The position numbers were made by a program, and so were the translations under genes. Shown piece by piece: positions 1 through 64,000 of a stretch of 64,000 nucleotides of DNA (within the stretch, counting starts at the first letter, position 1; the number at the start of each line of letters is the position of its first letter). The DNA is from Cyanobacteria bacterium P01_A01_bin.123. Its GTDB lineage: Bacteria; Cyanobacteriota; Cyanobacteriia; Phormidesmidales; Phormidesmidaceae. The notes beneath the pieces are model-generated. The model ran no database searches and was not told the DNA's origin. It saw only the letters and a program-made list of their open reading frames with translations. The stretch covers positions 1 through 64,000 of the forward strand of contig JBCBZT010000044.1 in the NCBI GenBank assembly GCA_039815185.1, written 5' to 3'.

Positions 1-3000
1 ACCTTTAGCGTAGGTGGAACCAGCCCCACGACCGTGGTACTGGGTGACATCAATGGTGATGGCCTGGAAGACGCGGTTACCACCGATGAAGGCTCCAACT
101 CCATCTCGCTTCTGATTAACGATGGGGCTGGCGGCTTCCTAGCAGCCCAAAGTTTCGCTTCTGGCGGCACTCAACCTGTTGAACTAGCACTGGGCGATGT
201 GAATAACGATGGTCGTTTAGATGCAGTTGCCCTCAATGTTGGTTCCAACAATGCTTCAGTTTTCCTCGGCAACGCCAGTGGCAGTTTTGATGCACAACAA
301 ACCTTCGCAGTTGGCAGCACGCCAGTTGGTTTGGGCATTGCTGATGTTGATAGCGATGGCAATCTAGATGTCTTCACCGCAAATCTGCAAGACCGCACTG
401 TCAGTGTCAACCTTGGTAATGGAGATGGCAGTTTTGGCGCACCCTCAGTAGGCGATGGTATTGGCAATCGACCTCTAGACATGACGGTTGCTGACCTCAA
501 CGCTGACGGTATTCAGGACTTCATCACCGCCAACGCTAGCTCCCGAAATGTATCGATTGGGTTAGGGAATGGCGTCGGCGGGTTCACTGTCACCAACTAT
601 GCCCTTGGGGCACGCCCGAATGCAGTCACTACTGGAGATATTGATGGGGATGGGGATCTGGATCTGGCTGCCTCAGACTTCAGCAATGACACAGTTGCCC
701 TCCTGTTCAATGATGGCAGTGGTAACTTTAGTGGTTTGACTAGCTTCGGTGTGGGTGACAACCCTTCTGATGTGTTGCTGCAAGATATCGATGATGATGG
801 CAACCTCGATATCTTGACTAGCAACGCCAACTCTGGTGATATTTCAGTTCTTACTGGCAACGGCAGCGGTGGGTTCACAGCGCAAACGCCACTGACTCCA
901 GCCACGGCTCCAGCTGGTCTAGCCTTCTCTGAAAATTTGGGTACCTCGGTACCCGATACTACCGCGCCGGCATTGCAAACCGCAGAGGTGGACGGTGCAA
1001 GCCTGACACTGACGTACGATGAAGCCCTTGATGGTGCATCCGACCCCTTGGGAAGTGACTATGGGGTCACCATTAACGGTGTGGCAGCGATGGTCACTAC
1101 AGTGGATGCCGATGGGACGACGGTGAGCCTGACGTTGGATACAGCGGTTGCCTTTGGTGATGTGGTGACGGTGGACTACACACCGGGTGGCACCCCTGTA
1201 CAAGATGAGGCGGGCAATGATGCAATTGCCTTGAGTGCCCAGGCGGTGACAAACAATACGGCTGAGCCTGACACCATTGCCCCAGTATTGCAAACCGCAG
1301 TGATTGACGGCATGAGCTTGGTTCTTAGCTACGATGAGGCGCTGGATGGCGCGTCTGACCCCGTAGTTGGTGACTATGTGGTTAGCGTTAACGGCGTGGC
1401 GGCTGGTGTTAGCACCGTTGATGCGGATGGGACAACTGTGAACCTGTCGTTGCTGACAGCGGTTAACGCGGGTGATACGGTAACAGTGGATTACACCCCC
1501 GGTGGTACTCCCGTTCAAGATATTGCCGGTAATGATGCGATTGCCTTGAGTGCTCAGGCTGTCACCAACAACACGACGGGAGCTGGGGGCGGTGGTTCCG
1601 GGCTCTCTAGTGTGATTGTAGCTAACCGATTCTCTGGGTCTATTTCTGTATTTGAAAGTGATGGCACGGGTGGATTTGGCACCCCAACCACATTTGCAAC
1701 GGGGACGCAGCCTTTTGCCGTTGCTCTCGGTGACATCAATCAAGACGGACTGGATGATGTGGTTGTCGCGAACCGAGGCTCGGATACTCTATCTTTGCTG
1801 ATTAACGATGGGACAGGCGGATTTTTAGCGGCCCAGGATTTTACCGTAGGGGCGCAGCCAGTACACGTTATTCTTGAAGACATTAATAGCGATGGTTATT
1901 TAGATGCCTTGGTGCCTAACAACAGCGGCGGTACCGTCTCTGTTTTGTTGGGTAACACCAGCGGTGGGTTTGACCCTCAAACAACTGTGGTCACTGGTGT
2001 CGGTCCTTGGGAAGTGGCTATGGCTGATATGAATAATGACGGTAACCTCGACCTACTGACCGTCAATGTGACGGATCAGGTGGTGACGGTCAACCTGGGA
2101 GATGGTCTAGGGAGCTTTGCAGCGACTAGCGGTACCTACGGTGTGGGTGCTCGACCAGAGGGTCTAGTCCTAGAGGATGTCAATAACGACGGCAACCTTG
2201 ACTTCCTAGTGAGTAACGCGAGTTCTCGAACGGTCTCTGTAGGACTGGGCGATGGCCTCGGAGGCTTTGCTGCAACGGTTGACTACGGCACAGCTGGGAA
2301 CAGTCCTAGCCCGATAGCGGTAGATGACCTCAACGGCGACGGCTTTGCTGATATTGCAGTTGGCAATACTGGCGCTGATACTCTGGCTGTTTTGTTGAAC
2401 AACGGCGATGGTACATTTGCGGCTCCCAACATATTCTCGCTGGGGGATCAATCCTTTGATATCATCCTTCGGGATGTCAATGGGGATAGCGCGTTGGATG
2501 TACTGTCGGCCAATGCCGGCTCAGACACTGTGACAGTCTTGGCTGGTGACGGTGCTGGTAACTTCTCGTTGTTGGCGACCCTCAACACCGAAATGGCTCC
2601 GTCTGATCTGGCCTTTGGCAATCTCAGTGGTGGTGGCGTGGTTGATCCAACTGCGCCGATGCTGGTGAGTGCAGTCGTTAGTGGTACTGCCAATAACAGC
2701 ACCTTGAAGCTGATTTACAACGAGCGACTGGATGGAGATGCGGACCCTGTGGCAGGTGACTACACGGTGACGGTCAACGGTGTTGCCCAGGCGGTAGCCA
2801 GTGTTGATGTGCTACCTGGCACTGATGCCGAGGGTACCAACGTAATCTTGACAATGGCTAACCCTATTGCTCAAGGGGATGTGGTGTCGGTGAGCTACAC
2901 TCCTGGCTCAACGGCGGTGCAAGATCTAGACGGCAACGATGCTGCTAGCTTCACCAACCAGGCAGTTACCAACCTCCGTGACTTTACTCTGACCTATTCC

Positions 3001-5151
3001 TTCATGACTGTTGGGGATGTCTTTGACTTCACTGAGTTTGGCTATACCTATGATGATGGCTACGTCACTAACTTTGATACGTTACCTACAGAAGCTGCTA
3101 ATACCACGAACTTAGCAGTTCGCAAAAATGCGGCAGACATGACCGAGGAGGAGATCGATGCCTATGTCAATGCCATTCTGACCCTTAAGGAGACGACTGT
3201 TCTGACCGATAACGGCATCGAAATTAGCCTCTATGACCAGTTTGTCGCGGCTCACGTATCTACCGCAGATGCAATTGGTCGTCAGGCCCCCGATGGCAGC
3301 ATAATGCGCAACCCAGCCCACGGCGGTGCAGGGTTTATGCCGTGGCACCGTTTGCTGCTCATAGAATATGAGAATGCATTACAGGCGGTGAACCCTAACG
3401 TCACGCTGCCTTACTGGGATTGGACTGATCTCAATACCACCATGAATGTGCTCTTACAAGATAACTTCATGGGACCAGCCGCCCAGGGCGATGTGACGAC
3501 AGGCTACTTTAGTGAGAGCAATGGTTGGGGCGTACGCAACGACCTCAGTGGTGGTCGGTGGACAGGGCTTGATTCTGGCACAGACGCTTTGGGTCGCGGG
3601 GTTGGCGTCCAAGTCCAGAACCCAGGTACCTGGGAGACCAATGTCCAGGCTAGTTTGGGACAAAATGGCTACAATCTCTTTGCGAATAATGTAGAGCGTA
3701 GCACCGGAAATCATAACAATGCTCACGGTTTTATCGGTGGCATTATGTCAAACGTGTCAGCTTCTCCCAATGACCCGATCTTCTGGATGTTGCACTCCAA
3801 CGTTGACCGGCTCTGGGCTGAGTGGCAGGTTAATAATCACTGGGGGAATAACTTCTACGTTCCAGAAGGGTCTGAAAGCTATGGACATAACCTAAACGAT
3901 CCGCTTTTCCTGTGGGACAACGGTGTTATTCCGATTGCGACAGATCTGCGTGACCTGTTACCCAAGTTCCCTGGCGCAAATGCCAGTGCAATTGTGAATG
4001 GTAACACCACGATTGAAGGAGACTTACAGAACAGCGGCGTGGTCACACCGGGCAGCTCTCCTGGCAAAATCCATGTAGAAGGGAATTATATTCAGGATGC
4101 TGTGGGTGAACTCACCATTGAAATTGCGGGTCGTAAGCGTGGCGAGAAATATGATTTCTTGAAAGTGGATGGCACCGCCTCTTTGGATGGCACCCTCAAT
4201 GTCTACTTCTTGGGTGACTTTGCCCCCCAGTACGGAACCTTTACTTTCTTGGCGGCTGACAGTATTGAAGGTGATTTCACTGATATCAATATCTTTGGCC
4301 TAGAGACGCCGATTGATTACAGGTTCTACAAGTCTGACGATGGCAAGGCTTATAAGCTCGAGATGATGGGCTTAGATGAGTCTGGAGAGTCTGGCTATGG
4401 TGTGGCTCAAACCTCCCAGGCACTTTATGAAGATACTGACTTGAACTTGTACAATCCCCGGTTTGGCCGTGGCTTAGATATGTACGTCTATGGCCATAGT
4501 GTCCACCATGGTTGGGACTACAACGGCGAAGATGCTCTGGTTGATCACTCAGCCCATGGCGGTGGCAGTGACTGGTATCTCCCTTACGACGTTGACATCA
4601 GTGAGTGGATTACTGCTCTGAATAATGGAGAAGCGATTCCTGAGGAATATATGTCTCCAATGATGCACGGTGATCACGGTGACCACGGCGGTATGGATCA
4701 TGGCGATCATGATATGGATGGTGACATGAATCACGATGATCACGGTGGCCAAGGTGGTATGGATCATGGCGACCATGATATGGATGATGATATGGCCCAC
4801 GGCGGCATGGATCATGGCGACCATGATATGGGTGGTGACATGAACCACGGTGATCACGGTGGTATGGATCATGGCGATCATGATATGGGTGGTGACATGG
4901 CCCACGGCGGCATGGATCATGGCGACCATGATATGGATGGTGACATGAACCACGGTGATCACGGTGACCAAGGTGGTATGGATCATGGCGACCATGATAT
5001 GGGTGGTGACATGAACCACAGTGATCACGGTGACCAAGGTGGTATGGATTATAGCGACCATGATATGAGTGGTGACATGAACCACGGCAATCACAGTATG
5101 ACTACGTTCTCAGGTGACTCACTTGAGAAGTCAAAGATGACCTTGATATAG
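1..5151 (+). CDS. Giant extracellular-type multidomain protein, 5'-truncated: FG-GAP/VCBS repeats, 3 SwmB-like repeats, tyrosinase domain, autotransporter-like beta region, His/Met/Asp/Gly-rich tail
   Basis: Frame is open from base 1 (TFSVGGTSPTTV...). Many GD(I/V)NxDGxLD repeats. Three 'APxLxxAxVxGxxLxLxYxExLD' SwmB-like units. Tyrosinase CuA (FVAAH, NPAHGG, FMPWHR) and CuB (HNNAH, PNDPIFWMLHSNVDRLW) motifs with all six His present. GVVTPGSSPG..GNYIQ segment follows. Confidence 0.9.
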   Translation, partial: TFSVGGTSPTTVVLGDINGDGLEDAVTTDEGSNSISLLINDGAGGFLAAQSFASGGTQPVELALGDVNNDGRLDAVALNVGSNNASVFLGNASGSFDAQQTFAVGSTPVGLGIADVDSDGNLDVFTANLQDRTVSVNLGNGDGSFGAPSVGDGIGNRPLDMTVADLNADGIQDFITANASSRNVSIGLGNGVGGFTVTNYALGARPNAVTTGDIDGDGDLDLAASDFSNDTVALLFNDGSGNFSGLTSFGVGDNPSDVLLQDIDDDGNLDILTSNANSGDISVLTGNGSGGFTAQTPLTPATAPAGLAFSENLGTSVPDTTAPALQTAEVDGASLTLTYDEALDGASDPLGSDYGVTINGVAAMVTTVDADGTTVSLTLDTAVAFGDVVTVDYTPGGTPVQDEAGNDAIALSAQAVTNNTAEPDTIAPVLQTAVIDGMSLVLSYDEALDGASDPVVGDYVVSVNGVAAGVSTVDADGTTVNLSLLTAVNAGDTVTVDYTPGGTPVQDIAGNDAIALSAQAVTNNTTGAGGGGSGLSSVIVANRFSGSISVFESDGTGGFGTPTTFATGTQPFAVALGDINQDGLDDVVVANRGSDTLSLLINDGTGGFLAAQDFTVGAQPVHVILEDINSDGYLDALVPNNSGGTVSVLLGNTSGGFDPQTTVVTGVGPWEVAMADMNNDGNLDLLTVNVTDQVVTVNLGDGLGSFAATSGTYGVGARPEGLVLEDVNNDGNLDFLVSNASSRTVSVGLGDGLGGFAATVDYGTAGNSPSPIAVDDLNGDGFADIAVGNTGADTLAVLLNNGDGTFAAPNIFSLGDQSFDIILRDVNGDSALDVLSANAGSDTVTVLAGDGAGNFSLLATLNTEMAPSDLAFGNLSGGGVVDPTAPMLVSAVVSGTANNSTLKLIYNERLDGDADPVAGDYTVTVNGVAQAVASVDVLPGTDAEGTNVILTMANPIAQGDVVSVSYTPGSTAVQDLDGNDAASFTNQAVTNLRDFTLTYSFMTVGDVFDFTEFGYTYDDGYVTNFDTLPTEAANTTNLAVRKNAADMTEEEIDAYVNAILTLKETTVLTDNGIEISLYDQFVAAHVSTADAIGRQAPDGSIMRNPAHGGAGFMPWHRLLLIEYENALQAVNPNVTLPYWDWTDLNTTMNVLLQDNFMGPAAQGDVTTGYFSESNGWGVRNDLSGGRWTGLDSGTDALGRGVGVQVQNPGTWETNVQASLGQNGYNLFANNVERSTGNHNNAHGFIGGIMSNVSASPNDPIFWMLHSNVDRLWAEWQVNNHWGNNFYVPEGSESYGHNLNDPLFLWDNGVIPIATDLRDLLPKFPGANASAIVNGNTTIEGDLQNSGVVTPGSSPGKIHVEGNYIQDAVGELTIEIAGRKRGEKYDFLKVDGTASLDGTLNVYFLGDFAPQYGTFTFLAADSIEGDFTDINIFGLETPIDYRFYKSDDGKAYKLEMMGLDESGESGYGVAQTSQALYEDTDLNLYNPRFGRGLDMYVYGHSVHHGWDYNGEDALVDHSAHGGGSDWYLPYDVDISEWITALNNGEAIPEEYMSPMMHGDHGDHGGMDHGDHDMDGDMNHDDHGGQGGMDHGDHDMDDDMAHGGMDHGDHDMGGDMNHGDHGGMDHGDHDMGGDMAHGGMDHGDHDMDGDMNHGDHGDQGGMDHGDHDMGGDMNHSDHGDQGGMDYSDHDMSGDMNHGNHSMTTFSGDSLEKSKMTLI
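4663..5097 (+). repeat. Coding tandem repeat encoding (DHGG/AHGG/DQGG)MDHGDHDM(D/G)GDM(N/A)H units
   Basis: About 8 near-identical copies of ggYatggatcatggcgaYcatgatatg within the C-terminal tail of the first ORF. Confidence 0.9.
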
Positions 5152-5170
5152 CCGGAGCATCATCAAGTGG

Positions 5171-5198
5171 GAGGGGGTGAGCAGTTGTTTACCCCCTC
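5171..5198 (+). terminator. Stem-loop after the giant tyrosinase gene (possible terminator or processing hairpin)
   Basis: GAGGGGGTGAGC-agtt-GTTTACCCCCTC about 20 nt after the stop codon. No clear U-tract follows. Confidence 0.5.
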
Positions 5199-5576
5199 GG
5201 CTCATACCTATAAATGATCTAGGTCAGTATGTTTTATCGTTATCCCCGAAAAAGACTAGAAGGCATTAATGAAGCGCGTTGTGAAGATTTCCTATGGGCG
5301 CTCAATAAAGGTCTGCTGGATGGAGGATCTTGGCTAAGCTGAGTTCATTCTGAAGAGTTCGATTAAGAGGCACTCCACGCATCTTAGGGGCGGACATTAT
5401 TGAATGTGAAGGGCTGAACCCAACATCTTGAATTTCTGCATGTAGATAAGACCTTAGATTCAGAGGTTGCTTCTGTTTTATCTATACGATGAACTAGCAA
5501 GAGAGCTTATATTGGGAATTCTGATATTAATTTAATTAGCGAGTGCAGCTAGCAGGAAATTTTTAAGGAGTTAAGT

Positions 5577-8500
5577 ATGTTTCTTAAGGATCAGCCCGTA
5601 TCTACTAAAGATAAAGACGAAAAATATATTTTTATCCATGATTTAAAGGCCAAATTAGCACATCATCATCAGCAAGAAGTTAGTCAGATTTCCGACGAAC
5701 AACTGGTGGAAACGTTGCTGCTAGATATGCCATCGGTTGAGGCTTGTACTGTTTTATCGCGACAATCTACCTCAGGGGCAACTGCGAAGATTGCCTACGT
5801 GGTTCTATCTGAACCTTTCTTTGCTGATCGGCTGCGAACTCATTTGCAGTCAGTTTTGCCCAATGAATGGGTACCTCAAAATTATGTTCCAGTCTCCACG
5901 CTACCGTTGACCGCAGATGGGAAAGTGGATAAAGCTGCTCTTGAGCAGCTTACCGTCATTGATGATGACCTAGTTGAAGATTGGGAAACCCAACTCAGCG
6001 CGATCGCAGAAGTTGATCAAGCTGCTGTGGTTATCCAACCCAGTTCAGGAGAGGAAGCGACGGTTCACATCTCCGATTTAATTCCTAACTGGAATCGCTT
6101 GCCTGAATCAGAATCAGACCCGCAAGTGGCGCTTGTTGAAGACGCTGATTTGTTGGAAGCTCAAAGCAGCTCTGATGCAGTAGGCTTGAGCTATGGAGGG
6201 GATTTGCCAACCGATCCAGAGGACATTAAAACCCTTCCTGCAATGCTGAAACGGGCTGCCCAAGTCCCTGGCGATCGCATCAGCTATCTACAAGCCGATG
6301 GCTCGGCGATGACCTGCTCGTATCGCGATCTGTTGGTAGAGGCTGAGTGCATTTTGGGTGGGCTTCGCCAACAAGGTTTAAAGCCTCAAGATAAAGTCAT
6401 TTTCCAACTCGAACTTAATCAAGATATCATCCCAGCTTTTTGGGCTTGCATTCTCGGTGGCTTTATCCCCGTCATTATGGGGGTGGCACCCACTTATAAA
6501 GAAGCCAACAGTGTTGTCGATAAGCTCTGCAATATCTGGAAGCTGATTGATCAGCCTCTGATCTTGACAACTGCTGGGTTACAAAACGCGCTGCAGAGCT
6601 TAACCCAGTGGCTACCAGCAACCGACCTGAAGGTGGCTGCGATTGAAACGTTGAGAACCCATGACCCCGATCAAACTCACCATGATTGTCAACCAGATGA
6701 TTTGACATTTTTCAATTTGACCTCGGGCAGTACAGGGATGCCCAAGTGTATTGGGTTAACCCATTGGAATTTGATTGCTCGGGCCAAGGGCACGAATCTC
6801 CTTTGTCACCACAACAAAGATGATGTAATTCTCAACTGGCTACCGTTTGATCATATCGGCAGCATTTCTGACTGGCACATTCGTTGCGTTTATTTAGCCT
6901 GTCAACTGGTCTATGCCTCAAAAGAGTATATTTTGGGACGTCCCTTAAACTGGATGGATCTACTGGCTCGTTACCGCATTACCCACAGTTGGGCTCCCAA
7001 TTTCGCCTATGCCCTAGTCAACGACAGCCTCAAGCAAGCGGCAGATCACACGTGGGATTTGAGCTGTGTAAAATCTCTACTGACGGCTGGTGAGGCGGTA
7101 TCCTCCAAAGCGGTAGAAAACTTTATTGAAAATCTATCGATCTATGGCTTTAAGAAAACAGCTGTGCGGCCCGCTTTTGGTATGGCTGAAATGGGTTCTG
7201 GAATTACCTATTTCCAGCCTACTGATGTACAGCCATTCCTGCGTCATGTGGTTGACAAAGCTTCGTTGAGCGGTGGTGGTTCGATTCGACGAGTTGATCC
7301 AGATCACCCCAACTGCTCAGTATTTACTGACTTAGGGCCAGTCATTCCAGGTGTATCTATCCGCATCGTCAATGCTCAAAGTGAGCTGCTACCAGAAGAT
7401 ACGGTTGGATATTTGCAAGTCAAAGGGGATGCCGTTTCCCCTGGATACTATAAAAATCCAGAAGTGAACAAAGAAGTTTTCTTGCCAGACGGTTGGTTTA
7501 ACACGGGTGACTTGGGTTTTATCTCTAACGGCCAACTGGTAGTGACGGGTCGGGCTAAAGAAACCATCATCATCAATGGAGCTAACTATTACAACCATGA
7601 AATCGAAGCCGTGGTTGAAACAGTAGATGGTGTTGAAGTTTCTTACACGGCTGCCTGTGCCGTTAGTGATGGTAGTGGGGCAACTGAGAAATTAGCGATT
7701 TTCTTCCATGCTGCTGACACTAGTGAAACGGCCCTGACACAGTTGATTCGGCAGGTGCGCCAAACTGTAGTGTCCAAAATCGCACTCAATCCAGATTATT
7801 TGATTCCTGTTGAGAAAGCTGCGGTGCCTAAAACGGCTATTGGCAAAATTCAGCGATCGCAACTTAGCAAGCGATTTGAAGCCGGTGAGTTTTCCTCCAT
7901 TGTCAAGCAGGTCGACTGCCTGCTCAAAAATTCAAATACCTTGCCCAATTGGTTTTTCCGTAAGGTCTGGCAGCCTCAGCAAGTCTCCACAGTTTCGGCT
8001 CAGGCTCAACCTGGCCCAACGCTAATTTTCTTGGATGACTTGGGTGTTGGGGCACAATTGGCTCAGATCTTAGGGACTCAAGGCTACGACTGTATTAGGG
8101 TTCAATTAGGCCCCGAATTTAAACAGACTGCCAGCTCAGGCTATCAAATTAACCCAGCCAACCCGGAAGACTATCGATGCCTGATCCGTGCTGTTGCCCA
8201 GACCCAAGGGCCCATTCGACAGGTTCTGCATCTCTGGTCATTAGCGGCACTGAAATCGCTATCTGCGGCTTCAGGTGACAGCAAAATGCATCAATGGCTG
8301 TATAGCGTGTTGTTCCTCATCCAAGCACTAGAGGCAGAACAACGCAATCCGCAACCTGTGCAGTGCTTGATTGGTGGCAATGCAGTCCAAAGCATTACTG
8401 GTGGTGATCCGGTTGTGGCTCAAAAAGCTACTGTATTGGGTCTGATTAAAACCGCTGCTCAAGAATTTGACTGGTTAGACTGTCGGCACATTGACCTGCC

Positions 8501-10835
8501 TGATGCATCAATTGCTGAACAGGTCAACTGGCTTCAGTATGAACTAGGCGTGAGTCAGTTTGAGCGTGAGGTGGTTTATCACAACGGCAAACGCTGGGTG
8601 CCTCGCTTCGAACCAGTGAACTGGGAAGATGGCCTTCAACCAGAACAGCCGTTTAAAGCTGGTGGTTTTTATGTGATCAGTGGAGGACTGGGTGGGGTTG
8701 GAACTGCGATCGCGCAGTATCTATTAGAATCCTTTGATGCCAAGTTACTTCTCCTGGGCCGAACTCCCCTGCCTGAACCCAAAACTTGGGAGCGTTACCT
8801 TGAAGGAAGCAACAACGCCCTATCCAATCGCATTCAAGCGTATCAGGCACTCACCCAGCTAGGGGAGATTCACTACGAAGCAGTCGATTTGAGAGATGCC
8901 TCCCGGCTAGAAGCAGTTGTTAAATCTTTAGAAGACCGTTGGCAGCAGCCCATGGACGGGATTCTGCATCTGGCAGGGGTTGCTTCAGAGCGATCGATTG
9001 TAGACGAAACCCAAGCCAGCTTCGCAGCAACACTTTCTCCTAAGCTTGAGGGAACAATTTCCCTGTCCCAATTGCTTAACCACCGACCCGAGAGTGTATT
9101 CATTAGCTTTTCATCAGTGAATGGGTTCTTTGGCGGTAACCAGACCAGTGCTTATGCTGCAGCTAATAGTTTCTTAGACGCTTTTCATCACACCTTGCGG
9201 CAGAAGAACAAGCGGCACAGCTATTGCCTAGCCTGGAGCATGTGGGATGACACTGGTATGAGCGACGGCTACCAGATGAAAGCGTTCTCTCGGGTTCAGG
9301 GTTACCATGCCATTTCGCAGCAGCGAGCGATTCAGTCCATGCTGGGCTGTCTTTATCATCAGATGGATCAGGTTTGGATTGGGTTAGATAGCAGTAAGCG
9401 CAATGTTCAACGCCACTTAAAGGCACCAACCGTACAGCTGCAAACCCTTGAAGCCTATCTAGTAACCCCAGAGGGTAACCCTAACCTGGCTCAGGTTAAT
9501 GTTTGTGATCGCTTTGGAACGCCATCTCAATGCGCATTTCATCAGCTCAATGAAATGCCCCGTACGGCAACTGGCGAGATTGATCGTGATCAGCTTGCCA
9601 GCTTTAGTCGAAGCACCACACAACAGGTGCAGCCCCGAAACGATTTAGAGCAGCAGTTGGTTCACCTCTGGCAAGAAATTTTGGGCGTTTCTCAAGTTGG
9701 TGTCCAAGATAGCTTCTTTGAGTTGGGTGGGTCTTCCCTACAAGCTGCGCGACTGTTTGCGGCGATTGATGAGAAATTTGGCAAAAATATGCCCCTGACT
9801 ACCCTGTTTACTGCCCAAACTGTTGAAAAACTGGCGAGTCTCTTAGGCTCTGAGGAAGACAATAGCCATTGGTCACCCCTAGTCCCGATTCAGCCGGAAG
9901 GCACCCAGCTACCGTTATTTTGTATTCATGGTGCGGGTGGCAATATTCTCATGTATCGAGAGCTTGTTGCCTACGTTGGCAAAGATCAGCCTTTGTACGG
10001 CTTACAAGCTGTTGGTTTAGACGGCGGGGCACCGATTACGCGTCTGCAAGAAATGGCTGAGATTTATATCAGTCACCTACGTGAGTTGCAGCCAGAAGGC
10101 CCTTACTTACTATTGGGGCTATCTGTTGGTGGCATGATTGCGGTAGAGATGGCCCATCAGCTGCGCCAACAGGGACAAGAGGTTGCTTTCTTGGGAATGA
10201 TTGATTCGCTGGGGCCTGGGTATCCCAAGCTAATGCCGGTTGTGCCGCGATTCTTTTCGCTATTGCCCTTTGCGCTGTCTCGCAATGTTCAGCGAATTCC
10301 AGTCTTCTTAAGCAAGAAACTTGGCCGAAAGCCTCGCCAGGCAGGTGGAACCGATCCGGTTGCTACTGGGGCGGTTGCCTCGGCAACTCCAAGGACTGAT
10401 TCGAAGCCAAACGCTCAATCTGCACCAGTTGTCGCCAGTTCACTGAGGTTCCCTTTGGGGTATCTAGAAACCCTAACCCTCTTGATGATCAAATACAGCC
10501 CCTGGGCGTTTGTGGTGCCGCGCTTCTATTTAGACAGCGGGCGGGCTATACCAGATAGTTTCCAAAAAGTTCAAGAAGCCACTGTTAAAGCGTTTCTGAA
10601 CTACAATCCGGAGCCCTATGATGGTGCGGCCACCTTGTTCCGAGCAGCGCAGCAACCCCCCGGTTGCTATCCTGATCCCACCTTGGGGTGGGGCAAGGTA
10701 ATCGGGAACTTAGACATCTATGACGTACCCGGACATCATGGTGAATCTCTTCTTTACGCGCAAAAGAGTCTGGAGGCCCTAGGGCCTCAGCTAAATACCT
10801 GTTTAAAGCAGACTCAAGCTCGACTTTGTCGATAA
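5577..10835 (+). CDS. Stand-alone NRPS-like synthetase: A (alpha-keto-acid type) - KR - PCP - TE
   Basis: A-domain motifs LTSGSTGMPK, NWLPFDHIG, FGMAE, GWFNTGDLG, GRAKE, PKTAIGKIQR. KR motifs ISGGLGGVG, HLAG, FSS, YAAAN. PCP FFELGGSSL. TE GLSVGG ... GMID ... PGHH. No C or KS domain. Confidence 0.9.
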   Translation: MFLKDQPVSTKDKDEKYIFIHDLKAKLAHHHQQEVSQISDEQLVETLLLDMPSVEACTVLSRQSTSGATAKIAYVVLSEPFFADRLRTHLQSVLPNEWVPQNYVPVSTLPLTADGKVDKAALEQLTVIDDDLVEDWETQLSAIAEVDQAAVVIQPSSGEEATVHISDLIPNWNRLPESESDPQVALVEDADLLEAQSSSDAVGLSYGGDLPTDPEDIKTLPAMLKRAAQVPGDRISYLQADGSAMTCSYRDLLVEAECILGGLRQQGLKPQDKVIFQLELNQDIIPAFWACILGGFIPVIMGVAPTYKEANSVVDKLCNIWKLIDQPLILTTAGLQNALQSLTQWLPATDLKVAAIETLRTHDPDQTHHDCQPDDLTFFNLTSGSTGMPKCIGLTHWNLIARAKGTNLLCHHNKDDVILNWLPFDHIGSISDWHIRCVYLACQLVYASKEYILGRPLNWMDLLARYRITHSWAPNFAYALVNDSLKQAADHTWDLSCVKSLLTAGEAVSSKAVENFIENLSIYGFKKTAVRPAFGMAEMGSGITYFQPTDVQPFLRHVVDKASLSGGGSIRRVDPDHPNCSVFTDLGPVIPGVSIRIVNAQSELLPEDTVGYLQVKGDAVSPGYYKNPEVNKEVFLPDGWFNTGDLGFISNGQLVVTGRAKETIIINGANYYNHEIEAVVETVDGVEVSYTAACAVSDGSGATEKLAIFFHAADTSETALTQLIRQVRQTVVSKIALNPDYLIPVEKAAVPKTAIGKIQRSQLSKRFEAGEFSSIVKQVDCLLKNSNTLPNWFFRKVWQPQQVSTVSAQAQPGPTLIFLDDLGVGAQLAQILGTQGYDCIRVQLGPEFKQTASSGYQINPANPEDYRCLIRAVAQTQGPIRQVLHLWSLAALKSLSAASGDSKMHQWLYSVLFLIQALEAEQRNPQPVQCLIGGNAVQSITGGDPVVAQKATVLGLIKTAAQEFDWLDCRHIDLPDASIAEQVNWLQYELGVSQFEREVVYHNGKRWVPRFEPVNWEDGLQPEQPFKAGGFYVISGGLGGVGTAIAQYLLESFDAKLLLLGRTPLPEPKTWERYLEGSNNALSNRIQAYQALTQLGEIHYEAVDLRDASRLEAVVKSLEDRWQQPMDGILHLAGVASERSIVDETQASFAATLSPKLEGTISLSQLLNHRPESVFISFSSVNGFFGGNQTSAYAAANSFLDAFHHTLRQKNKRHSYCLAWSMWDDTGMSDGYQMKAFSRVQGYHAISQQRAIQSMLGCLYHQMDQVWIGLDSSKRNVQRHLKAPTVQLQTLEAYLVTPEGNPNLAQVNVCDRFGTPSQCAFHQLNEMPRTATGEIDRDQLASFSRSTTQQVQPRNDLEQQLVHLWQEILGVSQVGVQDSFFELGGSSLQAARLFAAIDEKFGKNMPLTTLFTAQTVEKLASLLGSEEDNSHWSPLVPIQPEGTQLPLFCIHGAGGNILMYRELVAYVGKDQPLYGLQAVGLDGGAPITRLQEMAEIYISHLRELQPEGPYLLLGLSVGGMIAVEMAHQLRQQGQEVAFLGMIDSLGPGYPKLMPVVPRFFSLLPFALSRNVQRIPVFLSKKLGRKPRQAGGTDPVATGAVASATPRTDSKPNAQSAPVVASSLRFPLGYLETLTLLMIKYSPWAFVVPRFYLDSGRAIPDSFQKVQEATVKAFLNYNPEPYDGAATLFRAAQQPPGCYPDPTLGWGKVIGNLDIYDVPGHHGESLLYAQKSLEALGPQLNTCLKQTQARLCR

Positions 10836-10852
10836 TCTATGTGAAGAAACTT

Positions 10853-11953
10853 ATGTCAGCGAATACAAAACTACAACAAATCGATCAGGCTCTGATCGAC
10901 TTACTCAACCAGCGAATTACTCTACTGGCTGAAGCTGATGTCCTCGACAGACAGTGGCAGCTTGAGGCATCACAATCACAGCTAGCCCAGATGGGCGTTC
11001 CTGAATTTCTCTGGGAAAGTATTATTACCGGTTGCACCGCTGCCTTGGCAGAGATGCAACCAACTAGTCGGCAGTCTGCTATGCGCAAGATTATTCTAGT
11101 CGGTGGTCGCGGTATGATGGGGCAATTTTTTAATGCTCACCTCACTGCAGCAGGTCATGAAGTCAATATCTTGGACCGTAGTGACTGGCCAAATGCGGAT
11201 CAGATTGTCGCTGATGCAGATTTGGTTTTGCTGTGTGTCCCTCTGGACAAAACGATTTCAATCATTCAAAAATTAGCGCCCTACCTCTCGCCCCAAACCA
11301 TTTTGGCAGATATTGCTAGCATCAAAACGCCGGTGGTCAAAGCCATGCTAAAGGCACATCCAGGACCTGTCTTGGGACTCCATCCGATGTTTGGACCGGG
11401 AGTTGATTCGTTTCTCTCTCAAAAAATTGTAGTGTGCCCAGGTCGCGGTTATGATGCCTGTCGCTGGTTGCTTGACTTGATGACCCAAGAAGGGGGCGAT
11501 CTAATTACCTGCAAACCTGAAGAACATGATCAAATGATGATCACCGTTCAGGCCATTCGGCATTTTTCGACCTTTAGCCTGGGGGTGTTCTTGGCAGAGG
11601 AAGGGACCGATGTTAGCCGTAGCCTTGAGTTTGCCAGCCCGATTTATCGCATCGGCATTAATATGATTAGTCGACTATTTGCTCAAAATGGAGCTTTATA
11701 CGTAGATATTATGCTGGCTTCCAGCGAGTGCCGCGAGGCGATTTATCGTTTGTCTGAGACCTATCAGCGCCTCGCTACGTTGGTTGAGAAGAACGATCGA
11801 GCCGCTTTGGTTAATGAGTTTTCCCAGGCCCGTCAGAGCTTTGAACCCGGCGCTCCCCAAGCCCTGAAAGAGAGCAATCATCTGATTAATAGCCTCAGCA
11901 ACTTTTTGGCAGCTGATTCGATCGAGCATTGTCCTCACTATGCTTGTGCTTAA
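10853..11953 (+). CDS. tyrA: Bifunctional chorismate mutase / prephenate dehydrogenase (T-protein type)
   Basis: N-terminal CM-like helix (QIDQALIDLLNQR), Rossmann VGGRGMMG, DIASIK, GLHPMFGP, EEHDQMM..VQAIRHF. The ATG at 10853 lies 18 nt after the synthetase stop. Confidence 0.88.
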   Translation: MSANTKLQQIDQALIDLLNQRITLLAEADVLDRQWQLEASQSQLAQMGVPEFLWESIITGCTAALAEMQPTSRQSAMRKIILVGGRGMMGQFFNAHLTAAGHEVNILDRSDWPNADQIVADADLVLLCVPLDKTISIIQKLAPYLSPQTILADIASIKTPVVKAMLKAHPGPVLGLHPMFGPGVDSFLSQKIVVCPGRGYDACRWLLDLMTQEGGDLITCKPEEHDQMMITVQAIRHFSTFSLGVFLAEEGTDVSRSLEFASPIYRIGINMISRLFAQNGALYVDIMLASSECREAIYRLSETYQRLATLVEKNDRAALVNEFSQARQSFEPGAPQALKESNHLINSLSNFLAADSIEHCPHYACA

Positions 11954-12036
11954 GGCTCTTTTTACTTAAGGTTGCTCATGCATAAGAGGGCTATCAAGAT
12001 GGACTGCATCATACTATACGCGGGACAAATGACGGC

Positions 12037-13500
12037 ATGAGTTTACAACAAAAGGCTATCAAGGGTGTTGTCTGGACCTCCCTTCAAAACTGGGGAGGTC
12101 AGGCGCTTTTTTTTATTACGTTTTTAGTTTTAGCTCGACAGCTTGGCCCGGCTACATTTGGGCTGGTGTCGATGGCTAATATTTTTATTCATTTTGTGCA
12201 AGCCCTACTGGGGCAAGGTTTTGCGGATGCTATTGTGCAACGTAAAGATCTTGAAGATGAACACTTAGACACGGCTTTTTGGGCTAATTTGGGCATCGGT
12301 GCCCTGCTATTCTTACTCGGTCTAGGTACCGCTGATTTGATTGCTAATGCCTTTAATCAAGTCGAGCTTGCGCCGATCATACGAGTGTTGTCCTTCAGCG
12401 TTGTGCTCAATTCGTTTAGTAGCACTCAGCAGGCCATCTTGCGACGTCGGCTCGATTTTAAGTCTTTGGCAGCACGGAAGCTGATCGGTCAGGCAGTGGG
12501 CTGTGCCGTTGCGATCTCAATGGCGATTGGTGGGTTTGGCGTATGGAGTCTTGTTGCCCAGCAGCTACTGAACAATCTGGTGGGTACCTTGCTTCTATGG
12601 AAAATCAGTGATTGGCGTCCTGGTTTTAAGGTCTCAAAACGTCACTTCAAAGACCTGTTTAATTTCGGCATTAATGTGATTGGTATGAACATTCTAGTTT
12701 TTGTCAGTCTGCGTAGTGACGATCTCTTAATTGGGTACTACTTGGGACCAGTGGAATTGGGCTACTACACTGTTGCCTATCGACTTTTGGTAACACTGAC
12801 CCAGCTACTAACCGATACTGTTAGGCAGGTGGTCTTACCCGCATTTGCTCGCTTACAAGATGATAAAGAGAAAGTTCGACAGGCGTTTTATACTGCTACC
12901 GAGTTGATGAGCTTTGCCGCGTTTCCGGCCTTTTTAGGCATGGCTGTGCTCTCCCCCGAGCTTGTATTAGGACTCTTTGGAGAGCAATGGCAGCCTAGTA
13001 TTCCGGTCATGCAGTTGCTCGCAATGGTCGGGCTACTGCGGTCTGTCTTTAACTTTAGCGGTGCCGTCATTATGGCACTCGGCAAACCCACCTGGAATCT
13101 TATCCTGATGCTCTTAGATACTCTGGGGAAAGTGATTGCCTTTCTGATTGCAGTCAGATGGGGCATTGTGGCGGTGGCGGCCGGTCTGCTGATCTCGACT
13201 TGTATATTTGCACCCCTCAGACTTTGGGCAATTTATCGCTTAGTTCAATTAAATATTCGCGCCTATTTGACCCGGTATGCATCGCCCCTCATGGGTGCTG
13301 GCATTATGGCAGGCTCCATTTTGCTTTGCAAATACGTCCTAAGTGCATATCTGAATGTCAAAGTTTTATTGGGTCTTTGCATTGTTCTGGGGGCTGTGAT
13401 CTATTTGGGCTCTATTTTTCTAATGGCCCCCCAGTTTTACCAAAAGCTGATAGGGTTTGCACGATCGGCTGCACCAGCCTCGTTACAAAAACGTCTGTAG
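12037..13500 (+). CDS. Wzx-type polysaccharide flippase (PST/MOP family)
   Basis: MSLQQKAIKGVVW start, LARQLGPATFG, about 12-14 hydrophobic segments, DLLIGYYLGPVELGYYTVAY. Confidence 0.88.
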   Translation: MSLQQKAIKGVVWTSLQNWGGQALFFITFLVLARQLGPATFGLVSMANIFIHFVQALLGQGFADAIVQRKDLEDEHLDTAFWANLGIGALLFLLGLGTADLIANAFNQVELAPIIRVLSFSVVLNSFSSTQQAILRRRLDFKSLAARKLIGQAVGCAVAISMAIGGFGVWSLVAQQLLNNLVGTLLLWKISDWRPGFKVSKRHFKDLFNFGINVIGMNILVFVSLRSDDLLIGYYLGPVELGYYTVAYRLLVTLTQLLTDTVRQVVLPAFARLQDDKEKVRQAFYTATELMSFAAFPAFLGMAVLSPELVLGLFGEQWQPSIPVMQLLAMVGLLRSVFNFSGAVIMALGKPTWNLILMLLDTLGKVIAFLIAVRWGIVAVAAGLLISTCIFAPLRLWAIYRLVQLNIRAYLTRYASPLMGAGIMAGSILLCKYVLSAYLNVKVLLGLCIVLGAVIYLGSIFLMAPQFYQKLIGFARSAAPASLQKRL

Positions 13501-13549
13501 TGCAATTTCCCGTTTTTGAAGTGATGCTTATCTATGTTTTAAGACCTAT

Positions 13550-14494
13550 ATGACGATGATGACTACCACGCAAACTCGTATGAAAATCGATATAACCATC
13601 CCTAACTTTCTAATTGTCGGGGCTGCTAAATCAGGGACAACGTCTCTTTACTATTATCTTAAGCAGCATCCAGACATTTATATGAGCAAGTTAAAGGAGC
13701 CTCATTTCTTTAGTTTTGAAGATGAAACGTTGACTTTTCGCAGAGCTGGCAATCAGCCTGACCCGATTAATCAATCTGCGGTGACAGACTGGGCAAGCTA
13801 TTGTGCCCTGTTTGAGGCGGCAACTACTGAGCAACGCATTGGCGAAGCCTCTCCCAGCTATTTACATACGCCCAAAGCGGCCAATGGGATCAAAGCTCGT
13901 CTCCCGGAGGCAAAGCTGATTGCGATTTTGAGGCATCCTGCTGAGCGGGCTTATTCTGGATTTTTAGGTCAGTATCTCAATGGTATTGAAAAAGGAGTTC
14001 CCTATCTTTCTGATTTTGCAGACGCTGTTCACTCAGAAGAAAGGTTTGAGCACGAGAATTGGACACCGATCTTTTTCTACAAAAAACTAGGGTTTTATTA
14101 TGAACAGCTGAAGTATTATTACAGCCTGTTTGATCGTGATCAAATCCATGTTTGCTTAAACGAAGATTTGCAGAAACAACCGACTGAAACACTGCAGGAA
14201 ATTTTCAGTTTTTTAGAGATAGATAATAGTTTTGTGCCCGATACCTCCGTGAGAGCTGGTGCATCGGGGGTTCCCAAAAATCAGTTTCTCTATCGATTTC
14301 TCAAGCAAAAATCAGTGAAATCGGTTTTGAAGCCTCTCATTCCCAAAGGCTTTGGGCAAAAATTTGAGAAGGCTATGCTAAATAAGCCAAAGCTCTCACC
14401 CGAAATGCGCCAAGAACTTATTGAAGTTTATCGCGATGATATTTTAAAGCTTCAAGATTTGCTTCAAAAAGATCTGTCGGCCTGGTTGAGGTAA
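13550..14494 (+). CDS. PAPS-dependent sulfotransferase
   Basis: PNFLIVGAAKSGTTSL 5'-PSB loop, KEPHFF, GEASPSY, LRHPAERAYS 3'-PB motif. Confidence 0.9.
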   Translation: MTMMTTTQTRMKIDITIPNFLIVGAAKSGTTSLYYYLKQHPDIYMSKLKEPHFFSFEDETLTFRRAGNQPDPINQSAVTDWASYCALFEAATTEQRIGEASPSYLHTPKAANGIKARLPEAKLIAILRHPAERAYSGFLGQYLNGIEKGVPYLSDFADAVHSEERFEHENWTPIFFYKKLGFYYEQLKYYYSLFDRDQIHVCLNEDLQKQPTETLQEIFSFLEIDNSFVPDTSVRAGASGVPKNQFLYRFLKQKSVKSVLKPLIPKGFGQKFEKAMLNKPKLSPEMRQELIEVYRDDILKLQDLLQKDLSAWLR

Positions 14495-14536
14495 CAGTCT
14501 ATCTGTTTCTGGAGCAAATTTCTACAAAGAACGTTT

Positions 14537-15460
14537 ATGAAAAAGCCTAATTTCTTTATTGTGGGTGCACCTAAGTGTGGCACAACAGCCCTCTTTACCT
14601 ATCTGGGGGAACATCCTGACATCTACATCCCAGAAACGTCTGAAACGCTCGAATCGCAGCTCGGTGGGAAAAAGGAACTCCATTTCTTTGGCCATGATTT
14701 AGGGTTTAATCGACCCTCTCTGGAAGACTATCTTAATTACTATGCCAACGCTAATGGTGAGCAGCAGTTGGGGGAGTCATCGGTTTTTTACTTATATTCT
14801 CAGCAGGCTGCCGAGGAGATTAAAGCGTTTAACCCTGATGCCCGCATCATCATCATGCTTAGAAACCCAGTCGATATGATGTATTCGTGGTATTCTCAGC
14901 TACTGTTCTGGGGCGATGAAACCCTACCGACCTTTCAGGATGCGCTGGCGGCAGAGGCCGATCGCAAAATTGGTAAACGCCTACCCATCCGGGCAGATCA
15001 TCCCATTGAGTGTTTTTACTATCGAGAGATTGCTAAATATACCGATCAAGTCAAACGCTATTTTGAGTTGTTTGGTCGAGATCGCGTCCATGTCATTATT
15101 TTTGATGACTTCAAGCAGGATACGGCTGCTGTCTATCGAGATGTGATGCAATTCCTTGAGTGTCGTGAGGCGTATGAGCCTGATTTCAGAGTGATCAATT
15201 CAAATAAAAGTATTCGAAATAAACTTTTGCAAAGCTTCCTCCGCCACCCACCCAAGCTGATACGGCGATTGATAGATGCGCTGATACCTATCCCTGTCCG
15301 ACGCATTGTTCGGCAAATGTTGCAGAAATATAACACGCAGGATGGTGCCCGAAATGTCCTTGATGCGGAACTGAAGGCAAAACTGCAGTCGGAGTTTAAA
15401 TCAGAAATTGAAAACCTGGGACAATTGCTAGCTTTAGACTTAAGTCACTGGGTTCAGTAA
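14537..15460 (+). CDS. PAPS-dependent sulfotransferase
   Basis: PNFFIVGAPKCGTT, KELHFF, GESSVFY, LRNPVDMMYS. Confidence 0.9.
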   Translation: MKKPNFFIVGAPKCGTTALFTYLGEHPDIYIPETSETLESQLGGKKELHFFGHDLGFNRPSLEDYLNYYANANGEQQLGESSVFYLYSQQAAEEIKAFNPDARIIIMLRNPVDMMYSWYSQLLFWGDETLPTFQDALAAEADRKIGKRLPIRADHPIECFYYREIAKYTDQVKRYFELFGRDRVHVIIFDDFKQDTAAVYRDVMQFLECREAYEPDFRVINSNKSIRNKLLQSFLRHPPKLIRRLIDALIPIPVRRIVRQMLQKYNTQDGARNVLDAELKAKLQSEFKSEIENLGQLLALDLSHWVQ

Positions 15461-15864
15461 ACTTGCCGTCAGTATTTAATTTTAGTATCACTTTATTTGT
15501 GTATAAATAGTCTTAGAATTTACGATGAGAATCATGGGTCTATAGCAGTCAGCTTAAGTAGAAGTCGACTTGAAAGAACAACGTTGAAATTTAATTTTTC
15601 TTTAATTCAAGCGAATTATTAGGTAAACGTAAAGAATTTGTTTTGCAAGGGATATGCCAAGAAAATGGCTCTATCTTAGATATGAATAGCCTATCGTGTA
15701 TTTTTTATTATTCGCACGCTTATACCAAAAAGTGAAATTGAATAAGATGTACATAATTTGACCCCCTGACTACTACAGTTCCCCTTGACAAGTGGGACTG
15801 CAGGGGGATGATATGTGCAGCTAAATGTGGAATTGGTATTATTGCCCTATATATGTAATACATT

Positions 15865-17100
15865 ATGAAGGTCTTACATCTAAGTACATTTGACATTGAG
15901 GGAGGAGCTGCTCGGGCTGCTTATCGAGTTCACCAAGGGCTCACTGCTATTGATGGAATTACCTCCAATATGTTGGTGCGTCTCAAAAGTAGCCCCGATC
16001 CCCAGGTGATCAAAGAAAAATCGTGGTTTACACAGGCTGGCCCCTTCTTTAATAGGCTTCCATTGAGGCATTATACTCAGCGGGAACGTAAGCTATTCTC
16101 ACCTCAATGGGGTCCAGACTCATTAGCCCCAACTGTGAACCAATTGGCACCTGATATTGTGAATTTGCATTGGGTCTGTAACGGTTATTTGCGAATTGAG
16201 ACCCTCAAAAAGATTAAGTACCCCTTGGTTTGGACATTGCAAGATATGTGGCCAATGACCGGGGGTTGCCACTATAGCGAAGCCTGCGATCGCTATCATA
16301 ATTCATGCGGCCGTTGTCCTCAACTCGGCAGTACAAAGGAAAATGATCTCTCTCGACGGATTTTAGAACGTAAGAAAAAAGCCTGGTCAGGGCTGAATTT
16401 GACAATTGTGGCACCCAGTCACTGGATGTCAGACTGTGCTAAAGCGAGCAAGGTATTCCAAAACTTCAGAATAGAGGTAATTCCTTTTTGCTTAGATTTA
16501 AAGACATATCGTCCTCAAGATAAGAGTTTTTCTCGTCGAGTGCTCAATTTACCTGAAGACAAAAAACTGATTTTATTTGGAGCGTTGGCGGCAACCGCTG
16601 ATAAGCGCAAGGGATTTGACTTACTGGTCTCCGCGCTACAAAAACTCAGTAAAGCCGGGATATGTAAAGATGCAGAAGTTGTTGTGTTTGGGTCTAATCA
16701 ACCTAAGGCGCCGATTGATTTAGGCTTTAAATCCCACTACCTTGGGCATCTTAGTGATGATATTTCCTTATCGCTGGTTTATTCTGCGGCTGACGTGATG
16801 ATAGTGCCCTCTCTGCAAGAATCATTTGGTCAAACAACATCTGAAGCATTAGCTTGTGGCACTCCTGTCGTTGCGTTTAATGCGACAGGCCCCAAAGACA
16901 TCGTTGATCATGAGAAAAATGGTTATTTGGCTCAACCCTACAGTCCAGAGGATTTAGCAAAAGGAATTGCCTGGATATTAGAAGACGATGAACGACGCCA
17001 AAACTTGAGTCATCATGCCCTTAACAAAGCCATCAAAGAATTTGGCTTAGATATTCAGGCTCAACGGTATAAATCTTTGTATGAGAAAATCTTAATGTAA
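15865..17100 (+). CDS. Glycosyltransferase family 4 (WcaC-like)
   Basis: GGAARAAYR, WTLQDMWPMTGGCHY, RKGFDLL, PSLQESFGQTTSEALACGTPVV. Confidence 0.9.
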   Translation: MKVLHLSTFDIEGGAARAAYRVHQGLTAIDGITSNMLVRLKSSPDPQVIKEKSWFTQAGPFFNRLPLRHYTQRERKLFSPQWGPDSLAPTVNQLAPDIVNLHWVCNGYLRIETLKKIKYPLVWTLQDMWPMTGGCHYSEACDRYHNSCGRCPQLGSTKENDLSRRILERKKKAWSGLNLTIVAPSHWMSDCAKASKVFQNFRIEVIPFCLDLKTYRPQDKSFSRRVLNLPEDKKLILFGALAATADKRKGFDLLVSALQKLSKAGICKDAEVVVFGSNQPKAPIDLGFKSHYLGHLSDDISLSLVYSAADVMIVPSLQESFGQTTSEALACGTPVVAFNATGPKDIVDHEKNGYLAQPYSPEDLAKGIAWILEDDERRQNLSHHALNKAIKEFGLDIQAQRYKSLYEKILM

Positions 17101-17289
17101 GAATTAATATAGCTATGGTCGACGCTATTAAGGTCTTCTTAAAAGGTTAATCTAGAGCATTGTCCCTAAAAACATTTTATTGAGTTTGGTAAACCTAGCA
17201 TGCCTAACCAAATTCAAAAACTAAGCATCATATTCCTGCTCACTATTTAGTAATCTGTTCATTAGCGTTCATCGTCAGAGGGTGTTAGC

Positions 17290-18210
17290 ATGAATCAACC
17301 TAATTTCTTGATTGTAGGAGCTGCTCGCTCAGGCACTACAGCACTGCACTATTATCTAGCGCAGCATCCAGATATTTTTATGAGTGCTCGTAAAGAGCCT
17401 AACTTCTTTGCTTATCAAGATGGCACATTTGATTTTCCTTATCCAGGAGATGCTGAAGGTAAAGCCAAGCTTTTAGATTATTCAGTAACCAACTTTGAGA
17501 GTTATTTAGAGCTGTTTAAAGGGGCTACAGATGTAGCAGCGGTTGGTGAAGCCTCACCCTACTATCTATTAAGTGAACAAGCGCCTGATCGGATTCAGAA
17601 TCGACTACCAAATGTCAAATTGATTATGATTCTGCGCGATCCGGTTGATCGGGCTTATTCTCATTTCTTACAAGCCGCTCGGAGTGGAAACTTTAATCCC
17701 GACGACTTTCCCAATTTGTTGAAAGCAGAGGAAGCCGAAAATCATTGGGGGTGGGCCCGTCATTGCGTATATATTAGCCAGTATTATACACAGATAAGCA
17801 ACTATCTAGAAAGCTTTGATCTTGATCAGATTAAAATTTATCTCTATGATGATCTCAAAACCAACCCTGATGAACTCATAGAAAGTATCTGTAATTTCCT
17901 TGAGGTAGACACAGAGTTTGAGCTTGACGTATCGCTGCAATACAACAAATCTGGAGTCCCTAAAAATAAAATTTTAGACTTACTGCTTTCACGAAAAAAT
18001 ATTCTTAAACCTCTTCTAAAAAATGCTCTTCCAGGAAGCATAGTCAATATCCTAGCAAAATTTCAAAACCGCGTTCAAAACTATAACTTATATAAACCGC
18101 CTGCAATTTCTCCAGAATTTCGAGCATTTTTAGTTGAGCGATATTTTCGTGAAGATATACTAGGTTTGCAAACTCTAATCCAGCGTGATCTCTCAGCCTG
18201 GTTATTGTGA
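17290..18210 (+). CDS. PAPS-dependent sulfotransferase
   Basis: PNFLIVGAARSGTT, KEPNFF, GEASPYY, LRDPVDRAYS. Confidence 0.9.
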   Translation: MNQPNFLIVGAARSGTTALHYYLAQHPDIFMSARKEPNFFAYQDGTFDFPYPGDAEGKAKLLDYSVTNFESYLELFKGATDVAAVGEASPYYLLSEQAPDRIQNRLPNVKLIMILRDPVDRAYSHFLQAARSGNFNPDDFPNLLKAEEAENHWGWARHCVYISQYYTQISNYLESFDLDQIKIYLYDDLKTNPDELIESICNFLEVDTEFELDVSLQYNKSGVPKNKILDLLLSRKNILKPLLKNALPGSIVNILAKFQNRVQNYNLYKPPAISPEFRAFLVERYFREDILGLQTLIQRDLSAWLL

Positions 18211-18241
18211 TTCTGATGCTATGTATACCGTTAGCCGTCAA

Positions 18242-19405
18242 ATGAATAATACTCCTAAAGTGGCTTGGTTATTACCGGTAACCTGGTTTTACTGGCAACC
18301 AACCTTGAGTAAATTTACTCAACTCTTCCCAAAGACTCAAATTTTCACAGCCCTTTGGCCAGGATATGCCCAAGGGTTTGAAGATACTTTAAAGGTTGAG
18401 GTGTTAGGTGAATTCAAGGTTTTAAAGACCCCTGAAAAACGTCGAAAATATGGCACTCATTTTAAGGGAATGAGTTTGACCTTTACCCAGCTTCCTCTAA
18501 ATATCGTTAGCCACCTGTTGGAAGCAAAACCCGATATTGTTTTTACTAGTTCCTTTGGGGTTTGGACACTGGCAGCGGCCTTACTAAAAGTAATTGGTCG
18601 TTGGAAGCTAGTCGTTGCCTATGAGGGGAGTTCCCCTCGGGCTGATCGTCTTGATTCTGCTCCGCATACGCTCTTGCGGAAAGCTGTTGTAAGCTCGGCA
18701 GACGCTTTCATTACGAATAGCCGCACAGGCCAGCAGTATCTGACTAACTTCCTCAACGCAGATGCGAAGCGGGTATTTGTTTTCCCTTACGAGATTCCGG
18801 CGGCTGAGTCATTACTAGTTAGTCAAGATGATACGCCAGTGATACCTCCAGATGAGCAAAGACCGATCTTCCTATTTGTTGGCCGTCTTATGCCCAGAAA
18901 AGGGGTACATACATTACTGGAAGCCTGTACATTGCTCAAACGCAGGGGCTACGATGGGCAATTTACTGTGCTGGTGGTTGGAGATGGTGAAGAACGTGAG
19001 TCGTTAGAAGCTATCAGCCAGGAGAATCAACTGGAAAGATGTGTGAAATGGCTGGGTAGAGTTGATTATGAGCAGATTAGTTGTTACTTTCGGCAGTCAG
19101 ACGTTTTTGTGTTGCCCACTTTAGAGGATACCTGGGGAGTCGTTGTTTTAGAGGCTATGTTAATGGGTAAGCCGGTGCTTTGTTCGACCGGTGCTGGCTC
19201 CTCTGAAATGATTACCCAGGGCAAAAATGGCTATGTTTTCACGCCTGAACAACCCGAGCAGCTCGCTGACATCATGGAAAAATTTATTGAATCTCCTGAA
19301 TTGGCTCAAAAGATGGGGAACTGCTCTCAGGAAATTATGGCGCGGTGCACGCCGGAGTCAGCCTCTCAAAACCTGGCCAAGGTTGTCACCTCGCTAACCC
19401 GATGA
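18242..19405 (+). CDS. Glycosyltransferase family 4
   Basis: LFVGRLMPRKG, PTLEDTWGVVVLEAM. Start placed at the ATG at 18242 (MNNTPKVAW); the track's start overlaps the previous gene. Confidence 0.88.
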   Translation: MNNTPKVAWLLPVTWFYWQPTLSKFTQLFPKTQIFTALWPGYAQGFEDTLKVEVLGEFKVLKTPEKRRKYGTHFKGMSLTFTQLPLNIVSHLLEAKPDIVFTSSFGVWTLAAALLKVIGRWKLVVAYEGSSPRADRLDSAPHTLLRKAVVSSADAFITNSRTGQQYLTNFLNADAKRVFVFPYEIPAAESLLVSQDDTPVIPPDEQRPIFLFVGRLMPRKGVHTLLEACTLLKRRGYDGQFTVLVVGDGEERESLEAISQENQLERCVKWLGRVDYEQISCYFRQSDVFVLPTLEDTWGVVVLEAMLMGKPVLCSTGAGSSEMITQGKNGYVFTPEQPEQLADIMEKFIESPELAQKMGNCSQEIMARCTPESASQNLAKVVTSLTR

Positions 19406-19593
19406 AGACCTTTAGCGGTTAAGGGTTATCTATGCAACCTCAAATATATCAAAAGTTGATTACAATTTTTGCTGTGCTAACAGCTAAGGTGCGTAAACAT
19501 CCACACACACGAGTTAACCTATGGCAGTAAAATTGCACTAGATTATTAGTTCCATAGAATCAGGCTAAATAGAACAAGCTAAATTTAATCAAT

Positions 19594-20733
19594 ATGCTTA
19601 TCAGTAATATGAATGTTGAAAAAGTTGCAATTTTCACCCACGGCATTCAAAAAGGTCCATTCGCTAGACTCAGCACGACCTTAGCTCGAGGGCTAAATCA
19701 GCTTGATATTGACTGTGATGTGGTTGTGCTAAATGCCAGGGAAGCTGATAAGGCAAAGTATTCCGATATTAAGGTATGTTCTCTTGAGGTTAGTCGTGCC
19801 CTGCTATCTCTACCAGCATTGGTTTCTTATTTAGATAAGCATCAGCCAGACATCATTTTTTCTATGCCTTGGTACTTTAATATCATTGCTATTTTGGCAA
19901 GGGTTTTTTCTAGGCACAAACCTAAGATTATTATTGGAGAGCACAATATTTGCAGTTTAGAGTCTCAGATTGAGCATGGGAGTTCCCTCAAAACCCGTTA
20001 TTTACCTATCTTGATGCGCTTAACTTATGGTCATAGCAATGGCTTGATTGGGGTTTGTCATGACACTGTCAAAGATTTAGTTGAGTACGTCAAAATTTCA
20101 CCTCATTTGCCTACCAAGGTTATTTCTAATCCTATCGATATTCAAGGTATTCAGGAAGAGTCCCAGGCTCCTGCTTCCCATGCTTGGTTCAACAATCCTG
20201 AAATGATGACGGTTTTAACCGTTGCTCGTATGGCAAAACAAAAACAGCTCGATGTTCTTTTAAAGACGTTCGCTAAAGTACTGGAGGTTGAGCCTACAGC
20301 CCGATTAATAATTTTAGGTGAGGGGCCTTTAAGGCCAGATTTAGAAGCTTTAGCCGAAAAACTTGAGATTCAAGACTATGTTTCTATGCCGGGATATGAT
20401 CCCAATCCCTACAGCTGCATGAGGAAGGCCGATGTGTTCGTATTAGCTTCAGCTTGGGAGGGATGCCCAGTGGCCTTAGAAGAAGCTTTAGCTTGTGGAA
20501 CTGCAGTGATCGTGAACGATGCACCGGGCGGGTCAAAGGATATTGTTAACCATGGAGAATTCGGGGTTGTTGTTCCCTCAGGAGACATCGATTCCTTATC
20601 AAAGAGTATTCTACAACTACTCACAGATGTTGCTTTAAAGGAGCACTATCAAAAGCAATCCCTGCAAAGGGCAAAATCTTTCGATTTTTTAGATATCACC
20701 CGTCAATATCTAGAGTTCGCTCAGTCTGTCTAA
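19594..20733 (+). CDS. Glycosyltransferase family 4
   Basis: VARMAKQKQ, ILGEGPLR, FVLASAWEGCPVALEEALACG. Confidence 0.88.
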   Translation: MLISNMNVEKVAIFTHGIQKGPFARLSTTLARGLNQLDIDCDVVVLNAREADKAKYSDIKVCSLEVSRALLSLPALVSYLDKHQPDIIFSMPWYFNIIAILARVFSRHKPKIIIGEHNICSLESQIEHGSSLKTRYLPILMRLTYGHSNGLIGVCHDTVKDLVEYVKISPHLPTKVISNPIDIQGIQEESQAPASHAWFNNPEMMTVLTVARMAKQKQLDVLLKTFAKVLEVEPTARLIILGEGPLRPDLEALAEKLEIQDYVSMPGYDPNPYSCMRKADVFVLASAWEGCPVALEEALACGTAVIVNDAPGGSKDIVNHGEFGVVVPSGDIDSLSKSILQLLTDVALKEHYQKQSLQRAKSFDFLDITRQYLEFAQSV

Positions 20734-20854
20734 ATACTACTTTAGATTATATGCATTGAACTTGACTTAACAGTTAAAATTGACTTACTAATTAAACTTA
20801 AATCAATAGATAGAAAAATCACACCTAAAGAACCACGAAAATTTTCGGCTATGG

Positions 20855-21796
20855 TTGATGAGGAAAAAAATGGCAGATACTTTAAGCGCTTTTCAGAATA
20901 ACAGAGTGTTATCCAAAACACTACATCATATATCGCCAAATTTAACTAAACCTGTGTTCATTATTTCTGCGCCTCGATCGGGTTCTAGTTACTTATACGA
21001 AATCGCACGAAAGATGCAAGGAGTCATTTCTTTTAATAGAGAGAATAGTGCTTTATGGTTTAGAGTTTTTCCGTATGCTGATGCCTCATGCGCATCAGAT
21101 TATATTGGGATCAAAGATTGTACGCCTAACAGATGCGCATCACTCAAGTCGCTCATTGCAACGAAAGCAGTTTTTGATCGAAAGCGTATTGATCGTGAGG
21201 TATTAATCAAAAACTTTGTTTTACGAAGATCAATGCGCTATATGGAAAAAACCATATCTAATTGTTTCCATTTAGATGCAATAGAGAAGATTTTTCCTGA
21301 CGCCATTTACATTCACTTGGTTCGCGATGGCAGAGATAATATATCCTCAATGATTGAAGGATGGAATACCTTTGTAAAGGTGGGGATAGACCTACCAACT
21401 TCTACCAAAATAAAGCACTGGGCATATGCAATGCCTCCAGGATGGCAGACACAAGTTGAGAAACCCATCGAAGAAATTTGTGCTTGGAGTTGGATTGAGC
21501 ACAATAGGTATGTGCTCGATAAATTTACTGGAAAATCCAATTCGGGAAACTATATTAGATTGTATTATGAAGATTTGCTGAGTAATCCTTTAAAGATGCT
21601 TGAAAAGATTTCTACCTTTGCAGATTTACCGACTTCAGAGCAAGCTTTTGCCTACATAAATTCTAAAAAATTGAGTTGGTCGGCAATCTCTCCACCGAAG
21701 AGAGATAAATGGAAGGAATTAAATCTCGAAAAAATTGAAAGAATTTCTCCAAAAATCGAACCTATGATGAAAAAGCTAGGATATTCAGGGATATAG
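20855..21796 (+). CDS. Sulfotransferase (Sulfotransfer_3-like)
   Basis: PVFIISAPRSGSS, MEKT, FPDAIYIHLVRDGRDNISS, YYEDL. Exact start uncertain. Confidence 0.85.
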   Translation: MMRKKMADTLSAFQNNRVLSKTLHHISPNLTKPVFIISAPRSGSSYLYEIARKMQGVISFNRENSALWFRVFPYADASCASDYIGIKDCTPNRCASLKSLIATKAVFDRKRIDREVLIKNFVLRRSMRYMEKTISNCFHLDAIEKIFPDAIYIHLVRDGRDNISSMIEGWNTFVKVGIDLPTSTKIKHWAYAMPPGWQTQVEKPIEEICAWSWIEHNRYVLDKFTGKSNSGNYIRLYYEDLLSNPLKMLEKISTFADLPTSEQAFAYINSKKLSWSAISPPKRDKWKELNLEKIERISPKIEPMMKKLGYSGI

Positions 21797-22240
21797 CTAG
21801 ATATCTTCCTATCTTAGGGAATCTATAATCTTTAGCAAATCTATGATAGAAAGTGTCAATTTAAACCATAATGACACTGTTCATTTTCAACATACAACGT
21901 TTCTGAGTCTAGCGAGCTAAAGGAATCACCCCGAATCCCTTAATGCTAGATGATAGGGTGTACCTCACCCAGTAGGGAAATGCTATGATTCCTATATTCA
22001 ATCCTAACGTCTAATTAGTCAGACTAGTAAAGGGTGTTATAAGTCCACAAGGATGATCCTTACTCGTCAACACTAAATCCTCTGAGCTTATCACCTCCAG
22101 TATTGGAGAACTAAGGGAAGTGATAAGAACAACTAATCATTTACAGGTAACTATTTAATATGAATGTCAACAAGATCAAATAGTTTTAGTTTAGTAATTA
22201 GCTATATTTATTTGTGTCGAAATCAATTAGGAAGCTTAAA

Positions 22241-22752
22241 ATGAGAGAACTTATATTTATACCATTAGGAAATAATTTACCTCGAATGAAGATCTTCGAT
22301 AAGATCTTTTCCTTATTTACCGTCTAGTTGGAATGAAAATAAGAGGAAAATGCACAATTTTTGGTTCGTTGGGTATTCGTCCACTTGGCGGTGCCAAAAA
22401 TATCGAGATTGGAAATGGAACCTTTATTAACGCCGAAATTCGTTTTGGAGTTCCTATCGACAATGTGATAATCGGAAAAAATGTCCAAATTGGTTCATGC
22501 GTAATGTTTGAAACTGTGAATCACGGCCTTGAACATTTGCCTGGCAATAGAAGGGCCGAATCAACAAAACCAATAATCATTGAAGATGAGGTTTGGATTG
22601 GAGGAGGCTCAATAATTCTTCAAAGTGTAACGATAAGTCGTGGTTCTGTTGTAGCAGCAGGTGCATTGGTAACTAAAAATGGTAACGCAAATATTGTCGT
22701 AGCAGGAGTTCCCGCAAGGCAAATACGTAAAATTAATGATGATGCACAGTAA
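22241..22752 (+). pseudogene. Hexapeptide-repeat (LbH) O-acyltransferase with an apparent 1-nt frameshift near 22307
   Basis: ATG at 22241 reads MRELIFIPLGNNLPRMKIFDKI and stops at 22325-22327. A shifted frame from 22309 reads FLIYRLVGMKIRGK... into LbH motifs (PIIIEDEVWIGGG, GSVVAAGALV, VAGVPARQIR). Confidence 0.7.
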
Positions 22753-23125
22753 AGTATCACACCATATTACAAGCCAATTCCCCTTCGTTATCGCTGATTT
22801 ATTTCTGTCGGTGGGGATCAATTTTATATGTGTGGCTGGCTGAACTATTTTAGTTTCAGGGGTTCCAGGCCATAAGTGGTTGATTAACCTTTGGCTCTAC
22901 CGATCCCTTTATGAAATGTCCATGACGAACATACCTGGCCGCTTAGAACGCCCAAAAGTCTTAAGAAGACAAGCATCTAATGTGATTACGCATATTGAAT
23001 CCCGGCGAGCTCAGGCTCTTTCGGTAAGCCCTGATTCGCCTTACTGTATTCTGCCAAGCTTTAGTATCAGAAAAATCGCTTAAAATCTAGTCAGAACTCT
23101 CAATATTCTTGTGACATATAAAGCA

Positions 23126-23157
23126 AATGATCTGAGCTATTAATGATCTGAGCTATT
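23126..23157. repeat. Perfect 16-bp tandem duplication
   Basis: aatgatctgagctatt x2. Confidence 0.9.
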
Positions 23158-23470
23158 TTTTAGATTAGCTTTAAAGTAAGACTTTATCTATCACGATTGA
23201 TAAAAATTACTCTGTTAGCAAGCCGAAAATATACTCCTAGAATGACCACGTCTATATGTGTAGTATCCGCAGTTGTATCAAAGTCTTGCCGTGGAATTTT
23301 GAGAATTATCTGTATTAAATATAAACTGCCTTTATTTATGATTTCTAAGATCTTTGCTTTTACCTTTTTTAGACTATCCAATATATTCCGATGCAAAGTG
23401 ATAAGGAAGCCTAGCATGTTGAAAACTCAAAAGATATCACATTCAGTAAAGGATTAAATCAGAATAGACT

Positions 23471-24772
23471 ATGACTTCCTCAAAAGACAAAACTAATCAC
23501 AATGCTGGACAGCAAAATCAGCAAAGAGTTATGCTGTTTGATCTATCGGTGGGTGGGCATCATCCAAGTTATATCCTCTATTTGATTCAGTATTGGTGCG
23601 AACATAATCTGTCTGGTAATCTTGATATTGTAATATCGCCTGACTTTATGAAAAGGCATTTTGATGTAGTTGAATCAGCTCAAGCATATCGAGATACATC
23701 CGTTCAATTTATTCCGATTAGTTCTCGCGAGAAAGCTGAGCTATTGTCTCATGATTCTTCGTTAAAGGCCGCGAAACGGTCTTTTCAAGAATGGAGACTG
23801 ATGTGCAAATATGCCAAGAAGTTGAGAAGTAACCATATCTTTTTGATGTATTTTGATACTGCTATAGTGCCTTTTATTTTTAGCCAAAAGCCTCCCTGTG
23901 TTATTTCTGGCATTTATTTTCGACCTACGTTCCACTATCGCCGTTTTCCAGAACATATATCTCTGCTAAAAGATCGATTTCAGACTTGGCGAGAATATTT
24001 CAACCTTTCTCAGATTCTTGGTAATCCTAAACTGCACACGCTTTTCAGCCTCGATCCGCTTGCTGTTGAGTCAATTCGTCAGTTTTCGAAGCGAGACAAT
24101 GTGTTTCCACTGGCTGATCCGGTCAAGCTTTATGCCATTCCTGATATGAGAGTGCAGCAACTTAAGGCCGAGCTTGGAATTGAGCCTAATACAAAAAAGG
24201 TATTCTTGCTATTTGGAGCGTTATCTCGACGCAAAGGAATCCATCATTTACTTGAAGCTATACCGCTGTTACCGAAGGCTATATCAAGCCAAATTTGCCT
24301 TTTACTGGTAGGTAGTCTAGGCTCCAATGCGGATGATAAGTCGTTCTTGCAAGAGCGGTTAGCGAGACTCGCTATTAAAAATGCTCTTCAAGTTATCATA
24401 GTAGACCAGTTTATTCCTGAGTCAAATATACAGGTTTATTTTAAAATTTCTGACATTATTTTGGCACTTTATCAGCGACATGTTGGGATGAGTGGCATCT
24501 TAAACAGGGCCGCTATTGCGACAAAGCCAGTGCTTTCCACAAATTATGGCCTCATGGGTGAACTTACCCGTCGTTATAAGCTTGGTTTAACTCTGGACTC
24601 TACTCAACCCCAGGATATTGCCAATAGTTTAAGTCGATGCATTCAAGAGCGGCCAGAATGCTGGATTGATCCAAAACTAATGCAGCAATTTGCTAATCAG
24701 AATGATGTAGAGCGCTTTTCAAAAGCTGTGTTTGAGCATATTTCCCAATCACCACCTCTGTCTACAAAATAG
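23471..24772 (+). CDS. Glycosyltransferase (GT-B, family 4-like)
   Basis: GGHHPSY N-terminus, LLFGALSRRKG, YQRHVGMSGIL..AA...KPV. Confidence 0.82.
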   Translation: MTSSKDKTNHNAGQQNQQRVMLFDLSVGGHHPSYILYLIQYWCEHNLSGNLDIVISPDFMKRHFDVVESAQAYRDTSVQFIPISSREKAELLSHDSSLKAAKRSFQEWRLMCKYAKKLRSNHIFLMYFDTAIVPFIFSQKPPCVISGIYFRPTFHYRRFPEHISLLKDRFQTWREYFNLSQILGNPKLHTLFSLDPLAVESIRQFSKRDNVFPLADPVKLYAIPDMRVQQLKAELGIEPNTKKVFLLFGALSRRKGIHHLLEAIPLLPKAISSQICLLLVGSLGSNADDKSFLQERLARLAIKNALQVIIVDQFIPESNIQVYFKISDIILALYQRHVGMSGILNRAAIATKPVLSTNYGLMGELTRRYKLGLTLDSTQPQDIANSLSRCIQERPECWIDPKLMQQFANQNDVERFSKAVFEHISQSPPLSTK

Positions 24773-24793
24773 GCTGTGGCTGAGGTGGTGATT
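24747..24793. terminator. Inverted repeat at the junction of the two convergent polysaccharide arms
   Basis: aatcaccacctc (24747-24758) and gaggtggtgatt (24782-24793) form a perfect 12-bp inverted repeat. Confidence 0.55.
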
Positions 24794-24802
24794 ACAGATA
24801 CT

Positions 24803-25633
24803 CTATGTGTTTGCCTGGATGAGCGTTTTATAAATTGTTTCGGCTTGCTGACGAAGTTTTGAAAACGCTTCTGAATAAAATTGAGCTTGAATATCCTGCT
24901 TCATTGCCTTGCGGAGTTTTGAGGGGCGGCAGACTACTTTTTCCGAAACAGCGCCAAACGCATATTGATAGCCTTCTTCAATAAGTTCAAAACAGCGATT
25001 TACATTCTCTTCAGTGTGATCAAATTTCTCAAAGTTTGTATTGAATCTGTCATTTAGAGCATTAATCACACTGCCATAGTCAGACGTCACATCATCAAAT
25101 TTAGCGACAATTACTTTTTCTCGGTAAGGTAAGATAGCTTTGTAGAAGCTGATGTATTCTTTTAACGATTGACCAATGCCTAGAGATGGATCGAAATCTC
25201 CGATCAGATAAGATACGATTGCTGCTTCAGGTTCTCGGATCAAAACAAGAGTTGGAATATCCATCTTTGCCGCAGCAACAACCTGTGCCGCAGCATGGGT
25301 ATGATGACCAATTTTTACCGGTTCTGGCTGGGCCATTTTAAATGCAATGTGGGCAAACGTGTTGCCCATACGTGGAAATCCTTCAATGACAACAGCAGTA
25401 TCCCGCGTGACGGGATCAGGAGCCGCAGGTTCGGGACCACTAATTGTGATGTTGTACTGCTTACGCCAGCGGCTCCACCGCCATCGCGCCAGGGGTAAAA
25501 AAAGGATGGGATACTGGCGACTAAAATTTCGCAGTTTGTAGTAGAGAGAAGGGGGGATCCTGCGCCTGAGCAAATACTGAGTCGCCTGATAAGCTTCGGT
25601 ATTTGAATTGTTGCTTGGCGTCGTACTGGTCAT
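24803..25633 (-). CDS. Sulfotransferase-like protein (divergent)
   Basis: VIEGFPRMGNTF resembles a PSB loop (GxPRSGxT); LIREPEAAIVSY resembles a 3'-PB motif; KFDDV. Confidence 0.6.
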   Translation of the reverse strand: MTSTTPSNNSNTEAYQATQYLLRRRIPPSLYYKLRNFSRQYPILFLPLARWRWSRWRKQYNITISGPEPAAPDPVTRDTAVVIEGFPRMGNTFAHIAFKMAQPEPVKIGHHTHAAAQVVAAAKMDIPTLVLIREPEAAIVSYLIGDFDPSLGIGQSLKEYISFYKAILPYREKVIVAKFDDVTSDYGSVINALNDRFNTNFEKFDHTEENVNRCFELIEEGYQYAFGAVSEKVVCRPSKLRKAMKQDIQAQFYSEAFSKLRQQAETIYKTLIQANT

Positions 25634-25762
25634 TTAATCGGCCTCAAATGATTGTTTAATTGTTTTGCTAAGTAGAAACCAGGATCTCGATCAAATTTTT
25701 ATAGAGAATTAGGGAGAGATGGGCAGGTTGTAGACCTAAACTTGAGAAAGGAGATGCATAAC

Positions 25763-27115
25763 CTATTTGGATTTCATCTGCATCTTAGCTAAACGATCTT
25801 CTTGCCATCGCAAACCGATGATTGCTGCTATTGACAACATGTAACCAGGCTCTTCCATCTGGCTAAAAATAAAACCAAACACGACAACTGTTAGTAGCAA
25901 AAAGCGGCATAAATCATCTGTGCAGAGACGACGCCAGAGAATTGAAGCGAGATATAAGTATGAACCCAAACCCAAGAAACCCAAATCTCCCCAAATGCCA
26001 GCCCAGCCAAACAGGGGAGAAAACATGCTAGAACGGCTGCCGATGTAATAGGCACCAACCTGCTCCCAAACATCAGTACTAGCTTGGTGGCGTGTTGCGA
26101 ACGCGCCAAATAAAGATTCGTATTTCCGAAGTAGCCACCCCCCTAAACGGCCAACCGTATGTCCTGGGCCGAGACCCAAGAACCAGTTTAACGGAGATTC
26201 GTAGTGTTGTGGTATCACTCGAAAAACGGATGTTTTCAACATAGTGGCGTCGCCGTCAGGGCCGTAAAGCTCGGGTTTCATCCAAACATTAAAGGCTGAA
26301 AAAGCAGGCAAATTCTGAAGACACCAGTGAAAAGCAAACCCGAAGACGACGGCAAAGATCAGATATTGCATGACCTTACCGACATCTTGTGCTTTTAATA
26401 ATACCAGCAGAACCCCAGCTACCATAAAAGCCAGCAAAACCTGCTTGGCATCTGCCAATAAGAGTTGCCACATAGCTAGGGCCGCAACGCCAAAACGTAT
26501 CCAAATAGGTGAAGCTTTAGCATGTAGCAGGTAGTAAGCTGCAACTGAGAGAGATACTGAAGCCCCTACAACATGCCCAGCACCCGACAGAAAAAACACA
26601 CCTTGAATATTGTCAGAAGGGGCTAACCCTGTGTGTCTTAAATGCAACCTTAAAATATAGCGTTGCACCATGGCCAATGTGATGTGAAATAGCCAAAAGT
26701 AGACCAGCCCTTTTCTAAATACCTGAAATTGCTTTGACTCTACAGCAAGACTTACAATGCAGGCAGTCAGTATGAATGGTTCTGCTAACAGAAGAAATCC
26801 TAGAATGACATTTACTTCACCTGCACCATTTAAAAGTGAGCTGGCGAGAATCACAATCAGCAATAAAACCAATCCAGAACTGAGTTCTGAGATAACAATT
26901 TTCTGTTTCTTACTGACCCTTTTGCTTTTACTTAAAACAACCGCAAATACAAATGGAATTACTAAGAAGTGAAGAAAGTTAATGGCTGAAGGAGCCCCGA
27001 AGCTGTCTAGCAGTCTGGGGAAAAAAGCACTAGCGAAAGCAAATAAAACTAGCTTGGAATTGCTCAGGTTTCCTTGCTTTTTTTGAGATTCAGATTTTGC
27101 AAGTATTGCTTTCAT
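25763..27115 (-). CDS. Polytopic membrane protein, probable Wzy-type polysaccharide polymerase
   Basis: About 11-12 hydrophobic segments, FLGLGPG in a large late loop, GDLGFLGL. Located in a Wzx-containing cluster. Confidence 0.6.
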   Translation of the reverse strand: MKAILAKSESQKKQGNLSNSKLVLFAFASAFFPRLLDSFGAPSAINFLHFLVIPFVFAVVLSKSKRVSKKQKIVISELSSGLVLLLIVILASSLLNGAGEVNVILGFLLLAEPFILTACIVSLAVESKQFQVFRKGLVYFWLFHITLAMVQRYILRLHLRHTGLAPSDNIQGVFFLSGAGHVVGASVSLSVAAYYLLHAKASPIWIRFGVAALAMWQLLLADAKQVLLAFMVAGVLLVLLKAQDVGKVMQYLIFAVVFGFAFHWCLQNLPAFSAFNVWMKPELYGPDGDATMLKTSVFRVIPQHYESPLNWFLGLGPGHTVGRLGGWLLRKYESLFGAFATRHQASTDVWEQVGAYYIGSRSSMFSPLFGWAGIWGDLGFLGLGSYLYLASILWRRLCTDDLCRFLLLTVVVFGFIFSQMEEPGYMLSIAAIIGLRWQEDRLAKMQMKSK

Positions 27116-27423
27116 TTCAGTTGAATTTCACCCTGGCAAAAACCCCTTTAGGGTTCGTCCTTTGTAAACTACTGTTGTTAAAAAACTTGACATGCCTTGC
27201 CTCGGGAAATGTGAAAATAATGGGAGTTTTTGAAAAATACTGGAGGGATGAAAGTTGAACCCTGGAGGGATGAAATTTGAATCATATATGAATGGCCAGA
27301 AAGAGGTGATAACGCTCATTAGATATAGTAACGCCTCCTCTCAGGAACTATCTGGCCGTACCAGATTAGCTTAATCAAGTCTTCATGCTTTCAATCAGAA
27401 TTTGTAAGTGAAACGGTTCTTCA

Positions 27424-29511
27424 TCATTCGTTTGAGGGGCAGAATGTCTTTTGAGAGGCGGAGTATAAAGAGGCAGCACGGTTAGATCGGTTACCGGCAG
27501 GTAGGCTGTCATATAAGTGACTTTCGTCTGCTCGGGTTTCTTTAAAAAAATATCTGAAGCGATGATTGCCTGTTCGTTCTCGAATGCCTGCAAAGGTAGC
27601 GTGGGCATCAACGACTTCGTAAATCGTTTCAAACTTACCAAATCGACCGACTGCATAAATGTACGCACCCAAAACTTCAGTGTAGCCTCCATTGAAGGTT
27701 CTGGCTTTGATGCCACCCTGTTCGGTTTTATGACCCAGTATCCAAAGAAAACCACCATCATTGCTAATGTTTTCGGGCGAGTTGGCAGGCTTTTCTGTAT
27801 TAAGCTGCCGAGCCCATATCTTGGCTTCAGGATGGTCAATGGATAGTTGGCCGGTGGCAATGCTGTTAAGGTAAATACCGCCTGGGCCTGAAGCTGTTAT
27901 CCGACCGGTTAGATTTTGCATTAATACGGTACGACTGGACGCATTTTCGTAGCCGATCTTAGTAAAATTAAAGCCCTGAAACTGGATAAAATCTGGGGCG
28001 GCAGGGTCATCTTTGATAGTAAACTGCCCTTTCCCAAGGATACGCGCTGGCGCGAAGCCAATAATATGTTGGAGACTTCCATGCAGCGTCACTTCGCCAT
28101 CCATGATGTACCAGTTCGGCTCGGGAGGTGTTCCCCCTGGAAAATATAGGGTAGTTTTACCCAGCTGTGCGGCAATGTCAACGGCGGCCTGGATAGTTTG
28201 TGTATCGTCAACTTTATCATTTGGATTGGCCCCAAAGTCTTTTACACTGAGCCAGTTATCTGAGTTAGGATCATATTGGGTTGGCAGATACCGAATCGGT
28301 AGGTTGGCTGAAGCGTTGATATTATCGGTGAAAGCTCTATCGACCCCATGGGAACTATATTCAGTGATGTTCTCTGTGGTCATGTTGAGGGTCTTACCTG
28401 CGAAACTTTTGAGGGCTTGTTTGTAGCCGCTAGTGCTAATATTGCGAGCGAAAAGAACCCCCCCGCTGATAATCGCGGGTTGGGAGGACTCACCCTCTAA
28501 GTGCCCATTGATTAAGGTCAGCGTTGTTTTATTGGAGTTCTGGGCTGGACGGGAGTAGACGGCAATGGGCGCATTCTCAACAGTCAGACCTTCAACCTGA
28601 AGTACGCCAGTACTATGATGGAGTCCGTAGGTACTTGCATCCCGAATCGCCAGGTTTGATAGGGTTGTGCTGTTAGCCCCGCTGGCTTTGACACCAATGG
28701 CAAATCCTTCAATTTCTAAGTTTTGAATCAGATGCGGCCCATTCAAATCGACAGACGACACGTCTAAGCCGATGGCACCATTGCCAATGATGCGAACGTT
28801 TTGCAGGATGCCTGTATTATTGCTGTGAAACTTTATCCCGACGGCACCTGGATTATCGCCTGTATCAATTGTGAGGTTAACGATAAAGCGGTTGAAGAAA
28901 TCAGCGCTAATATCTTTCCAGGTTGTCCCGTCATCGGCGTGAACCGTGCGCAAAACAGCTTGATCAGGTTGGTCAGCGTCACTGAAGCCAACGGCACGAT
29001 CATCTAATCTAAGAACCACGCCATCAATGCTTTGTCCATACATGTGGGGGGCGATAAAAAGAGCCCTACCGTTGGGTTGTTCGAAGCGAATTTCGCGAGT
29101 GACGCGATAAACCCCGTTTGGGAAGTATAGTGCTTTATTCTTACGAGCAGCTTCGTAAATAGCAGACTGAATGGCATCAGTATCATCTTTGCGACCATCT
29201 CCACTCGCGCCGAAGTCCTGAATATTAATTGCAATATCGGGATCTTCGGGCAGCACAATCTCAACTGCATCATTAAAGTTAACGGGGGACTGGCCATAAA
29301 TATTTTGGGCGGTTATGCTCCTGCTATTGCCCTCGGATAGGGGAATGTTTGCAAAACAATAATCAAGAGATATGGGCCCAGGCGGAGTGTATGGCCCAGG
29401 CCTACCTCCATTCCCTAGCATGCAGCCCGGCAAAATACCCATGGACAGGAGGGTTATCCCAGCTCTGAAAATGGTTTTAGAAATCCTGTTTGAAGCGGAA
29501 AAAAGGGTCAC
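27424..29511 (-). CDS. Pectate-lyase-3 / GH55-like beta-helix protein, possible lipoprotein
   Basis: Two 'xxDFGAxxDxxxDDTxxIQxA...LYFPxG' repeats. The N-terminal hydrophobic stretch ends in ILPGC (lipobox-like). GTG start uncertain. Confidence 0.78.
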   Translation of the reverse strand: MTLFSASNRISKTIFRAGITLLSMGILPGCMLGNGGRPGPYTPPGPISLDYCFANIPLSEGNSRSITAQNIYGQSPVNFNDAVEIVLPEDPDIAINIQDFGASGDGRKDDTDAIQSAIYEAARKNKALYFPNGVYRVTREIRFEQPNGRALFIAPHMYGQSIDGVVLRLDDRAVGFSDADQPDQAVLRTVHADDGTTWKDISADFFNRFIVNLTIDTGDNPGAVGIKFHSNNTGILQNVRIIGNGAIGLDVSSVDLNGPHLIQNLEIEGFAIGVKASGANSTTLSNLAIRDASTYGLHHSTGVLQVEGLTVENAPIAVYSRPAQNSNKTTLTLINGHLEGESSQPAIISGGVLFARNISTSGYKQALKSFAGKTLNMTTENITEYSSHGVDRAFTDNINASANLPIRYLPTQYDPNSDNWLSVKDFGANPNDKVDDTQTIQAAVDIAAQLGKTTLYFPGGTPPEPNWYIMDGEVTLHGSLQHIIGFAPARILGKGQFTIKDDPAAPDFIQFQGFNFTKIGYENASSRTVLMQNLTGRITASGPGGIYLNSIATGQLSIDHPEAKIWARQLNTEKPANSPENISNDGGFLWILGHKTEQGGIKARTFNGGYTEVLGAYIYAVGRFGKFETIYEVVDAHATFAGIRERTGNHRFRYFFKETRADESHLYDSLPAGNRSNRAASLYSASQKTFCPSNE

Positions 29512-29714
29512 AGTAGAGCGGATTAAGGCTAAAGCCTGTGGATTTAGAGTGAAGATGAGTCAATGTCCGAGAATGCATTGATTGCTGCGATCGCAAAAGC
29601 CTTGGTGCCTCCATTAACTTGTAGGAGAAGCTGCCAAACGAGACTGATCTGACCCTATTGTAGGCTCAACGATCTCTGAGCTCAAGTTTGCTTAAGCCTG
29701 AGTCGTCGGCAGAC

Positions 29715-31778
29715 TCACTGCCCAGTCAGTTCTAAGGTGGAGGCAGAGTAAAGGGATAGCCCTTTATTAAAGTCATTACCCGCAGGGACAGCAGACTCAG
29801 CTAATATTTCGGTTGTAGAATTTCTGGTTTCCCGTACAAAGTTTGGATACTTGGCTCTCGCTGTTCGTTCTCTGACCCCAGCAAAGGAAGCATCTGCATC
29901 AATAACCTCATAGATAGTGTCAAAGCTGCCTCTGCCGAGGGAGTAAATATAAGCACCTAAAATTTCGGTTCCACCTCCGTTTTGGGTAATGGACTTCAGC
30001 CCGCCATTCTCTGTTTTTTGCCCTAAAGTCCAGAGAGTACCCCCGTCATTAATGATGTTTTGATCGGTAGACCTTTCCGTATTAAGTTGTCGAGCCCAAA
30101 CCTTAGCATCAGGATTCTGAATCTGTAAGCTGCCGGCAAAACTGTTGATGAAAATATTACCCGAACCTGTGGCCGTAACATCACCGGTTGTATTTTCTAG
30201 CAACAAAGTGCGATTTGAGGCATTTTCATAGTCAATCCGCGTGAAGTTGAAGCCTTGAAATTGGACAACGGATGCACTGTCAACCTCATTTACCAACCTA
30301 AACCCACCCTCGCCTAGTATTCGAGCGGGTGCAAACCCAATCAAATGCTTCACGCTACCGTGAATATCAACAGTGCCATCAAGGGTATACCAGTTGGGAT
30401 CTTGAGATTTTTGCCCCGGAAAGTAAACCGTCGTTTTGCCCATGGTTGTAGCGGTATCAATCGCAGCTTGAATGGCGTCAGTGTCATCTACGTTGTCGCC
30501 GGGAAACGCCCCATACTCTGCAACACTCAGCCAATTAGAGGGGGTGGGATCGAAGGTCAGGGGCTGATAGCGAATGGGTAGATTTAGGGAGCGGTCGACG
30601 CTGCTATCAAACCCTTTGATAGTGCCGTGGGAACTGTATTCGTCAACAACTGCATCAGTGAAGTCGCCAGCGTTACCAGCATTGCCTTGAACAGCTTTGC
30701 CATAACCGTTTGTTGTAATGTTGCGTGCAAACAGTACGCCACCATTGATGATCGCAGGTTGGGATGAATTGCCACCGCTGAAGTTGCCGTTGACCAGAGT
30801 AAGCGTGGTGTATGCAACGTTGTTGATAGGTTTGGTAAAGACGGCGACTGGTGCATTTTCGACAGTAAGGCCTTCGACTTGGAGAACCTTAGCCGTATGA
30901 TAAATGCCATAGGAGCCTGCGTCTTTGACCATAATGTTAGAAAGTGTGCTGCTGTTCCCCCCCCCTGTGCGAACGCCAATATCAAACCCTTTGACTTCGA
31001 GATTTTGAATCAGGTGAGGGCCATTCAGGTCAACCGCATTGAGATCTAACCCGATAGAACCGTCCCCAATAATCCGAACGTTTCGTAGGATGCCAGTATT
31101 GTTGCTGTAAAACTTGATACCAGTTGCCCCCGGGTTATTGCCTGTATCGATGGTAAAGTTAACCAAGTAACGGTTAAAGAAATCAGCACTAACGCTGCGA
31201 AAATCTGTGCCATCTTCGACATTAATGGCACGGATAACAGCCCGTTTTGGATTATCTGGATCTTGAAACCCTGCCGCATTATCGTCTAATTTCAGCACTA
31301 CGCCCGCTTGACTCTGGCCATACAGATGGGGGCCAATATTCAGTGAGCCACCGTTGGCATTCTCAAGGCGAATTTCTTGGGTAACTCGATAAGTGCCATT
31401 GGGAAAATAAAGCGCTCGTCTCGATTCACCAGCTGCATAAATAGCATTTTGTATAGCCTGAGTGTCATCGGCGATGCCGTCACCTTGGGCGCCAAAGTCT
31501 CGAACGTTGATGACAATAGCCGGATCATCCGGGAAAACAATTTCGGCAGCATCTCCGAATTCGGTGGGAGCCTTCCCGTAAATCTTGTAGGCATCAAAGT
31601 CAACAGACCTGGGTGTAATGAGACCAGATTGTTTAGAGACAGCCGCTACAGCCATGACTTTGGCTTTGGAGAGGCTGTCTTGAATGTCTTCGACGATGTA
31701 ATCAAGCATATCAATACCTGTAGAGGTTGGCTTGAGGTTTGAGGTGTCGATGAGCGAGCTATCTGAATATCGCATCAA
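29715..31778 (-). CDS. Pectate-lyase-3 / GH55-like beta-helix protein (paralog of the adjacent gene)
   Basis: INVRDFGAQGDGIADDTQAIQNA..LYFPNGTY plus a second repeat. Shares SADFFNR, DLNGPHLIQNLE and WARQLNTE with its neighbour. Confidence 0.8.
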   Translation of the reverse strand: MMRYSDSSLIDTSNLKPTSTGIDMLDYIVEDIQDSLSKAKVMAVAAVSKQSGLITPRSVDFDAYKIYGKAPTEFGDAAEIVFPDDPAIVINVRDFGAQGDGIADDTQAIQNAIYAAGESRRALYFPNGTYRVTQEIRLENANGGSLNIGPHLYGQSQAGVVLKLDDNAAGFQDPDNPKRAVIRAINVEDGTDFRSVSADFFNRYLVNFTIDTGNNPGATGIKFYSNNTGILRNVRIIGDGSIGLDLNAVDLNGPHLIQNLEVKGFDIGVRTGGGNSSTLSNIMVKDAGSYGIYHTAKVLQVEGLTVENAPVAVFTKPINNVAYTTLTLVNGNFSGGNSSQPAIINGGVLFARNITTNGYGKAVQGNAGNAGDFTDAVVDEYSSHGTIKGFDSSVDRSLNLPIRYQPLTFDPTPSNWLSVAEYGAFPGDNVDDTDAIQAAIDTATTMGKTTVYFPGQKSQDPNWYTLDGTVDIHGSVKHLIGFAPARILGEGGFRLVNEVDSASVVQFQGFNFTRIDYENASNRTLLLENTTGDVTATGSGNIFINSFAGSLQIQNPDAKVWARQLNTERSTDQNIINDGGTLWTLGQKTENGGLKSITQNGGGTEILGAYIYSLGRGSFDTIYEVIDADASFAGVRERTARAKYPNFVRETRNSTTEILAESAVPAGNDFNKGLSLYSASTLELTGQ

Positions 31779-31867
31779 CTACCCTTGACTGCTTTTATGA
31801 AGTTCAGCTATGAGGTTCAGCGCTTAGCTGACGGGCTTTTAGGATGACATATTAGGTTCCCTTTAAC

Positions 31868-33574
31868 CTAGCCAATACCCACAGTTGAGAGGTCAGATGA
31901 TTGGCTCTGTTTGAGTTCATGGTTAAGAAAATCTGCTAATCGTAGGGCAAACGCCACAATCATAAAAGTAGAATTTGCTTGCCCGGAGGTTACAAAAATA
32001 GAGCTACTGGCAACGAACAAATCATCAAACCCGTGCACATTGCAATTAGGGCTGACAACCCCATCATTGGGATGCTCAGCCATGCGAGTGGTTCCATTTT
32101 GATGAAAGCCATCCCCAGCTTGTTCCCAAACACTCTCTGAAAGGTCATCGCTAAAATATTTGAGATAACCACAGTTGTGCTTTCGTAAGTAATCATCCCA
32201 ATAATGATGGGCTCGGACAACACTATCAATATCTTGGTCGCTATAGCGCAGGTCGATGTTGAGTCGGCGCATGCCTAGGACGTCAGTTTGATCAGACAAA
32301 CTGACCCGGCTGTCAAAATTGGGTATCTGCTCAGCGTGATAGTGCAATGGATACTCATTGGAGGCGCTATACATAAACAGAGCGGGTACCTTGCGTTTGG
32401 CGATATAGCGTTGATAGCCAAAGGTGGGAGCAAAGGCGATGGTTTTACCTAAATCACTGAGAATATTTTTAAAGTGCTTCCAATAAAAATCTTTACGTTC
32501 TTGACCGATGGCGGTATCTCGAATCGCTTTAGCAGCTAGATATTTGCCAAATGGAGAACTCAGGGTCAGATAGGCCAGGGAGAAAACACCGCTGCCGTGG
32601 CCAGGATCACCAAACGGGGGAGCCCCCAGCCAAGAAACCACATTGGTGAGATTTTTCTCGTGCTGAAACTCGCGTGTAAATGAGAAACGCCGCCGCAGGT
32701 AAATGTTGGACTCATCGCGATCGAAGCCAAAGATGGTTTTGTGAGGGGGGGTCGTAAAGTGAACTGCGGCAATATCACCGGATAGGTGCCCCATATAATA
32801 TCGCCCGAGCAGCCCGCTGTGGTTGCCAATACCGCCGGGGTGTTGGCGGTCAGAGGTCATCAGCAGACGGGTGGTATTGAGGGCACCGCTCGCCAAAATA
32901 TATTTGCGGGCTTTAATATTTAGGGCCTTTTGACCTAGGGTTTTGGCGTGCAGGCGGGTAACCTGGTTGCCAGCTTCACGGGTTTCGATTTCGGTACAGG
33001 TTAGTCCGTAAAATAATTTGATGTGCTGAGACTGTTTGAGCTGGGTGAAATATTCTTTACCAAAATTGGTCGGCAGCGACCATCGCTCCAAGGCCGAAGT
33101 CAGGACATGCTCGTCTGGTAGCCCCGGCACGATCGACTTTTGCGAAATGCCAGACAGCTTATGAAGGTCAAACTCAGCATCACCACAGAAAAAATAATCA
33201 CAGGAGCGCTGGAAGTAAGCCGTTAGCTCATCATAGGTAACCGGCCAGTCGGCGTGGGCTATATGCTCACGTCGATCAAAGTCAACCGGATCGTAGGGTA
33301 CACAGCGCCCACCCCAAATGGTAGAAGTACCGCCCAACTGTCGACGGGTACACTCTCCCATGGAGGCATGAAAATCAGGGTCAAACTGGTCAGCGTCGCC
33401 CAGAGCTTGGTTGGCATCAGCAAACCGTAACTGACCACTCTCGAGCAGGGCCACTGAATGATCGGCTTTGGCTAGCTCCAGGGCGAGCACAATCCCTGCA
33501 GGGCCAGACCCAACCACGGCAACATCGGCATGGATGACCTGATTGTCTTGAAGAGTTTCGGCATCAATTAGCAT
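31868..33574 (-). CDS. GMC-family FAD oxidoreductase
   Basis: VVGSGPAG, RQLGGTSTIWGG, LGRYYMGH, EQIPN, FHQNGTTRM, SGQANST. Confidence 0.88.
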   Translation of the reverse strand: MLIDAETLQDNQVIHADVAVVGSGPAGIVLALELAKADHSVALLESGQLRFADANQALGDADQFDPDFHASMGECTRRQLGGTSTIWGGRCVPYDPVDFDRREHIAHADWPVTYDELTAYFQRSCDYFFCGDAEFDLHKLSGISQKSIVPGLPDEHVLTSALERWSLPTNFGKEYFTQLKQSQHIKLFYGLTCTEIETREAGNQVTRLHAKTLGQKALNIKARKYILASGALNTTRLLMTSDRQHPGGIGNHSGLLGRYYMGHLSGDIAAVHFTTPPHKTIFGFDRDESNIYLRRRFSFTREFQHEKNLTNVVSWLGAPPFGDPGHGSGVFSLAYLTLSSPFGKYLAAKAIRDTAIGQERKDFYWKHFKNILSDLGKTIAFAPTFGYQRYIAKRKVPALFMYSASNEYPLHYHAEQIPNFDSRVSLSDQTDVLGMRRLNIDLRYSDQDIDSVVRAHHYWDDYLRKHNCGYLKYFSDDLSESVWEQAGDGFHQNGTTRMAEHPNDGVVSPNCNVHGFDDLFVASSSIFVTSGQANSTFMIVAFALRLADFLNHELKQSQSSDLSTVGIG

Positions 33575-33584
33575 GGTTTTTGGC

Positions 33585-34559
33585 TTAAGGGGTGGGGGCG
33601 GTTGATTGGGTTGCTAATAGAGTGCCCATTTGCTCGGTAGTCAGCGGGGCAGCTGCTAGCGCATTCAGGTTATCGGTGAGGTGTTTGACACTGTTGGCCC
33701 CAGCAATTACCACGGAGACACCGTCGAGCTGGTGAACAAATTGGAGCGCTAAGTGGGAGATGGAGCAATCACACTGCCCCGCCAGCTCACGATAGCGTTC
33801 AATGCCAGCTTGCTCATCCGGATCCTCTGACCCTTGAAAAAGTTTCCCAGAAGCAAAGGGTTGCCGCGCCACAATGGCAATACCAGCTTGCTGAGCAGTC
33901 GGTAGCAGCTCGGTGACTGCTCGCTGGTCAAGCAGGTTAATCTCGACCTGGAGGGCAGAGATATCGGAGACCTCAAGGCAAAGTAATGCATCTTCAAGGG
34001 TTTCGCACGAGACTCCGTAGTAGCGCAGCTTGCCCTGCTGTTTGAGCATGGCCAGGGTCTCGAAGGCGTTGCCCACTTTGATGATCTCAGTCGGAGGGCT
34101 GTGGAGCATAAAAATATCGAGATAGTCGGTCTGCAGGCGGCGTAAGCTACCTTCGACAGACTGGGTGAGATAGTCTTTAGAAAAATCTTGACGCGATAGT
34201 GAGCCCTTCGCCTGAGCCAGTGACCCACCTTGGGGTTTGAGCATGCGCACCAGAGGTTTGAGAATCGGCTTTACCTTAGCCGCCAGCGCCCCCATCGAAG
34301 AAAGACCATAGCCCGCCTTGGTGGCAAAGGTCACCTGATCTCGTTTGTTTTTGAATGCTTTTCCTAATAGACGCTCACTCTGGCCTTGGCCGTAGCTGTC
34401 CGCCGTATCGTAGAAATTGATGCCTGCGTCCAGTGCTTGTTGTAAGGTGGCGATGGCCTGTTTGCGGTTACCGCCCTGCAGATTGCCCCCTAATCGGGAG
34501 CAGCCTAAGCCCAGTGCGGCAACGGTTAAATCGGTTTTGCCGAAGGACCTTTTTTCCAT
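33585..34559 (-). CDS. Aldo/keto reductase
   Basis: GINFYDTADSYG, ATKAG, SLRRLQTDYLDIFMLH, GKLRYYGVS. Confidence 0.9.
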   Translation of the reverse strand: MEKRSFGKTDLTVAALGLGCSRLGGNLQGGNRKQAIATLQQALDAGINFYDTADSYGQGQSERLLGKAFKNKRDQVTFATKAGYGLSSMGALAAKVKPILKPLVRMLKPQGGSLAQAKGSLSRQDFSKDYLTQSVEGSLRRLQTDYLDIFMLHSPPTEIIKVGNAFETLAMLKQQGKLRYYGVSCETLEDALLCLEVSDISALQVEINLLDQRAVTELLPTAQQAGIAIVARQPFASGKLFQGSEDPDEQAGIERYRELAGQCDCSISHLALQFVHQLDGVSVVIAGANSVKHLTDNLNALAAAPLTTEQMGTLLATQSTAPTP

Positions 34560-34563
34560 AGTA

Positions 34564-34592
34564 TTTAAGACCTGATGTGTTTAAGACCTGAT
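34564..34592. repeat. 13-bp direct repeat with 16-bp period just upstream of the AKR start
   Basis: tttaagacctgat at 34564-34576 and 34580-34592. Confidence 0.85.
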
Positions 34593-34639
34593 TCGTGAAT
34601 GAATAACTTGTTCGTTTATAGTTTTATGCAACTGCAGAT

Positions 34640-35821
34640 TTATGCAACCGCAGGGGCCTTGAGGGCGATCACTTTTTGATAGATCTCCATCAAACGTTTG
34701 TAGTTCTCGGAGGCGGTATAGCGGACTTCAAATTCTTCCCTGGCTTGCTGACGAATCTGTTGCCAATCATTGGGATGATCTAGAACCCACTCCACCTGAG
34801 TAATCAGATCATGGACATCACCCGGCTCAAACAAAAGCCCGGTTTTGTAGGGTTTGACCAGCTCAGTGATTGCACCGATGCGCGAAGCCAAAATTGGGGT
34901 GCCTTTAGCATAGGCTTCGATGGCAACCCGTCCGAAAGTTTCATACCACTTAGACGAAAAGACAAAGAATTTAGCCTCCCCCATCAGTTCGTATACCTCC
35001 GAAAGAGGACGACGACCTAGATATTCAATATGTTCAAAGCGCTCAGCAGCGGCTTCAACTTCAGGCGCTAAGGGACCCGCACCGACAATTTTCAGGGGGA
35101 TGCGCGTATGTAGCTTTTCCCAGGCGGTCAAGAGCGTATCAACGCCTTTTTCGGGGGATAGTCGTCCGACAAAGAGACCATAGCCGCCTTTACCATGGCC
35201 AGGTTCTGGGGCCGGATGGAGAAAATTTGTCTTAAATTCAAATTTTTCTTTGGGCAGGCCACCTTCAATAAATTTATCGAGGGAAAATTGACTGTAAGCA
35301 ATAAAGACATCAACTGCCTTAGCCCAGGTGCCAATCAAATTGTGCAGGTTGACCATCGTTGCAACTGCACCGCTAGCAACGCGACTACCTCGATAGCAGC
35401 CATGGACAACACCAGGCCAGGGCATGGGCTTACCGAGACAGTCTTCACAGATCTGTCCATTGCGAAAGAACAAACCGTTGGGGCACAACAGACGATAGTT
35501 GTGGAGGGTTTGAACAACGGGTATCCCAGCTTCTTGGACTGCATAGTAAGCAGCTGGAGAAATTAAGGGAAACGTGTTGTGGAAGTGGGCAACATCGGGG
35601 CGGAACTCCTTGATCAGGGCTTTGACCTTTTGAAATGAGTTGTGATTCCACAGGGTGGCTGCAGCCAGATTAATGGCATTCATCTCCTCAACATCATCGT
35701 TGTGGATGGTGTAACGATAAACTTCATGACCGTAGGACTCTAGCAAGTCAGCTTCGGTGGTGAAAATAGTATCTTCGCCGCCAAGCTGCTGGTAATAGTT
35801 ATGAATAGCTAGAATGCGCAT
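34640..35821 (-). CDS. Glycosyltransferase family 4
   Basis: HNYYQQLGGED, TLHNYRLLCP, FVGRLSPEKG, SKWYETFGRVAIEA. Confidence 0.9.
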   Translation of the reverse strand: MRILAIHNYYQQLGGEDTIFTTEADLLESYGHEVYRYTIHNDDVEEMNAINLAAATLWNHNSFQKVKALIKEFRPDVAHFHNTFPLISPAAYYAVQEAGIPVVQTLHNYRLLCPNGLFFRNGQICEDCLGKPMPWPGVVHGCYRGSRVASGAVATMVNLHNLIGTWAKAVDVFIAYSQFSLDKFIEGGLPKEKFEFKTNFLHPAPEPGHGKGGYGLFVGRLSPEKGVDTLLTAWEKLHTRIPLKIVGAGPLAPEVEAAAERFEHIEYLGRRPLSEVYELMGEAKFFVFSSKWYETFGRVAIEAYAKGTPILASRIGAITELVKPYKTGLLFEPGDVHDLITQVEWVLDHPNDWQQIRQQAREEFEVRYTASENYKRLMEIYQKVIALKAPAVA

Positions 35822-35893
35822 GTTTTTTTTGGCGTAGGTTTTAGTATAGAGAGGCGGTAGCTGTACGAAGTAGTACGTTGTCTTTGTCGAAGA

Positions 35894-37132
35894 TTATTTG
35901 GTGAGCATGGCTTCATTGCCTAACTTGTTGTAGAGTTCAGCAAGCTTCTGCCCTTTAGCTGCCCAGTTGAACTGGGTTTGAATTTTTTGGCGTCCAGCCT
36001 GGCCGAGTTGCTGTCTCAGATCAGGGTCTTTAGCAAGTTGCTGAATAGCTTGGGCTAGATCATTAACGGTTTGTTCTGGGGTATAGGCGGGGATTTTGAT
36101 GCCGGTATCTTGATCGACTTGAACACTGGGGCCTCCTAAATCAAGGCAGAGGATAGGTCGACCAGCAGCCATCCCTTCTAAGCAAACCCAACCGCCGGAA
36201 TCGTGGAGGCTAGGATGCACTAGGACATGAGAATGACTCAGGCGCTCGAGGGTTTGGGAGCGAGGCAAATTGCCCCAGAAACGCACCTGCTCACTGACCC
36301 CAAGCTGCTGTGCTAGCTGCTCAAAATTCTGGCGTTCTACACCGTCGCCTAAAATCCAATATTCGGCATTGGGGAGGTTGGCTTTGGCAAAGGCCTGGAT
36401 GCTTAGATAAAAGCCTTTCCAGTGGAGCAATCGGCCCATGCTGATGAACCGGATGATGTCCCCTTCTGGAGGTGGACATTGGGCCAAATGCTCGATGTCT
36501 GTATCAGGCAGACTTGCTTCTGGAACAACAGTAACGTTGCGAGCTCCCATCTTGCGGACTTGGCGAGCCGTGTCTTCGGTTGTAACCTGTGCGATCGCAG
36601 ACCGCCGAGCCGTCATTCGAGCAAATGGATCTCGCTCACCCACTTTATGGGCAAACCATCGTAGAAACTCATAAACTTTGGCACGCAAGCTAAAATCTCT
36701 AAAAAAAGGTTTGGGAGCTGCTTCAGCTCCCCCCACGGTGCCCCAAATAAAAGGGATGGGCAACAATGAAATGAAGCTAGGACTGGAATAACGAACAAAG
36801 GTGACATGATGTGCCAAGTCAAACCCAATTTCGCGATGCAGGCTCCGCGCCACGAAATAAGCCTGAATTTGCCACAGATAATAATGCAGGACAAAAGCTA
36901 CTGATCCTAATTTCCAGAAACCTTTCAAAATTGGTAATGTGCAATAAACAAAATGTAGATTTGGATTTGGATTTTCTTTGATAAAAGCTTCATTAGCTAG
37001 ACGACCATCGTCTGGACGTGTCAACACCCATACTTCGTGGGATTTGGCGGCTTCCCAAGCCATATTCCAACCGACACCGGGCTCTGAGCCACGACCTGCT
37101 TCACAGGCATATGCAGAGAGCAATACCTTCAT
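35894..37132 (-). CDS. Glycosyltransferase family 4
   Basis: MKVLLSAYACEAGRGSEPGVGW, GRLLHWKG, PSLHDSGGWVCLEGM. The ATG at 37132 is preceded by GGGGAG. Confidence 0.88.
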   Translation of the reverse strand: MKVLLSAYACEAGRGSEPGVGWNMAWEAAKSHEVWVLTRPDDGRLANEAFIKENPNPNLHFVYCTLPILKGFWKLGSVAFVLHYYLWQIQAYFVARSLHREIGFDLAHHVTFVRYSSPSFISLLPIPFIWGTVGGAEAAPKPFFRDFSLRAKVYEFLRWFAHKVGERDPFARMTARRSAIAQVTTEDTARQVRKMGARNVTVVPEASLPDTDIEHLAQCPPPEGDIIRFISMGRLLHWKGFYLSIQAFAKANLPNAEYWILGDGVERQNFEQLAQQLGVSEQVRFWGNLPRSQTLERLSHSHVLVHPSLHDSGGWVCLEGMAAGRPILCLDLGGPSVQVDQDTGIKIPAYTPEQTVNDLAQAIQQLAKDPDLRQQLGQAGRQKIQTQFNWAAKGQKLAELYNKLGNEAMLTK

Positions 37133-37370
37133 GCTGCTCCCCCAACTGACTGGCGACTTTGCCAACTTTTGCTAGAAACTACATTTACTACTTCATGCAG
37201 CACAAATTTCGCCCTTTCAGTGCATCTATCGGGATTTTCACCTAGGCTTCTTGAAAATATCAAGAAAAACACCAGCCTTTATGGAACTTTTAATCTTGCA
37301 TTTAAAAACACTTAAGGCTTAATAAAAATGAAGATGCCATGTAATGAATGGATTCATCCTAGAATTATCC

Positions 37371-38321
37371 CTATTGCTTAGTTGCTATACACATCAAGGA
37401 TAATGCCGCTGTCGAGGCAGAGGGATTAATCCCAGATAGGATTTGCCCGACTCGGTAACGCCAGTGAGGTGGTTTACCGCAGAATCCTTCTAGAGCTTCT
37501 GCACCTGCCGCATTATTATGAGGATATATATTAACCTTAAATCCCATTGGTAATAAGATTTTATAAAATAATTCAGAGGTTACACCATCACCTGGGTGGT
37601 GGTGTATCTCTGTTGCCAAGGCCGTAAGACGTTCTTCAAGTGGAATATGTAGCCGTTTTAGAAAGAGTCGATATATGACCTTTAATCGAATCTTATAAAG
37701 GAACAGCCCTAAACCCCTGTAGTTCCAAGCAGTTAACTGTGGGTCATGATCAATAATCAACTGTCCACCAGAACGTACTAACCGAGCGGCTTCAGCTAGT
37801 ACTGCCGCCATATCAGAACAGTGGTGTAAGGCTGCATTCACAACAACTAAGTCTGCAAAACCCGATACCAGTGGTAGTTGGTGAGCATCTGCTAGCAAAG
37901 AAGTGTAACCAATTCGTTGGGCCATTTCTAATGAACCTCGGGCGATATCCACGCCAATAAGTAGTTTAGGTTGTCCGCCTAAAATCGCATAGAGATTTCC
38001 TGGACCGCATCCAATGTCAACTACGATCTTGTCATCCCAACTACCAGCTGCAGCATGCCAGCGCTCTTTAAAGGATTGGTCACGATGGCAAGCCTCAAAA
38101 TAAGTTTTAGCCCATTCTGGATGGTTAAAATATATTTGATTAGCTTTGATCTCAGGAGTCTCTGGTACATAAACAGATAGCATGTCCTTTTCAAAAGCGA
38201 TCTTACAACTAGGGTCTAGAAAAGGCTTAATGTCTATCCCGGTAACTGTGGCATGATTTTTTGTGGGTTGTTTTTGGGTAGTTTGATAATATCTCTCCTG
38301 ATCATCCTTCAAATCATTCAC
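37371..38321 (-). CDS. Class I SAM-dependent methyltransferase
   Basis: VVDIGCGPG, GVDI, ADAHQLP, DLVVVNAALHH, RLVRSGG. Confidence 0.85.
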   Translation of the reverse strand: MNDLKDDQERYYQTTQKQPTKNHATVTGIDIKPFLDPSCKIAFEKDMLSVYVPETPEIKANQIYFNHPEWAKTYFEACHRDQSFKERWHAAAGSWDDKIVVDIGCGPGNLYAILGGQPKLLIGVDIARGSLEMAQRIGYTSLLADAHQLPLVSGFADLVVVNAALHHCSDMAAVLAEAARLVRSGGQLIIDHDPQLTAWNYRGLGLFLYKIRLKVIYRLFLKRLHIPLEERLTALATEIHHHPGDGVTSELFYKILLPMGFKVNIYPHNNAAGAEALEGFCGKPPHWRYRVGQILSGINPSASTAALSLMCIATKQ

Positions 38322-39110
38322 GAGGTTGTCCTTTTATAGTTGGGGATAGATATTGAGAATTTTTATTCAATTATCGACAAAAATCTTTCTCGTATCAGAA
38401 GAAGAATCAACAAAAACAACATCCTTAAAACTTCTATTAACCACTGAAGTCATAGTCGTAAGTATTTTCAGGTTGATCCCCATAGCAGTTTTTAACTGGC
38501 TTATAGCTGTTCTGAAATATGAAAATAGAAAGCAGTTAGTTCAAACTACCTGCTGCCTTTGAATGGCAGTAGCTAGATTTAGAAGAGCTCAAAGCCAACT
38601 CACGAAAATATTATGGGCTTAGTCATATCTAGGGATAAACACCAAGCTCAAATTCAAATTGACTGCTCAAAGAATGTTAAGAGGAGGCTAATTGACTCTT
38701 TATCTATCATCAAGCCTTGTGGATTATTCTTCACTAAAAAAACATATTCCAATGCTATTTGTTGACTTTATAACAAGTTGTTTGGGTTAGCCTTTACTGA
38801 AAACTAATAGCTGCCAACTGAAAAAACAGCAGTTATTTAAGATATTAAGTACCTGAGAAGACTAAACATGGTCAGGTTTCCACTGTAGGAGTGAGTGTAG
38901 TACAAAGGAATTGTAGCTATTTAACGGGATTGCTCACCTGCTCCTGGGATTAAGTCACACGTTTTATCGATCGCATCGGATACATAACAAACCCCGCCAA
39001 ATTTATTGAGCATTGGACGTATCTGCGTCATTTGAATTTATAACCGATAGATCAAATGGGACAATCAACCAAAGAAACCGGATCTCTGCTACAAGTAGCT
39101 GGTCAAAACC

Positions 39111-40271
<1,161 letters not shown>

Positions 40272-40324
40272 TTAAGCCCAATCCGGGTGATTCATTTAGT
40301 GAACTTTTTTGATTTGTGACTGGA

Positions 40325-40699
40325 TTACCAAATCATGTCTCGGGCAGCTTGCACCCGCGCCCAAATTTCAGGGGTGCTGCTTTCCCACACGCCCCCTAGT
40401 AAATGGCGAAAGGCTAGATCTTGCTGGGCTTGGGCTTCGATGCGATCGATAAATTCTGGGCCATAGCCGTGGATTAGGTCTTCAAGAGGGCCAGCAGCAA
40501 GCACAGAGATCACGGTGCCGCTGGGGCGTTGCCGCAAAATTTCGAGAATCGCTTGCCAGCGCAGTTCTGGGTCAGTGAGCCACCAAAATTTTTCCACAGC
40601 CCAAAACAGGGGATGTTGTCGATAGGGGCGTTTACGGTTGGGATCGCTGTAATAGTTAATGTAGGCAGTGACCCACCGATCGAGGGATTTGGGTGACAT
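40325..40699 (-). CDS. Small conserved hypothetical protein (DUF6869-like)
   Basis: VLAAGPLEDL...FIDRIE...FRHLLGGVW motif; family name from recall. Confidence 0.6.
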   Translation of the reverse strand: MSPKSLDRWVTAYINYYSDPNRKRPYRQHPLFWAVEKFWWLTDPELRWQAILEILRQRPSGTVISVLAAGPLEDLIHGYGPEFIDRIEAQAQQDLAFRHLLGGVWESSTPEIWARVQAARDMIW

Positions 40700-40767
40700 C
40701 GGTAGTTACAACAGGAGATGACTCATTTATCGTTAATGTCATCTGAATTTTCTGGTTCAAAGAAATC

Positions 40768-41226
40768 TTAAGCCTCCTCTAAATGAGCCTTTAGCGCCAG
40801 CGTGTCACGATCGCAGCCTTGCTTAAACATCCCTTTGAGCAAAAAACCGAAGAGCTTGGGTACGAGTCCCGGCATCTCAATTTCGCTATGCATGGTTAAC
40901 TGGGTGCGATCGCCCTCATTAGTCACCAGCGTATAGAAAAAGCGATATTCCCCTTTGCCCGTGGTGCCCTGGCTGCCATCAACTCGCAAGTTAACGGTGT
41001 GGGGTGGCTCAAATCCGGTCACCTCAAATATCTCGGAGGCTTCTTTGCCAAACATCTTGCGGGTTTCGCGCCACTGGGTGCCGACGCTGTAAGGGCCATC
41101 GGTTAGTTTTTCAATCTTGATCAGCCCATCCATCCAATGGTGCCACGAGTCAAAATCAGTCATTGCTGCCATGACCTGGGTGGGTGGCGCATTGATTTCA
41201 AATTTGCTCGTAAATGAAATCGTCAT
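40768..41226 (-). CDS. SRPBCC (START/Bet v1-like) family protein
   Basis: INAPPTQVMAAMTDFDSWHHW, VGTQWRE, C-terminal helix ending LKAHLE. Confidence 0.82.
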   Translation of the reverse strand: MTISFTSKFEINAPPTQVMAAMTDFDSWHHWMDGLIKIEKLTDGPYSVGTQWRETRKMFGKEASEIFEVTGFEPPHTVNLRVDGSQGTTGKGEYRFFYTLVTNEGDRTQLTMHSEIEMPGLVPKLFGFLLKGMFKQGCDRDTLALKAHLEEA

Positions 41227-41265
41227 TTCAGCACAGTCCGATTCAAAACGGGTCTAATCAGGATC

Positions 41266-41958
41266 CTAAACCACATCCCGATTGAAATCTGGCTGGGAAG
41301 GGCTGGTGCCTTCAAATGGAATGATGGCATCTTCTGCGATCGCGTAGGCCACATCTTCTCGACCCAGTCGCACAGTATATCCCCCGGTGAACTCGCCAAA
41401 GGCGGGTAAGGTCAGACGATTGATCCCTACCTCATGGAAAAAGCAGGGTAGACGCAGTTGATCCAGACGGGTTTTTAAATTGACACAGGGATGCACATGA
41501 CCGCAAATGTTCAGGCTTGAACCATAGGCATGGGGTTCGTGGCTGAGCACCAAATCATCTGCTAGCTGAATCGGGCGTGTGCAGCAGTCGATAGAGAGCT
41601 GCTGCAAATCATCGCTCATGGGGCGATCGTGGTTGCCCAGCAACAGGTGTACCTGAATCTGCACGTCGTTGAGAAACCGTAGCCAACTATTGATCACCTC
41701 ATCGACTAACCCCTGCTTAGCGTGGAACAAATCACCCAAAATAAATAAATGATCGGGTTTCCAGGTGTGGCAAAGGGCACTGAGTCGATCAAGGGTGTGC
41801 TGGTTGATGGGGTTGGCAATGGGGATGCCAAAGGATTGAAACGTCTCAGCTTTCCCCAAATGCACATCGGATACCAGCAGGCTGTTATGGGCGGGGAGGT
41901 AAATGGCCTTTTGCGGTAGCAAGTTGAGATTGACAGTTTGAATTTGGATGGCCTGCAT
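41266..41958 (-). CDS. pdeM: Ligase-associated DNA-damage-response metallophosphoesterase/endonuclease
   Basis: SDVHLGK, LGDLFH, GNHD, SHEP, GHVHP, LPAFGEFTGG. Start set at the ATG at 41958. Confidence 0.85.
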   Translation of the reverse strand: MQAIQIQTVNLNLLPQKAIYLPAHNSLLVSDVHLGKAETFQSFGIPIANPINQHTLDRLSALCHTWKPDHLFILGDLFHAKQGLVDEVINSWLRFLNDVQIQVHLLLGNHDRPMSDDLQQLSIDCCTRPIQLADDLVLSHEPHAYGSSLNICGHVHPCVNLKTRLDQLRLPCFFHEVGINRLTLPAFGEFTGGYTVRLGREDVAYAIAEDAIIPFEGTSPSQPDFNRDVV

Positions 41959-42030
41959 TAAAAACGGGTGTTGATCAGGGCTGACCGCTAGAATAGCAGG
42001 TGTCCCATTTGGAAATCCCACAAATTCTTC

Positions 42031-43479
42031 ATGTCCGTTCGAGTTCGCATCGCGCCAAGCCCCACTGGTACCCTGCACATTGGCACGGCCAGAACCGCTG
42101 TGTTTAATTGGTTGTTTGCTCGCCACCACGGCGGACAGTTTATTTTGCGGATCGAAGATACCGACCAAGCGCGATCGCGTGCAGAATATACTGACAACAT
42201 TATGGCAGGGTTAGCCTGGTTGGGGTTGACCTGGGACGAAGGGCCATTTTTTCAGTCCAAACGCATGGAGCTGTATCAGCAGGCGATTCAAACCCTGCTG
42301 GACAAAGGACTCGCCTACCGCGCCTACGACACCCCTGAAGAACTCGATGCCATGCGGACCGCGCAAAAGGCCAAAAGTCAGGCCCCCCGCTACGACAATC
42401 GCCACCGCGATTTAACCCCTGAGCAGCAAGCCGCCTTTGAAGCCGAGGGCCGAGCAGCGGTGATTCGCTTCAAAATTGACGACCGTCGCGTCATCACTTG
42501 GAAAGATATGGTGCGGGGCAAAATGACCTGGAAAGGTAGCGATTTGGGCGGCGACATGGTGGTTGCGCGGGCAGCTTCGGCTAGTCAGGTTGGGCAACCC
42601 CTTTATAACCTGGCAGTGGTCGTGGACGACCAAGACATGGCGATTACCCACGTGATCCGGGGGGAAGATCACATCGCCAATACCGCCAAGCAGATCTTGC
42701 TCTATGAAGCTTTGGGTGCAGCGGTACCCGAGTTTGCCCATACGCCATTGATTCTCAACCAATCCGGGGCCAAACTGTCTAAGCGGGATGGGGTAACCTC
42801 GATTTCTGATTTTCAGCAGATGGGCTTTACCGCTGAGGCGATCGCGAACTACATGACCCTCCTGGGTTGGTCTCCCCCAGATGCCCAAGAGCGGTTTACC
42901 CTGACAGAAGCGGCTGAAAAGTTTAGTTTTGATCGAGTCAATAAAGCCGGGGCCAAGTTCGATTGGGATAAACTCGACTGGCTCAACGGCCAATACCTCC
43001 ATGAAGTCCCTGCGGTTCAACTGACTGACCAATTGATTCCCTATTGGCAAGAAGCTGGGTATGCGTTCGATCCAGAAGGCGATCGCGATTGGTTAGAAGC
43101 CCTGGCAGCTTTAGTTGGCCCGAGTTTGACCCGCTTGCCTGAAGCAGTTGAAATGACGCGCTTTTTCTTTAGTGAAACGGTGCCGTTTAGCGAAGCGGCC
43201 CAAAAGCAAGTGACCCAAGATGGGGTACCTGATGTGTTGACGGCAATTGTAGAAGCGCTGCAAACCGGAGAAGATTATGGCAGTGCAGACACGCTTAAGG
43301 GCGTGATCAACCGGGTGACTAAGGCCCAAGGTGTGAAGAAGGGTTTGGTGATGCGATCGCTGCGGGCAGCGCTCATGGGCGACATGAGCGGCCCAGACTT
43401 GTTGGAATCCTGGCTGATTTTGCAGCAGCGCGGGTTTGATCAGGTGAGGTTAAAAGGCGCGATCGCCTTAGCGACCTGA
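42031..43479 (+). CDS. gltX: Glutamate--tRNA ligase
   Basis: [13 protein letters not shown] (HIGH-type), [20 protein letters not shown]. Confidence 0.97.
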
Positions 43480-43630
43480 CCGCTGTCCGATGTCTCGCTG
43501 AATGGTACTCCAGGGGTACCCCAGACGGCTGAGCACAGCCCCAAAGGCACCTTCTACCGCGCTGGCCAGATTGCTCATGCACCTAGGTATCGCTGGGATA
43601 CTCAACACACAAGCAATCTGGTTCGCGGTA

Positions 43631-43670
43631 GCGCTCAGATTTTGTGGCTACAGCCACGAAATCTGAGTGT
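43631..43670. terminator. Long hairpin between convergent gltX and desaturase
   Basis: gcgctcagattttgtggct-ac-agccacgaaatctgagtgt. Confidence 0.65.
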
Positions 43671-43691
43671 CGCTTGCGTTTGCAGCGCAGT

Positions 43692-44813
43692 CTAAGATGA
43701 CTGCGCTACACCGAATATTTGGGTTCGGGTGCGTTGATGGAACGCCTTAATCGATTGCAAACTATTTGAATCAGCATCCCATAGAATGAACTTAAAACAG
43801 TCAGGAATATCCCGAATTCGGAGCGTTTTTATATTGCCAAGCAGATGAATATTCCGGTCATGACACGCTCGGAGATTGTAATTTGGAATTCTTTCAGAGA
43901 GATGGTGAATATTGTGGTAGCCAATATCTGCCGCAAACCACATTAGAACGGTTGGTAATTTCAGATAGCTGCTGCCCTCTAGTGCGCCCAGTAAATAATC
44001 CCAACCTTCTGTTTTGTGGGCGTAAGATCCATCAAAATTATGCTGCACAAAAAAGACACAGATGAAGATCGCCGCGGCAAAGGTCAGAGAAATTGAGTAA
44101 ATGCTCCAAAATAAACCAACTCCCATAAGATGGCCAAGGTAGATCCAGAGACTGATCACGCATATATTGTTGAACAGCAAGTGCCAAAATTCGGCGCTGG
44201 TATACCAGTGTTTTGATTTGTAAGAGAGGACTATTTCTCGTAAACCCGTGGTGGGCTTTTTAAGCAAACAATTGAGCAGATGTTTTATAAACCCATAGCT
44301 CCCTAAAAAGAGAGCCATCCTTGGCTTAATCGCCAGGTAGAAAAAACCACCAGGGAAGATCATAACGGGATGCCTCAATATCCCGTAAAACCTTTGCCTC
44401 CAAGGACTTAACGCCGCAAACTCTTGAGTTGAAAGCAATGCGGAAGGCCCCCGATACTGATCCCAATCACCATTGGTTTTGTGATGGTAGGCGTGTCCTC
44501 TAGACCACGGATATTGAGGAATAGCGTTAATAACACCCAATGCAAAACCCACAATTCTGTTCACACTTTTTGCTCTAAAGAGGGAATAGTGTCCACAATC
44601 ATGCATCAAAGAAAAACAGCGGACTGCAAACAGCGTGATCAGAATCAGGATAGGGGGCAGTAGCCAAAATGAAATGGCAGCGGCCTTTGCGGCCAAAAAC
44701 CATAGGGCGATATAAGGTACAACGGTATTCAGGATTTGATAAGTCCCTCGAAAATCGTTGCTCTGCATGTAGGGAGCCAAGACAAAGTCTGACTTTTGGA
44801 TTTTAACTGTCAT
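43692..44813 (-). CDS. Membrane fatty acid desaturase
   Basis: His boxes HDCGH, HAYHH and HNIHH with hydrophobic segments; RIPNYNL. Confidence 0.88.
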   Translation of the reverse strand: MTVKIQKSDFVLAPYMQSNDFRGTYQILNTVVPYIALWFLAAKAAAISFWLLPPILILITLFAVRCFSLMHDCGHYSLFRAKSVNRIVGFALGVINAIPQYPWSRGHAYHHKTNGDWDQYRGPSALLSTQEFAALSPWRQRFYGILRHPVMIFPGGFFYLAIKPRMALFLGSYGFIKHLLNCLLKKPTTGLREIVLSYKSKHWYTSAEFWHLLFNNICVISLWIYLGHLMGVGLFWSIYSISLTFAAAIFICVFFVQHNFDGSYAHKTEGWDYLLGALEGSSYLKLPTVLMWFAADIGYHNIHHLSERIPNYNLRACHDRNIHLLGNIKTLRIRDIPDCFKFILWDADSNSLQSIKAFHQRTRTQIFGVAQSS

Positions 44814-44947
44814 TCAATGCCTTTTCCTAATAAATAATTTTCACTCCTATAAAACACTACACTAAATTCAATCATGGCATCAGCATATAGATAAGCTTGG
44901 CTAGCGATCGAAAAACATGTCCGAAAGATAATTGCATTGACTCAAAT

Positions 44948-44982
44948 AAAAAGGGGAGAAGCATTTGCTTCCCCCTTTTTTT
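44948..44982 (-). terminator. Rho-independent (bidirectional) terminator closing the AetD-like unit
   Basis: aaaaaggggagaagc-attt-gcttccccctttttt with A/T tracts on both sides, about 30 nt downstream of the O-methyltransferase stop. Confidence 0.8.
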
Positions 44983-45010
44983 CAACCGCAATGGGACTGC
45001 AGATAGGACG

Positions 45011-46258
45011 CTAATTGATTGGGCACCCCTCAATCACACTCACTGGAGATTGGGTATGTATCATCTGGGTCATCTCGAACCCTGCGGCTTGGAACATAGT
45101 GCTGTATTCTGCCTGTGTTCGTTCCCGTCCACCGGGATACATGACCAGCATTTGCAAATCTAGGAATTTAGCAAAGTGGGGTGAATTATCGGGTGGAACG
45201 ATGGTTTCGATCACCACAAGCTTGCCTTGGGGGGCGATCGCTTGGCGGACATTTTTCAAAATTTGCACACCTTCCTCGTCGCTCCAGTCATGCAAAATGC
45301 ACGACAGTACGTAGGCATCGCCCCCGGCTGGGACTGATTTGAAAAAGTCACCGCCTACCGTCTGGACGCGATCGCTCATGCCAGACTCAACCAACTGTGC
45401 TTGGGCTGAGTCCACTACATGGGGTTGGTCAAACAAGGTTCCCTTTGCTTGGGGGTTGCGGGCCAAAATTGAAGACAGCAACGCACCGTAGCCACCAGCC
45501 ACATCAATGACTTGCTGAAACGGTGAAAAATCATAATTATCCAGTACCGCCATGTAGACGCCCATGGCCCAGTTGCCCATCGCCTGGTTAAAGATTTCAC
45601 CCGACTCAGGGTTCTGCGCAAAATACTTGAACGTGTTGTCCACCTGGTACAACCGTTGCAGAGCAGCTTCCCCAGTTTGAACAATGTGTCGCAGTTCACC
45701 CCAAGAGCGCCAGTTCCACTCATCACCAAACATCATTGCCAAAGATCTCAAAGAACCTGGCGTGTCTTTGCAAAGAAAATTCGCCATTGGCGTCAAGGCA
45801 AAGCGCTTAGGTTCTACTTCGCTAAACACGCCGACGCTGGCTAACATTCGCAAGAGTCGATAAAGGTTCTGAGGTTGGGTCTGGGTCGCTTGGGCCAATT
45901 CATCAATGGATTTGCTCTCTGCCTGGAGGTGATCCGCAACTCCCAACCACGCTGCCACACTAATCGATTGGGAAATCCAGCTGCCAGTCAACATTTGAAT
46001 CAGCCCCATGGGAGAAGGCTCATTAGACGTTGGGGCGCTTGTGTCCACGGGCTGGGACGGCGCCATTTGATTAGCAATGTAATCAATGGTTTGCTGCCGC
46101 ACCCAACCCCGACTAGAAATCACTTCCCCCAGGCGCTGAGTCGTCTGCTTTTGCTCAGTTAAAGCAGTTTCGACCTGATCAGGGGTAAGTAAACCTGCCT
46201 CGACAAGACAAGTTCCAATTCGTTTGGGAACACGGGATGAATCGATAGCGATGGTCAT
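45011..46258 (-). CDS. Methyltransf_2-family O-methyltransferase with N-terminal MshEN-like domain
   Basis: RIGTCLVEAGLLTPDQVETALTEQ..RLGEVISSRGWV at the N-terminus, a dimerisation wHTH (LYRLLRMLASVGVF), IDVAGGYG, GGDFF, ILHDWSDE, GGRERT. The ATG at 46258 has GGAG upstream. Confidence 0.88.
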   Translation of the reverse strand: MTIAIDSSRVPKRIGTCLVEAGLLTPDQVETALTEQKQTTQRLGEVISSRGWVRQQTIDYIANQMAPSQPVDTSAPTSNEPSPMGLIQMLTGSWISQSISVAAWLGVADHLQAESKSIDELAQATQTQPQNLYRLLRMLASVGVFSEVEPKRFALTPMANFLCKDTPGSLRSLAMMFGDEWNWRSWGELRHIVQTGEAALQRLYQVDNTFKYFAQNPESGEIFNQAMGNWAMGVYMAVLDNYDFSPFQQVIDVAGGYGALLSSILARNPQAKGTLFDQPHVVDSAQAQLVESGMSDRVQTVGGDFFKSVPAGGDAYVLSCILHDWSDEEGVQILKNVRQAIAPQGKLVVIETIVPPDNSPHFAKFLDLQMLVMYPGGRERTQAEYSTMFQAAGFEMTQMIHTQSPVSVIEGCPIN

Positions 46259-46414
46259 ATTGCAATACTCCGTAATGGATAGGGGTAAGGAGATAAAGTG
46301 ATGGGGTAGTGGATGATCAGGGAGGTGGGAAGCACGTAGCCGGCGGGAACAGACATAGCTTACTCTCCTGCGCTTTTGCTCCCCTATTGCCAATGCTGGC
46401 GCCTCCCTTGACCC

Positions 46415-48133
46415 CTATCGCCCAATTAGCAAAGGTTGAGCTAAATCCGATTCCTTCCGGGTTGTGGCTCTGAACCGGGCAAGGTTGGCGACGTCGCGGC
46501 AGGCGCTCAAGTATGCCAAATCTGTTTCTAGAGAGATCGCATCCTGTTTTAGGTCTTGATCTTGAACGGCTAACGCGAGTTGCTCGCTGAGGAAGATTAG
46601 CAACGGTTCGATGTGAACCTGTTCGAGCCATTCCCCCATGATGTCTTCGATGATGTGGTATTCACACACTAAGGTGTCGCCACAGTAGCGCCGAATAATG
46701 GGGTGGAGGGCACCGCTACCGGCAGCATTGGCCACGTCGTCTTTGTTAACTCGGTTAATCGCAAAGGGATCAGCGCTGGCGTTGATTACGTCCAAACCAA
46801 ACTCTAAGGTGATGGTGTAGTAATGTGCGTGCTGTCCTAGTTCACTATCACGTACATAGTCTATCGGTATATCTTGATAGTACTGAGCTGCACCAAGGGT
46901 GCTACTTGATTCAGGCAGCACCAGCAAATCACAGAGAAAACCCGTTTGCTGCCATAATCCAGAGGTTATGTTGATCCGCTCGAGGATAGCCTTGGCTAAA
47001 TCCGCTGGAGTTGGGGCCACGGTTTGGTAGGGTATGGACTGGTGGTTATATTTTTGCGCCAAGATTTGGAATAGCGCTTTGATGTTATATCGGAAGCCGT
47101 GAATAAAGCCAGATTGCTTCTTCTTGAAGTCGCGCATGTGGGTCAGCACGCCGACAAAATAGAGATCTTGAATGTTGGTGGATTCCCAATCACTGGTCTG
47201 GGCTGGAAAGCGATCGTGAATCGTCAGTTCTGGCTTACAAGATCCATCGAAGATAGCATCGTCAAACTGAAAGCCGGTGCAGACAATCACGCGATCGTAG
47301 ACTAAGTCTTCTTCTTCACCGTTGGCGTGGGTGTACGCAAAGGTCACCACAAATTGTCCGTCTTCGCGGCGAATCTCCTTGACTGTGGCATCAAGGGCCA
47401 CATTTTGAGACTTGAGTTGATAGGTATCGAGCAAGTTATTGTTAACGGCCCGCAGGTGTCCCACATACTTGGTTTTCCAAGCCATGGAGATGGGATTTGG
47501 GCTAGCAATGTGTAGTAAAGCAGTGGTGCCCACCAGGCTGTCTGCTGTCTCAAATCCAGAATTGCCTTTGCCCAAAATCAACACGCGTTGGTTGGCATAA
47601 TCTTCTGGGTTAGTCGAAATCTCAGTATAGTTTTCAGCCAGTTCAATCCCTGGAACTTCAGGCACGTAGGGTTTAGAAAATCCGGTTGCAACGATCAGAC
47701 GCTTGGCTGAATAAACGGTGTCTTGATGGTCAATGACAACAAACTTGTCGCTTTTTGACACTTTGACGACTCGAGTATTGCATTTGATGTTGAGCTGATA
47801 GTAATCAGCAAAGTCATTCAAATAGCGTACTAAATCATCCGTATGGGGAAAATACTCGCGACTATAGTGCTTGAAACTCAAAGCCTCATTATCGCAGATC
47901 AAAGAATTCCAGTCCCACCGCAAGTTAACTTCTGGGTTAGAGTAGCCCGTGTAAACCTTGTTGATAGAAATTAGCTTGCGGTGCCGAGGGAATTTCTTGA
48001 AAAAGGTGCCTGGTGTATCGCCTGCTTCCAAAACGAGATAGTTGTAGCCAGCTTTCTCCAAGAAATAAGCTAACTGTAATCCAGCAGGGCCAGCACCAAT
48101 AATTAGGTAATCAAATTCAGTGGAAACGTTCAT
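46415..48133 (-). CDS. FAD/NAD(P)-dependent oxidoreductase, FOXRED2-like
   Basis: IIGAGPAG, FFKKFPRHRKLISINK..NLRWDWNSL, IVATG, ILGKGNSGFETA, YVGHLRAVNN.LLDTYQLKS, GFIHGFRY. Confidence 0.8.
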   Translation of the reverse strand: MNVSTEFDYLIIGAGPAGLQLAYFLEKAGYNYLVLEAGDTPGTFFKKFPRHRKLISINKVYTGYSNPEVNLRWDWNSLICDNEALSFKHYSREYFPHTDDLVRYLNDFADYYQLNIKCNTRVVKVSKSDKFVVIDHQDTVYSAKRLIVATGFSKPYVPEVPGIELAENYTEISTNPEDYANQRVLILGKGNSGFETADSLVGTTALLHIASPNPISMAWKTKYVGHLRAVNNNLLDTYQLKSQNVALDATVKEIRREDGQFVVTFAYTHANGEEEDLVYDRVIVCTGFQFDDAIFDGSCKPELTIHDRFPAQTSDWESTNIQDLYFVGVLTHMRDFKKKQSGFIHGFRYNIKALFQILAQKYNHQSIPYQTVAPTPADLAKAILERINITSGLWQQTGFLCDLLVLPESSSTLGAAQYYQDIPIDYVRDSELGQHAHYYTITLEFGLDVINASADPFAINRVNKDDVANAAGSGALHPIIRRYCGDTLVCEYHIIEDIMGEWLEQVHIEPLLIFLSEQLALAVQDQDLKQDAISLETDLAYLSACRDVANLARFRATTRKESDLAQPLLIGR

Positions 48134-48379
48134 GATGTAGTACTTAATTGTGCAAGACAGTATCGAAACCGAACCGCTGGGGCAAAGCGGGCGAGCTCAA
48201 ATCCTGAAAAGGGGCTAGATAGCCCATAAGTTCTGTCAGTAGGTAACCCATGGGCCTGAGCGATAGCAGTAGCCACAACATCTCGTGCGCAACGGCTAGT
48301 CAGATTGCTTGTAAACTAAGTTCTTTAGAGATACTCAGTGTATTAAGCAATCTGGCTAGTGCGACAAAACAAGGCTGGC

Positions 48380-49126
48380 CTAAACTGCAACCGGAACTTT
48401 TGCTGCTTTAGGCGCCTTGATGTAAGGGTTTTCGAGACTGTGGGTTTCGACGAAAGTCATCATTTCATGCACTACATCGGTAAAGGCATCAAAGACATTA
48501 GCCACCAGTTCACATGCTTTTTCACAGGTTGCGTCATCGAGCTCAATGCTTTCAATAAAGTCTTCTACGTTTTCAGTACCGATGGGATGTCCGGTTTCGA
48601 TATCGAAGTGCGATGGCCCAAAGTAGGGGTATCTAATCTGGGTGATCTGTTCAAGTTCACTGGCCACCTCAGCAGTTCTGCACAAAACGACGTGTCCTGT
48701 AGCTTCAACCGCTTCAGTAATCGCCAGCTTCAAACGTGAATCAGTTTGGGCGGTATACCACATGGCGAGTTTGGTACAGATCAGGCGAGCATGCTGGGTT
48801 TCATCACTCCACAAAAATTTCAGCGCTTCACTCAGGGGCAACGTATGATCTAAGCCGAGGCGAGTTAAATCTTGCAAATACCACAACCAGTGATGATCAT
48901 CTTCGTAGGTGTGGACATTAATCATTTCCTGGATTTGATTAGAGGGGGGTGTTTCCCTCAGGAAATACTTGTTTAAATCTCCGAAGTTCATGGCATAGGG
49001 AGCAATACAAGGCACAAATCCCAAGCGCTTATGGGGATGGATTGTCTTGTCTCTCATGAAATGAAACAGCGGCAGCTGTTCAAATTCATACTTTTTCACT
49101 TCAATAAACTCAAGAACTCGCTTCAT
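48380..49126 (-). CDS. AetD-like heme-oxygenase-fold diiron oxidase (HDO)
   Basis: Collinear by recall with aetokthonotoxin nitrile synthase AetD: F.RD.TI.P..RL...PCIA..A.NF.DLN.Y, IN.HT.ED..HW.W.L.DL, SEAL.F.WSD, EA.E..G, H...ETGH..GTEN. The ATG at 49126 has GGAG upstream. Confidence 0.82.
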   Translation of the reverse strand: MKRVLEFIEVKKYEFEQLPLFHFMRDKTIHPHKRLGFVPCIAPYAMNFGDLNKYFLRETPPSNQIQEMINVHTYEDDHHWLWYLQDLTRLGLDHTLPLSEALKFLWSDETQHARLICTKLAMWYTAQTDSRLKLAITEAVEATGHVVLCRTAEVASELEQITQIRYPYFGPSHFDIETGHPIGTENVEDFIESIELDDATCEKACELVANVFDAFTDVVHEMMTFVETHSLENPYIKAPKAAKVPVAV

Positions 49127-49854
49127 GGTGAAATCTCCACAACTTAGGAAACAGAAAACAGGCCACTTCAATCTGCCTACCTGAGACAGATTGCGGTGGG
49201 TTGCTATTCAGCATTAGCCAACAAAAAACTGCGCTCTTGAAATTCAGAACCCAAATAAAAGGAAATTCTGAATTTGAGACGTCAACAAAAACAACACTAG
49301 AGGACTCGGAAACTTAAATTTTCTAGGGAAACACTGAGGTATTGGTCGAGACCCTAGGAAAATTCAGTAGTTCAACGGTTTTCTTTAAGCCACCGAACTC
49401 TATAGCGACAATTTAGACTTTATGAGCCCTTAGCGTCAACCTGGCGGAAATACGTAACTTTAGCGGAACAAAAATAATTGAATCAGTTAATCTTTTCAGT
49501 GAGAACACTCTCTTCTAAACACTAGATTTTACATTCCTTAAAATAATTTTAAATAAACATGAAGTAGCTGCTAGGGCAGGCATCCAGCCATTTTGCTTTG
49601 GAGGGGAAAAGGTGTATTTACGTAGTCAAAAATTTGTTCTGCCAAATGAAGAACATTTTGAATATTTTGTCTCCAAAAATATAAGCTTTTATGCTTAGAT
49701 TCTGAGGACAACGATGCGGAAGTCTGGTGATCAATTCAGGGGATTTACGGATTGTTGTGATTCGGTGAGTTCCGTAAAGGTACTTAGATTTTTATGATTT
49801 GAGGTGTGCGCGAATTGGCGCAGATCCACTGCGCGCATTGGCGTACAGCAGGGT

Positions 49855-50631
49855 TTACCCGAAGGCAACATCGAGAAACATCATGATTACAAAGCCCACC
49901 ATGACGCCCAGGGTGCCGCTTTGGCCCAAACTCTTTTGGTCAATTTCAGGGATGATTTCGTCCACAGTTACAAACAGCATTGCACCTGCGGCGAAGGCCA
50001 TCCCCCAAGGCAAGACGGGTTGGGCAATGCTGACAATGCTGACCCCGAAAATACCGCCGATGGGTTCTACTAGACCTGTCAAAGTGGAAACACCGAGGGC
50101 ATAGAGGGCTGAGTAGTTGAGGTTCCGCAAAGCGATCGCGACCACCAACCCCTCCGGGATATTTTGCAGACCAATCCCCATGGTTAGGGCTGACGCACTG
50201 GTCGGATCACTGCCCCCAAAACCAACCCCAACGGCCAGCCCCTCTGGGAAATTGTGCAGCGTAATGGCAATCACAAATAGCCAAATGCGTTTGAGGTTTT
50301 CCCCATGGGGGCCTTCTTGACCTTTAAAGATGTGCTCGTGGGGAAAATTGTTGTGGGCTAACCACAGAGCAGCGCTCCCGAGCAAAATGCCCACCAACAT
50401 GATCAGCGCCGCCGAGGTCGTGGAGTTCCCTTGGCGGATGGCGGCTTCGGTTCCTGGAATGATTAGCGAAAAAGACGTGGCCGCTAGCATAATGCCACCG
50501 CCGAGTCCTAGCAAAATGCCCTGGACGCGATCGCTGAGGTTGATCGGTAGCAGCACGGGTAACGCCCCAACGGTAGTCCCTAACCCAGCTAACAGGCTGG
50601 CGAGGGTTCCCAGAAGAATGGTATTCATCAT
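49855..50631 (-). CDS. ZIP-family metal transporter (GufA/ZupT-like)
   Basis: AITLHNFPEGLAVG, GIGLQNIPEGL, TGLVEP, DEIIPE. Confidence 0.92.
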   Translation of the reverse strand: MMNTILLGTLASLLAGLGTTVGALPVLLPINLSDRVQGILLGLGGGIMLAATSFSLIIPGTEAAIRQGNSTTSAALIMLVGILLGSAALWLAHNNFPHEHIFKGQEGPHGENLKRIWLFVIAITLHNFPEGLAVGVGFGGSDPTSASALTMGIGLQNIPEGLVVAIALRNLNYSALYALGVSTLTGLVEPIGGIFGVSIVSIAQPVLPWGMAFAAGAMLFVTVDEIIPEIDQKSLGQSGTLGVMVGFVIMMFLDVAFG

Positions 50632-50860
50632 GATGGGGGCTGGGGTGACTGGGACTGGATGATGGTGTTTAGTGACTTTGCAAGCTGCACGGGCAAGCTG
50701 CTCGCATTATGGATGCAGTTAAACCTTGCCCAGGTCTGAACTTGGTCGACAAGACTGGCAAGTCAGGGAAATTAAACCCCATCCGATTTGGAACCTGGAG
50801 CAGGGGCATAGGGCCTTATACCCCTACAGGAAAAATGATGGATCTGGATGTGGATACGGT

Positions 50861-51238
50861 TTAATTCGCGGATGGCTGAATGGCGTGATGTTTGAGATCG
50901 TCTAAGGAGACGTACTCAAGGGTAGCGGCGTGGGTTGCTTCGAGAATAACCGGGGGTGCTACCCCATCATCGAGGGCTTCTTTCCAGCGGGGGGCGCACA
51001 AACACCAGCGATCGCCCGGTTTTAGCCCAGGAAAATTAAACCCCGGTACGGGGGTGCTCAAGTCATTGCCCTGGGCCTTGGTATAGCTCAAAAATTCAGC
51101 CGTCATCTGGGCGCAAACGGTATGAGTTCCCATATCTCCGGCTCCCGTGTTGCAGCAGCCATCGCGGTAAAATCCGGTCATCGGGTCGAGGCTGCAAGGT
51201 TCAAGGGGGCTTCCTAACACGTTGCTGGCGGTTGACAT
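50861..51238 (-). CDS. DUF2237-family protein
   Basis: NVLGSPLEPCSLDPMTGFYRDGCC, GNDLSTP, FPGLKPGDRWCLCA. Start at the ATG at 51238. Confidence 0.9.
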   Translation of the reverse strand: MSTASNVLGSPLEPCSLDPMTGFYRDGCCNTGAGDMGTHTVCAQMTAEFLSYTKAQGNDLSTPVPGFNFPGLKPGDRWCLCAPRWKEALDDGVAPPVILEATHAATLEYVSLDDLKHHAIQPSAN

Positions 51239-51292
51239 TTTATTTCGTAGAGAAATTCGATAGTTCCATTGTCTCGGATTTAGAGCAGAAAG

Positions 51293-52783
51293 ATGCCTGT
51301 GGCCCAAGCAACACCGCTGAAGTTATCCACCAAGCTGGCCTATGGGATTGGTGAACTGGGCGTGGCTGCGCCGATTAGCGTGGGGATATTTTTAGGGTTA
51401 TTCTTTTTGACCGATGTGGTGGGGTTGAGGGCAGGAACGGCGGGGACTGTTTTGCTGCTGGGTCGGGTGTGGGATGGGATTAACGATCCGTTGACGGGTT
51501 GGCTCAGCGATCGCACCCGGTCTCCCTGGGGGCGTCGCTATCCTTGGATGGTTGGGGCAGCACTGCCACTGAGCGTGGGATGTGCATTGCAGTGGTGGGT
51601 GCCGCCGCTGGAGGCTGAGTCATATCTATTTATGTATTACGGTGGCGTGTCACTGCTAATCTACGCCAGCTTTACAGCCGTGCAGCTACCGTTTACTGCG
51701 CTGGCGGCAGAACTGACACCCCACTACGACGAACGCACCAGTCTAACGACTTATAAGGCAGGGTTTAACCTAGCGGGTGGAATTTTGGGGTTGTTGATGG
51801 CCCAGGTCATTTTTGCGGTGATCGACAATCCCCGGCAGCAGTATTTGGCGCTAGGGATTGTCCTCGGAGTTTTGGCCGTGGGGGCGATCGCGATCGCAGT
51901 CATGGGAACCTATCCTCGCTATTGCCAGGTTCGTCTTGATCGGATTTCCGGGCGGCAGCCTGGGCAGAGGCGGCAGCGCGTAAGCGCCAGAAGCCAGGGC
52001 GCTTGGCGTCTGCGTGGTTTGCCTAGGGCGTTTTCCCGGCTGAGCTCAGTCATGGGGAAAATCCTTGGTTCTTTAATTGATAATGCCCCCTTCTGTGGTT
52101 TGGTTGCCCTCTATCTATGCTCTTGGCTGGGTATTCAGGTGACAGCGGCGATGCTACCTTACTTTGTTCAGCGGGTGATGGCTTTGCCAGAGAATCATGT
52201 GATTCAAATGGCGATCGCGGTTCAAGCGACCGCGATCTTGGCCCTACCCGGTTGGAATCAGTTGGCGCAGCGCACCAGCAAAAAAACGGTTTACGTGATG
52301 GGTGCGCCGATTGCCATAGCTGGATTAATGGTGTTGGGGGGGATACAGCCGGGTCAGATGAGCCTGATGTATGGCTGCGCTATGGCTGTGGGATTTGGCA
52401 TTGCCACGTTTTATTTAGTGCCGTTGGCGATGTTGCCCGATGTGATCGATTGGGATGAACTGCGGACTGGGCAACGGCGAGAGGGATTGTTTGTCAGTGT
52501 GATGGTGTTTTTGCAGAAGGGGGCGATCGCGATCGCCCTATTTTTGACCGCCCAACTGCTGGACTGGCTGGATCGCTCAACCCTAGAACCAACGGCAGGT
52601 CTGGGGACAATTCGAGTGTTGATGAGTTGGCTGCCGGGGGTGACGATTGGGTTAGGGCTGGTGGTGATCAGTCGCTATGGGCTGAGTCGCGATCGCCACC
52701 GGGTGATTCAGCGTCGTTTGCAAAACATCCGTAGCCAACGGCGGTTACGGTCAAACGCTAAGCCTAAGGAAGATAACGCCTAA
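51293..52783 (+). CDS. MFS transporter, GPH/MelB-like family
   Basis: KLAYGIGE, WDGINDPLTGWLSDRTRSPWGRRYPW, ELTPHYDERT, MLPDVID..RREG. Confidence 0.9.
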   Translation: MPVAQATPLKLSTKLAYGIGELGVAAPISVGIFLGLFFLTDVVGLRAGTAGTVLLLGRVWDGINDPLTGWLSDRTRSPWGRRYPWMVGAALPLSVGCALQWWVPPLEAESYLFMYYGGVSLLIYASFTAVQLPFTALAAELTPHYDERTSLTTYKAGFNLAGGILGLLMAQVIFAVIDNPRQQYLALGIVLGVLAVGAIAIAVMGTYPRYCQVRLDRISGRQPGQRRQRVSARSQGAWRLRGLPRAFSRLSSVMGKILGSLIDNAPFCGLVALYLCSWLGIQVTAAMLPYFVQRVMALPENHVIQMAIAVQATAILALPGWNQLAQRTSKKTVYVMGAPIAIAGLMVLGGIQPGQMSLMYGCAMAVGFGIATFYLVPLAMLPDVIDWDELRTGQRREGLFVSVMVFLQKGAIAIALFLTAQLLDWLDRSTLEPTAGLGTIRVLMSWLPGVTIGLGLVVISRYGLSRDRHRVIQRRLQNIRSQRRLRSNAKPKEDNA

Positions 52784-52863
52784 AGCTTGACGCTAAAAAA
52801 TCGGGTAGGATCATGAATCCAAAGGGGGAAAGTCTTTTTGATACATGTCTGGAGAATTAGACC

Positions 52864-54288
52864 ATGGGTTCATCCCCAGAGGCGAAGGGTGCGCCTGCTT
52901 TTTCAGAAGCACTGGATCTCAAAACGCGGTTGTCTTACGGGGTTGGTGAACTAGCCGGGGCGTTGCCGACCAGCGCCAATGCTTTTTTGCTCCTGTTTTT
53001 TCTGACCAATGTGGCTGGATTAGCGCCGTCTTTAGCAGGGGCCGTGATCTTGGTGAGTAAGGTGTGGGATGCCTTTAGCGATCCGTTGATTGGTTGGCTC
53101 AGCGATCGCACCCGTTCTCCCCTTGGCCGTCGTTACCCTTGGATGCTAGCTGGGGCAATTCCCTTGGGGTTGTTAACGGCATTTCAGTGGTTGCTGCCTC
53201 CCACTGATCAGCAATGGCTGCTGTTTGCTTTCTATACAACGGCAGGAGTCTTGGCATTTACAGCATTTACAGCGGTGCAGTTGCCCTTCTCAGCCCTAGC
53301 GGCAGAATTAACCCAAGGCTACGATGCCCGCATTAGCCTGATCAGTTTCAAGTCAGGCTTTAGCATCTGTGGCAGTATTTTCACGCTGTTAATCGCGCGA
53401 TTAATTTTTGCTCAAATCACGGATCCAGGGGCGCAATATATCGTTTTGGGCGGTATCAATGGCAGTCTGGTCGTGTTAGCCATTGGGATTTGCGTGCTAG
53501 GCACGCTACCCCGGTACCGCCTCGTTCGCAGCAGCCACCCGGAAATTGGCGTTGCCACTTCAAATTCGCTACTCAAGCAAATCCGGGCGGCGATGCAGAG
53601 TCGCGCTTTCCTCTGGGTGATTGGGCTTTACCTGTGCTCTTGGACCGGGGTGCAGGTGACCGCTGTGGTGCTGCCCTATTTTGTCGTGGACTGGATGGGT
53701 CTCTCAGAACAACATTTTTTCCAGATGGCGTTGGTGGTTCAAGGGACTGCTGTTTGCACTATGTATGGCTGGAATGTCATGGCCCGCCACACGGGTAAGC
53801 GTTCGATTTATTTCATGGGCATCCCGGTGACCTTGGTCGGGTTAGCGGGATTATTTTTTATCCAGCCAGGGCAGGTGGGCTGGATGTATGCCCTGGGATG
53901 CATGGCGGGTGTGGGGGTGTCTACCGTCTATTTAGTGCCCTGGTCGATGTTGCCAGATGTCGTCGATCTCGATGAATTGACCACTGGCAAACGCCGGGAA
54001 GGTATTTTCTACGGGTTTGTCGTGTTCTTACAAAAAATTGGCATTGCCCTGGCCGTCTTTATCACGGGTCGTGTGCTTGATTGGGCCGGATTTATGCCGT
54101 CTGTGGCTGGGGCTGCCGCGCCTGTGCAGCCCGACTCAGCCCTGTGGGCGATTCGATTGATTATGGGGCCATTGCCTGTCGTCACGCTGCTGTTGGGGTT
54201 ACTGTTTGCCTATTGGTATCCGATTAGCCGCGAAGTTCATGCTGAGATTTTGATGAAGCTGAAGGCACGACACGGTGCTGATGTTTGA
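52864..54288 (+). CDS. MFS transporter, GPH/MelB-like family (tandem paralog)
   Basis: RLSYGVGE, WDAFSDPLIGWLSDRTRSPLGRRYPW, PWSMLPDVVD..TGKRREG. Confidence 0.92.
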   Translation: MGSSPEAKGAPAFSEALDLKTRLSYGVGELAGALPTSANAFLLLFFLTNVAGLAPSLAGAVILVSKVWDAFSDPLIGWLSDRTRSPLGRRYPWMLAGAIPLGLLTAFQWLLPPTDQQWLLFAFYTTAGVLAFTAFTAVQLPFSALAAELTQGYDARISLISFKSGFSICGSIFTLLIARLIFAQITDPGAQYIVLGGINGSLVVLAIGICVLGTLPRYRLVRSSHPEIGVATSNSLLKQIRAAMQSRAFLWVIGLYLCSWTGVQVTAVVLPYFVVDWMGLSEQHFFQMALVVQGTAVCTMYGWNVMARHTGKRSIYFMGIPVTLVGLAGLFFIQPGQVGWMYALGCMAGVGVSTVYLVPWSMLPDVVDLDELTTGKRREGIFYGFVVFLQKIGIALAVFITGRVLDWAGFMPSVAGAAAPVQPDSALWAIRLIMGPLPVVTLLLGLLFAYWYPISREVHAEILMKLKARHGADV

Positions 54289-54432
54289 GGCAGGCGTCGT
54301 CATGAGGAATTGACGTTTTAGGTTTTCTCTAGCGAGAGTCATTGAAGCGCGATCGATAATCTGGCCAGCGCCATAATACCGACCTGTCGCTAAGATTGAG
54401 ACATTGCCGCGCCTGGTTCAGTCCTATGGTTC

Positions 54433-54639
54433 ATGCTGACCTCTACAAAGGGCGATCGCTATCTTTCAGCAGAAGAACAAGCCCAACAGGCTCAAGCCCA
54501 AGTCCAAGCAGAGCGACAGGCTCGCTTAGCGGCTGTATCACGACTCCATAAGATGGGGCTTTCAGTGGAACAAATTGCTGGCGCGTTGGGATTATCGGTG
54601 GATGGGGTCAGTGAGGTGGTGCATCAGACTGATACTTGA
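54433..54639 (+). pseudogene. Probable C-terminal remnant of a Uma2/Rpn-type protein
   Basis: GDRYLSAEEQAQQAQ..ERQARL..RL..MGLSVEQIA.ALGL resembles the coiled-coil/HTH tail of cyanobacterial Uma2/Rpn proteins. No nuclease core is present. Confidence 0.45.
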
Positions 54640-54665
54640 TGCATTAGACACTTGACGCATTAGAC
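54634..54665. repeat. 16-bp tandem repeat (1 mismatch)
   Basis: acttgatgcattagac followed by acttgacgcattagac. Confidence 0.85.
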
Positions 54666-54708
54666 AATAGAAACAGTCGAGGACGATTGCGGTTTTGCAA
54701 GGCGGTCA

Positions 54709-57513
54709 ATGATGAAGCAATGCGCATGGCAATTCGGACTGGTCGCGATCATGATGTCCTTAGGGGGATCGGCAGCAGCGTCACAGCCGAGCGTTATCCC
54801 GTTTCAACAGGTACTGGCTCAGGCACCTTGGGAGCATCCGTTGCGATCGCTAAACGGTACGCTTCAGGACAGTGGATCTCAAGTTAAACAGGCTGAAAAC
54901 GAGGCAACGCCCCAACAGGCAGAAGCCGATCGTCTTTTAGAGCAAGGCATTCAGCAATACCGAATTAGCGAATTTCAAGCGGCGCTGCAATCTTGGCAGC
55001 AGGCGCTGGCCCTTTATCAAACGATAGGCGATCGCCGGGGTGAAGCCAATGCGCTTGGCAACTTGGGCCTAGCCTTCCATGCGTTGGGTCAATATCAGCA
55101 GGCGATTGACTTGCTGCAACACCAGTTAGCCATTGTCCGCGACCTGGGCGATCGCTTGGGGGAAAGCAACGCGATCGGCAACCTGGGTATTGCCTTTCAG
55201 GCCCTAGGCCAATATCCCTGCGCGATCGACCTTTATCAGCAACAGTTAACCCTGGTGAGGGAGGTCAGCTTTCGAGCTGCGTTCCCAACGGAAAGCCGTC
55301 AAGGCGAAGCCAATGCGCTCACCAACTTGGGCAATACCTACAATGCGTTGGGTCAATATCGGCAGGCGATTGAGTTTCATCAACAGGCATTGGTGATCAG
55401 ACGCGATCTGGGCGATCGCCAAGGGGAAGCTGCCGCCCTGGGCAACTTAAGCGTGTCTTTTCGTTCCCTCGGTCAGTATCAGCGCGCCATTGACTTACTC
55501 CAGCAACAGTTAACCCTGGTGCGCGCCATTGGCGATCGTTGGGGTGAAGCCAATGCCTTGAGCAACTTGGGGAGTACTTACCATTATCTGGGCCAATATC
55601 AGCGAGCGATTGACTTGTTTCAGCAGCAATTAGCGATCGCCCGGCAGATCAGCAACCGGCAAAGCGAAGCCGATGCCCTGGGTAACTTGGGCAACACCTA
55701 TAATTTTTTCGATCAACCCCAGCGCGCCGTTGACTTACTTCAGCAGCAGTTAGTCATTACCCGTGACCTCGGCGATCGCCTGGGTGAAGCCAATGCCTTG
55801 GGTAATTTAGGCATTGCTTATTCGTCTCTGGGCCAGTATCAAAACGCGATTGACGTTCAGCAGCAGGCGTTAACTATTAGACGCGACATTGGCGATCGCC
55901 GGGGTGAAGCCAATTCTCTCGGTAACTTGGGTCTTGTCTACCATGCCTTAGCCCAGTACGACCAAGCGATGGTGCTGCATCAGCAATCGTTAGTGATTGC
56001 CCGCGAAATCGATAATCGCCAAGACGAAGCCGCTGCGCTCAATAACCTGGGCTTAGCCCTGATCAAGCTGAATCGATTGGTTGAAGCCGAAGCCACGCTG
56101 ATGCAATCCATTGGAGCCTTTGAATCGCTACGCACTGACTTACCCGATGCCAACCTGATCACCATTGCCGATACGCAATGGTCTGCCTATTCGCTCCTCG
56201 AAATCGCATTAGCGGTTCAAGGCAAAACCGCCGAAGCGCTTGAAATCACTGAACGAGCCCGCGCTCGCGCCTTTGTCTTACAACTGGCAAACCGCCAGTC
56301 CGGTAGCGAACCACAGATCGAGTGGGCTGCCATTGACCCGCCCAAGCCTCCCACCATCGCTGAAATTCAGCAAATCGCCCGCGACCAAGACGCCACCCTG
56401 GTCACCTATTCTCTACGTCCCGATCAGGTTTTGTACATTTGGGTTGTACAGCCTTCTGGCGATATCGAGTTTCGTTTCGTTAGGTTCAATGGTGCTGACG
56501 ATGGTGCTAACCCGATGGCTACCCTGGATGGCCCGCTCTATCGCAGTGATGTCAGCCCCTCAGAACTAGACACCCTGATTGCAGAAACGCGCACAGGCAT
56601 TGCCGTTGTTGGTGATGCCAATCCAGAAGCCTTGGAAGATTTGCATACTGTTTTAATCGACCCCATTGCAGATTTACTCCCAACTGACCCTGAGGCCAAC
56701 ATCGTTTTCATTCCCCAGGGTCGGTTATTCCTCGTGCCCTTTGCGGCACTGCAAGATGCTGACGGGACTTATCTGGTTGAGAAGCATACGGTGTTGACGG
56801 CACCGTCGATTCAGGTGTTGGGGTTGGCAAGCCAGCAGGGCGGAGAGCAGACGGCGACATTTCTACAAGACAGGAATGCTTTGGTGGTGGGGAATCCCGT
56901 AATGCCAAGGGTTTGGATTCCAGGGGGGGATGAATTGCAGGAGATTCAGCTTTCGCCCCTACCTGGCACTGAGGCTGAAGCGTTGGCCATTGGCGACTTT
57001 CTCAACGTTTCGCCGTTGATTGGCGATCAGGCCACAGAATCTCGAATCAAACAGCAGTTGCCGACAGCCCAACTCGTTCACCTGGCCACCCACGGACTGC
57101 TGGACTATGGCGATCCGCAATCCTCTGGCATTCTTGATGTGCCGGGTGCTGTTGCCCTCACCCCTGGAAATGGGGAAGACGGATTGCTCACCGCTGCCGA
57201 AATTCTCGAGATGGATTTGCAGGCCCAACTAGCCATCCTCAGTGCTTGCGATACGGGGCGGGGACGAATTACCGGAGATGGGGTGGTGGGCTTATCGCGA
57301 TCGCTGATTACCGCCGGAGTCCCCAGTGTGATCGTCTCATTGTGGGCAGTCCCCGATGCGCCGACGGCGGCATTGATGACAGAGTTTTATCGTCAACTAC
57401 AACAGGGACAAACTAAAGCCCAGGCTTTGCGACAGGCGATGTTGACCACGATGGCTCAGCATCCAGAGCCGCGAAACTGGGCGGCGTTTACATTGATGGG
57501 GGCGGCGAACTAA
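54709..57513 (+). CDS. TPR-repeat CHAT-domain (caspase-HetF family) protein
   Basis: Signal-like N-terminus, about 9 'GEANALGNLG..Y..LGQYQ.AI' TPRs, CHAT catalytic motifs HLATHG and LSACDTG, SLWAVPD, WAAFTLMG. Confidence 0.92.
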   Translation: MMKQCAWQFGLVAIMMSLGGSAAASQPSVIPFQQVLAQAPWEHPLRSLNGTLQDSGSQVKQAENEATPQQAEADRLLEQGIQQYRISEFQAALQSWQQALALYQTIGDRRGEANALGNLGLAFHALGQYQQAIDLLQHQLAIVRDLGDRLGESNAIGNLGIAFQALGQYPCAIDLYQQQLTLVREVSFRAAFPTESRQGEANALTNLGNTYNALGQYRQAIEFHQQALVIRRDLGDRQGEAAALGNLSVSFRSLGQYQRAIDLLQQQLTLVRAIGDRWGEANALSNLGSTYHYLGQYQRAIDLFQQQLAIARQISNRQSEADALGNLGNTYNFFDQPQRAVDLLQQQLVITRDLGDRLGEANALGNLGIAYSSLGQYQNAIDVQQQALTIRRDIGDRRGEANSLGNLGLVYHALAQYDQAMVLHQQSLVIAREIDNRQDEAAALNNLGLALIKLNRLVEAEATLMQSIGAFESLRTDLPDANLITIADTQWSAYSLLEIALAVQGKTAEALEITERARARAFVLQLANRQSGSEPQIEWAAIDPPKPPTIAEIQQIARDQDATLVTYSLRPDQVLYIWVVQPSGDIEFRFVRFNGADDGANPMATLDGPLYRSDVSPSELDTLIAETRTGIAVVGDANPEALEDLHTVLIDPIADLLPTDPEANIVFIPQGRLFLVPFAALQDADGTYLVEKHTVLTAPSIQVLGLASQQGGEQTATFLQDRNALVVGNPVMPRVWIPGGDELQEIQLSPLPGTEAEALAIGDFLNVSPLIGDQATESRIKQQLPTAQLVHLATHGLLDYGDPQSSGILDVPGAVALTPGNGEDGLLTAAEILEMDLQAQLAILSACDTGRGRITGDGVVGLSRSLITAGVPSVIVSLWAVPDAPTAALMTEFYRQLQQGQTKAQALRQAMLTTMAQHPEPRNWAAFTLMGAAN

Positions 57514-57555
57514 TTGTTGGTGAGCCCGATCTGAAAGGGCGATCGCCCTGCGAAT

Positions 57556-57591
57556 CCCACCCCTGACAGTAGCGCTATTGTCAGGGGTGGG
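57556..57591. terminator. Strong hairpin between convergent CHAT and GNAT genes
   Basis: cccacccctgaca ... tgtcaggggtggg, 13-bp perfect stem. Confidence 0.7.
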
Positions 57592-57595
57592 GTAC

Positions 57596-58054
57596 CTAAA
57601 GCACTGGGCATCGCTTGATGAACTTCATTTCTCCCTGGTAGTCACCATCTAGCACGACCCCCACGGAAATCCATCCTAGGTGGCGATAAAAACCATAGGC
57701 TCTCAGGCTTGGGTCGTTGCCGGTCACTAGCCAAATCTCTTCAAGGTTTTTTGACCATAACCAGGCTTCAGCCGCCTGCATCAAAGCACGACCCGCGCCC
57801 TTACCCTCCCATGACGGCAGGACGAAGATACCAAAAATGGTTGCTTCGGTTGCGTTGGCGATCGCAAACCCAACAGGGCGGTTGTCGAAGTCGGCGATCC
57901 AGGCACCGCAATCCGTTGCTAGCATTCCGGCTATAGATTCGGGGGTAATGCCGAGTGCTGCAATCTCTTCACGAGACTGATAGTTTTCGGTAACGCTGGT
58001 GCGAATTTCGAAGAGCGTTTCGATGTCGTTGGGTTGAGCAGAGCGAATCAACAT
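57596..58054 (-). CDS. GNAT-family N-acetyltransferase
   Basis: IFVLPSWEGKGAGRALM acetyl-CoA loop; AYGFYRHLGW. Confidence 0.9.
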   Translation of the reverse strand: MLIRSAQPNDIETLFEIRTSVTENYQSREEIAALGITPESIAGMLATDCGAWIADFDNRPVGFAIANATEATIFGIFVLPSWEGKGAGRALMQAAEAWLWSKNLEEIWLVTGNDPSLRAYGFYRHLGWISVGVVLDGDYQGEMKFIKRCPVL

Positions 58055-58142
58055 GTTTTCTCGAAGTGGGTGTCAGCTTATTGGCGTCAAGGCATGGCCT
58101 TAGTCGTGTTAAAGGCAGTCCACTTTTAGGACATCCTTTTCC

Positions 58143-58478
58143 CTAAACGCGAGTACGATATCGCTGTTCTAGCCAAATGCGAAGTTCATCTTCAGTGGTA
58201 TTTTGGATCTGCTGATGGGTTATAGGGTCATGGGCCTCAAACCGCACCTCGCCATTGAGCGAGTATCGGATGCGGATTTTGGGCTCATCGTCAGGCGGCG
58301 CAAATATGTGCAGCAATTGAGAGGCTAGACGCTGCAGACCTTTAGCCATTTTGGCGGGCGGCGCAGCAGAAAGGGTACCGGGGGGCAACAGCTCCAGCTG
58401 TTCGTAAAGCCTTAGTTGAGAGTTCATCATCCTAATTTTGGGTTGTTTTGGGTGGCATTGGTCAAAATCATCTCTCAT
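58143..58478 (-). CDS. Small conserved cyanobacterial hypothetical protein
   Basis: EPKI....F.AHDPIT......EDELRIWLEQRY motif recalled from cyanobacterial small proteins. The start may be at the downstream MM (about 58430). Confidence 0.6.
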   Translation of the reverse strand: MRDDFDQCHPKQPKIRMMNSQLRLYEQLELLPPGTLSAAPPAKMAKGLQRLASQLLHIFAPPDDEPKIRIRYSLNGEVRFEAHDPITHQQIQNTTEDELRIWLEQRYRTRV

Positions 58479-58490
58479 GAAAGAGAAGGT

Positions 58491-58514
58491 CTCGGGAGGA
58501 TCGATCCTCCCGAG
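58491..58514 (-). terminator. Perfect 24-bp palindrome downstream of the peroxiredoxin
   Basis: ctcgggaggatcgatcctcccgag, followed on the minus strand by a pyrimidine run. Confidence 0.65.
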
Positions 58515-58528
58515 TTCAAGCCCAACTG

Positions 58529-59164
58529 TTATCGGTTGGGCTGGGGCGTCATCCGCAGGTAGGACTTAATTTCGGTGACACCTTTCGGGAATTTCTGCCG
58601 AGCTACATCTGTAGGAATAGTCGGCGCGATGACGACATCCTCACCGTCTTGCCAGTCCACAGGCGTCGCCACGCTGTAGTTATCCGTCAGTTGTAACGAA
58701 TCCAGCACCCGCAGAATTTCGTTGAAATTGCGCCCGGTGCTGGGGGGATAAGTAATCGTAAGCCGCAGCTTTTTGTTGGGGTCGATCACAAACACCGTGC
58801 GCACCGTCACCTTGGCGTTGGCGTTGGGGTGAATCATGCCGTAGCGGTCAGACACCGTCTTATCTTCATCGGCGATGATGGGATAGTTGACGGTGGTGGC
58901 TTGGGTCTCGTTGATGTCGCGGATCCAGCCCTGGTGAGAGCTGACCGCATCGACGCTGAGGGCAATCACTTTAGCCCCACGTTTGGCAAACTCAGGTTTG
59001 AGCTTGGCCACATTGCCCAGTTCGGTGGTGCAGACGGGGGTATAGTCGGCGGGGTGAGAAAATAGCACCACCCAGTCGTTGCCGGCCCAGTCGTAGAAGT
59101 TGATGTCGCCCTCGGTGGTCTTTTGGGTGAAGTTAGGGACGGTATCGCCAAGTTGTAGCGTCAT
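58529..59164 (-). CDS. 1-Cys peroxiredoxin (Prx6 family)
   Basis: FSHPADYTPVCTTE, YPPSTGRNFNEILR, VATPVDW. The ATG at 59164 is preceded by AAGGAG. Confidence 0.93.
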   Translation of the reverse strand: MTLQLGDTVPNFTQKTTEGDINFYDWAGNDWVVLFSHPADYTPVCTTELGNVAKLKPEFAKRGAKVIALSVDAVSSHQGWIRDINETQATTVNYPIIADEDKTVSDRYGMIHPNANAKVTVRTVFVIDPNKKLRLTITYPPSTGRNFNEILRVLDSLQLTDNYSVATPVDWQDGEDVVIAPTIPTDVARQKFPKGVTEIKSYLRMTPQPNR

Positions 59165-59398
59165 AATGATCTCCTTGTTGTGGTTTAACCCGGATGAATG
59201 AATGTAATGCCCAGGGATTGCGCCCGGTGGGACTTGGTGGAATGTCGGACTGCTCCCGGCAACGGGAGGCGGACGGGGAAGCCGTTGAGGAAAGTCAGCA
59301 ACCATAACTCGGGCTCCTGGAGTAAAGAACGTCGAAAAACTATCAATTGCTTAAGGTGCGGCTTTGGATGTTGAACCGCAGCATCGCAGCTAGGACAT

Positions 59399-60457
59399 CT
59401 AAACCAATGCCCGACAACGAGGCAGTTTGGCTGTGATATTGGGCAAAGATTGGATGGCGGGGACTGCACTAGCTGCTAGCGGTGATAAAGTCAGCCCATT
59501 GGTAGGGGCCAACGGCTGAGTGGCTAAGTCTTTGAACAACACCGTGCTCAGGTAACGCTCGCCAACGCTAGGTTGGATGACCACAATCAGCTTGTCAGTA
59601 TTTTCGGGACGCTTAGCTACCTCGATCGCGCCGTAGAGGGCGGCCCCGGTCGAAATTCCAGACAGAATGCCTTCCTCACGGGTGAGGCGACGGCTGTAGG
59701 CGATCGCTGCTGCATCCGGCACATCTACAACCTCATCCAGCAGATCCATCCGCATCACCGCCGGGATGAATCCGGCCCCAATGCCCTGAATCTGGTGGGG
59801 GCCGGGTTTGCCGCCCGAGAGCACGGTGCTGTTGGCTGGCTCCACAGCGATCGCCTGCAAGGAGGGTTTTCGGGGCTTTAGGGCCGCTGCAATACCGCTC
59901 AGGGTGCCGCCGGTGCCCACCCCCGCGACCACCCGATCGACCTGGCCTTCGGTATCGGCCCAAATTTCTTCAGCGGTGGTCTGGCTGTGAATATCGGGAT
60001 TGGCCGAATTTTGAAACTGCTGGAGCATAAAGGTGTTGGGGACGGTCGCCAGGATTTTGGCTGCCTGGGCAATGGCCCCCTTCATCCCCGCCTCGCCAGG
60101 CGTCAGTATCAGCTCTGCCCCATAGGCCCGCAGCAGGGTACACCGTTCTAGGCTCATGGTGTCGGGCATGGTCAAAATCAGCCCATAGCCCTTAACGGCG
60201 GCCGCCATGGCCAGGGAAATGCCGGTATTGCCGCCGGTGGCCTCCACTAGCACTGTCTTGCCCGGCTGGATATGGCTCGCCGCTTCGGCGGCCTGAATCA
60301 TGCTGAGGGCGATGCGGTCTTTCACCGACGAGGCCGGGTTCAGGCCCTCTAGCTTGAGCACGATGCGGCCCAGACAACCTTCGGCTTGGGGAATGCGGTT
60401 GAGTTGCACCAGCGGGGTACGGCCAACCAGTTGAGTGATATCGTGAGCGATTTTCAT
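59399..60457 (-). CDS. cysK: Cysteine synthase A
   Basis: [16 protein letters not shown] (PLP lysine), [24 protein letters not shown]. Confidence 0.9.
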
Positions 60458-60778
60458 GGGGGTTTTGTCTAAACGGTGGCGGATTCGAAGGCGGCACTGA
60501 CTCTGGTTAGATCATGTTTTGTAGATTCATTCATTGAGTTTTGCTCCTTTGCCGAGTCGGTATTGATGGGTATCGGGGTAAGTTCATTGCTGACACAGGC
60601 CGCAGCTGGCTTAGCGGTGAAGTTTTTGGCGATGCCGTGGCTGAGCTGTTTGGCTTGTGGATTCAAACCTAGTCCAGGGCTAGGGCCTGCGTCGTTAGGG
60701 AAAAGGTATGGAGTTTAATCACTGAGTTATGGAAAGGTAAGGTAAGATGCCTCTTATTCCAGGCTGGCTTGATGGGCA

Positions 60779-63700
60779 ATGGCAGACTCAGCGCAGATTT
60801 TGGCCGCGGCCAATGAGGCCTTGTTTTCCCTGGAAGGGCGGTATCTTTCTGATGTGGAAGCCGCGATCATTGTGGGTGCGATTGCCGATCAAACCTACGA
60901 AGCCATTGCGGATCAATCTGGCTATTCCATCAACTACCTGAAGCGCGACATTGGCCCCAAGCTTTGGCGGCGGCTGTCGAATGCGTTGGGTGAAAAAGTC
61001 AGCAAAACGAACTTTCAACAAGCCTTAAAGCGTCACTGCTCTCCAGGCGATCCACCCCTGGAGGCACTGCCAATGTCTGCCTCGACCGCCTTTGTCTCAA
61101 CCCAGGATTGGGGGGAAGCGCCTGATGTTAGCTTCTTTGTCGGTCGCAACGCTGAGTTGGCAACGCTCAAGGCGTGGGTTTTAACCGATCAGTGTCGCCT
61201 GGTGGCCTTACTGGGCATGGGGGGCATTGGTAAAACTTCCCTGGGTGTGCATTTGGCACAGCAGCTGCAAGCAGACTTTGAGGTTGTCATCTGGCGCAGC
61301 TTGCGCAATGCGCCGCCGCTGGAAACGCTCTTGAAGCAACTGGTGCCGCTGGTTTCGCACCAGCAAGATATGCGACCTGACCTAGGCCAGCTGTTGAGGT
61401 ATTTGAAGGGATCGAAATGTTTGCTGGTGCTCGATAACCTGGAGACGATTCTTCAGCCTCAGCTGTTGGGCCAATTTCGCCCGGGTTACGAAGACTATGG
61501 CCATTTGCTGAGGCTGGTCGGCGATACTGCTCATCAAAGCTGTGTGGTGATTACCAGTCGCGAAAAGCCTGCGGTGATTGCCACGCGGGAAGGGGCAGAA
61601 CTGCCGGTGCGATCGCTGGCACTCCAGGGTCTAAAAGCTGAAGCTGATGACTTGCTGAGTGCCAAAGGTCTATCGGGTTTCCCCGCCGATCGCCACACCC
61701 TGATTGAGACTTACGACGGTAACCCTTTGGCCCTCAAAATTGCTGCCACCTCGATCCATGACTTATTCGACGGCGATATTGCGACGTTTTTGGCCCAGGG
61801 GACGGTGCTGTTCAACGGCGTCCGCCAGCTGCTAGAGCAGCAGTTTAACCGCCTCTCGACTTTGGAACATGCGCTGATGTACTGGCTCGCCATCAACCGC
61901 GAGTGGACAGTGGTTAACGAATTACACGCCGACCTCGTGCCGCCCGTACCGCGTCACCGTGTACTGGAAGCCTTAGAAGCCCTGAGCCGACGCAACCTGA
62001 TTGAGCAGGCCGGAGGCAGCTACACGCAGCAGCCAGTGGTGATGGAGTATGTGTGCGATCGCCTGATTGAAGACATTGTTGAAGAACTCACCACCACAGA
62101 CCTGCATCTGTTCATCAGCCACGCCTTGCTGAAAACAACCGTGGCAGAGTACGTCCGGGACAGTCAGATGCGACTCATTCTGGAGCCCATTGCTGAGGAA
62201 TTTCGGCGAGCTTTTGCCGCGATCGCGAGTATTGAACAACAGACGTTGCGACTACTAACCGCCCTGCGCCGCGCTGAAACCCAAACATCTGGCTATGGTG
62301 GCGGAAATTTAATCAACGTCTGCCATCATTTAGGCCTTGACCTCTCCGGCTTCGATTTCTCTGGGTTAAGCATTTGGCACGCCTGTTTACGGCAAGTTGA
62401 ACTTCATGGCATTAATTTTGCCCATGCTGATCTAACCAAATCCCTGTTTAAAGAAACCCTTGGCAATATTCTGTCCGTCGCGTTTAGCCCCAATGACCAA
62501 CTCCTGGCCAGTGGCGATACTCAGGGCAACATCTATTGGCGGCAAATGCCCCATGGGCAAAATCTTGAAATCTATTCAGCCCATCAAAGCTGGGTTTGGG
62601 AGTTAGCCTTTAGTTCTGATGGTCAATTTCTAGCCAGTGGCTCCCATGACAGCACAGTCAAACTCTGGAGTTTGAGTCAAGGGCAGTGTGTTCAGACGAT
62701 ACATCATGGTGCTACGGTCGCTTCTCTGGCCTGGAGTCCAGACGGTAAACAGCTTGCCAGTGTCGGCTTAGACCCCTTCGTCAGAATCTGGGATGCGAAA
62801 ACTGGGCGTTGTCTGAGATCGTTGCAGGTCAACGCGCCCCGGATTGCCTCAGTTTCTTGGAAGCAGTGCAGCGACTCTTTAGGCGATAGCCGTAGCATTC
62901 TGGCCTGTCCTGGGGGTGACAGTACGATTTTGCTCTGGGATGCCAGCACCGGAAAACAACTGCGATCGCTGTTCGGCCACACGGATCTCGTGTGGTCTGT
63001 CACCTTCAACGCAGATGGCACACGCCTAGCCAGCAGTTCTCAAGATGGCACAACTAAGCTCTGGGACATGGCGACCGATGAATGTTACCTAACGCTCCAC
63101 AGTGACTTTGGCATTGCTTGGTATTTGGCCTTTAGTGCAGATGGCACTATGCTGGCGGCGGGTTGTCAAAATGCCGCTGTCCAATTGTGGGACACCCAAA
63201 CGGGGCGATCTCTAAAAGTACTCCGAGGCCATACCAGTAATGTTTGGTCCGTGGCATTTAATCAAAGCGGCAACCTCCTTGCCAGTGGGGGTGATGATCA
63301 AGCCGTCAAGTTGTGGGACGTTGCCACTGCCAACTGCTTGCAGACTTGGCAAGGTTACAGCCTGGCGGTTTGGGATGTCACCGTCAATTGCAACGGTCAA
63401 CAGCTCGCGTCTGCTGATCAAAACGGTACCCTCCGGTTCTGGGATGTTGCTACCGGTAACTGCCTCCACACCCTACAAGGACACGAGGGGTCTATCTGGT
63501 CGGCAGTCTTCAGTCCCGATGGGAAGATCCTCGCGAGTGCTTCGCAAGATAAAACCGTTAAGCTATTTAATGCAGAAACAGCTCAATGCCTGCTCACCTT
63601 TAAAGACCACCTCAATTTATTACTGGCTGTCGCCTGGCATCCCAATAGCAAAGCGATCGCCAGTGCCTCTGTTGATGGCACCGTCAAAATCTGGGCAGCT

Positions 63701-64000
63701 GATACGGGTGAATGTCAACACACCCTAAGCCACAAAATGATTGTGAACGCTGTTGCTTGGCATCCATCGGGCAAAGTTTTGGCGAGTGGTGTGCAGGTCG
63801 GCAGTCTGCATGTGTGGGATAGTCACAGCGGTCAATGTCTCCAGTCACTGCAGGTGCATACTGCAGCCGTTTGTGCCGTGGCGTTCAGTCCAGATCATAT
63901 TGCTGCGCAAGTTGGGTGTCAGCACCTTCTGGCCAGTGGTTCCCATGACTGCACAGTCAAGCTTTGGGATTGGCAAACGGGAGAATGCTTGAAGACCCTC
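60779..64000 (+). CDS. STAND NTPase (NB-ARC/NACHT) with N-terminal HTH and C-terminal WD40 repeats, 3'-truncated
   Basis: Missing from the ORF track because it has no stop in the window. Translated from the ATG at 60779: MADSAQILAAANEALFSLEGRYLSDVE..TYEAIA..LWRRLS, DWGEAPDV, LLGMGGIGKTS (Walker A), LLVLDNLE (Walker B), GNPLAL, pentapeptide-like linker, repeated ASGS.D.TVKLW. Confidence 0.92.
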   Translation, partial: MADSAQILAAANEALFSLEGRYLSDVEAAIIVGAIADQTYEAIADQSGYSINYLKRDIGPKLWRRLSNALGEKVSKTNFQQALKRHCSPGDPPLEALPMSASTAFVSTQDWGEAPDVSFFVGRNAELATLKAWVLTDQCRLVALLGMGGIGKTSLGVHLAQQLQADFEVVIWRSLRNAPPLETLLKQLVPLVSHQQDMRPDLGQLLRYLKGSKCLLVLDNLETILQPQLLGQFRPGYEDYGHLLRLVGDTAHQSCVVITSREKPAVIATREGAELPVRSLALQGLKAEADDLLSAKGLSGFPADRHTLIETYDGNPLALKIAATSIHDLFDGDIATFLAQGTVLFNGVRQLLEQQFNRLSTLEHALMYWLAINREWTVVNELHADLVPPVPRHRVLEALEALSRRNLIEQAGGSYTQQPVVMEYVCDRLIEDIVEELTTTDLHLFISHALLKTTVAEYVRDSQMRLILEPIAEEFRRAFAAIASIEQQTLRLLTALRRAETQTSGYGGGNLINVCHHLGLDLSGFDFSGLSIWHACLRQVELHGINFAHADLTKSLFKETLGNILSVAFSPNDQLLASGDTQGNIYWRQMPHGQNLEIYSAHQSWVWELAFSSDGQFLASGSHDSTVKLWSLSQGQCVQTIHHGATVASLAWSPDGKQLASVGLDPFVRIWDAKTGRCLRSLQVNAPRIASVSWKQCSDSLGDSRSILACPGGDSTILLWDASTGKQLRSLFGHTDLVWSVTFNADGTRLASSSQDGTTKLWDMATDECYLTLHSDFGIAWYLAFSADGTMLAAGCQNAAVQLWDTQTGRSLKVLRGHTSNVWSVAFNQSGNLLASGGDDQAVKLWDVATANCLQTWQGYSLAVWDVTVNCNGQQLASADQNGTLRFWDVATGNCLHTLQGHEGSIWSAVFSPDGKILASASQDKTVKLFNAETAQCLLTFKDHLNLLLAVAWHPNSKAIASASVDGTVKIWAADTGECQHTLSHKMIVNAVAWHPSGKVLASGVQVGSLHVWDSHSGQCLQSLQVHTAAVCAVAFSPDHIAAQVGCQHLLASGSHDCTVKLWDWQTGECLKTL

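Follow-up and report, generated by a model that had tools for sequence, protein, structure and literature searches.

A keto-acid synthetase linked to TyrA, a tyrosinase and sulfated-glycan genes in cyanobacteria: a candidate system for phenolic decoration of an exopolysaccharide

What might a cyanobacterium make with a tyrosinase, a keto-acid-activating synthetase, a prephenate dehydrogenase and a set of sulfated-polysaccharide genes placed side by side? The question is raised by one end of a 64,000-nucleotide stretch of DNA from Cyanobacteria bacterium P01_A01_bin.123, referred to here as the window. An earlier note had placed such a locus at positions 1 to 24772, and the genes that it named were all found there on the + strand: a giant tyrosinase protein, an A-KR-PCP-TE synthetase, tyrA and wzx, followed by sulfotransferase and glycosyltransferase genes. 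The order and common orientation that it described are borne out, but its gaps of 18 and 84 nucleotides are coordinate differences; the actual stop-to-ATG spacing is 17 bases between the synthetase gene and tyrA and 83 bases between tyrA and wzx. Beyond wzx, up to position 24772, are four sulfotransferase genes, four GT4-type genes and one hexapeptide acetyltransferase gene.

1..5151, + strand: 3' part (1716 aa) of a giant tyrosinase-bearing repeat protein, with FG-GAP repeats, three SWM repeats, a tyrosinase domain at about 3229-3828 and a His/Met/Asp/Gly-rich tail
5577..10835, + strand: standalone keto-acid synthetase of 1752 aa (pseudo-Asub, A, KR, PCP, TE)
10853..11953, + strand: TyrA, a prephenate dehydrogenase of the T-protein type whose short N-terminus resembles chorismate mutase
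12037..13500, + strand: Wzx flippase
13550..14494, + strand: sulfotransferase (70% to the L026 counterpart)
14537..15460, + strand: sulfotransferase (60% to the L026 counterpart)
15865..17100, + strand: GT4 glycosyltransferase (58-60% in L025 and L026)
17290..18210, + strand: sulfotransferase
18185..19405, + strand: GT4 glycosyltransferase (53-54% in L025 and L026)
19594..20733, + strand: GT4 glycosyltransferase
20855..21796, + strand: sulfotransferase, without a paralogue in the genome
22333..22752, + strand: short hexapeptide-repeat O-acetyltransferase, its 5' part likely in another frame
23471..24772, + strand: divergent GT-B glycosyltransferase (42-46% in L025 and L026)

The extent given in the earlier note is too small at both ends. 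The giant gene is truncated by the contig start, and its 5' part is supplied by a second contig, C19, which overlaps the window's contig, C44, by 141 identical bases. At the other end a putative convergent operon at 24803-37165 extends the locus by a Wzy-like gene and further glycan genes, and its homologues occur in the same clusters elsewhere.

24803..25633, - strand: probable divergent sulfotransferase (no Pfam match; Atlas leads to a sulfotransferase fold; 52% in L190)
25763..27115, - strand: probable Wzy polymerase, a multi-pass membrane protein (51-52% in L025, L190 and L256)
27424..29511, - strand: pectate-lyase-fold protein (about 35% in L025 and L028)
29715..31778, - strand: second pectate-lyase-fold protein
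31868..33574, - strand: GMC oxidoreductase (28% homologue in L029)
33585..34559, - strand: aldo-keto reductase
34640..35821, - strand: GT4 glycosyltransferase (69% in L190)
35894..37165, - strand: GT4 glycosyltransferase (73% in L190)

The protein at 25763-27115 has no Pfam match, and Wzy_C, found on 12% of the members of one Atlas cluster, serves as a lead only. A promoter and terminator scan of the locus gave values at the level of shuffled sequence (43 against 36.7 +/- 6.7 and 21 against 18.7 +/- 4.1).

The substrate of the synthetase is central to the question. Its top PDB match is the keto-acid enzyme StsA (6ulw), aligned over residues 132-1426 with E 4.5e-244 and spanning the KR-T linker. 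The pseudo-Asub is split, with an AMP-binding_C match at residues 44-116, and I427 and G535-M536 align with I306 and G414-M415 of StsA (residues as quoted in PMC7923214), that is, with the hydrophobic residue that replaces Asp235 and with the Gly-Met motif. The remaining motif residues are K757, Y1193/N1197 in the KR, S1387 in the PCP and S1516/D1543/H1721 in the TE. Those of the KR and PCP are invariant across 31 sequences, and the cofactor and catalytic residues of the KR are intact. These features uphold the reading of the protein as a keto-acid synthetase. Its pocket code is IGSWLAASGK, and all ten residues are the same in a protein named AerA (P0135), whose A domain is 58% identical and falls in the same broad clade in a quick A-domain tree. 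AerA loads phenylpyruvate or hydroxyphenylpyruvate (PMC10143770). This identity of codes supports the proposal that the substrate is an aromatic keto acid; the code, common to Planktothrix and Microcystis proteins, cannot by itself tell phenylpyruvate from 4-hydroxyphenylpyruvate. The predicted product of the synthetase is a phenolic acid in activated form. On another reading the module makes a lipid anchor, its A domain being a fatty acyl-AMP ligase. The leading NCBIfam matches are indeed FAAL-like, but all score far under their cut-offs, and solved FAALs match at E of about 1e-42, whereas the StsA A domain reaches 1e-149. Together with the StsA-type layout and residues and the grouping with AerA, this rules the ligase out as a candidate, and we regard it as scarcely credible.

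The adjacent TyrA, a second copy in this genome, bears on the supply of the phenolic precursor. It scores 316 bits against a curated cut-off of 273 for the bifunctional CM/PDH family PRK11199, lies far closer to Haemophilus influenzae 2pv7 (E 5e-66) than to 2f1k (E 5e-10), and its Gln278 occupies the prephenate-type position, as read from primers in PMC5681985. The family match and this residue favor the suggestion that TyrA provides 4-hydroxyphenylpyruvate.

Despite the shared code, the resemblance to the aeruginosin starter module ends at the A-KR-T portion. Unlike AerA, the enzyme has a fused C-terminal TE, lacks a condensation-domain partner and sits in a glycan locus; neither a downstream C-domain NRPS of the AerB or AerG type nor Choi genes were found in the window. 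It shares with StsA/CesA-type modules and with ClyF (C-A-KR-T-TE) the pseudo-Asub split, the Ile for Asp235, the Gly-Met motif, the KR and the PCP, but differs in being a single standalone module, without a C domain and with an aromatic-type pocket. The A-T-TE quinone synthetases of the atromentin type have no KR, so that the keto group survives for condensation, whereas the KR is intact here.

The third component, the tyrosinase, retains all six copper histidines of its PF00264 domain (H1085, H1107, H1116, H1238, H1242 and H1265). Against the NCBIfam models it stays below cut-off, at 140 of the 450 bits set for MelC2 and 100 of the 630 bits set for BagH/FevF. The C19 portion of the giant protein contributes two DUF4347 domains, for a joined length of about 2150 aa, and homologues of 2767 and 2783 aa occupy the same position in genomes G041 and G877. 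The tyrosinase is likely secreted; against this, the giant protein has zero RTX-type repeats and did not reveal an export signal. A dedicated tyrA and a tyrosinase (tyrP) also serve a sheath pigment in the scytonemin cluster (PMC2726228, in the part consulted), and tyrA copies in the scy/ebo-like loci L194 and L195 share 48-49% identity with the locus TyrA. Unlike the locus, the gene table in that part of the paper shows no NRPS, and none of the core genes scyA-F was found in the window. When scy-like queries from L194 were used in tblastn searches of the window's genome, three gave no match, a ScyA-like query matched at only 25-27% and a ScyB-like one at 54% elsewhere (labels assigned by us). 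We therefore exclude a scytonemin cluster.

The glycan genes are of a more familiar kind. In the synechan (xss) cluster for a sulfated exopolysaccharide, Wzx, Wzy, several glycosyltransferases and sulfotransferases are likewise grouped, and the gene list seen there includes no synthetase, tyrA or tyrosinase (PMC8205485, consulted in part). Of the two parts, the glycan chassis belongs to a known kind and the decoration module does not. Neither Wzc (PCP) nor Wza (OPX) is encoded in the window; Wzc-like genes are on other contigs of this genome (G000) and beside the locus in G041. It is conceivable that the glycosyltransferases and sulfotransferases decorate hydroxyphenyllactate itself, yielding a small sulfated glycoside and no polymer. 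Relatives of the synthetase with a fused sulfotransferase domain (P0038, P0040 and P0072) fit this idea, as does hyellamide, an example of the glycosylated tyrosine derivatives that cyanobacteria produce (PMC11959600). Yet machinery for a polymer is present, namely Wzx and the Wzy-like gene, six genes of GT4 type, the pectate-lyase-fold proteins and a WecG/TagA gene that is conserved, and we consider the small glycoside very unlikely.

Is the association of these genes more than local accident? The synthetase-tyrA pair might never have been linked to tyrosinase or exopolysaccharide genes in other genomes, but the linkage is kept in 8 of them, from at least four families. Where flanking sequence is available, tyrA comes next after the synthetase in 6 of 7 of these genomes; wzx is present in 5 of 5, and 5 of the 8 carry a tyrosinase on that contig. 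The arrangement recurs in other families with its order changed: the tyrosinase lies upstream, as a giant fusion, in G000, G041 and G877, but G042 and G045 have it downstream as a protein of 430-450 aa. Such recurrence makes it more than chance. In a 400-genome sample of the class, the three genomes with a full-length synthetase (at least 58%) make up three of the four with a tyrosinase match at E <= 1e-40. A set of 40 near relatives yielded no full-length relative. Identity to the window of the A domain and of the tyrosinase is rank-correlated (rho 0.88, n=8), which we do not take as proof of co-evolution since kin share history. None of the counts includes G186/L021, a copy 99.5-99.9% identical over about 39 kb: since a gltX-region match of its own, at 73%, is present in that genome, the contig is probably mis-binned and offers no independent support.

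The loci may also be compared by type, bearing in mind that the search patterns used to collect them contained part of the pocket code and that related genomes are not independent. Standalone A-KR-T-TE loci have a tyrosinase nearby in 5 of 12 cases and wzx in 3 of 12; for the 70 other A-KR loci the figures are 1 and 0. A C domain, by contrast, is near none of the 12 but near 46 of the 70. Seven of the 12 standalone loci are without a tyrosinase and 9 without wzx. Sister A-KR-T-TE loci with other pocket codes have at least two glycosyltransferases or wzx in the fetched flank in 9 of 15 cases and no glycosyltransferase nearby in 4; in none of the 15 is a tyrosinase or tyrA nearby. Among the loci compared, TyrA and tyrosinase accompany the aromatic-code synthetase only.

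Against the phenolic-decoration reading, G043 has the cluster without a TyrA of the locus type, and the tyrosinase match in G191 is weak (E 9.8e-12, 84% complete). A patchy distribution speaks for a surface island whose genes travel together but have separate jobs, the tyrosinase acting on protein tyrosines, perhaps those of its own repeats, and the synthetase making an unrelated metabolite. The drop in G+C along the locus, from about 53% at one end to 37%, marks it as a mosaic and points the same way, as do tyrosinases of the same broad family without a synthetase in G290 and G168. The survival of the linkage through rearrangement and the restriction of TyrA and tyrosinase to the aromatic-code synthetase tell against an island of this sort, which appears distinctly unlikely.

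There remains the fate of the acyl group. Neither a condensation domain nor a second NRPS was found among 39 window proteins scanned, and with no such partner we propose that a sugar receives the acyl group from the TE, or from an acyltransferase-3 where one is present. (For the acyltransferase-3 of L026, tblastn gave no match in G000.) In the Dlt and AlmEFG systems carrier proteins likewise take part in acylation of surface polymers. These systems and Pks13 resemble the proposed step in that an acyl group activated as a thioester is delivered to a sugar or to a surface polymer, but their substrates differ and none is known to be followed by oxidative cross-linking. The TE of Pks13 releases its product onto trehalose, which by analogy provides a precedent for release onto a sugar (PMC9210659).

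The main rival to this proposal supposes that the TE frees 4-hydroxyphenyllactate, or a small oligomer (a depside or lactide), which is exported separately and converted by the tyrosinase to a diffusible cross-linker or melanin-like pigment in the sheath, the glycan being a scaffold that is not enzymatically acylated. The TE retains the whole of its Ser-Asp-His triad; its structure model (mean pLDDT 79.6, lid insert <50) matches generic thioesterases only, has the ordinary fold of an NRPS/PKS thioesterase and names no acceptor. The TE of ClyF has been proposed simply to hydrolyse (PMC7923214), and in L039 and L104 a twin-arginine small protein and a small tyrosinase accompany the synthetase, with no exopolysaccharide genes in the flanks. 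On the other hand, a plain reductase would give the free acid without ATP, so that the ATP spent on a thioester would seem needless; Wzx is the only transporter recognised in the window locus; and the sister synthetases with other codes lie in glycosyltransferase clusters that lack the oxidase. On balance we think a freely diffusing phenolic rather unlikely.

The grafting of 4-hydroxyphenyllactyl groups onto the Wzx/Wzy glycan, followed by their oxidation outside the cell, is the explanation that we prefer, at about even odds, and would proceed as follows. TyrA, judging from its family and Gln278, would convert prephenate to 4-hydroxyphenylpyruvate. The A domain, with its AerA-identical code, would adenylate this acid and load it on the PCP, and the KR, with intact motifs, would yield 4-hydroxyphenyllactyl-S-PCP. 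In the weakest step, suggested by context only, the TE or acyltransferase-3 would place the acyl group on a sugar in the lipid-linked repeat unit. Wzx and Wzy would export and polymerise the sulfated glycan, and the tyrosinase would hydroxylate and oxidise the phenol, giving catechols and quinones, of which the quinones may cross-link or darken the matrix. More broadly, the standalone A-KR-T-TE enzyme may be a general cyanobacterial device for esterifying alpha-hydroxy acids onto exopolysaccharides, one branch of which recruited TyrA and a secreted tyrosinase to produce a phenol-grafted sulfated glycan tanned outside the cell; this wider view we hold tentatively, as a little short of an even prospect.

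A literature search found no description of this combination of genes. A review of cyanobacterial exopolysaccharides lists, in the part seen, methylation, sulfation, acetylation, pyruvate and peptide groups; nowhere does it use the words "aromatic", "phenol" or "lactate" (PMC4390846). A 2026 paper describes gloeocapsin as enigmatic and reports another unexplained sheath pigment (PMC13213007). Phenolics are oxidised by secreted enzymes within the extracellular matrix when plants cross-link feruloyl-polysaccharides and when the insect cuticle is tanned. These cases and Serritaenia, all eukaryotic and with unrelated enzymes, are functional analogies only. The sunscreen mucilage of Serritaenia contains phenolics oxidised by secreted enzymes in the matrix (PMC11156808). 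If our proposal is true, the locus would be what bacteria have in place of the feruloylated walls of plants and the cuticle of insects, and would open unexplained sheath pigments to genetics. NRPS thioesterases would gain a new role, and polysaccharides that bear catechols and cure by themselves would come within reach. The locus is present in the genome of an isolate, Lyngbya confervoides BDU141951 (L026), so that both the phenolic acylation of a bacterial sheath and its oxidative hardening can be tested directly. Were covalent grafting and cross-linking to be demonstrated, we would regard them as categorically new for bacteria.

ORF and Pfam scans of the window bore out every gene that the earlier note had named, together with their order and strand. 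The features are as follows.

1 to 5151, plus strand: giant tyrosinase protein
5577 to 10835, plus strand: synthetase, A-KR-PCP-TE
10853 to 11953, plus strand: tyrA
12037 to 13500, plus strand: wzx, followed up to 24772 by sulfotransferases and glycosyltransferases (GTs)
24803 to 37165, minus strand: convergent operon encoding a probable sulfotransferase, a Wzy-like protein, two pectate-lyase-fold proteins, a GMC oxidoreductase, an aldo-keto reductase and two GT4s
Contig C19, upstream of the giant gene and in the opposite direction: WecG/TagA glycosyltransferase

The window opens contig C44, whose start truncates the giant gene; the identical 141 bases end C19, another contig of this 8.09 Mb genome, whose close relatives in searches are cyanobacteria. 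Once joined, the protein has about 2150 aa, and the C19 part contributes two DUF4347 domains. WecG/TagA homologues (52-62%) flank 6 related loci. The window's DNA occurs in four marine metagenome runs, all from a single study, and two of these are flagged as its possible sources. A single contig from run X1 covers 4990-34888 with zero differences, and overlapping contigs from run X2 extend over the synthetase as well as the tyrosinase gene; these match the window's layout and there is therefore no obvious misjoin. A hexapeptide acetyltransferase gene (22200-22752) has an apparent frameshift near its 5' end, and no indel is listed there across the four runs. G+C falls to 37-39% at 20000-24000, as against about 53% at the window start, and therefore this block of sulfotransferase and GT genes may have been acquired separately, as a cassette. 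Consecutive genes resembling a fatty acid desaturase, an O-methyltransferase and a flavin monooxygenase (43692-48133, minus strand) form a possible small biosynthetic cluster.

The 1752-aa synthetase matches StsA (6ulw) over residues 132-1426 with E 4.5e-244 in a comparison with the PDB; the next-best structures are the StsA A domain and then McyG. Fatty acyl-AMP ligase identity was considered and rejected, as solved enzymes of that type match only at about 1e-42. At the ten GrsA-equivalent positions, mapped onto the synthetase by motif, the pocket code is IGSWLAASGK. The identical code occurs in a protein that its source names AerA, whose A domain is 58% identical to ours. StsA I306 and G414-M415, given in PMC7923214 as the keto-acid signature, line up with I427 and G535-M536 here, and an AMP-binding_C match at residues 44-116 corresponds to the split pseudo-Asub domain described in the same paper. 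Residues of the KR, PCP and TE are invariant or almost so among 31 aligned family members. Thus the earlier reading of a keto-acid A-KR-T module passed the tests that sequence allows (signature, pseudo-Asub, intact KR and PCP), and the product is very probably an aryl-lactyl thioester. Keto-acid A domains group by aliphatic or aromatic substrate (PMC13643306). In aeruginosin 126A the acid that AerA loads is phenylpyruvate, and in 686A it is hydroxyphenylpyruvate (PMC10143770), so the code indicates an aromatic keto acid without specifying which one. Some relatives of the synthetase (P0038, P0040, P0072, P0073) are fused with a sulfotransferase or an aromatic amino acid lyase domain (PF00221).

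The neighboring TyrA scores above the bifunctional CM/PDH family's cut-off, its N-terminal mutase-like part is short, and it matches H. influenzae 2pv7 at E 5e-66 versus 5e-10 for 2f1k. Its specificity position, located by translating mutagenesis primers printed in PMC5681985, is Gln278, a residue that is not acidic and marks the prephenate type. This TyrA would make 4-hydroxyphenylpyruvate, as has been argued for the scytonemin tyrA (PMC2726228), and the 4-hydroxy form of the acyl group is highly likely. A second TyrA in this genome, on contig C92, is 26% identical.

The giant protein carries the genome's sole tyrosinase domain, which retains six copper histidines; bacterial tyrosinases of the PDB match this domain at about 1e-32. 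The tail (16% His, 15% Met) may bind copper. Its His/Met/Asp/Gly-rich repeats (4620-5150) differ among homologues. One contig of run X1 diverges from the window at 4672, within this tail, and X2 depth over the giant gene is about twice that over the synthetase, which may reflect a variant or a second copy. Export is predicted from the hydrophobic segment that begins the homologues in G042 and G045, and from the small twin-arginine protein preceding that of G044.

A protein search returned 518 relatives of the synthetase at E <= 1e-100, and the top matches among 120 listed include at least about 30 that share the code and are standalone A-KR-T-TE proteins 1650-1800 aa long. Context was readable in eight further members of the window's clade (genomes G482, G251, G877, G041, which is Lyngbya confervoides BDU141951, G042, G045, G191 and G043), which span at least four families. 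tyrA directly follows the synthetase in six of the seven with downstream sequence (G043 has no tyrA of this type), and wzx lies within two genes after it in all five with enough flank. Five of the eight carry the tyrosinase on the synthetase's contig (G251, G041, G042, G043, G877); in G877 it precedes a synthetase 5' end that is 92% identical to L024. It is on a different contig in G482 and G045 and weakly detected in G191. Gene order varies: the tyrosinase is part of an upstream giant fusion in G000 (the window's genome), G041 and G877, and in G042 and G045 it is a short protein encoded downstream of Wzy. A near-identical 39 kb copy in a genome of another genus (G186:C23; L021, L210) was rejected as support, being probably mis-binned. 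In one even class sample, full-length synthetases (>= 58%) occur in 3 of 400 genomes, and these same three have the best tyrosinase matches (71-79%); the sole other match, G290 (42%), is without a synthetase match. Three further tyrosinase/synthetase pairs, on contigs of equal length in protein tables (43128, 29927, 17071), may be linked. It is a rare system: once G186 is removed, just one of the order's 171 other genomes was found to have it.

As controls we used those of the loci L022-L180 that encode an A-KR protein and have flanks of 8 kb or more, comprising 12 standalone A-KR-T-TE loci and 70 others (18 and 92 before filtering on flank length; L039 nearly duplicates L104, and the scan patterns favour the AerA-type code). 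Tyrosinase was nearby in 5/12 versus 1/70, wzx in 3/12 versus 0/70, and tyrA in 2/12 versus 0/70. We also inspected 15 genomes, several of them close kin, with standalone A-KR-T-TE enzymes whose codes differ (VGVWLVAAAK, PGVWLTSSSK or PGIWLTSSGK, VAIFLGASGK). In the fetched flank, at least two GTs or wzx occur in nine, one GT in two and none in four; one locus adjoins HpsE-family genes (above cut-off) and another lies within a Wza-Wzc cluster. Neither tyrosinase nor tyrA lies near the synthetase in any of the 15. PF00264, sought in five of these genomes, is absent in three and on other contigs in two. So glycan genes go with several codes, and tyrA and tyrosinase with the aromatic code only. 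Coupling of the synthetase to the tyrosinase is likely.

Standalone A-KR-T-TE synthetases with a non-AerA code in or beside GT and EPS clusters (L197-L207, L221, L232-L236, L242; G192, G189, G066, G067, G069, G076, G463, G550, G609, G632, G666) are candidates for attaching aliphatic hydroxy acids to EPS as esters; in many of the L197-L242 set Cys replaces the TE serine. An A-KR-T-C-A-T protein (L123:1-17527, code IGSWIAGSGK) stands beside GTs, a WecG gene and a pectate-lyase-fold gene, in a type of organism that also has the L104 locus family.

In the mechanism that we propose, TyrA would supply 4-hydroxyphenylpyruvate, which the synthetase would convert to 4-hydroxyphenyllactyl-S-PCP. There is no condensation domain in the synthetase, so three fates of the acyl group are left to the TE: hydrolysis, oligomerisation or transfer. 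The TE has a Ser-Asp-His triad, a lid insert specific to the clade and a predicted ordinary thioesterase fold. Hydrolysis would presumably spend ATP on a product reachable by a reductase, and the Pks13 TE releases its product onto a sugar (PMC9210659); because of this waste and this precedent, we favor transfer to a lipid-linked repeat unit. Wzx and Wzy would then export the acylated glycan, and the tyrosinase would oxidise the phenol to catechol and quinone. Several observations count against this chain. First, L039 and L104 carry tyrosinase and synthetase without EPS genes. Second, the flanks of L047, L101 and L103, two of them short, are without tyrosinase or EPS genes. Third, the acyltransferase-3 of the Lyngbya confervoides BDU141951 locus (L026) was not found in this genome. 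The whole chain, including covalent grafting to the glycan, has about an even chance of being correct. In L039:8601-15058 and L104:6374-12888, a small twin-arginine protein, a 323 aa tyrosinase and A-KR-T-TE stand in a row, with a multicopper oxidase about 3.5 kb upstream.

The glycan part of the locus resembles the synechan cluster (PMC8205485). As a whole, the locus falls outside the aeruginosin, scytonemin and atromentin-type systems. Ebo-like genes (G000:C47:37853-42689) are 58-70% identical to those of L194, a scy/ebo-like comparison locus; three scy-like core genes of L194 had no match in this genome, and its ScyA-like gene had only distant ones. Among the titles and abstracts that the literature searches listed, none describes this combination; a mention in a genome-mining table is possible.

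These results show that the cluster is real, rare and conserved. Acceptor and end function aside, its predicted upstream chemistry is well supported at the sequence level. Adhesion, hardening and a UV screen are candidate functions of the product.

Follow-up and report, generated by a model that had tools for sequence, protein, structure and literature searches.

A three-gene cyanobacterial cluster related to the skt cluster, with a FOXRED2-like flavoprotein as a candidate tryptophan halogenase

Introduction

What is made by three adjoining genes of Cyanobacteria bacterium P01_A01_bin.123, and which step is taken by each product, was examined in a window of 64,000 nucleotides (positions 1 to 64,000 of contig JBCBZT010000044.1, assembly GCA_039815185.1), to which all coordinates refer. 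In the original prediction the genes formed an orphan cluster whose closest known system was that of AetD; a diiron enzyme would yield a nitrile or other N-oxidised product, a flavoprotein would oxidise it further, an O-methyltransferase would cap it, and the product would be a signal or toxin. A small-molecule pathway acting on an amino acid is supported, and the cluster probably turns tryptophan into a small modified indole. The order of steps and the expected product were revised.

Arrangement of the locus

The three genes are read from the minus strand with gaps of 246 bp (genes 1/2) and 156 bp (genes 2/3), as had been described. Gene 1 (48380..49126, 248 aa) encodes a heme-oxygenase-like diiron oxidase (HDO) of the AetD/SktA family with an intact 3-His/3-carboxylate site. 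Gene 2 (46415..48133, 572 aa) encodes a FOXRED2-like flavoprotein with two dinucleotide-binding domains, a candidate single-component tryptophan halogenase, and gene 3 (45011..46258, 415 aa from the ATG) a SAM-dependent Methyltransf_2 methyltransferase with an N-terminal MshEN-type c-di-GMP motif. The HDO-flavoprotein spacer carries a dispersed palindromic repeat of ~110 bp (48256..48372), MITE/REP-like and forming a long hairpin, with 179 blastn matches in the same genome, 143 of them of at least 80 bp.

The cluster is closed by the predicted intrinsic-terminator-like element (44948..44982, minus strand), whose hairpin and T-run lie at 44954-44975 with 9 pairs; with the flanking A/T runs (within 44940-45010) the folding energy is -26.2 kcal/mol. 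Shuffled sequence gives 6.6 ± 2.6 terminator-like sites and the region itself 9, so the hairpin is singled out by its position and strength only. The upstream region (49127..49854), the presumed promoter, is AT-rich (39.7% GC) and its own ORFs do not exceed 46 aa; sigma-70-like promoter matches in it were not above chance in a scan against shuffles.

The flanking desaturase (43692-44813) and ZIP genes were considered as cluster members and rejected. The former lies beyond the terminator and the latter 728 bp upstream, and their relatives in other genomes have no cluster genes within ~1.5 kb. A sensor kinase, which flanks most relatives (68/80 HDO loci and 40/50 flavoprotein loci), is absent beside the present cluster.

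The diiron oxidase

The HDO matched no Pfam or NCBIfam family. Its alignment with AetD extends over residues 1-233 (E 1.5e-57), full-length homology that upholds the end-to-end likeness claimed. The iron ligands of AetD (D76, H79, E140, H172, E176 and H179; PMC11611611, PMC10654658) correspond to D76, H79, E141, H173, E177 and H180, its carboxylate-binding Y167 to Y168, and the equivalent of F48 is also kept.

The nearest characterised system is nevertheless a different one. SktA, the skatole synthase of the skt cluster of Nostoc punctiforme NIES-2108, makes skatole plus cyanide and not a nitrile (Adak et al. 2025, PMC11869266). The HDO is 46% identical to SktA, with the same six ligands, and ~41% identical to AetD (the latter counted by hand from the alignment). 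At the three discriminating pocket positions it has V140, T143 and F215; two of these are identical to SktA (T139, T142, F214) and none to AetD (M139, A142, S214), the triplets T/T/F and M/A/S having been proposed from models and not being tested determinants (PMC13108848). The AetD triplet was found in 0/168 aligned relatives, and in the published network AetD stood unconnected to any other member (PMC11869266).

Should the HDO instead be an AetD-like nitrile synthase, (halo)indole-3-carbonitrile would be released whatever the flavoprotein does. Such an activity would agree with the bit scores against AetD (198 for the HDO vs 186 for SktA), with I41 and the ETGH-x-IGTEN loop after H180, both common to the HDO and AetD, and with the position of the HDO outside the SktA clade, in a separate starred 14-row clade of a quick tree (101/168 rows, midpoint root, AetD left out). 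Against the identities and the pocket residues, a nitrile product is considered unlikely. By these comparisons gene 1 encodes a diiron enzyme of the AetD family, slightly closer to SktA than to AetD, and its outcome is rather more probably of the skatole type. Its pocket differs from that of SktA also in Y44, H145, V147 and L148.

Comparison with skt-type loci

In the skt cluster SktA is accompanied by the tryptophan halogenase SktB and the flavin-dependent monooxygenase (FMO) SktC (PMC11869266). Both clusters have the HDO gene first and a flavoprotein of 530-570 aa directly after it, and relatives of the present cluster show the order HDO-FOXRED2-like-SktC, with the flavoprotein replacing SktB. 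The present cluster differs in that it is without sktB (PF04820) and sktC, and has the FOXRED2-like gene and the MshEN-methyltransferase. No PF04820 halogenase was found anywhere in its genome, and the only SktC-like match there was partial (28%) and on another contig. The cluster thus belongs with the skt cluster already published, as a variant form of it, and does not stand as an isolated orphan; its new element is gene 2. The present gene arrangement was not found in the accessible part of the literature on SktA and skatole, in which few subscription journals were covered.

The gene occupying the slot after the HDO was scored in 80 GTDB HDO loci, in which kin are not independent. SktB was found in 36, a second PF04820-family halogenase gene in 27 and a FOXRED2-like gene in 9, with none in 8; one FOXRED2-like remnant was seen besides the 9. 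Two types were never found together (0/80). The 45 loci with SktC divided into 35 with SktB, 5 with a FOXRED2-like gene, 3 with the second halogenase and 2 with none, and the 13 loci beside ndhB into 8 FOXRED2-like, 4 SktB and 1 none. A set of 50 wide flavoprotein loci, overlapping with the 80, had an HDO adjacent in 44 (2 of these remnants), SktB in 0 and the second halogenase in 1; locus L225 contains both a FOXRED2-like flavoprotein and a PF04820 gene. At the genome level, of 24 genomes carrying an SktB-like gene of full length (73% or more), 1 also had the flavoprotein vs 4.7 expected, a loose test because an HDO lay within the fetched stretch for only 3/9 full-length SktB-like genes checked.

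All three gene types occurred together in 3/50 flavoprotein loci, and a metagenome scan (38 loci) gave no close relative and no three-gene set. What is conserved is the unit of HDO and flavoprotein; the methyltransferase is a genuine but exchangeable partner, found also with the HDO alone, and the expected trio stands for its first two members.

The FOXRED2-like flavoprotein

In related clusters the halogenase stands in the slot that the flavoprotein occupies here, and the flavoprotein could therefore be a halogenase of a new type. The cluster is without the aet P450, tryptophanase and canonical halogenase genes of the aetokthonotoxin cluster, as had been stated; because the flavoprotein fills the halogenase slot, however, the statement that no halogenase is present may be wrong.

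Other partners of the flavoprotein point the same way. Both PrnB genes found in 251 genomes adjoin it, as in the known halogenase-PrnB pairing PrnA-PrnB (PMC11791213), and a tryptophanase adjoins it in L228, as AetE is paired with the halogenase AetF (PMC10654658). IDO accompanies it in L194 and L198 and in the fusion P0079, with HDO-IDO-SktB in L306 as the counterpart, and a Na+/H+ exchanger in L127, L161 and L190 and the fusion P0085, with counterparts in claH-claT and in L079, where SktB stands with the exchanger. AMP-ligase-ACP fusions of the flavoprotein were also found, and its fusions with the HDO likewise count in favour of the halogenase reading. PrnB, tryptophanase, IDO and cation/H+ antiporters are the partners of known tryptophan halogenases.

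The protein matched Pyr_redox_3 (E 2e-53), and chordate FOXRED2 clusters are among its neighbours in the ESM Atlas (score 0.98-0.99), in support of the name first given to it. It differs from animal FOXRED2 (FAD-dependent oxidoreductase domain-containing protein 2) in being bacterial and in sitting in small-molecule clusters. We know of no reaction for animal FOXRED2 or for bacterial FOXRED2-like proteins, and no report of FOXRED2 with bacterial biosynthetic gene clusters or with a halogenase was found in the literature covered, which included few subscription journals.

A structure was modelled from a 138-row alignment (pLDDT 94; single-sequence fold only pLDDT 33). It has the group-B FMO two-dinucleotide fold, with GxGxxG at positions 13 and 188. 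The protein has neither the PF04820 fold of the canonical halogenases (PrnA/SktB) nor their WxWxI and FxxPxxSxG motifs. AetF and Bmp5 are single-component halogenases built on a group-B FMO-type fold (PMC10306068). With them the flavoprotein shares two dinucleotide-binding domains, an extra C-terminal domain and the lack of WxWxI. Two lysines are conserved within its own family (K59 in 124/132 and K241 in 129/138), either of which may be the counterpart of AetF Lys258. It differs in giving no sequence match to AetF and Bmp5 at E 0.001, and both were absent among the matches listed, including the top 50 fold matches, though they may still be kin.

The top fold match was the disulfide reductase YpdA/Bdr (Z 32.0, rmsd 2.7, 313 aligned), and many TrxR/FNR-like structures also matched. 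These would be expected of a dedicated NADPH-dependent reductase that restores the ferrous diiron centre (elsewhere the hemes of PrnB, IDO and P450), and so would the partners, mostly iron enzymes needing electrons (PrnB, IDO, P450, HDO), and the fusion to the HDO in 13/122 proteins checked. An intact copy is, however, missing from 71/80 HDO loci. The redox CxxC is absent from the flavoprotein and present in only 14/138 family members, although reductase function is still compatible with this, as YpdA-/FNR-type reductases work without CxxC. A reductase does not predict the exclusion of halogenases, nor the links to tryptophanase, antiporters and AMP-ligase-ACP fusions, and is regarded as quite unlikely. 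On balance the evidence tips somewhat towards a halogenase: a single-component enzyme for tryptophan, from a family not yet characterised, that would work ahead of the diiron step and not after it as first proposed.

The methyltransferase and its MshEN motif

Gene 3 has the dimerisation domain, the DxGGGxG-like SAM motif, GDFF and HDW of Methyltransf_2. MshEN is a c-di-GMP receptor with a tandem RLGxxL..GL...LxxxLxxQ motif (PMC5013675). The predicted MshEN-type motif of gene 3 (46064..46222, minus strand, residues 13-65; NF053729, 54.3 bits vs a cut-off of 38) shares with it the N-terminal tandem 24-residue repeats and the 5-residue linker; the first repeat is near consensus, whereas the second is degenerate.

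The best solved relative of gene 3 was 6c5b, which we take to be the phenazine O-methyltransferase LaPhzM. Together with the further fold matches of the flavoprotein to type II FMOs (Z 31) and N-hydroxylases, and with the lack of any other oxygenase in the cluster of the present genome, this relative would suit a monooxygenase hydroxylating the indole ring or N1, the hydroxyl being capped to methoxy-skatole or methoxy-indole. Of the rivals, this one is nearest to the original scheme. It is opposed by close methyltransferases that stand with an HDO without flavoprotein or oxygenase in eight loci (L145, L146, L151, L154, L271, L272, L274 and L275), by the occurrence of the family in just 3/44 HDO-linked flavoprotein loci, two of them also with a P450 (L203, L234), and by the antiporter link, which it leaves unexplained; its probability is judged low. 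Among methyltransferase relatives, 4/5 of the best adjoined an HDO and 0/15 of the next ones fetched.

The pairs of HDO and O-methyltransferase-family genes without oxygenase, and the altered HDO pocket (Y44, H145), would be accounted for by tyrosine as the substrate, giving (halo)p-cresol by halogenation and Calpha-Cbeta cleavage and (halo)methylanisole by O-methylation. The partners in relatives are, however, tryptophan-specific (SktB, PrnB, IDO, tryptophanase, and anthranilate synthase in L153), and the N-methyltransferases DtpM and RedM are among the matches of gene 3; tyrosine is improbable.

Proposed pathway and distribution

The cluster is tentatively read as a tryptophan pathway of the skt type in which another enzyme takes the first step. 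The FOXRED2-like protein, with NADPH, FAD, O2 and halide, would attach a halogen to free tryptophan, the step taken by SktB in skt. The HDO would then hold the amino-acid end at Fe1, activate O2 and cut Calpha-Cbeta, releasing (halo)skatole, cyanide and bicarbonate, as with SktA. The methyltransferase may add a methyl, whose site is probably N1 of the indole, given that the nearest kin of this enzyme also stand beside HDOs with no oxygenase, and the MshEN motif may gate methylation through c-di-GMP. In relatives the c-di-GMP motif is carried by any one of the three proteins, HDO, flavoprotein or methyltransferase. These roving motifs and the sensor kinases flanking relatives favour signalling, and nothing found supports a toxin; the predicted product, a small lipophilic indole, is more likely a signal.

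It is possible, though put forward with reserve, that bacterial FOXRED2-like proteins are a widespread and so far unrecognised single-component flavin halogenase family without sequence kinship to PrnA/SktB and AetF, that the cluster makes an undescribed methylated halo-skatole under c-di-GMP control, and that the link gives a first reaction to look for in animal FOXRED2. If so, the proteins of a large family, at present labelled 'thioredoxin reductase' or 'NAD(P)-binding domain protein', would form a new halogenase class that escapes motif-based mining, is useful as a biocatalyst without a separate reductase and is kin to a human protein without known reaction. Skatole/cyanide-type HDO chemistry would then include a gene cassette in which the opening and closing enzymes can be exchanged, with ties to sensor kinases and c-di-GMP.

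Among 8000 proteins scored, 4097 were bacterial FOXRED2-like proteins at E <= 1e-100. The flavoprotein was found in 49/251 Nostocales-family genomes, about one fifth of those sampled, and in none of 201 genomes of another phylum. Outside cyanobacteria it was seen in 2 plasmid-collection records, in fusions and in Atlas clusters.

Gene content of the cluster

In the window, which is contig C44 in a cyanobacterial assembly of 8.1 Mb, three genes are carried on the minus strand, each in a single genomic copy by own-genome search. Gene 1 (48380-49126) encodes a heme-oxygenase-like diiron oxidase (HDO) with an AetD-family match, gene 2 (46415-48133) a FOXRED2-like flavoprotein (Pyr_redox_3; Atlas neighbours include FOXRED2) and gene 3 (45011-46258) a methyltransferase with Methyltransf_2 and an MshEN-type motif. 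As originally predicted, the genes are co-oriented with short gaps (246 bp between genes 1 and 2, 156 bp between genes 2 and 3) and closed by a terminator-like hairpin (44954-44975). At 48256-48372 lies a palindromic repeat about 110 bp long, with a partial copy near 43608-43656. Its hairpin comes after the end of the HDO reading frame and could determine how much flavoprotein transcript is made relative to HDO transcript. The repeat gave 179 blastn matches genome-wide, of which 143 span at least 80 bp, and a same-genus genome also has copies.

Assignment of the HDO

Gene 1 was aligned end to end with the nitrile synthase AetD (E 1.5e-57). All six iron ligands defined for AetD, and its carboxylate-binding tyrosine (excerpts of PMC11611611 and PMC10654658), are conserved, and the predicted similarity and ligands were thus confirmed. 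The original prediction of an orphan pathway named AetD and missed SktA of the skt cluster; the identity of gene 1 is 46% with SktA against about 41% with AetD (95/233, hand count on the alignment). According to PMC11869266, SktA is an AetD homologue that converts (5-bromo)tryptophan to (bromo)skatole, cyanide and bicarbonate, and its cluster (locus L037, from the strain described there) also encodes the halogenase SktB and the monooxygenase SktC. Discriminating pocket residues are given in a review (PMC13108848, excerpt) as M139/A142/S214 in AetD versus T/T/F in SktA; gene 1 has V/T/F, and the AetD triplet M/A/S was found in none of 168 aligned relatives. Two results point the other way. Bit scores against AetD were 198 for gene 1 and 186 for SktA, and a quick tree (101 of 168 rows) separated gene 1 from the SktA clade and grouped it, in a starred clade, with two HDO-flavoprotein fusions. 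On balance, the likelier outcome would be of the skatole type. The cluster itself is real, counts as a new skt-type variant and can be tested for its mechanism.

The halogenase slot

Among the best 80 of 92 HDO loci from GTDB relatives, the partner was SktB in 36, a second gene of the halogenase family PF04820 in 27, a FOXRED2-like gene in nine (plus a remnant in one further locus) and none in eight; no locus held two of these partners together. The SktC-bearing loci of this set had SktB (35), the FOXRED2-like gene (five), the second halogenase (three) or none (two), and the ndhB-adjoining loci the FOXRED2-like gene (eight), SktB (four) or none (one). Flavoprotein partners were scattered over the quick tree (101 of 168 rows) and SktB-partnered HDOs were mostly nested within flavoprotein-partnered ones, which fits displacement.

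Flavoprotein matches were found in four of 400 other genomes of a phylum sample, three of them (64-70%) adjoining an HDO; among 251 Nostocales-family genomes, 49 had a match. Fifty loci widened from the latter search, which overlap with the 80 HDO loci and include non-independent kin, contained an HDO in 44 (two as remnants only), SktC in 11, SktB in none, a second halogenase in one and a sensor kinase in 40. HDO-flavoprotein fusions made up 13 of 122 proteins examined. Full-length SktB-like genes (at least 73%) were present in 24 of the 251 genomes and co-occurred with the flavoprotein in one (4.7 expected), at a locus without HDO; this test is loose because an HDO lay near just three of nine SktB-like genes examined. 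The FOXRED2-like flavoprotein appears from gene neighbourhoods to occupy the halogenase slot beside the HDO, so that the original statement that no AETX (aetokthonotoxin) halogenase is present may have to be qualified by a candidate halogenase.

Its partners other than the HDO likewise appear to be those of tryptophan halogenases. IDO follows the flavoprotein in loci L194 and L198 and is fused to it in protein P0079; locus L306 has the arrangement HDO-IDO-SktB. A Na+/H+ exchanger lies near the flavoprotein in L127, L161 and L190 (fused in P0085) and after SktB in L079; the same family adjoins the tryptophan chlorinase ClaH (PMC3158105, excerpt) and lies within the chloramphenicol cluster (PMC4249514, excerpt). 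In L228 the flavoprotein gene is paired with a tryptophanase, resembling the AetF-AetE pairing. Both PrnB genes of the 251 genomes directly follow a FOXRED2-like gene (L223 4554-7800; L225 3829-9134, split into two frames); PrnA halogenates tryptophan ahead of PrnB (PMC11791213, excerpt), and these loci represent a pyrrolnitrin-like branch without PrnA. Since L225 has both a PF04820 gene and the flavoprotein beside PrnB, it is ambiguous, being either prnABC-like with two halogenases or a halogenase with a reductase. Fusions to AMP-ligase-ACP (P0070, P0074) suggest tethered substrates for some family members.

A FOXRED2-like gene also comes first in an operon of amidohydrolase, radical SAM, ATP-grasp, PLP decarboxylase and methyltransferase genes (L229, L230; 5974-13524), whose pathway looks undescribed. 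A FOXRED2-like protein of 66% identity (P0246) occurs in the AETX producer Aetokthonos hydrillicola.

Structure and function of the flavoprotein

The flavoprotein model (pLDDT 94) has a YpdA/type II FMO core (Z 32.0 and 31.1) and an additional C-terminal domain, barely probed by fold searches. The canonical halogenase motifs (PMC13519999, excerpt) were absent by motif check, as they are from Bmp5, and AetF demonstrates that such a fold is capable of halogenation with NADPH alone (PMC10306068, excerpt). K59 and K241 are conserved across the family alignment, and either may be a counterpart of AetF Lys258. The modelled structure does not discriminate between functions. Halogenase activity is, on balance, somewhat favoured. 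A hydroxylase role is unlikely, and a reductase role slightly more so; the sequence has no CxxC. No description of the FOXRED2-like family as halogenases was found in a literature search that covered few subscription journals.

The methyltransferase and the MshEN motif

Methyltransferase matches were found in 53 genomes; among 20 widened loci, an HDO adjoins four of the five best relatives and none of the next 15. Within the source organism's own family, HDO and methyltransferase occur alone (L145, L146, L151, L154), with another FMO (L147, L148, L150) or with P450s (L153). All three gene types recur in L234 (identical order, P450 next), L203 (reordered, P450 present) and L076/L224 (36%, SktC present). 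The methyltransferase appears, by its neighbours, to be a real yet exchangeable partner, independent of the flavoprotein. This argues against hydroxylation followed by capping, the reading nearest to the original proposal of flavoprotein oxidation and a methyltransferase cap, and for methylation of the indole itself. N-methyltransferases were among the solved relatives of gene 3 (function per search listing). The carrier of the MshEN motif (consensus from PMC5013675, excerpt) differs between genomes (HDO, flavoprotein, their fusion or the methyltransferase), a pattern suggestive of selection for c-di-GMP control of the cassette.

Role of the product and other genes

Kinase-family genes were present in 68 of the best 80 of 92 HDO loci and 40 of 50 flavoprotein loci, mostly as a large Ser/Thr kinase-AAA-GAF-His kinase facing the cassette (most of L001-L080 and L191-L240). 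Kinases of this type are numerous (34 contigs of the source genome have matches), and none lies beside the window cluster; the facing kinase is a candidate receptor for the product. Of the proposed new signal or toxin, a signal molecule is suggested by the facing kinases and MshEN motifs, and no indication of a toxin was found apart from the cyanide co-product of SktA-type chemistry.

HDO genes were also found with an aromatic prenyltransferase (L072 7001-8844), a cytokinin-dehydrogenase-like flavoprotein (L064 7001-9440) and shikimate-pathway genes (L117 4737-9211). Elsewhere in the window, a single AMP-binding/KR/ACP/thioesterase protein followed by prephenate dehydrogenase (5577-11953) heads a sulfotransferase and glycosyltransferase polysaccharide locus, a 1705-aa protein combines FG-GAP repeats with a tyrosinase domain (34-5151), and pectate-lyase-like paralogues of about 690 aa, two in tandem, lie at 27424-31778.
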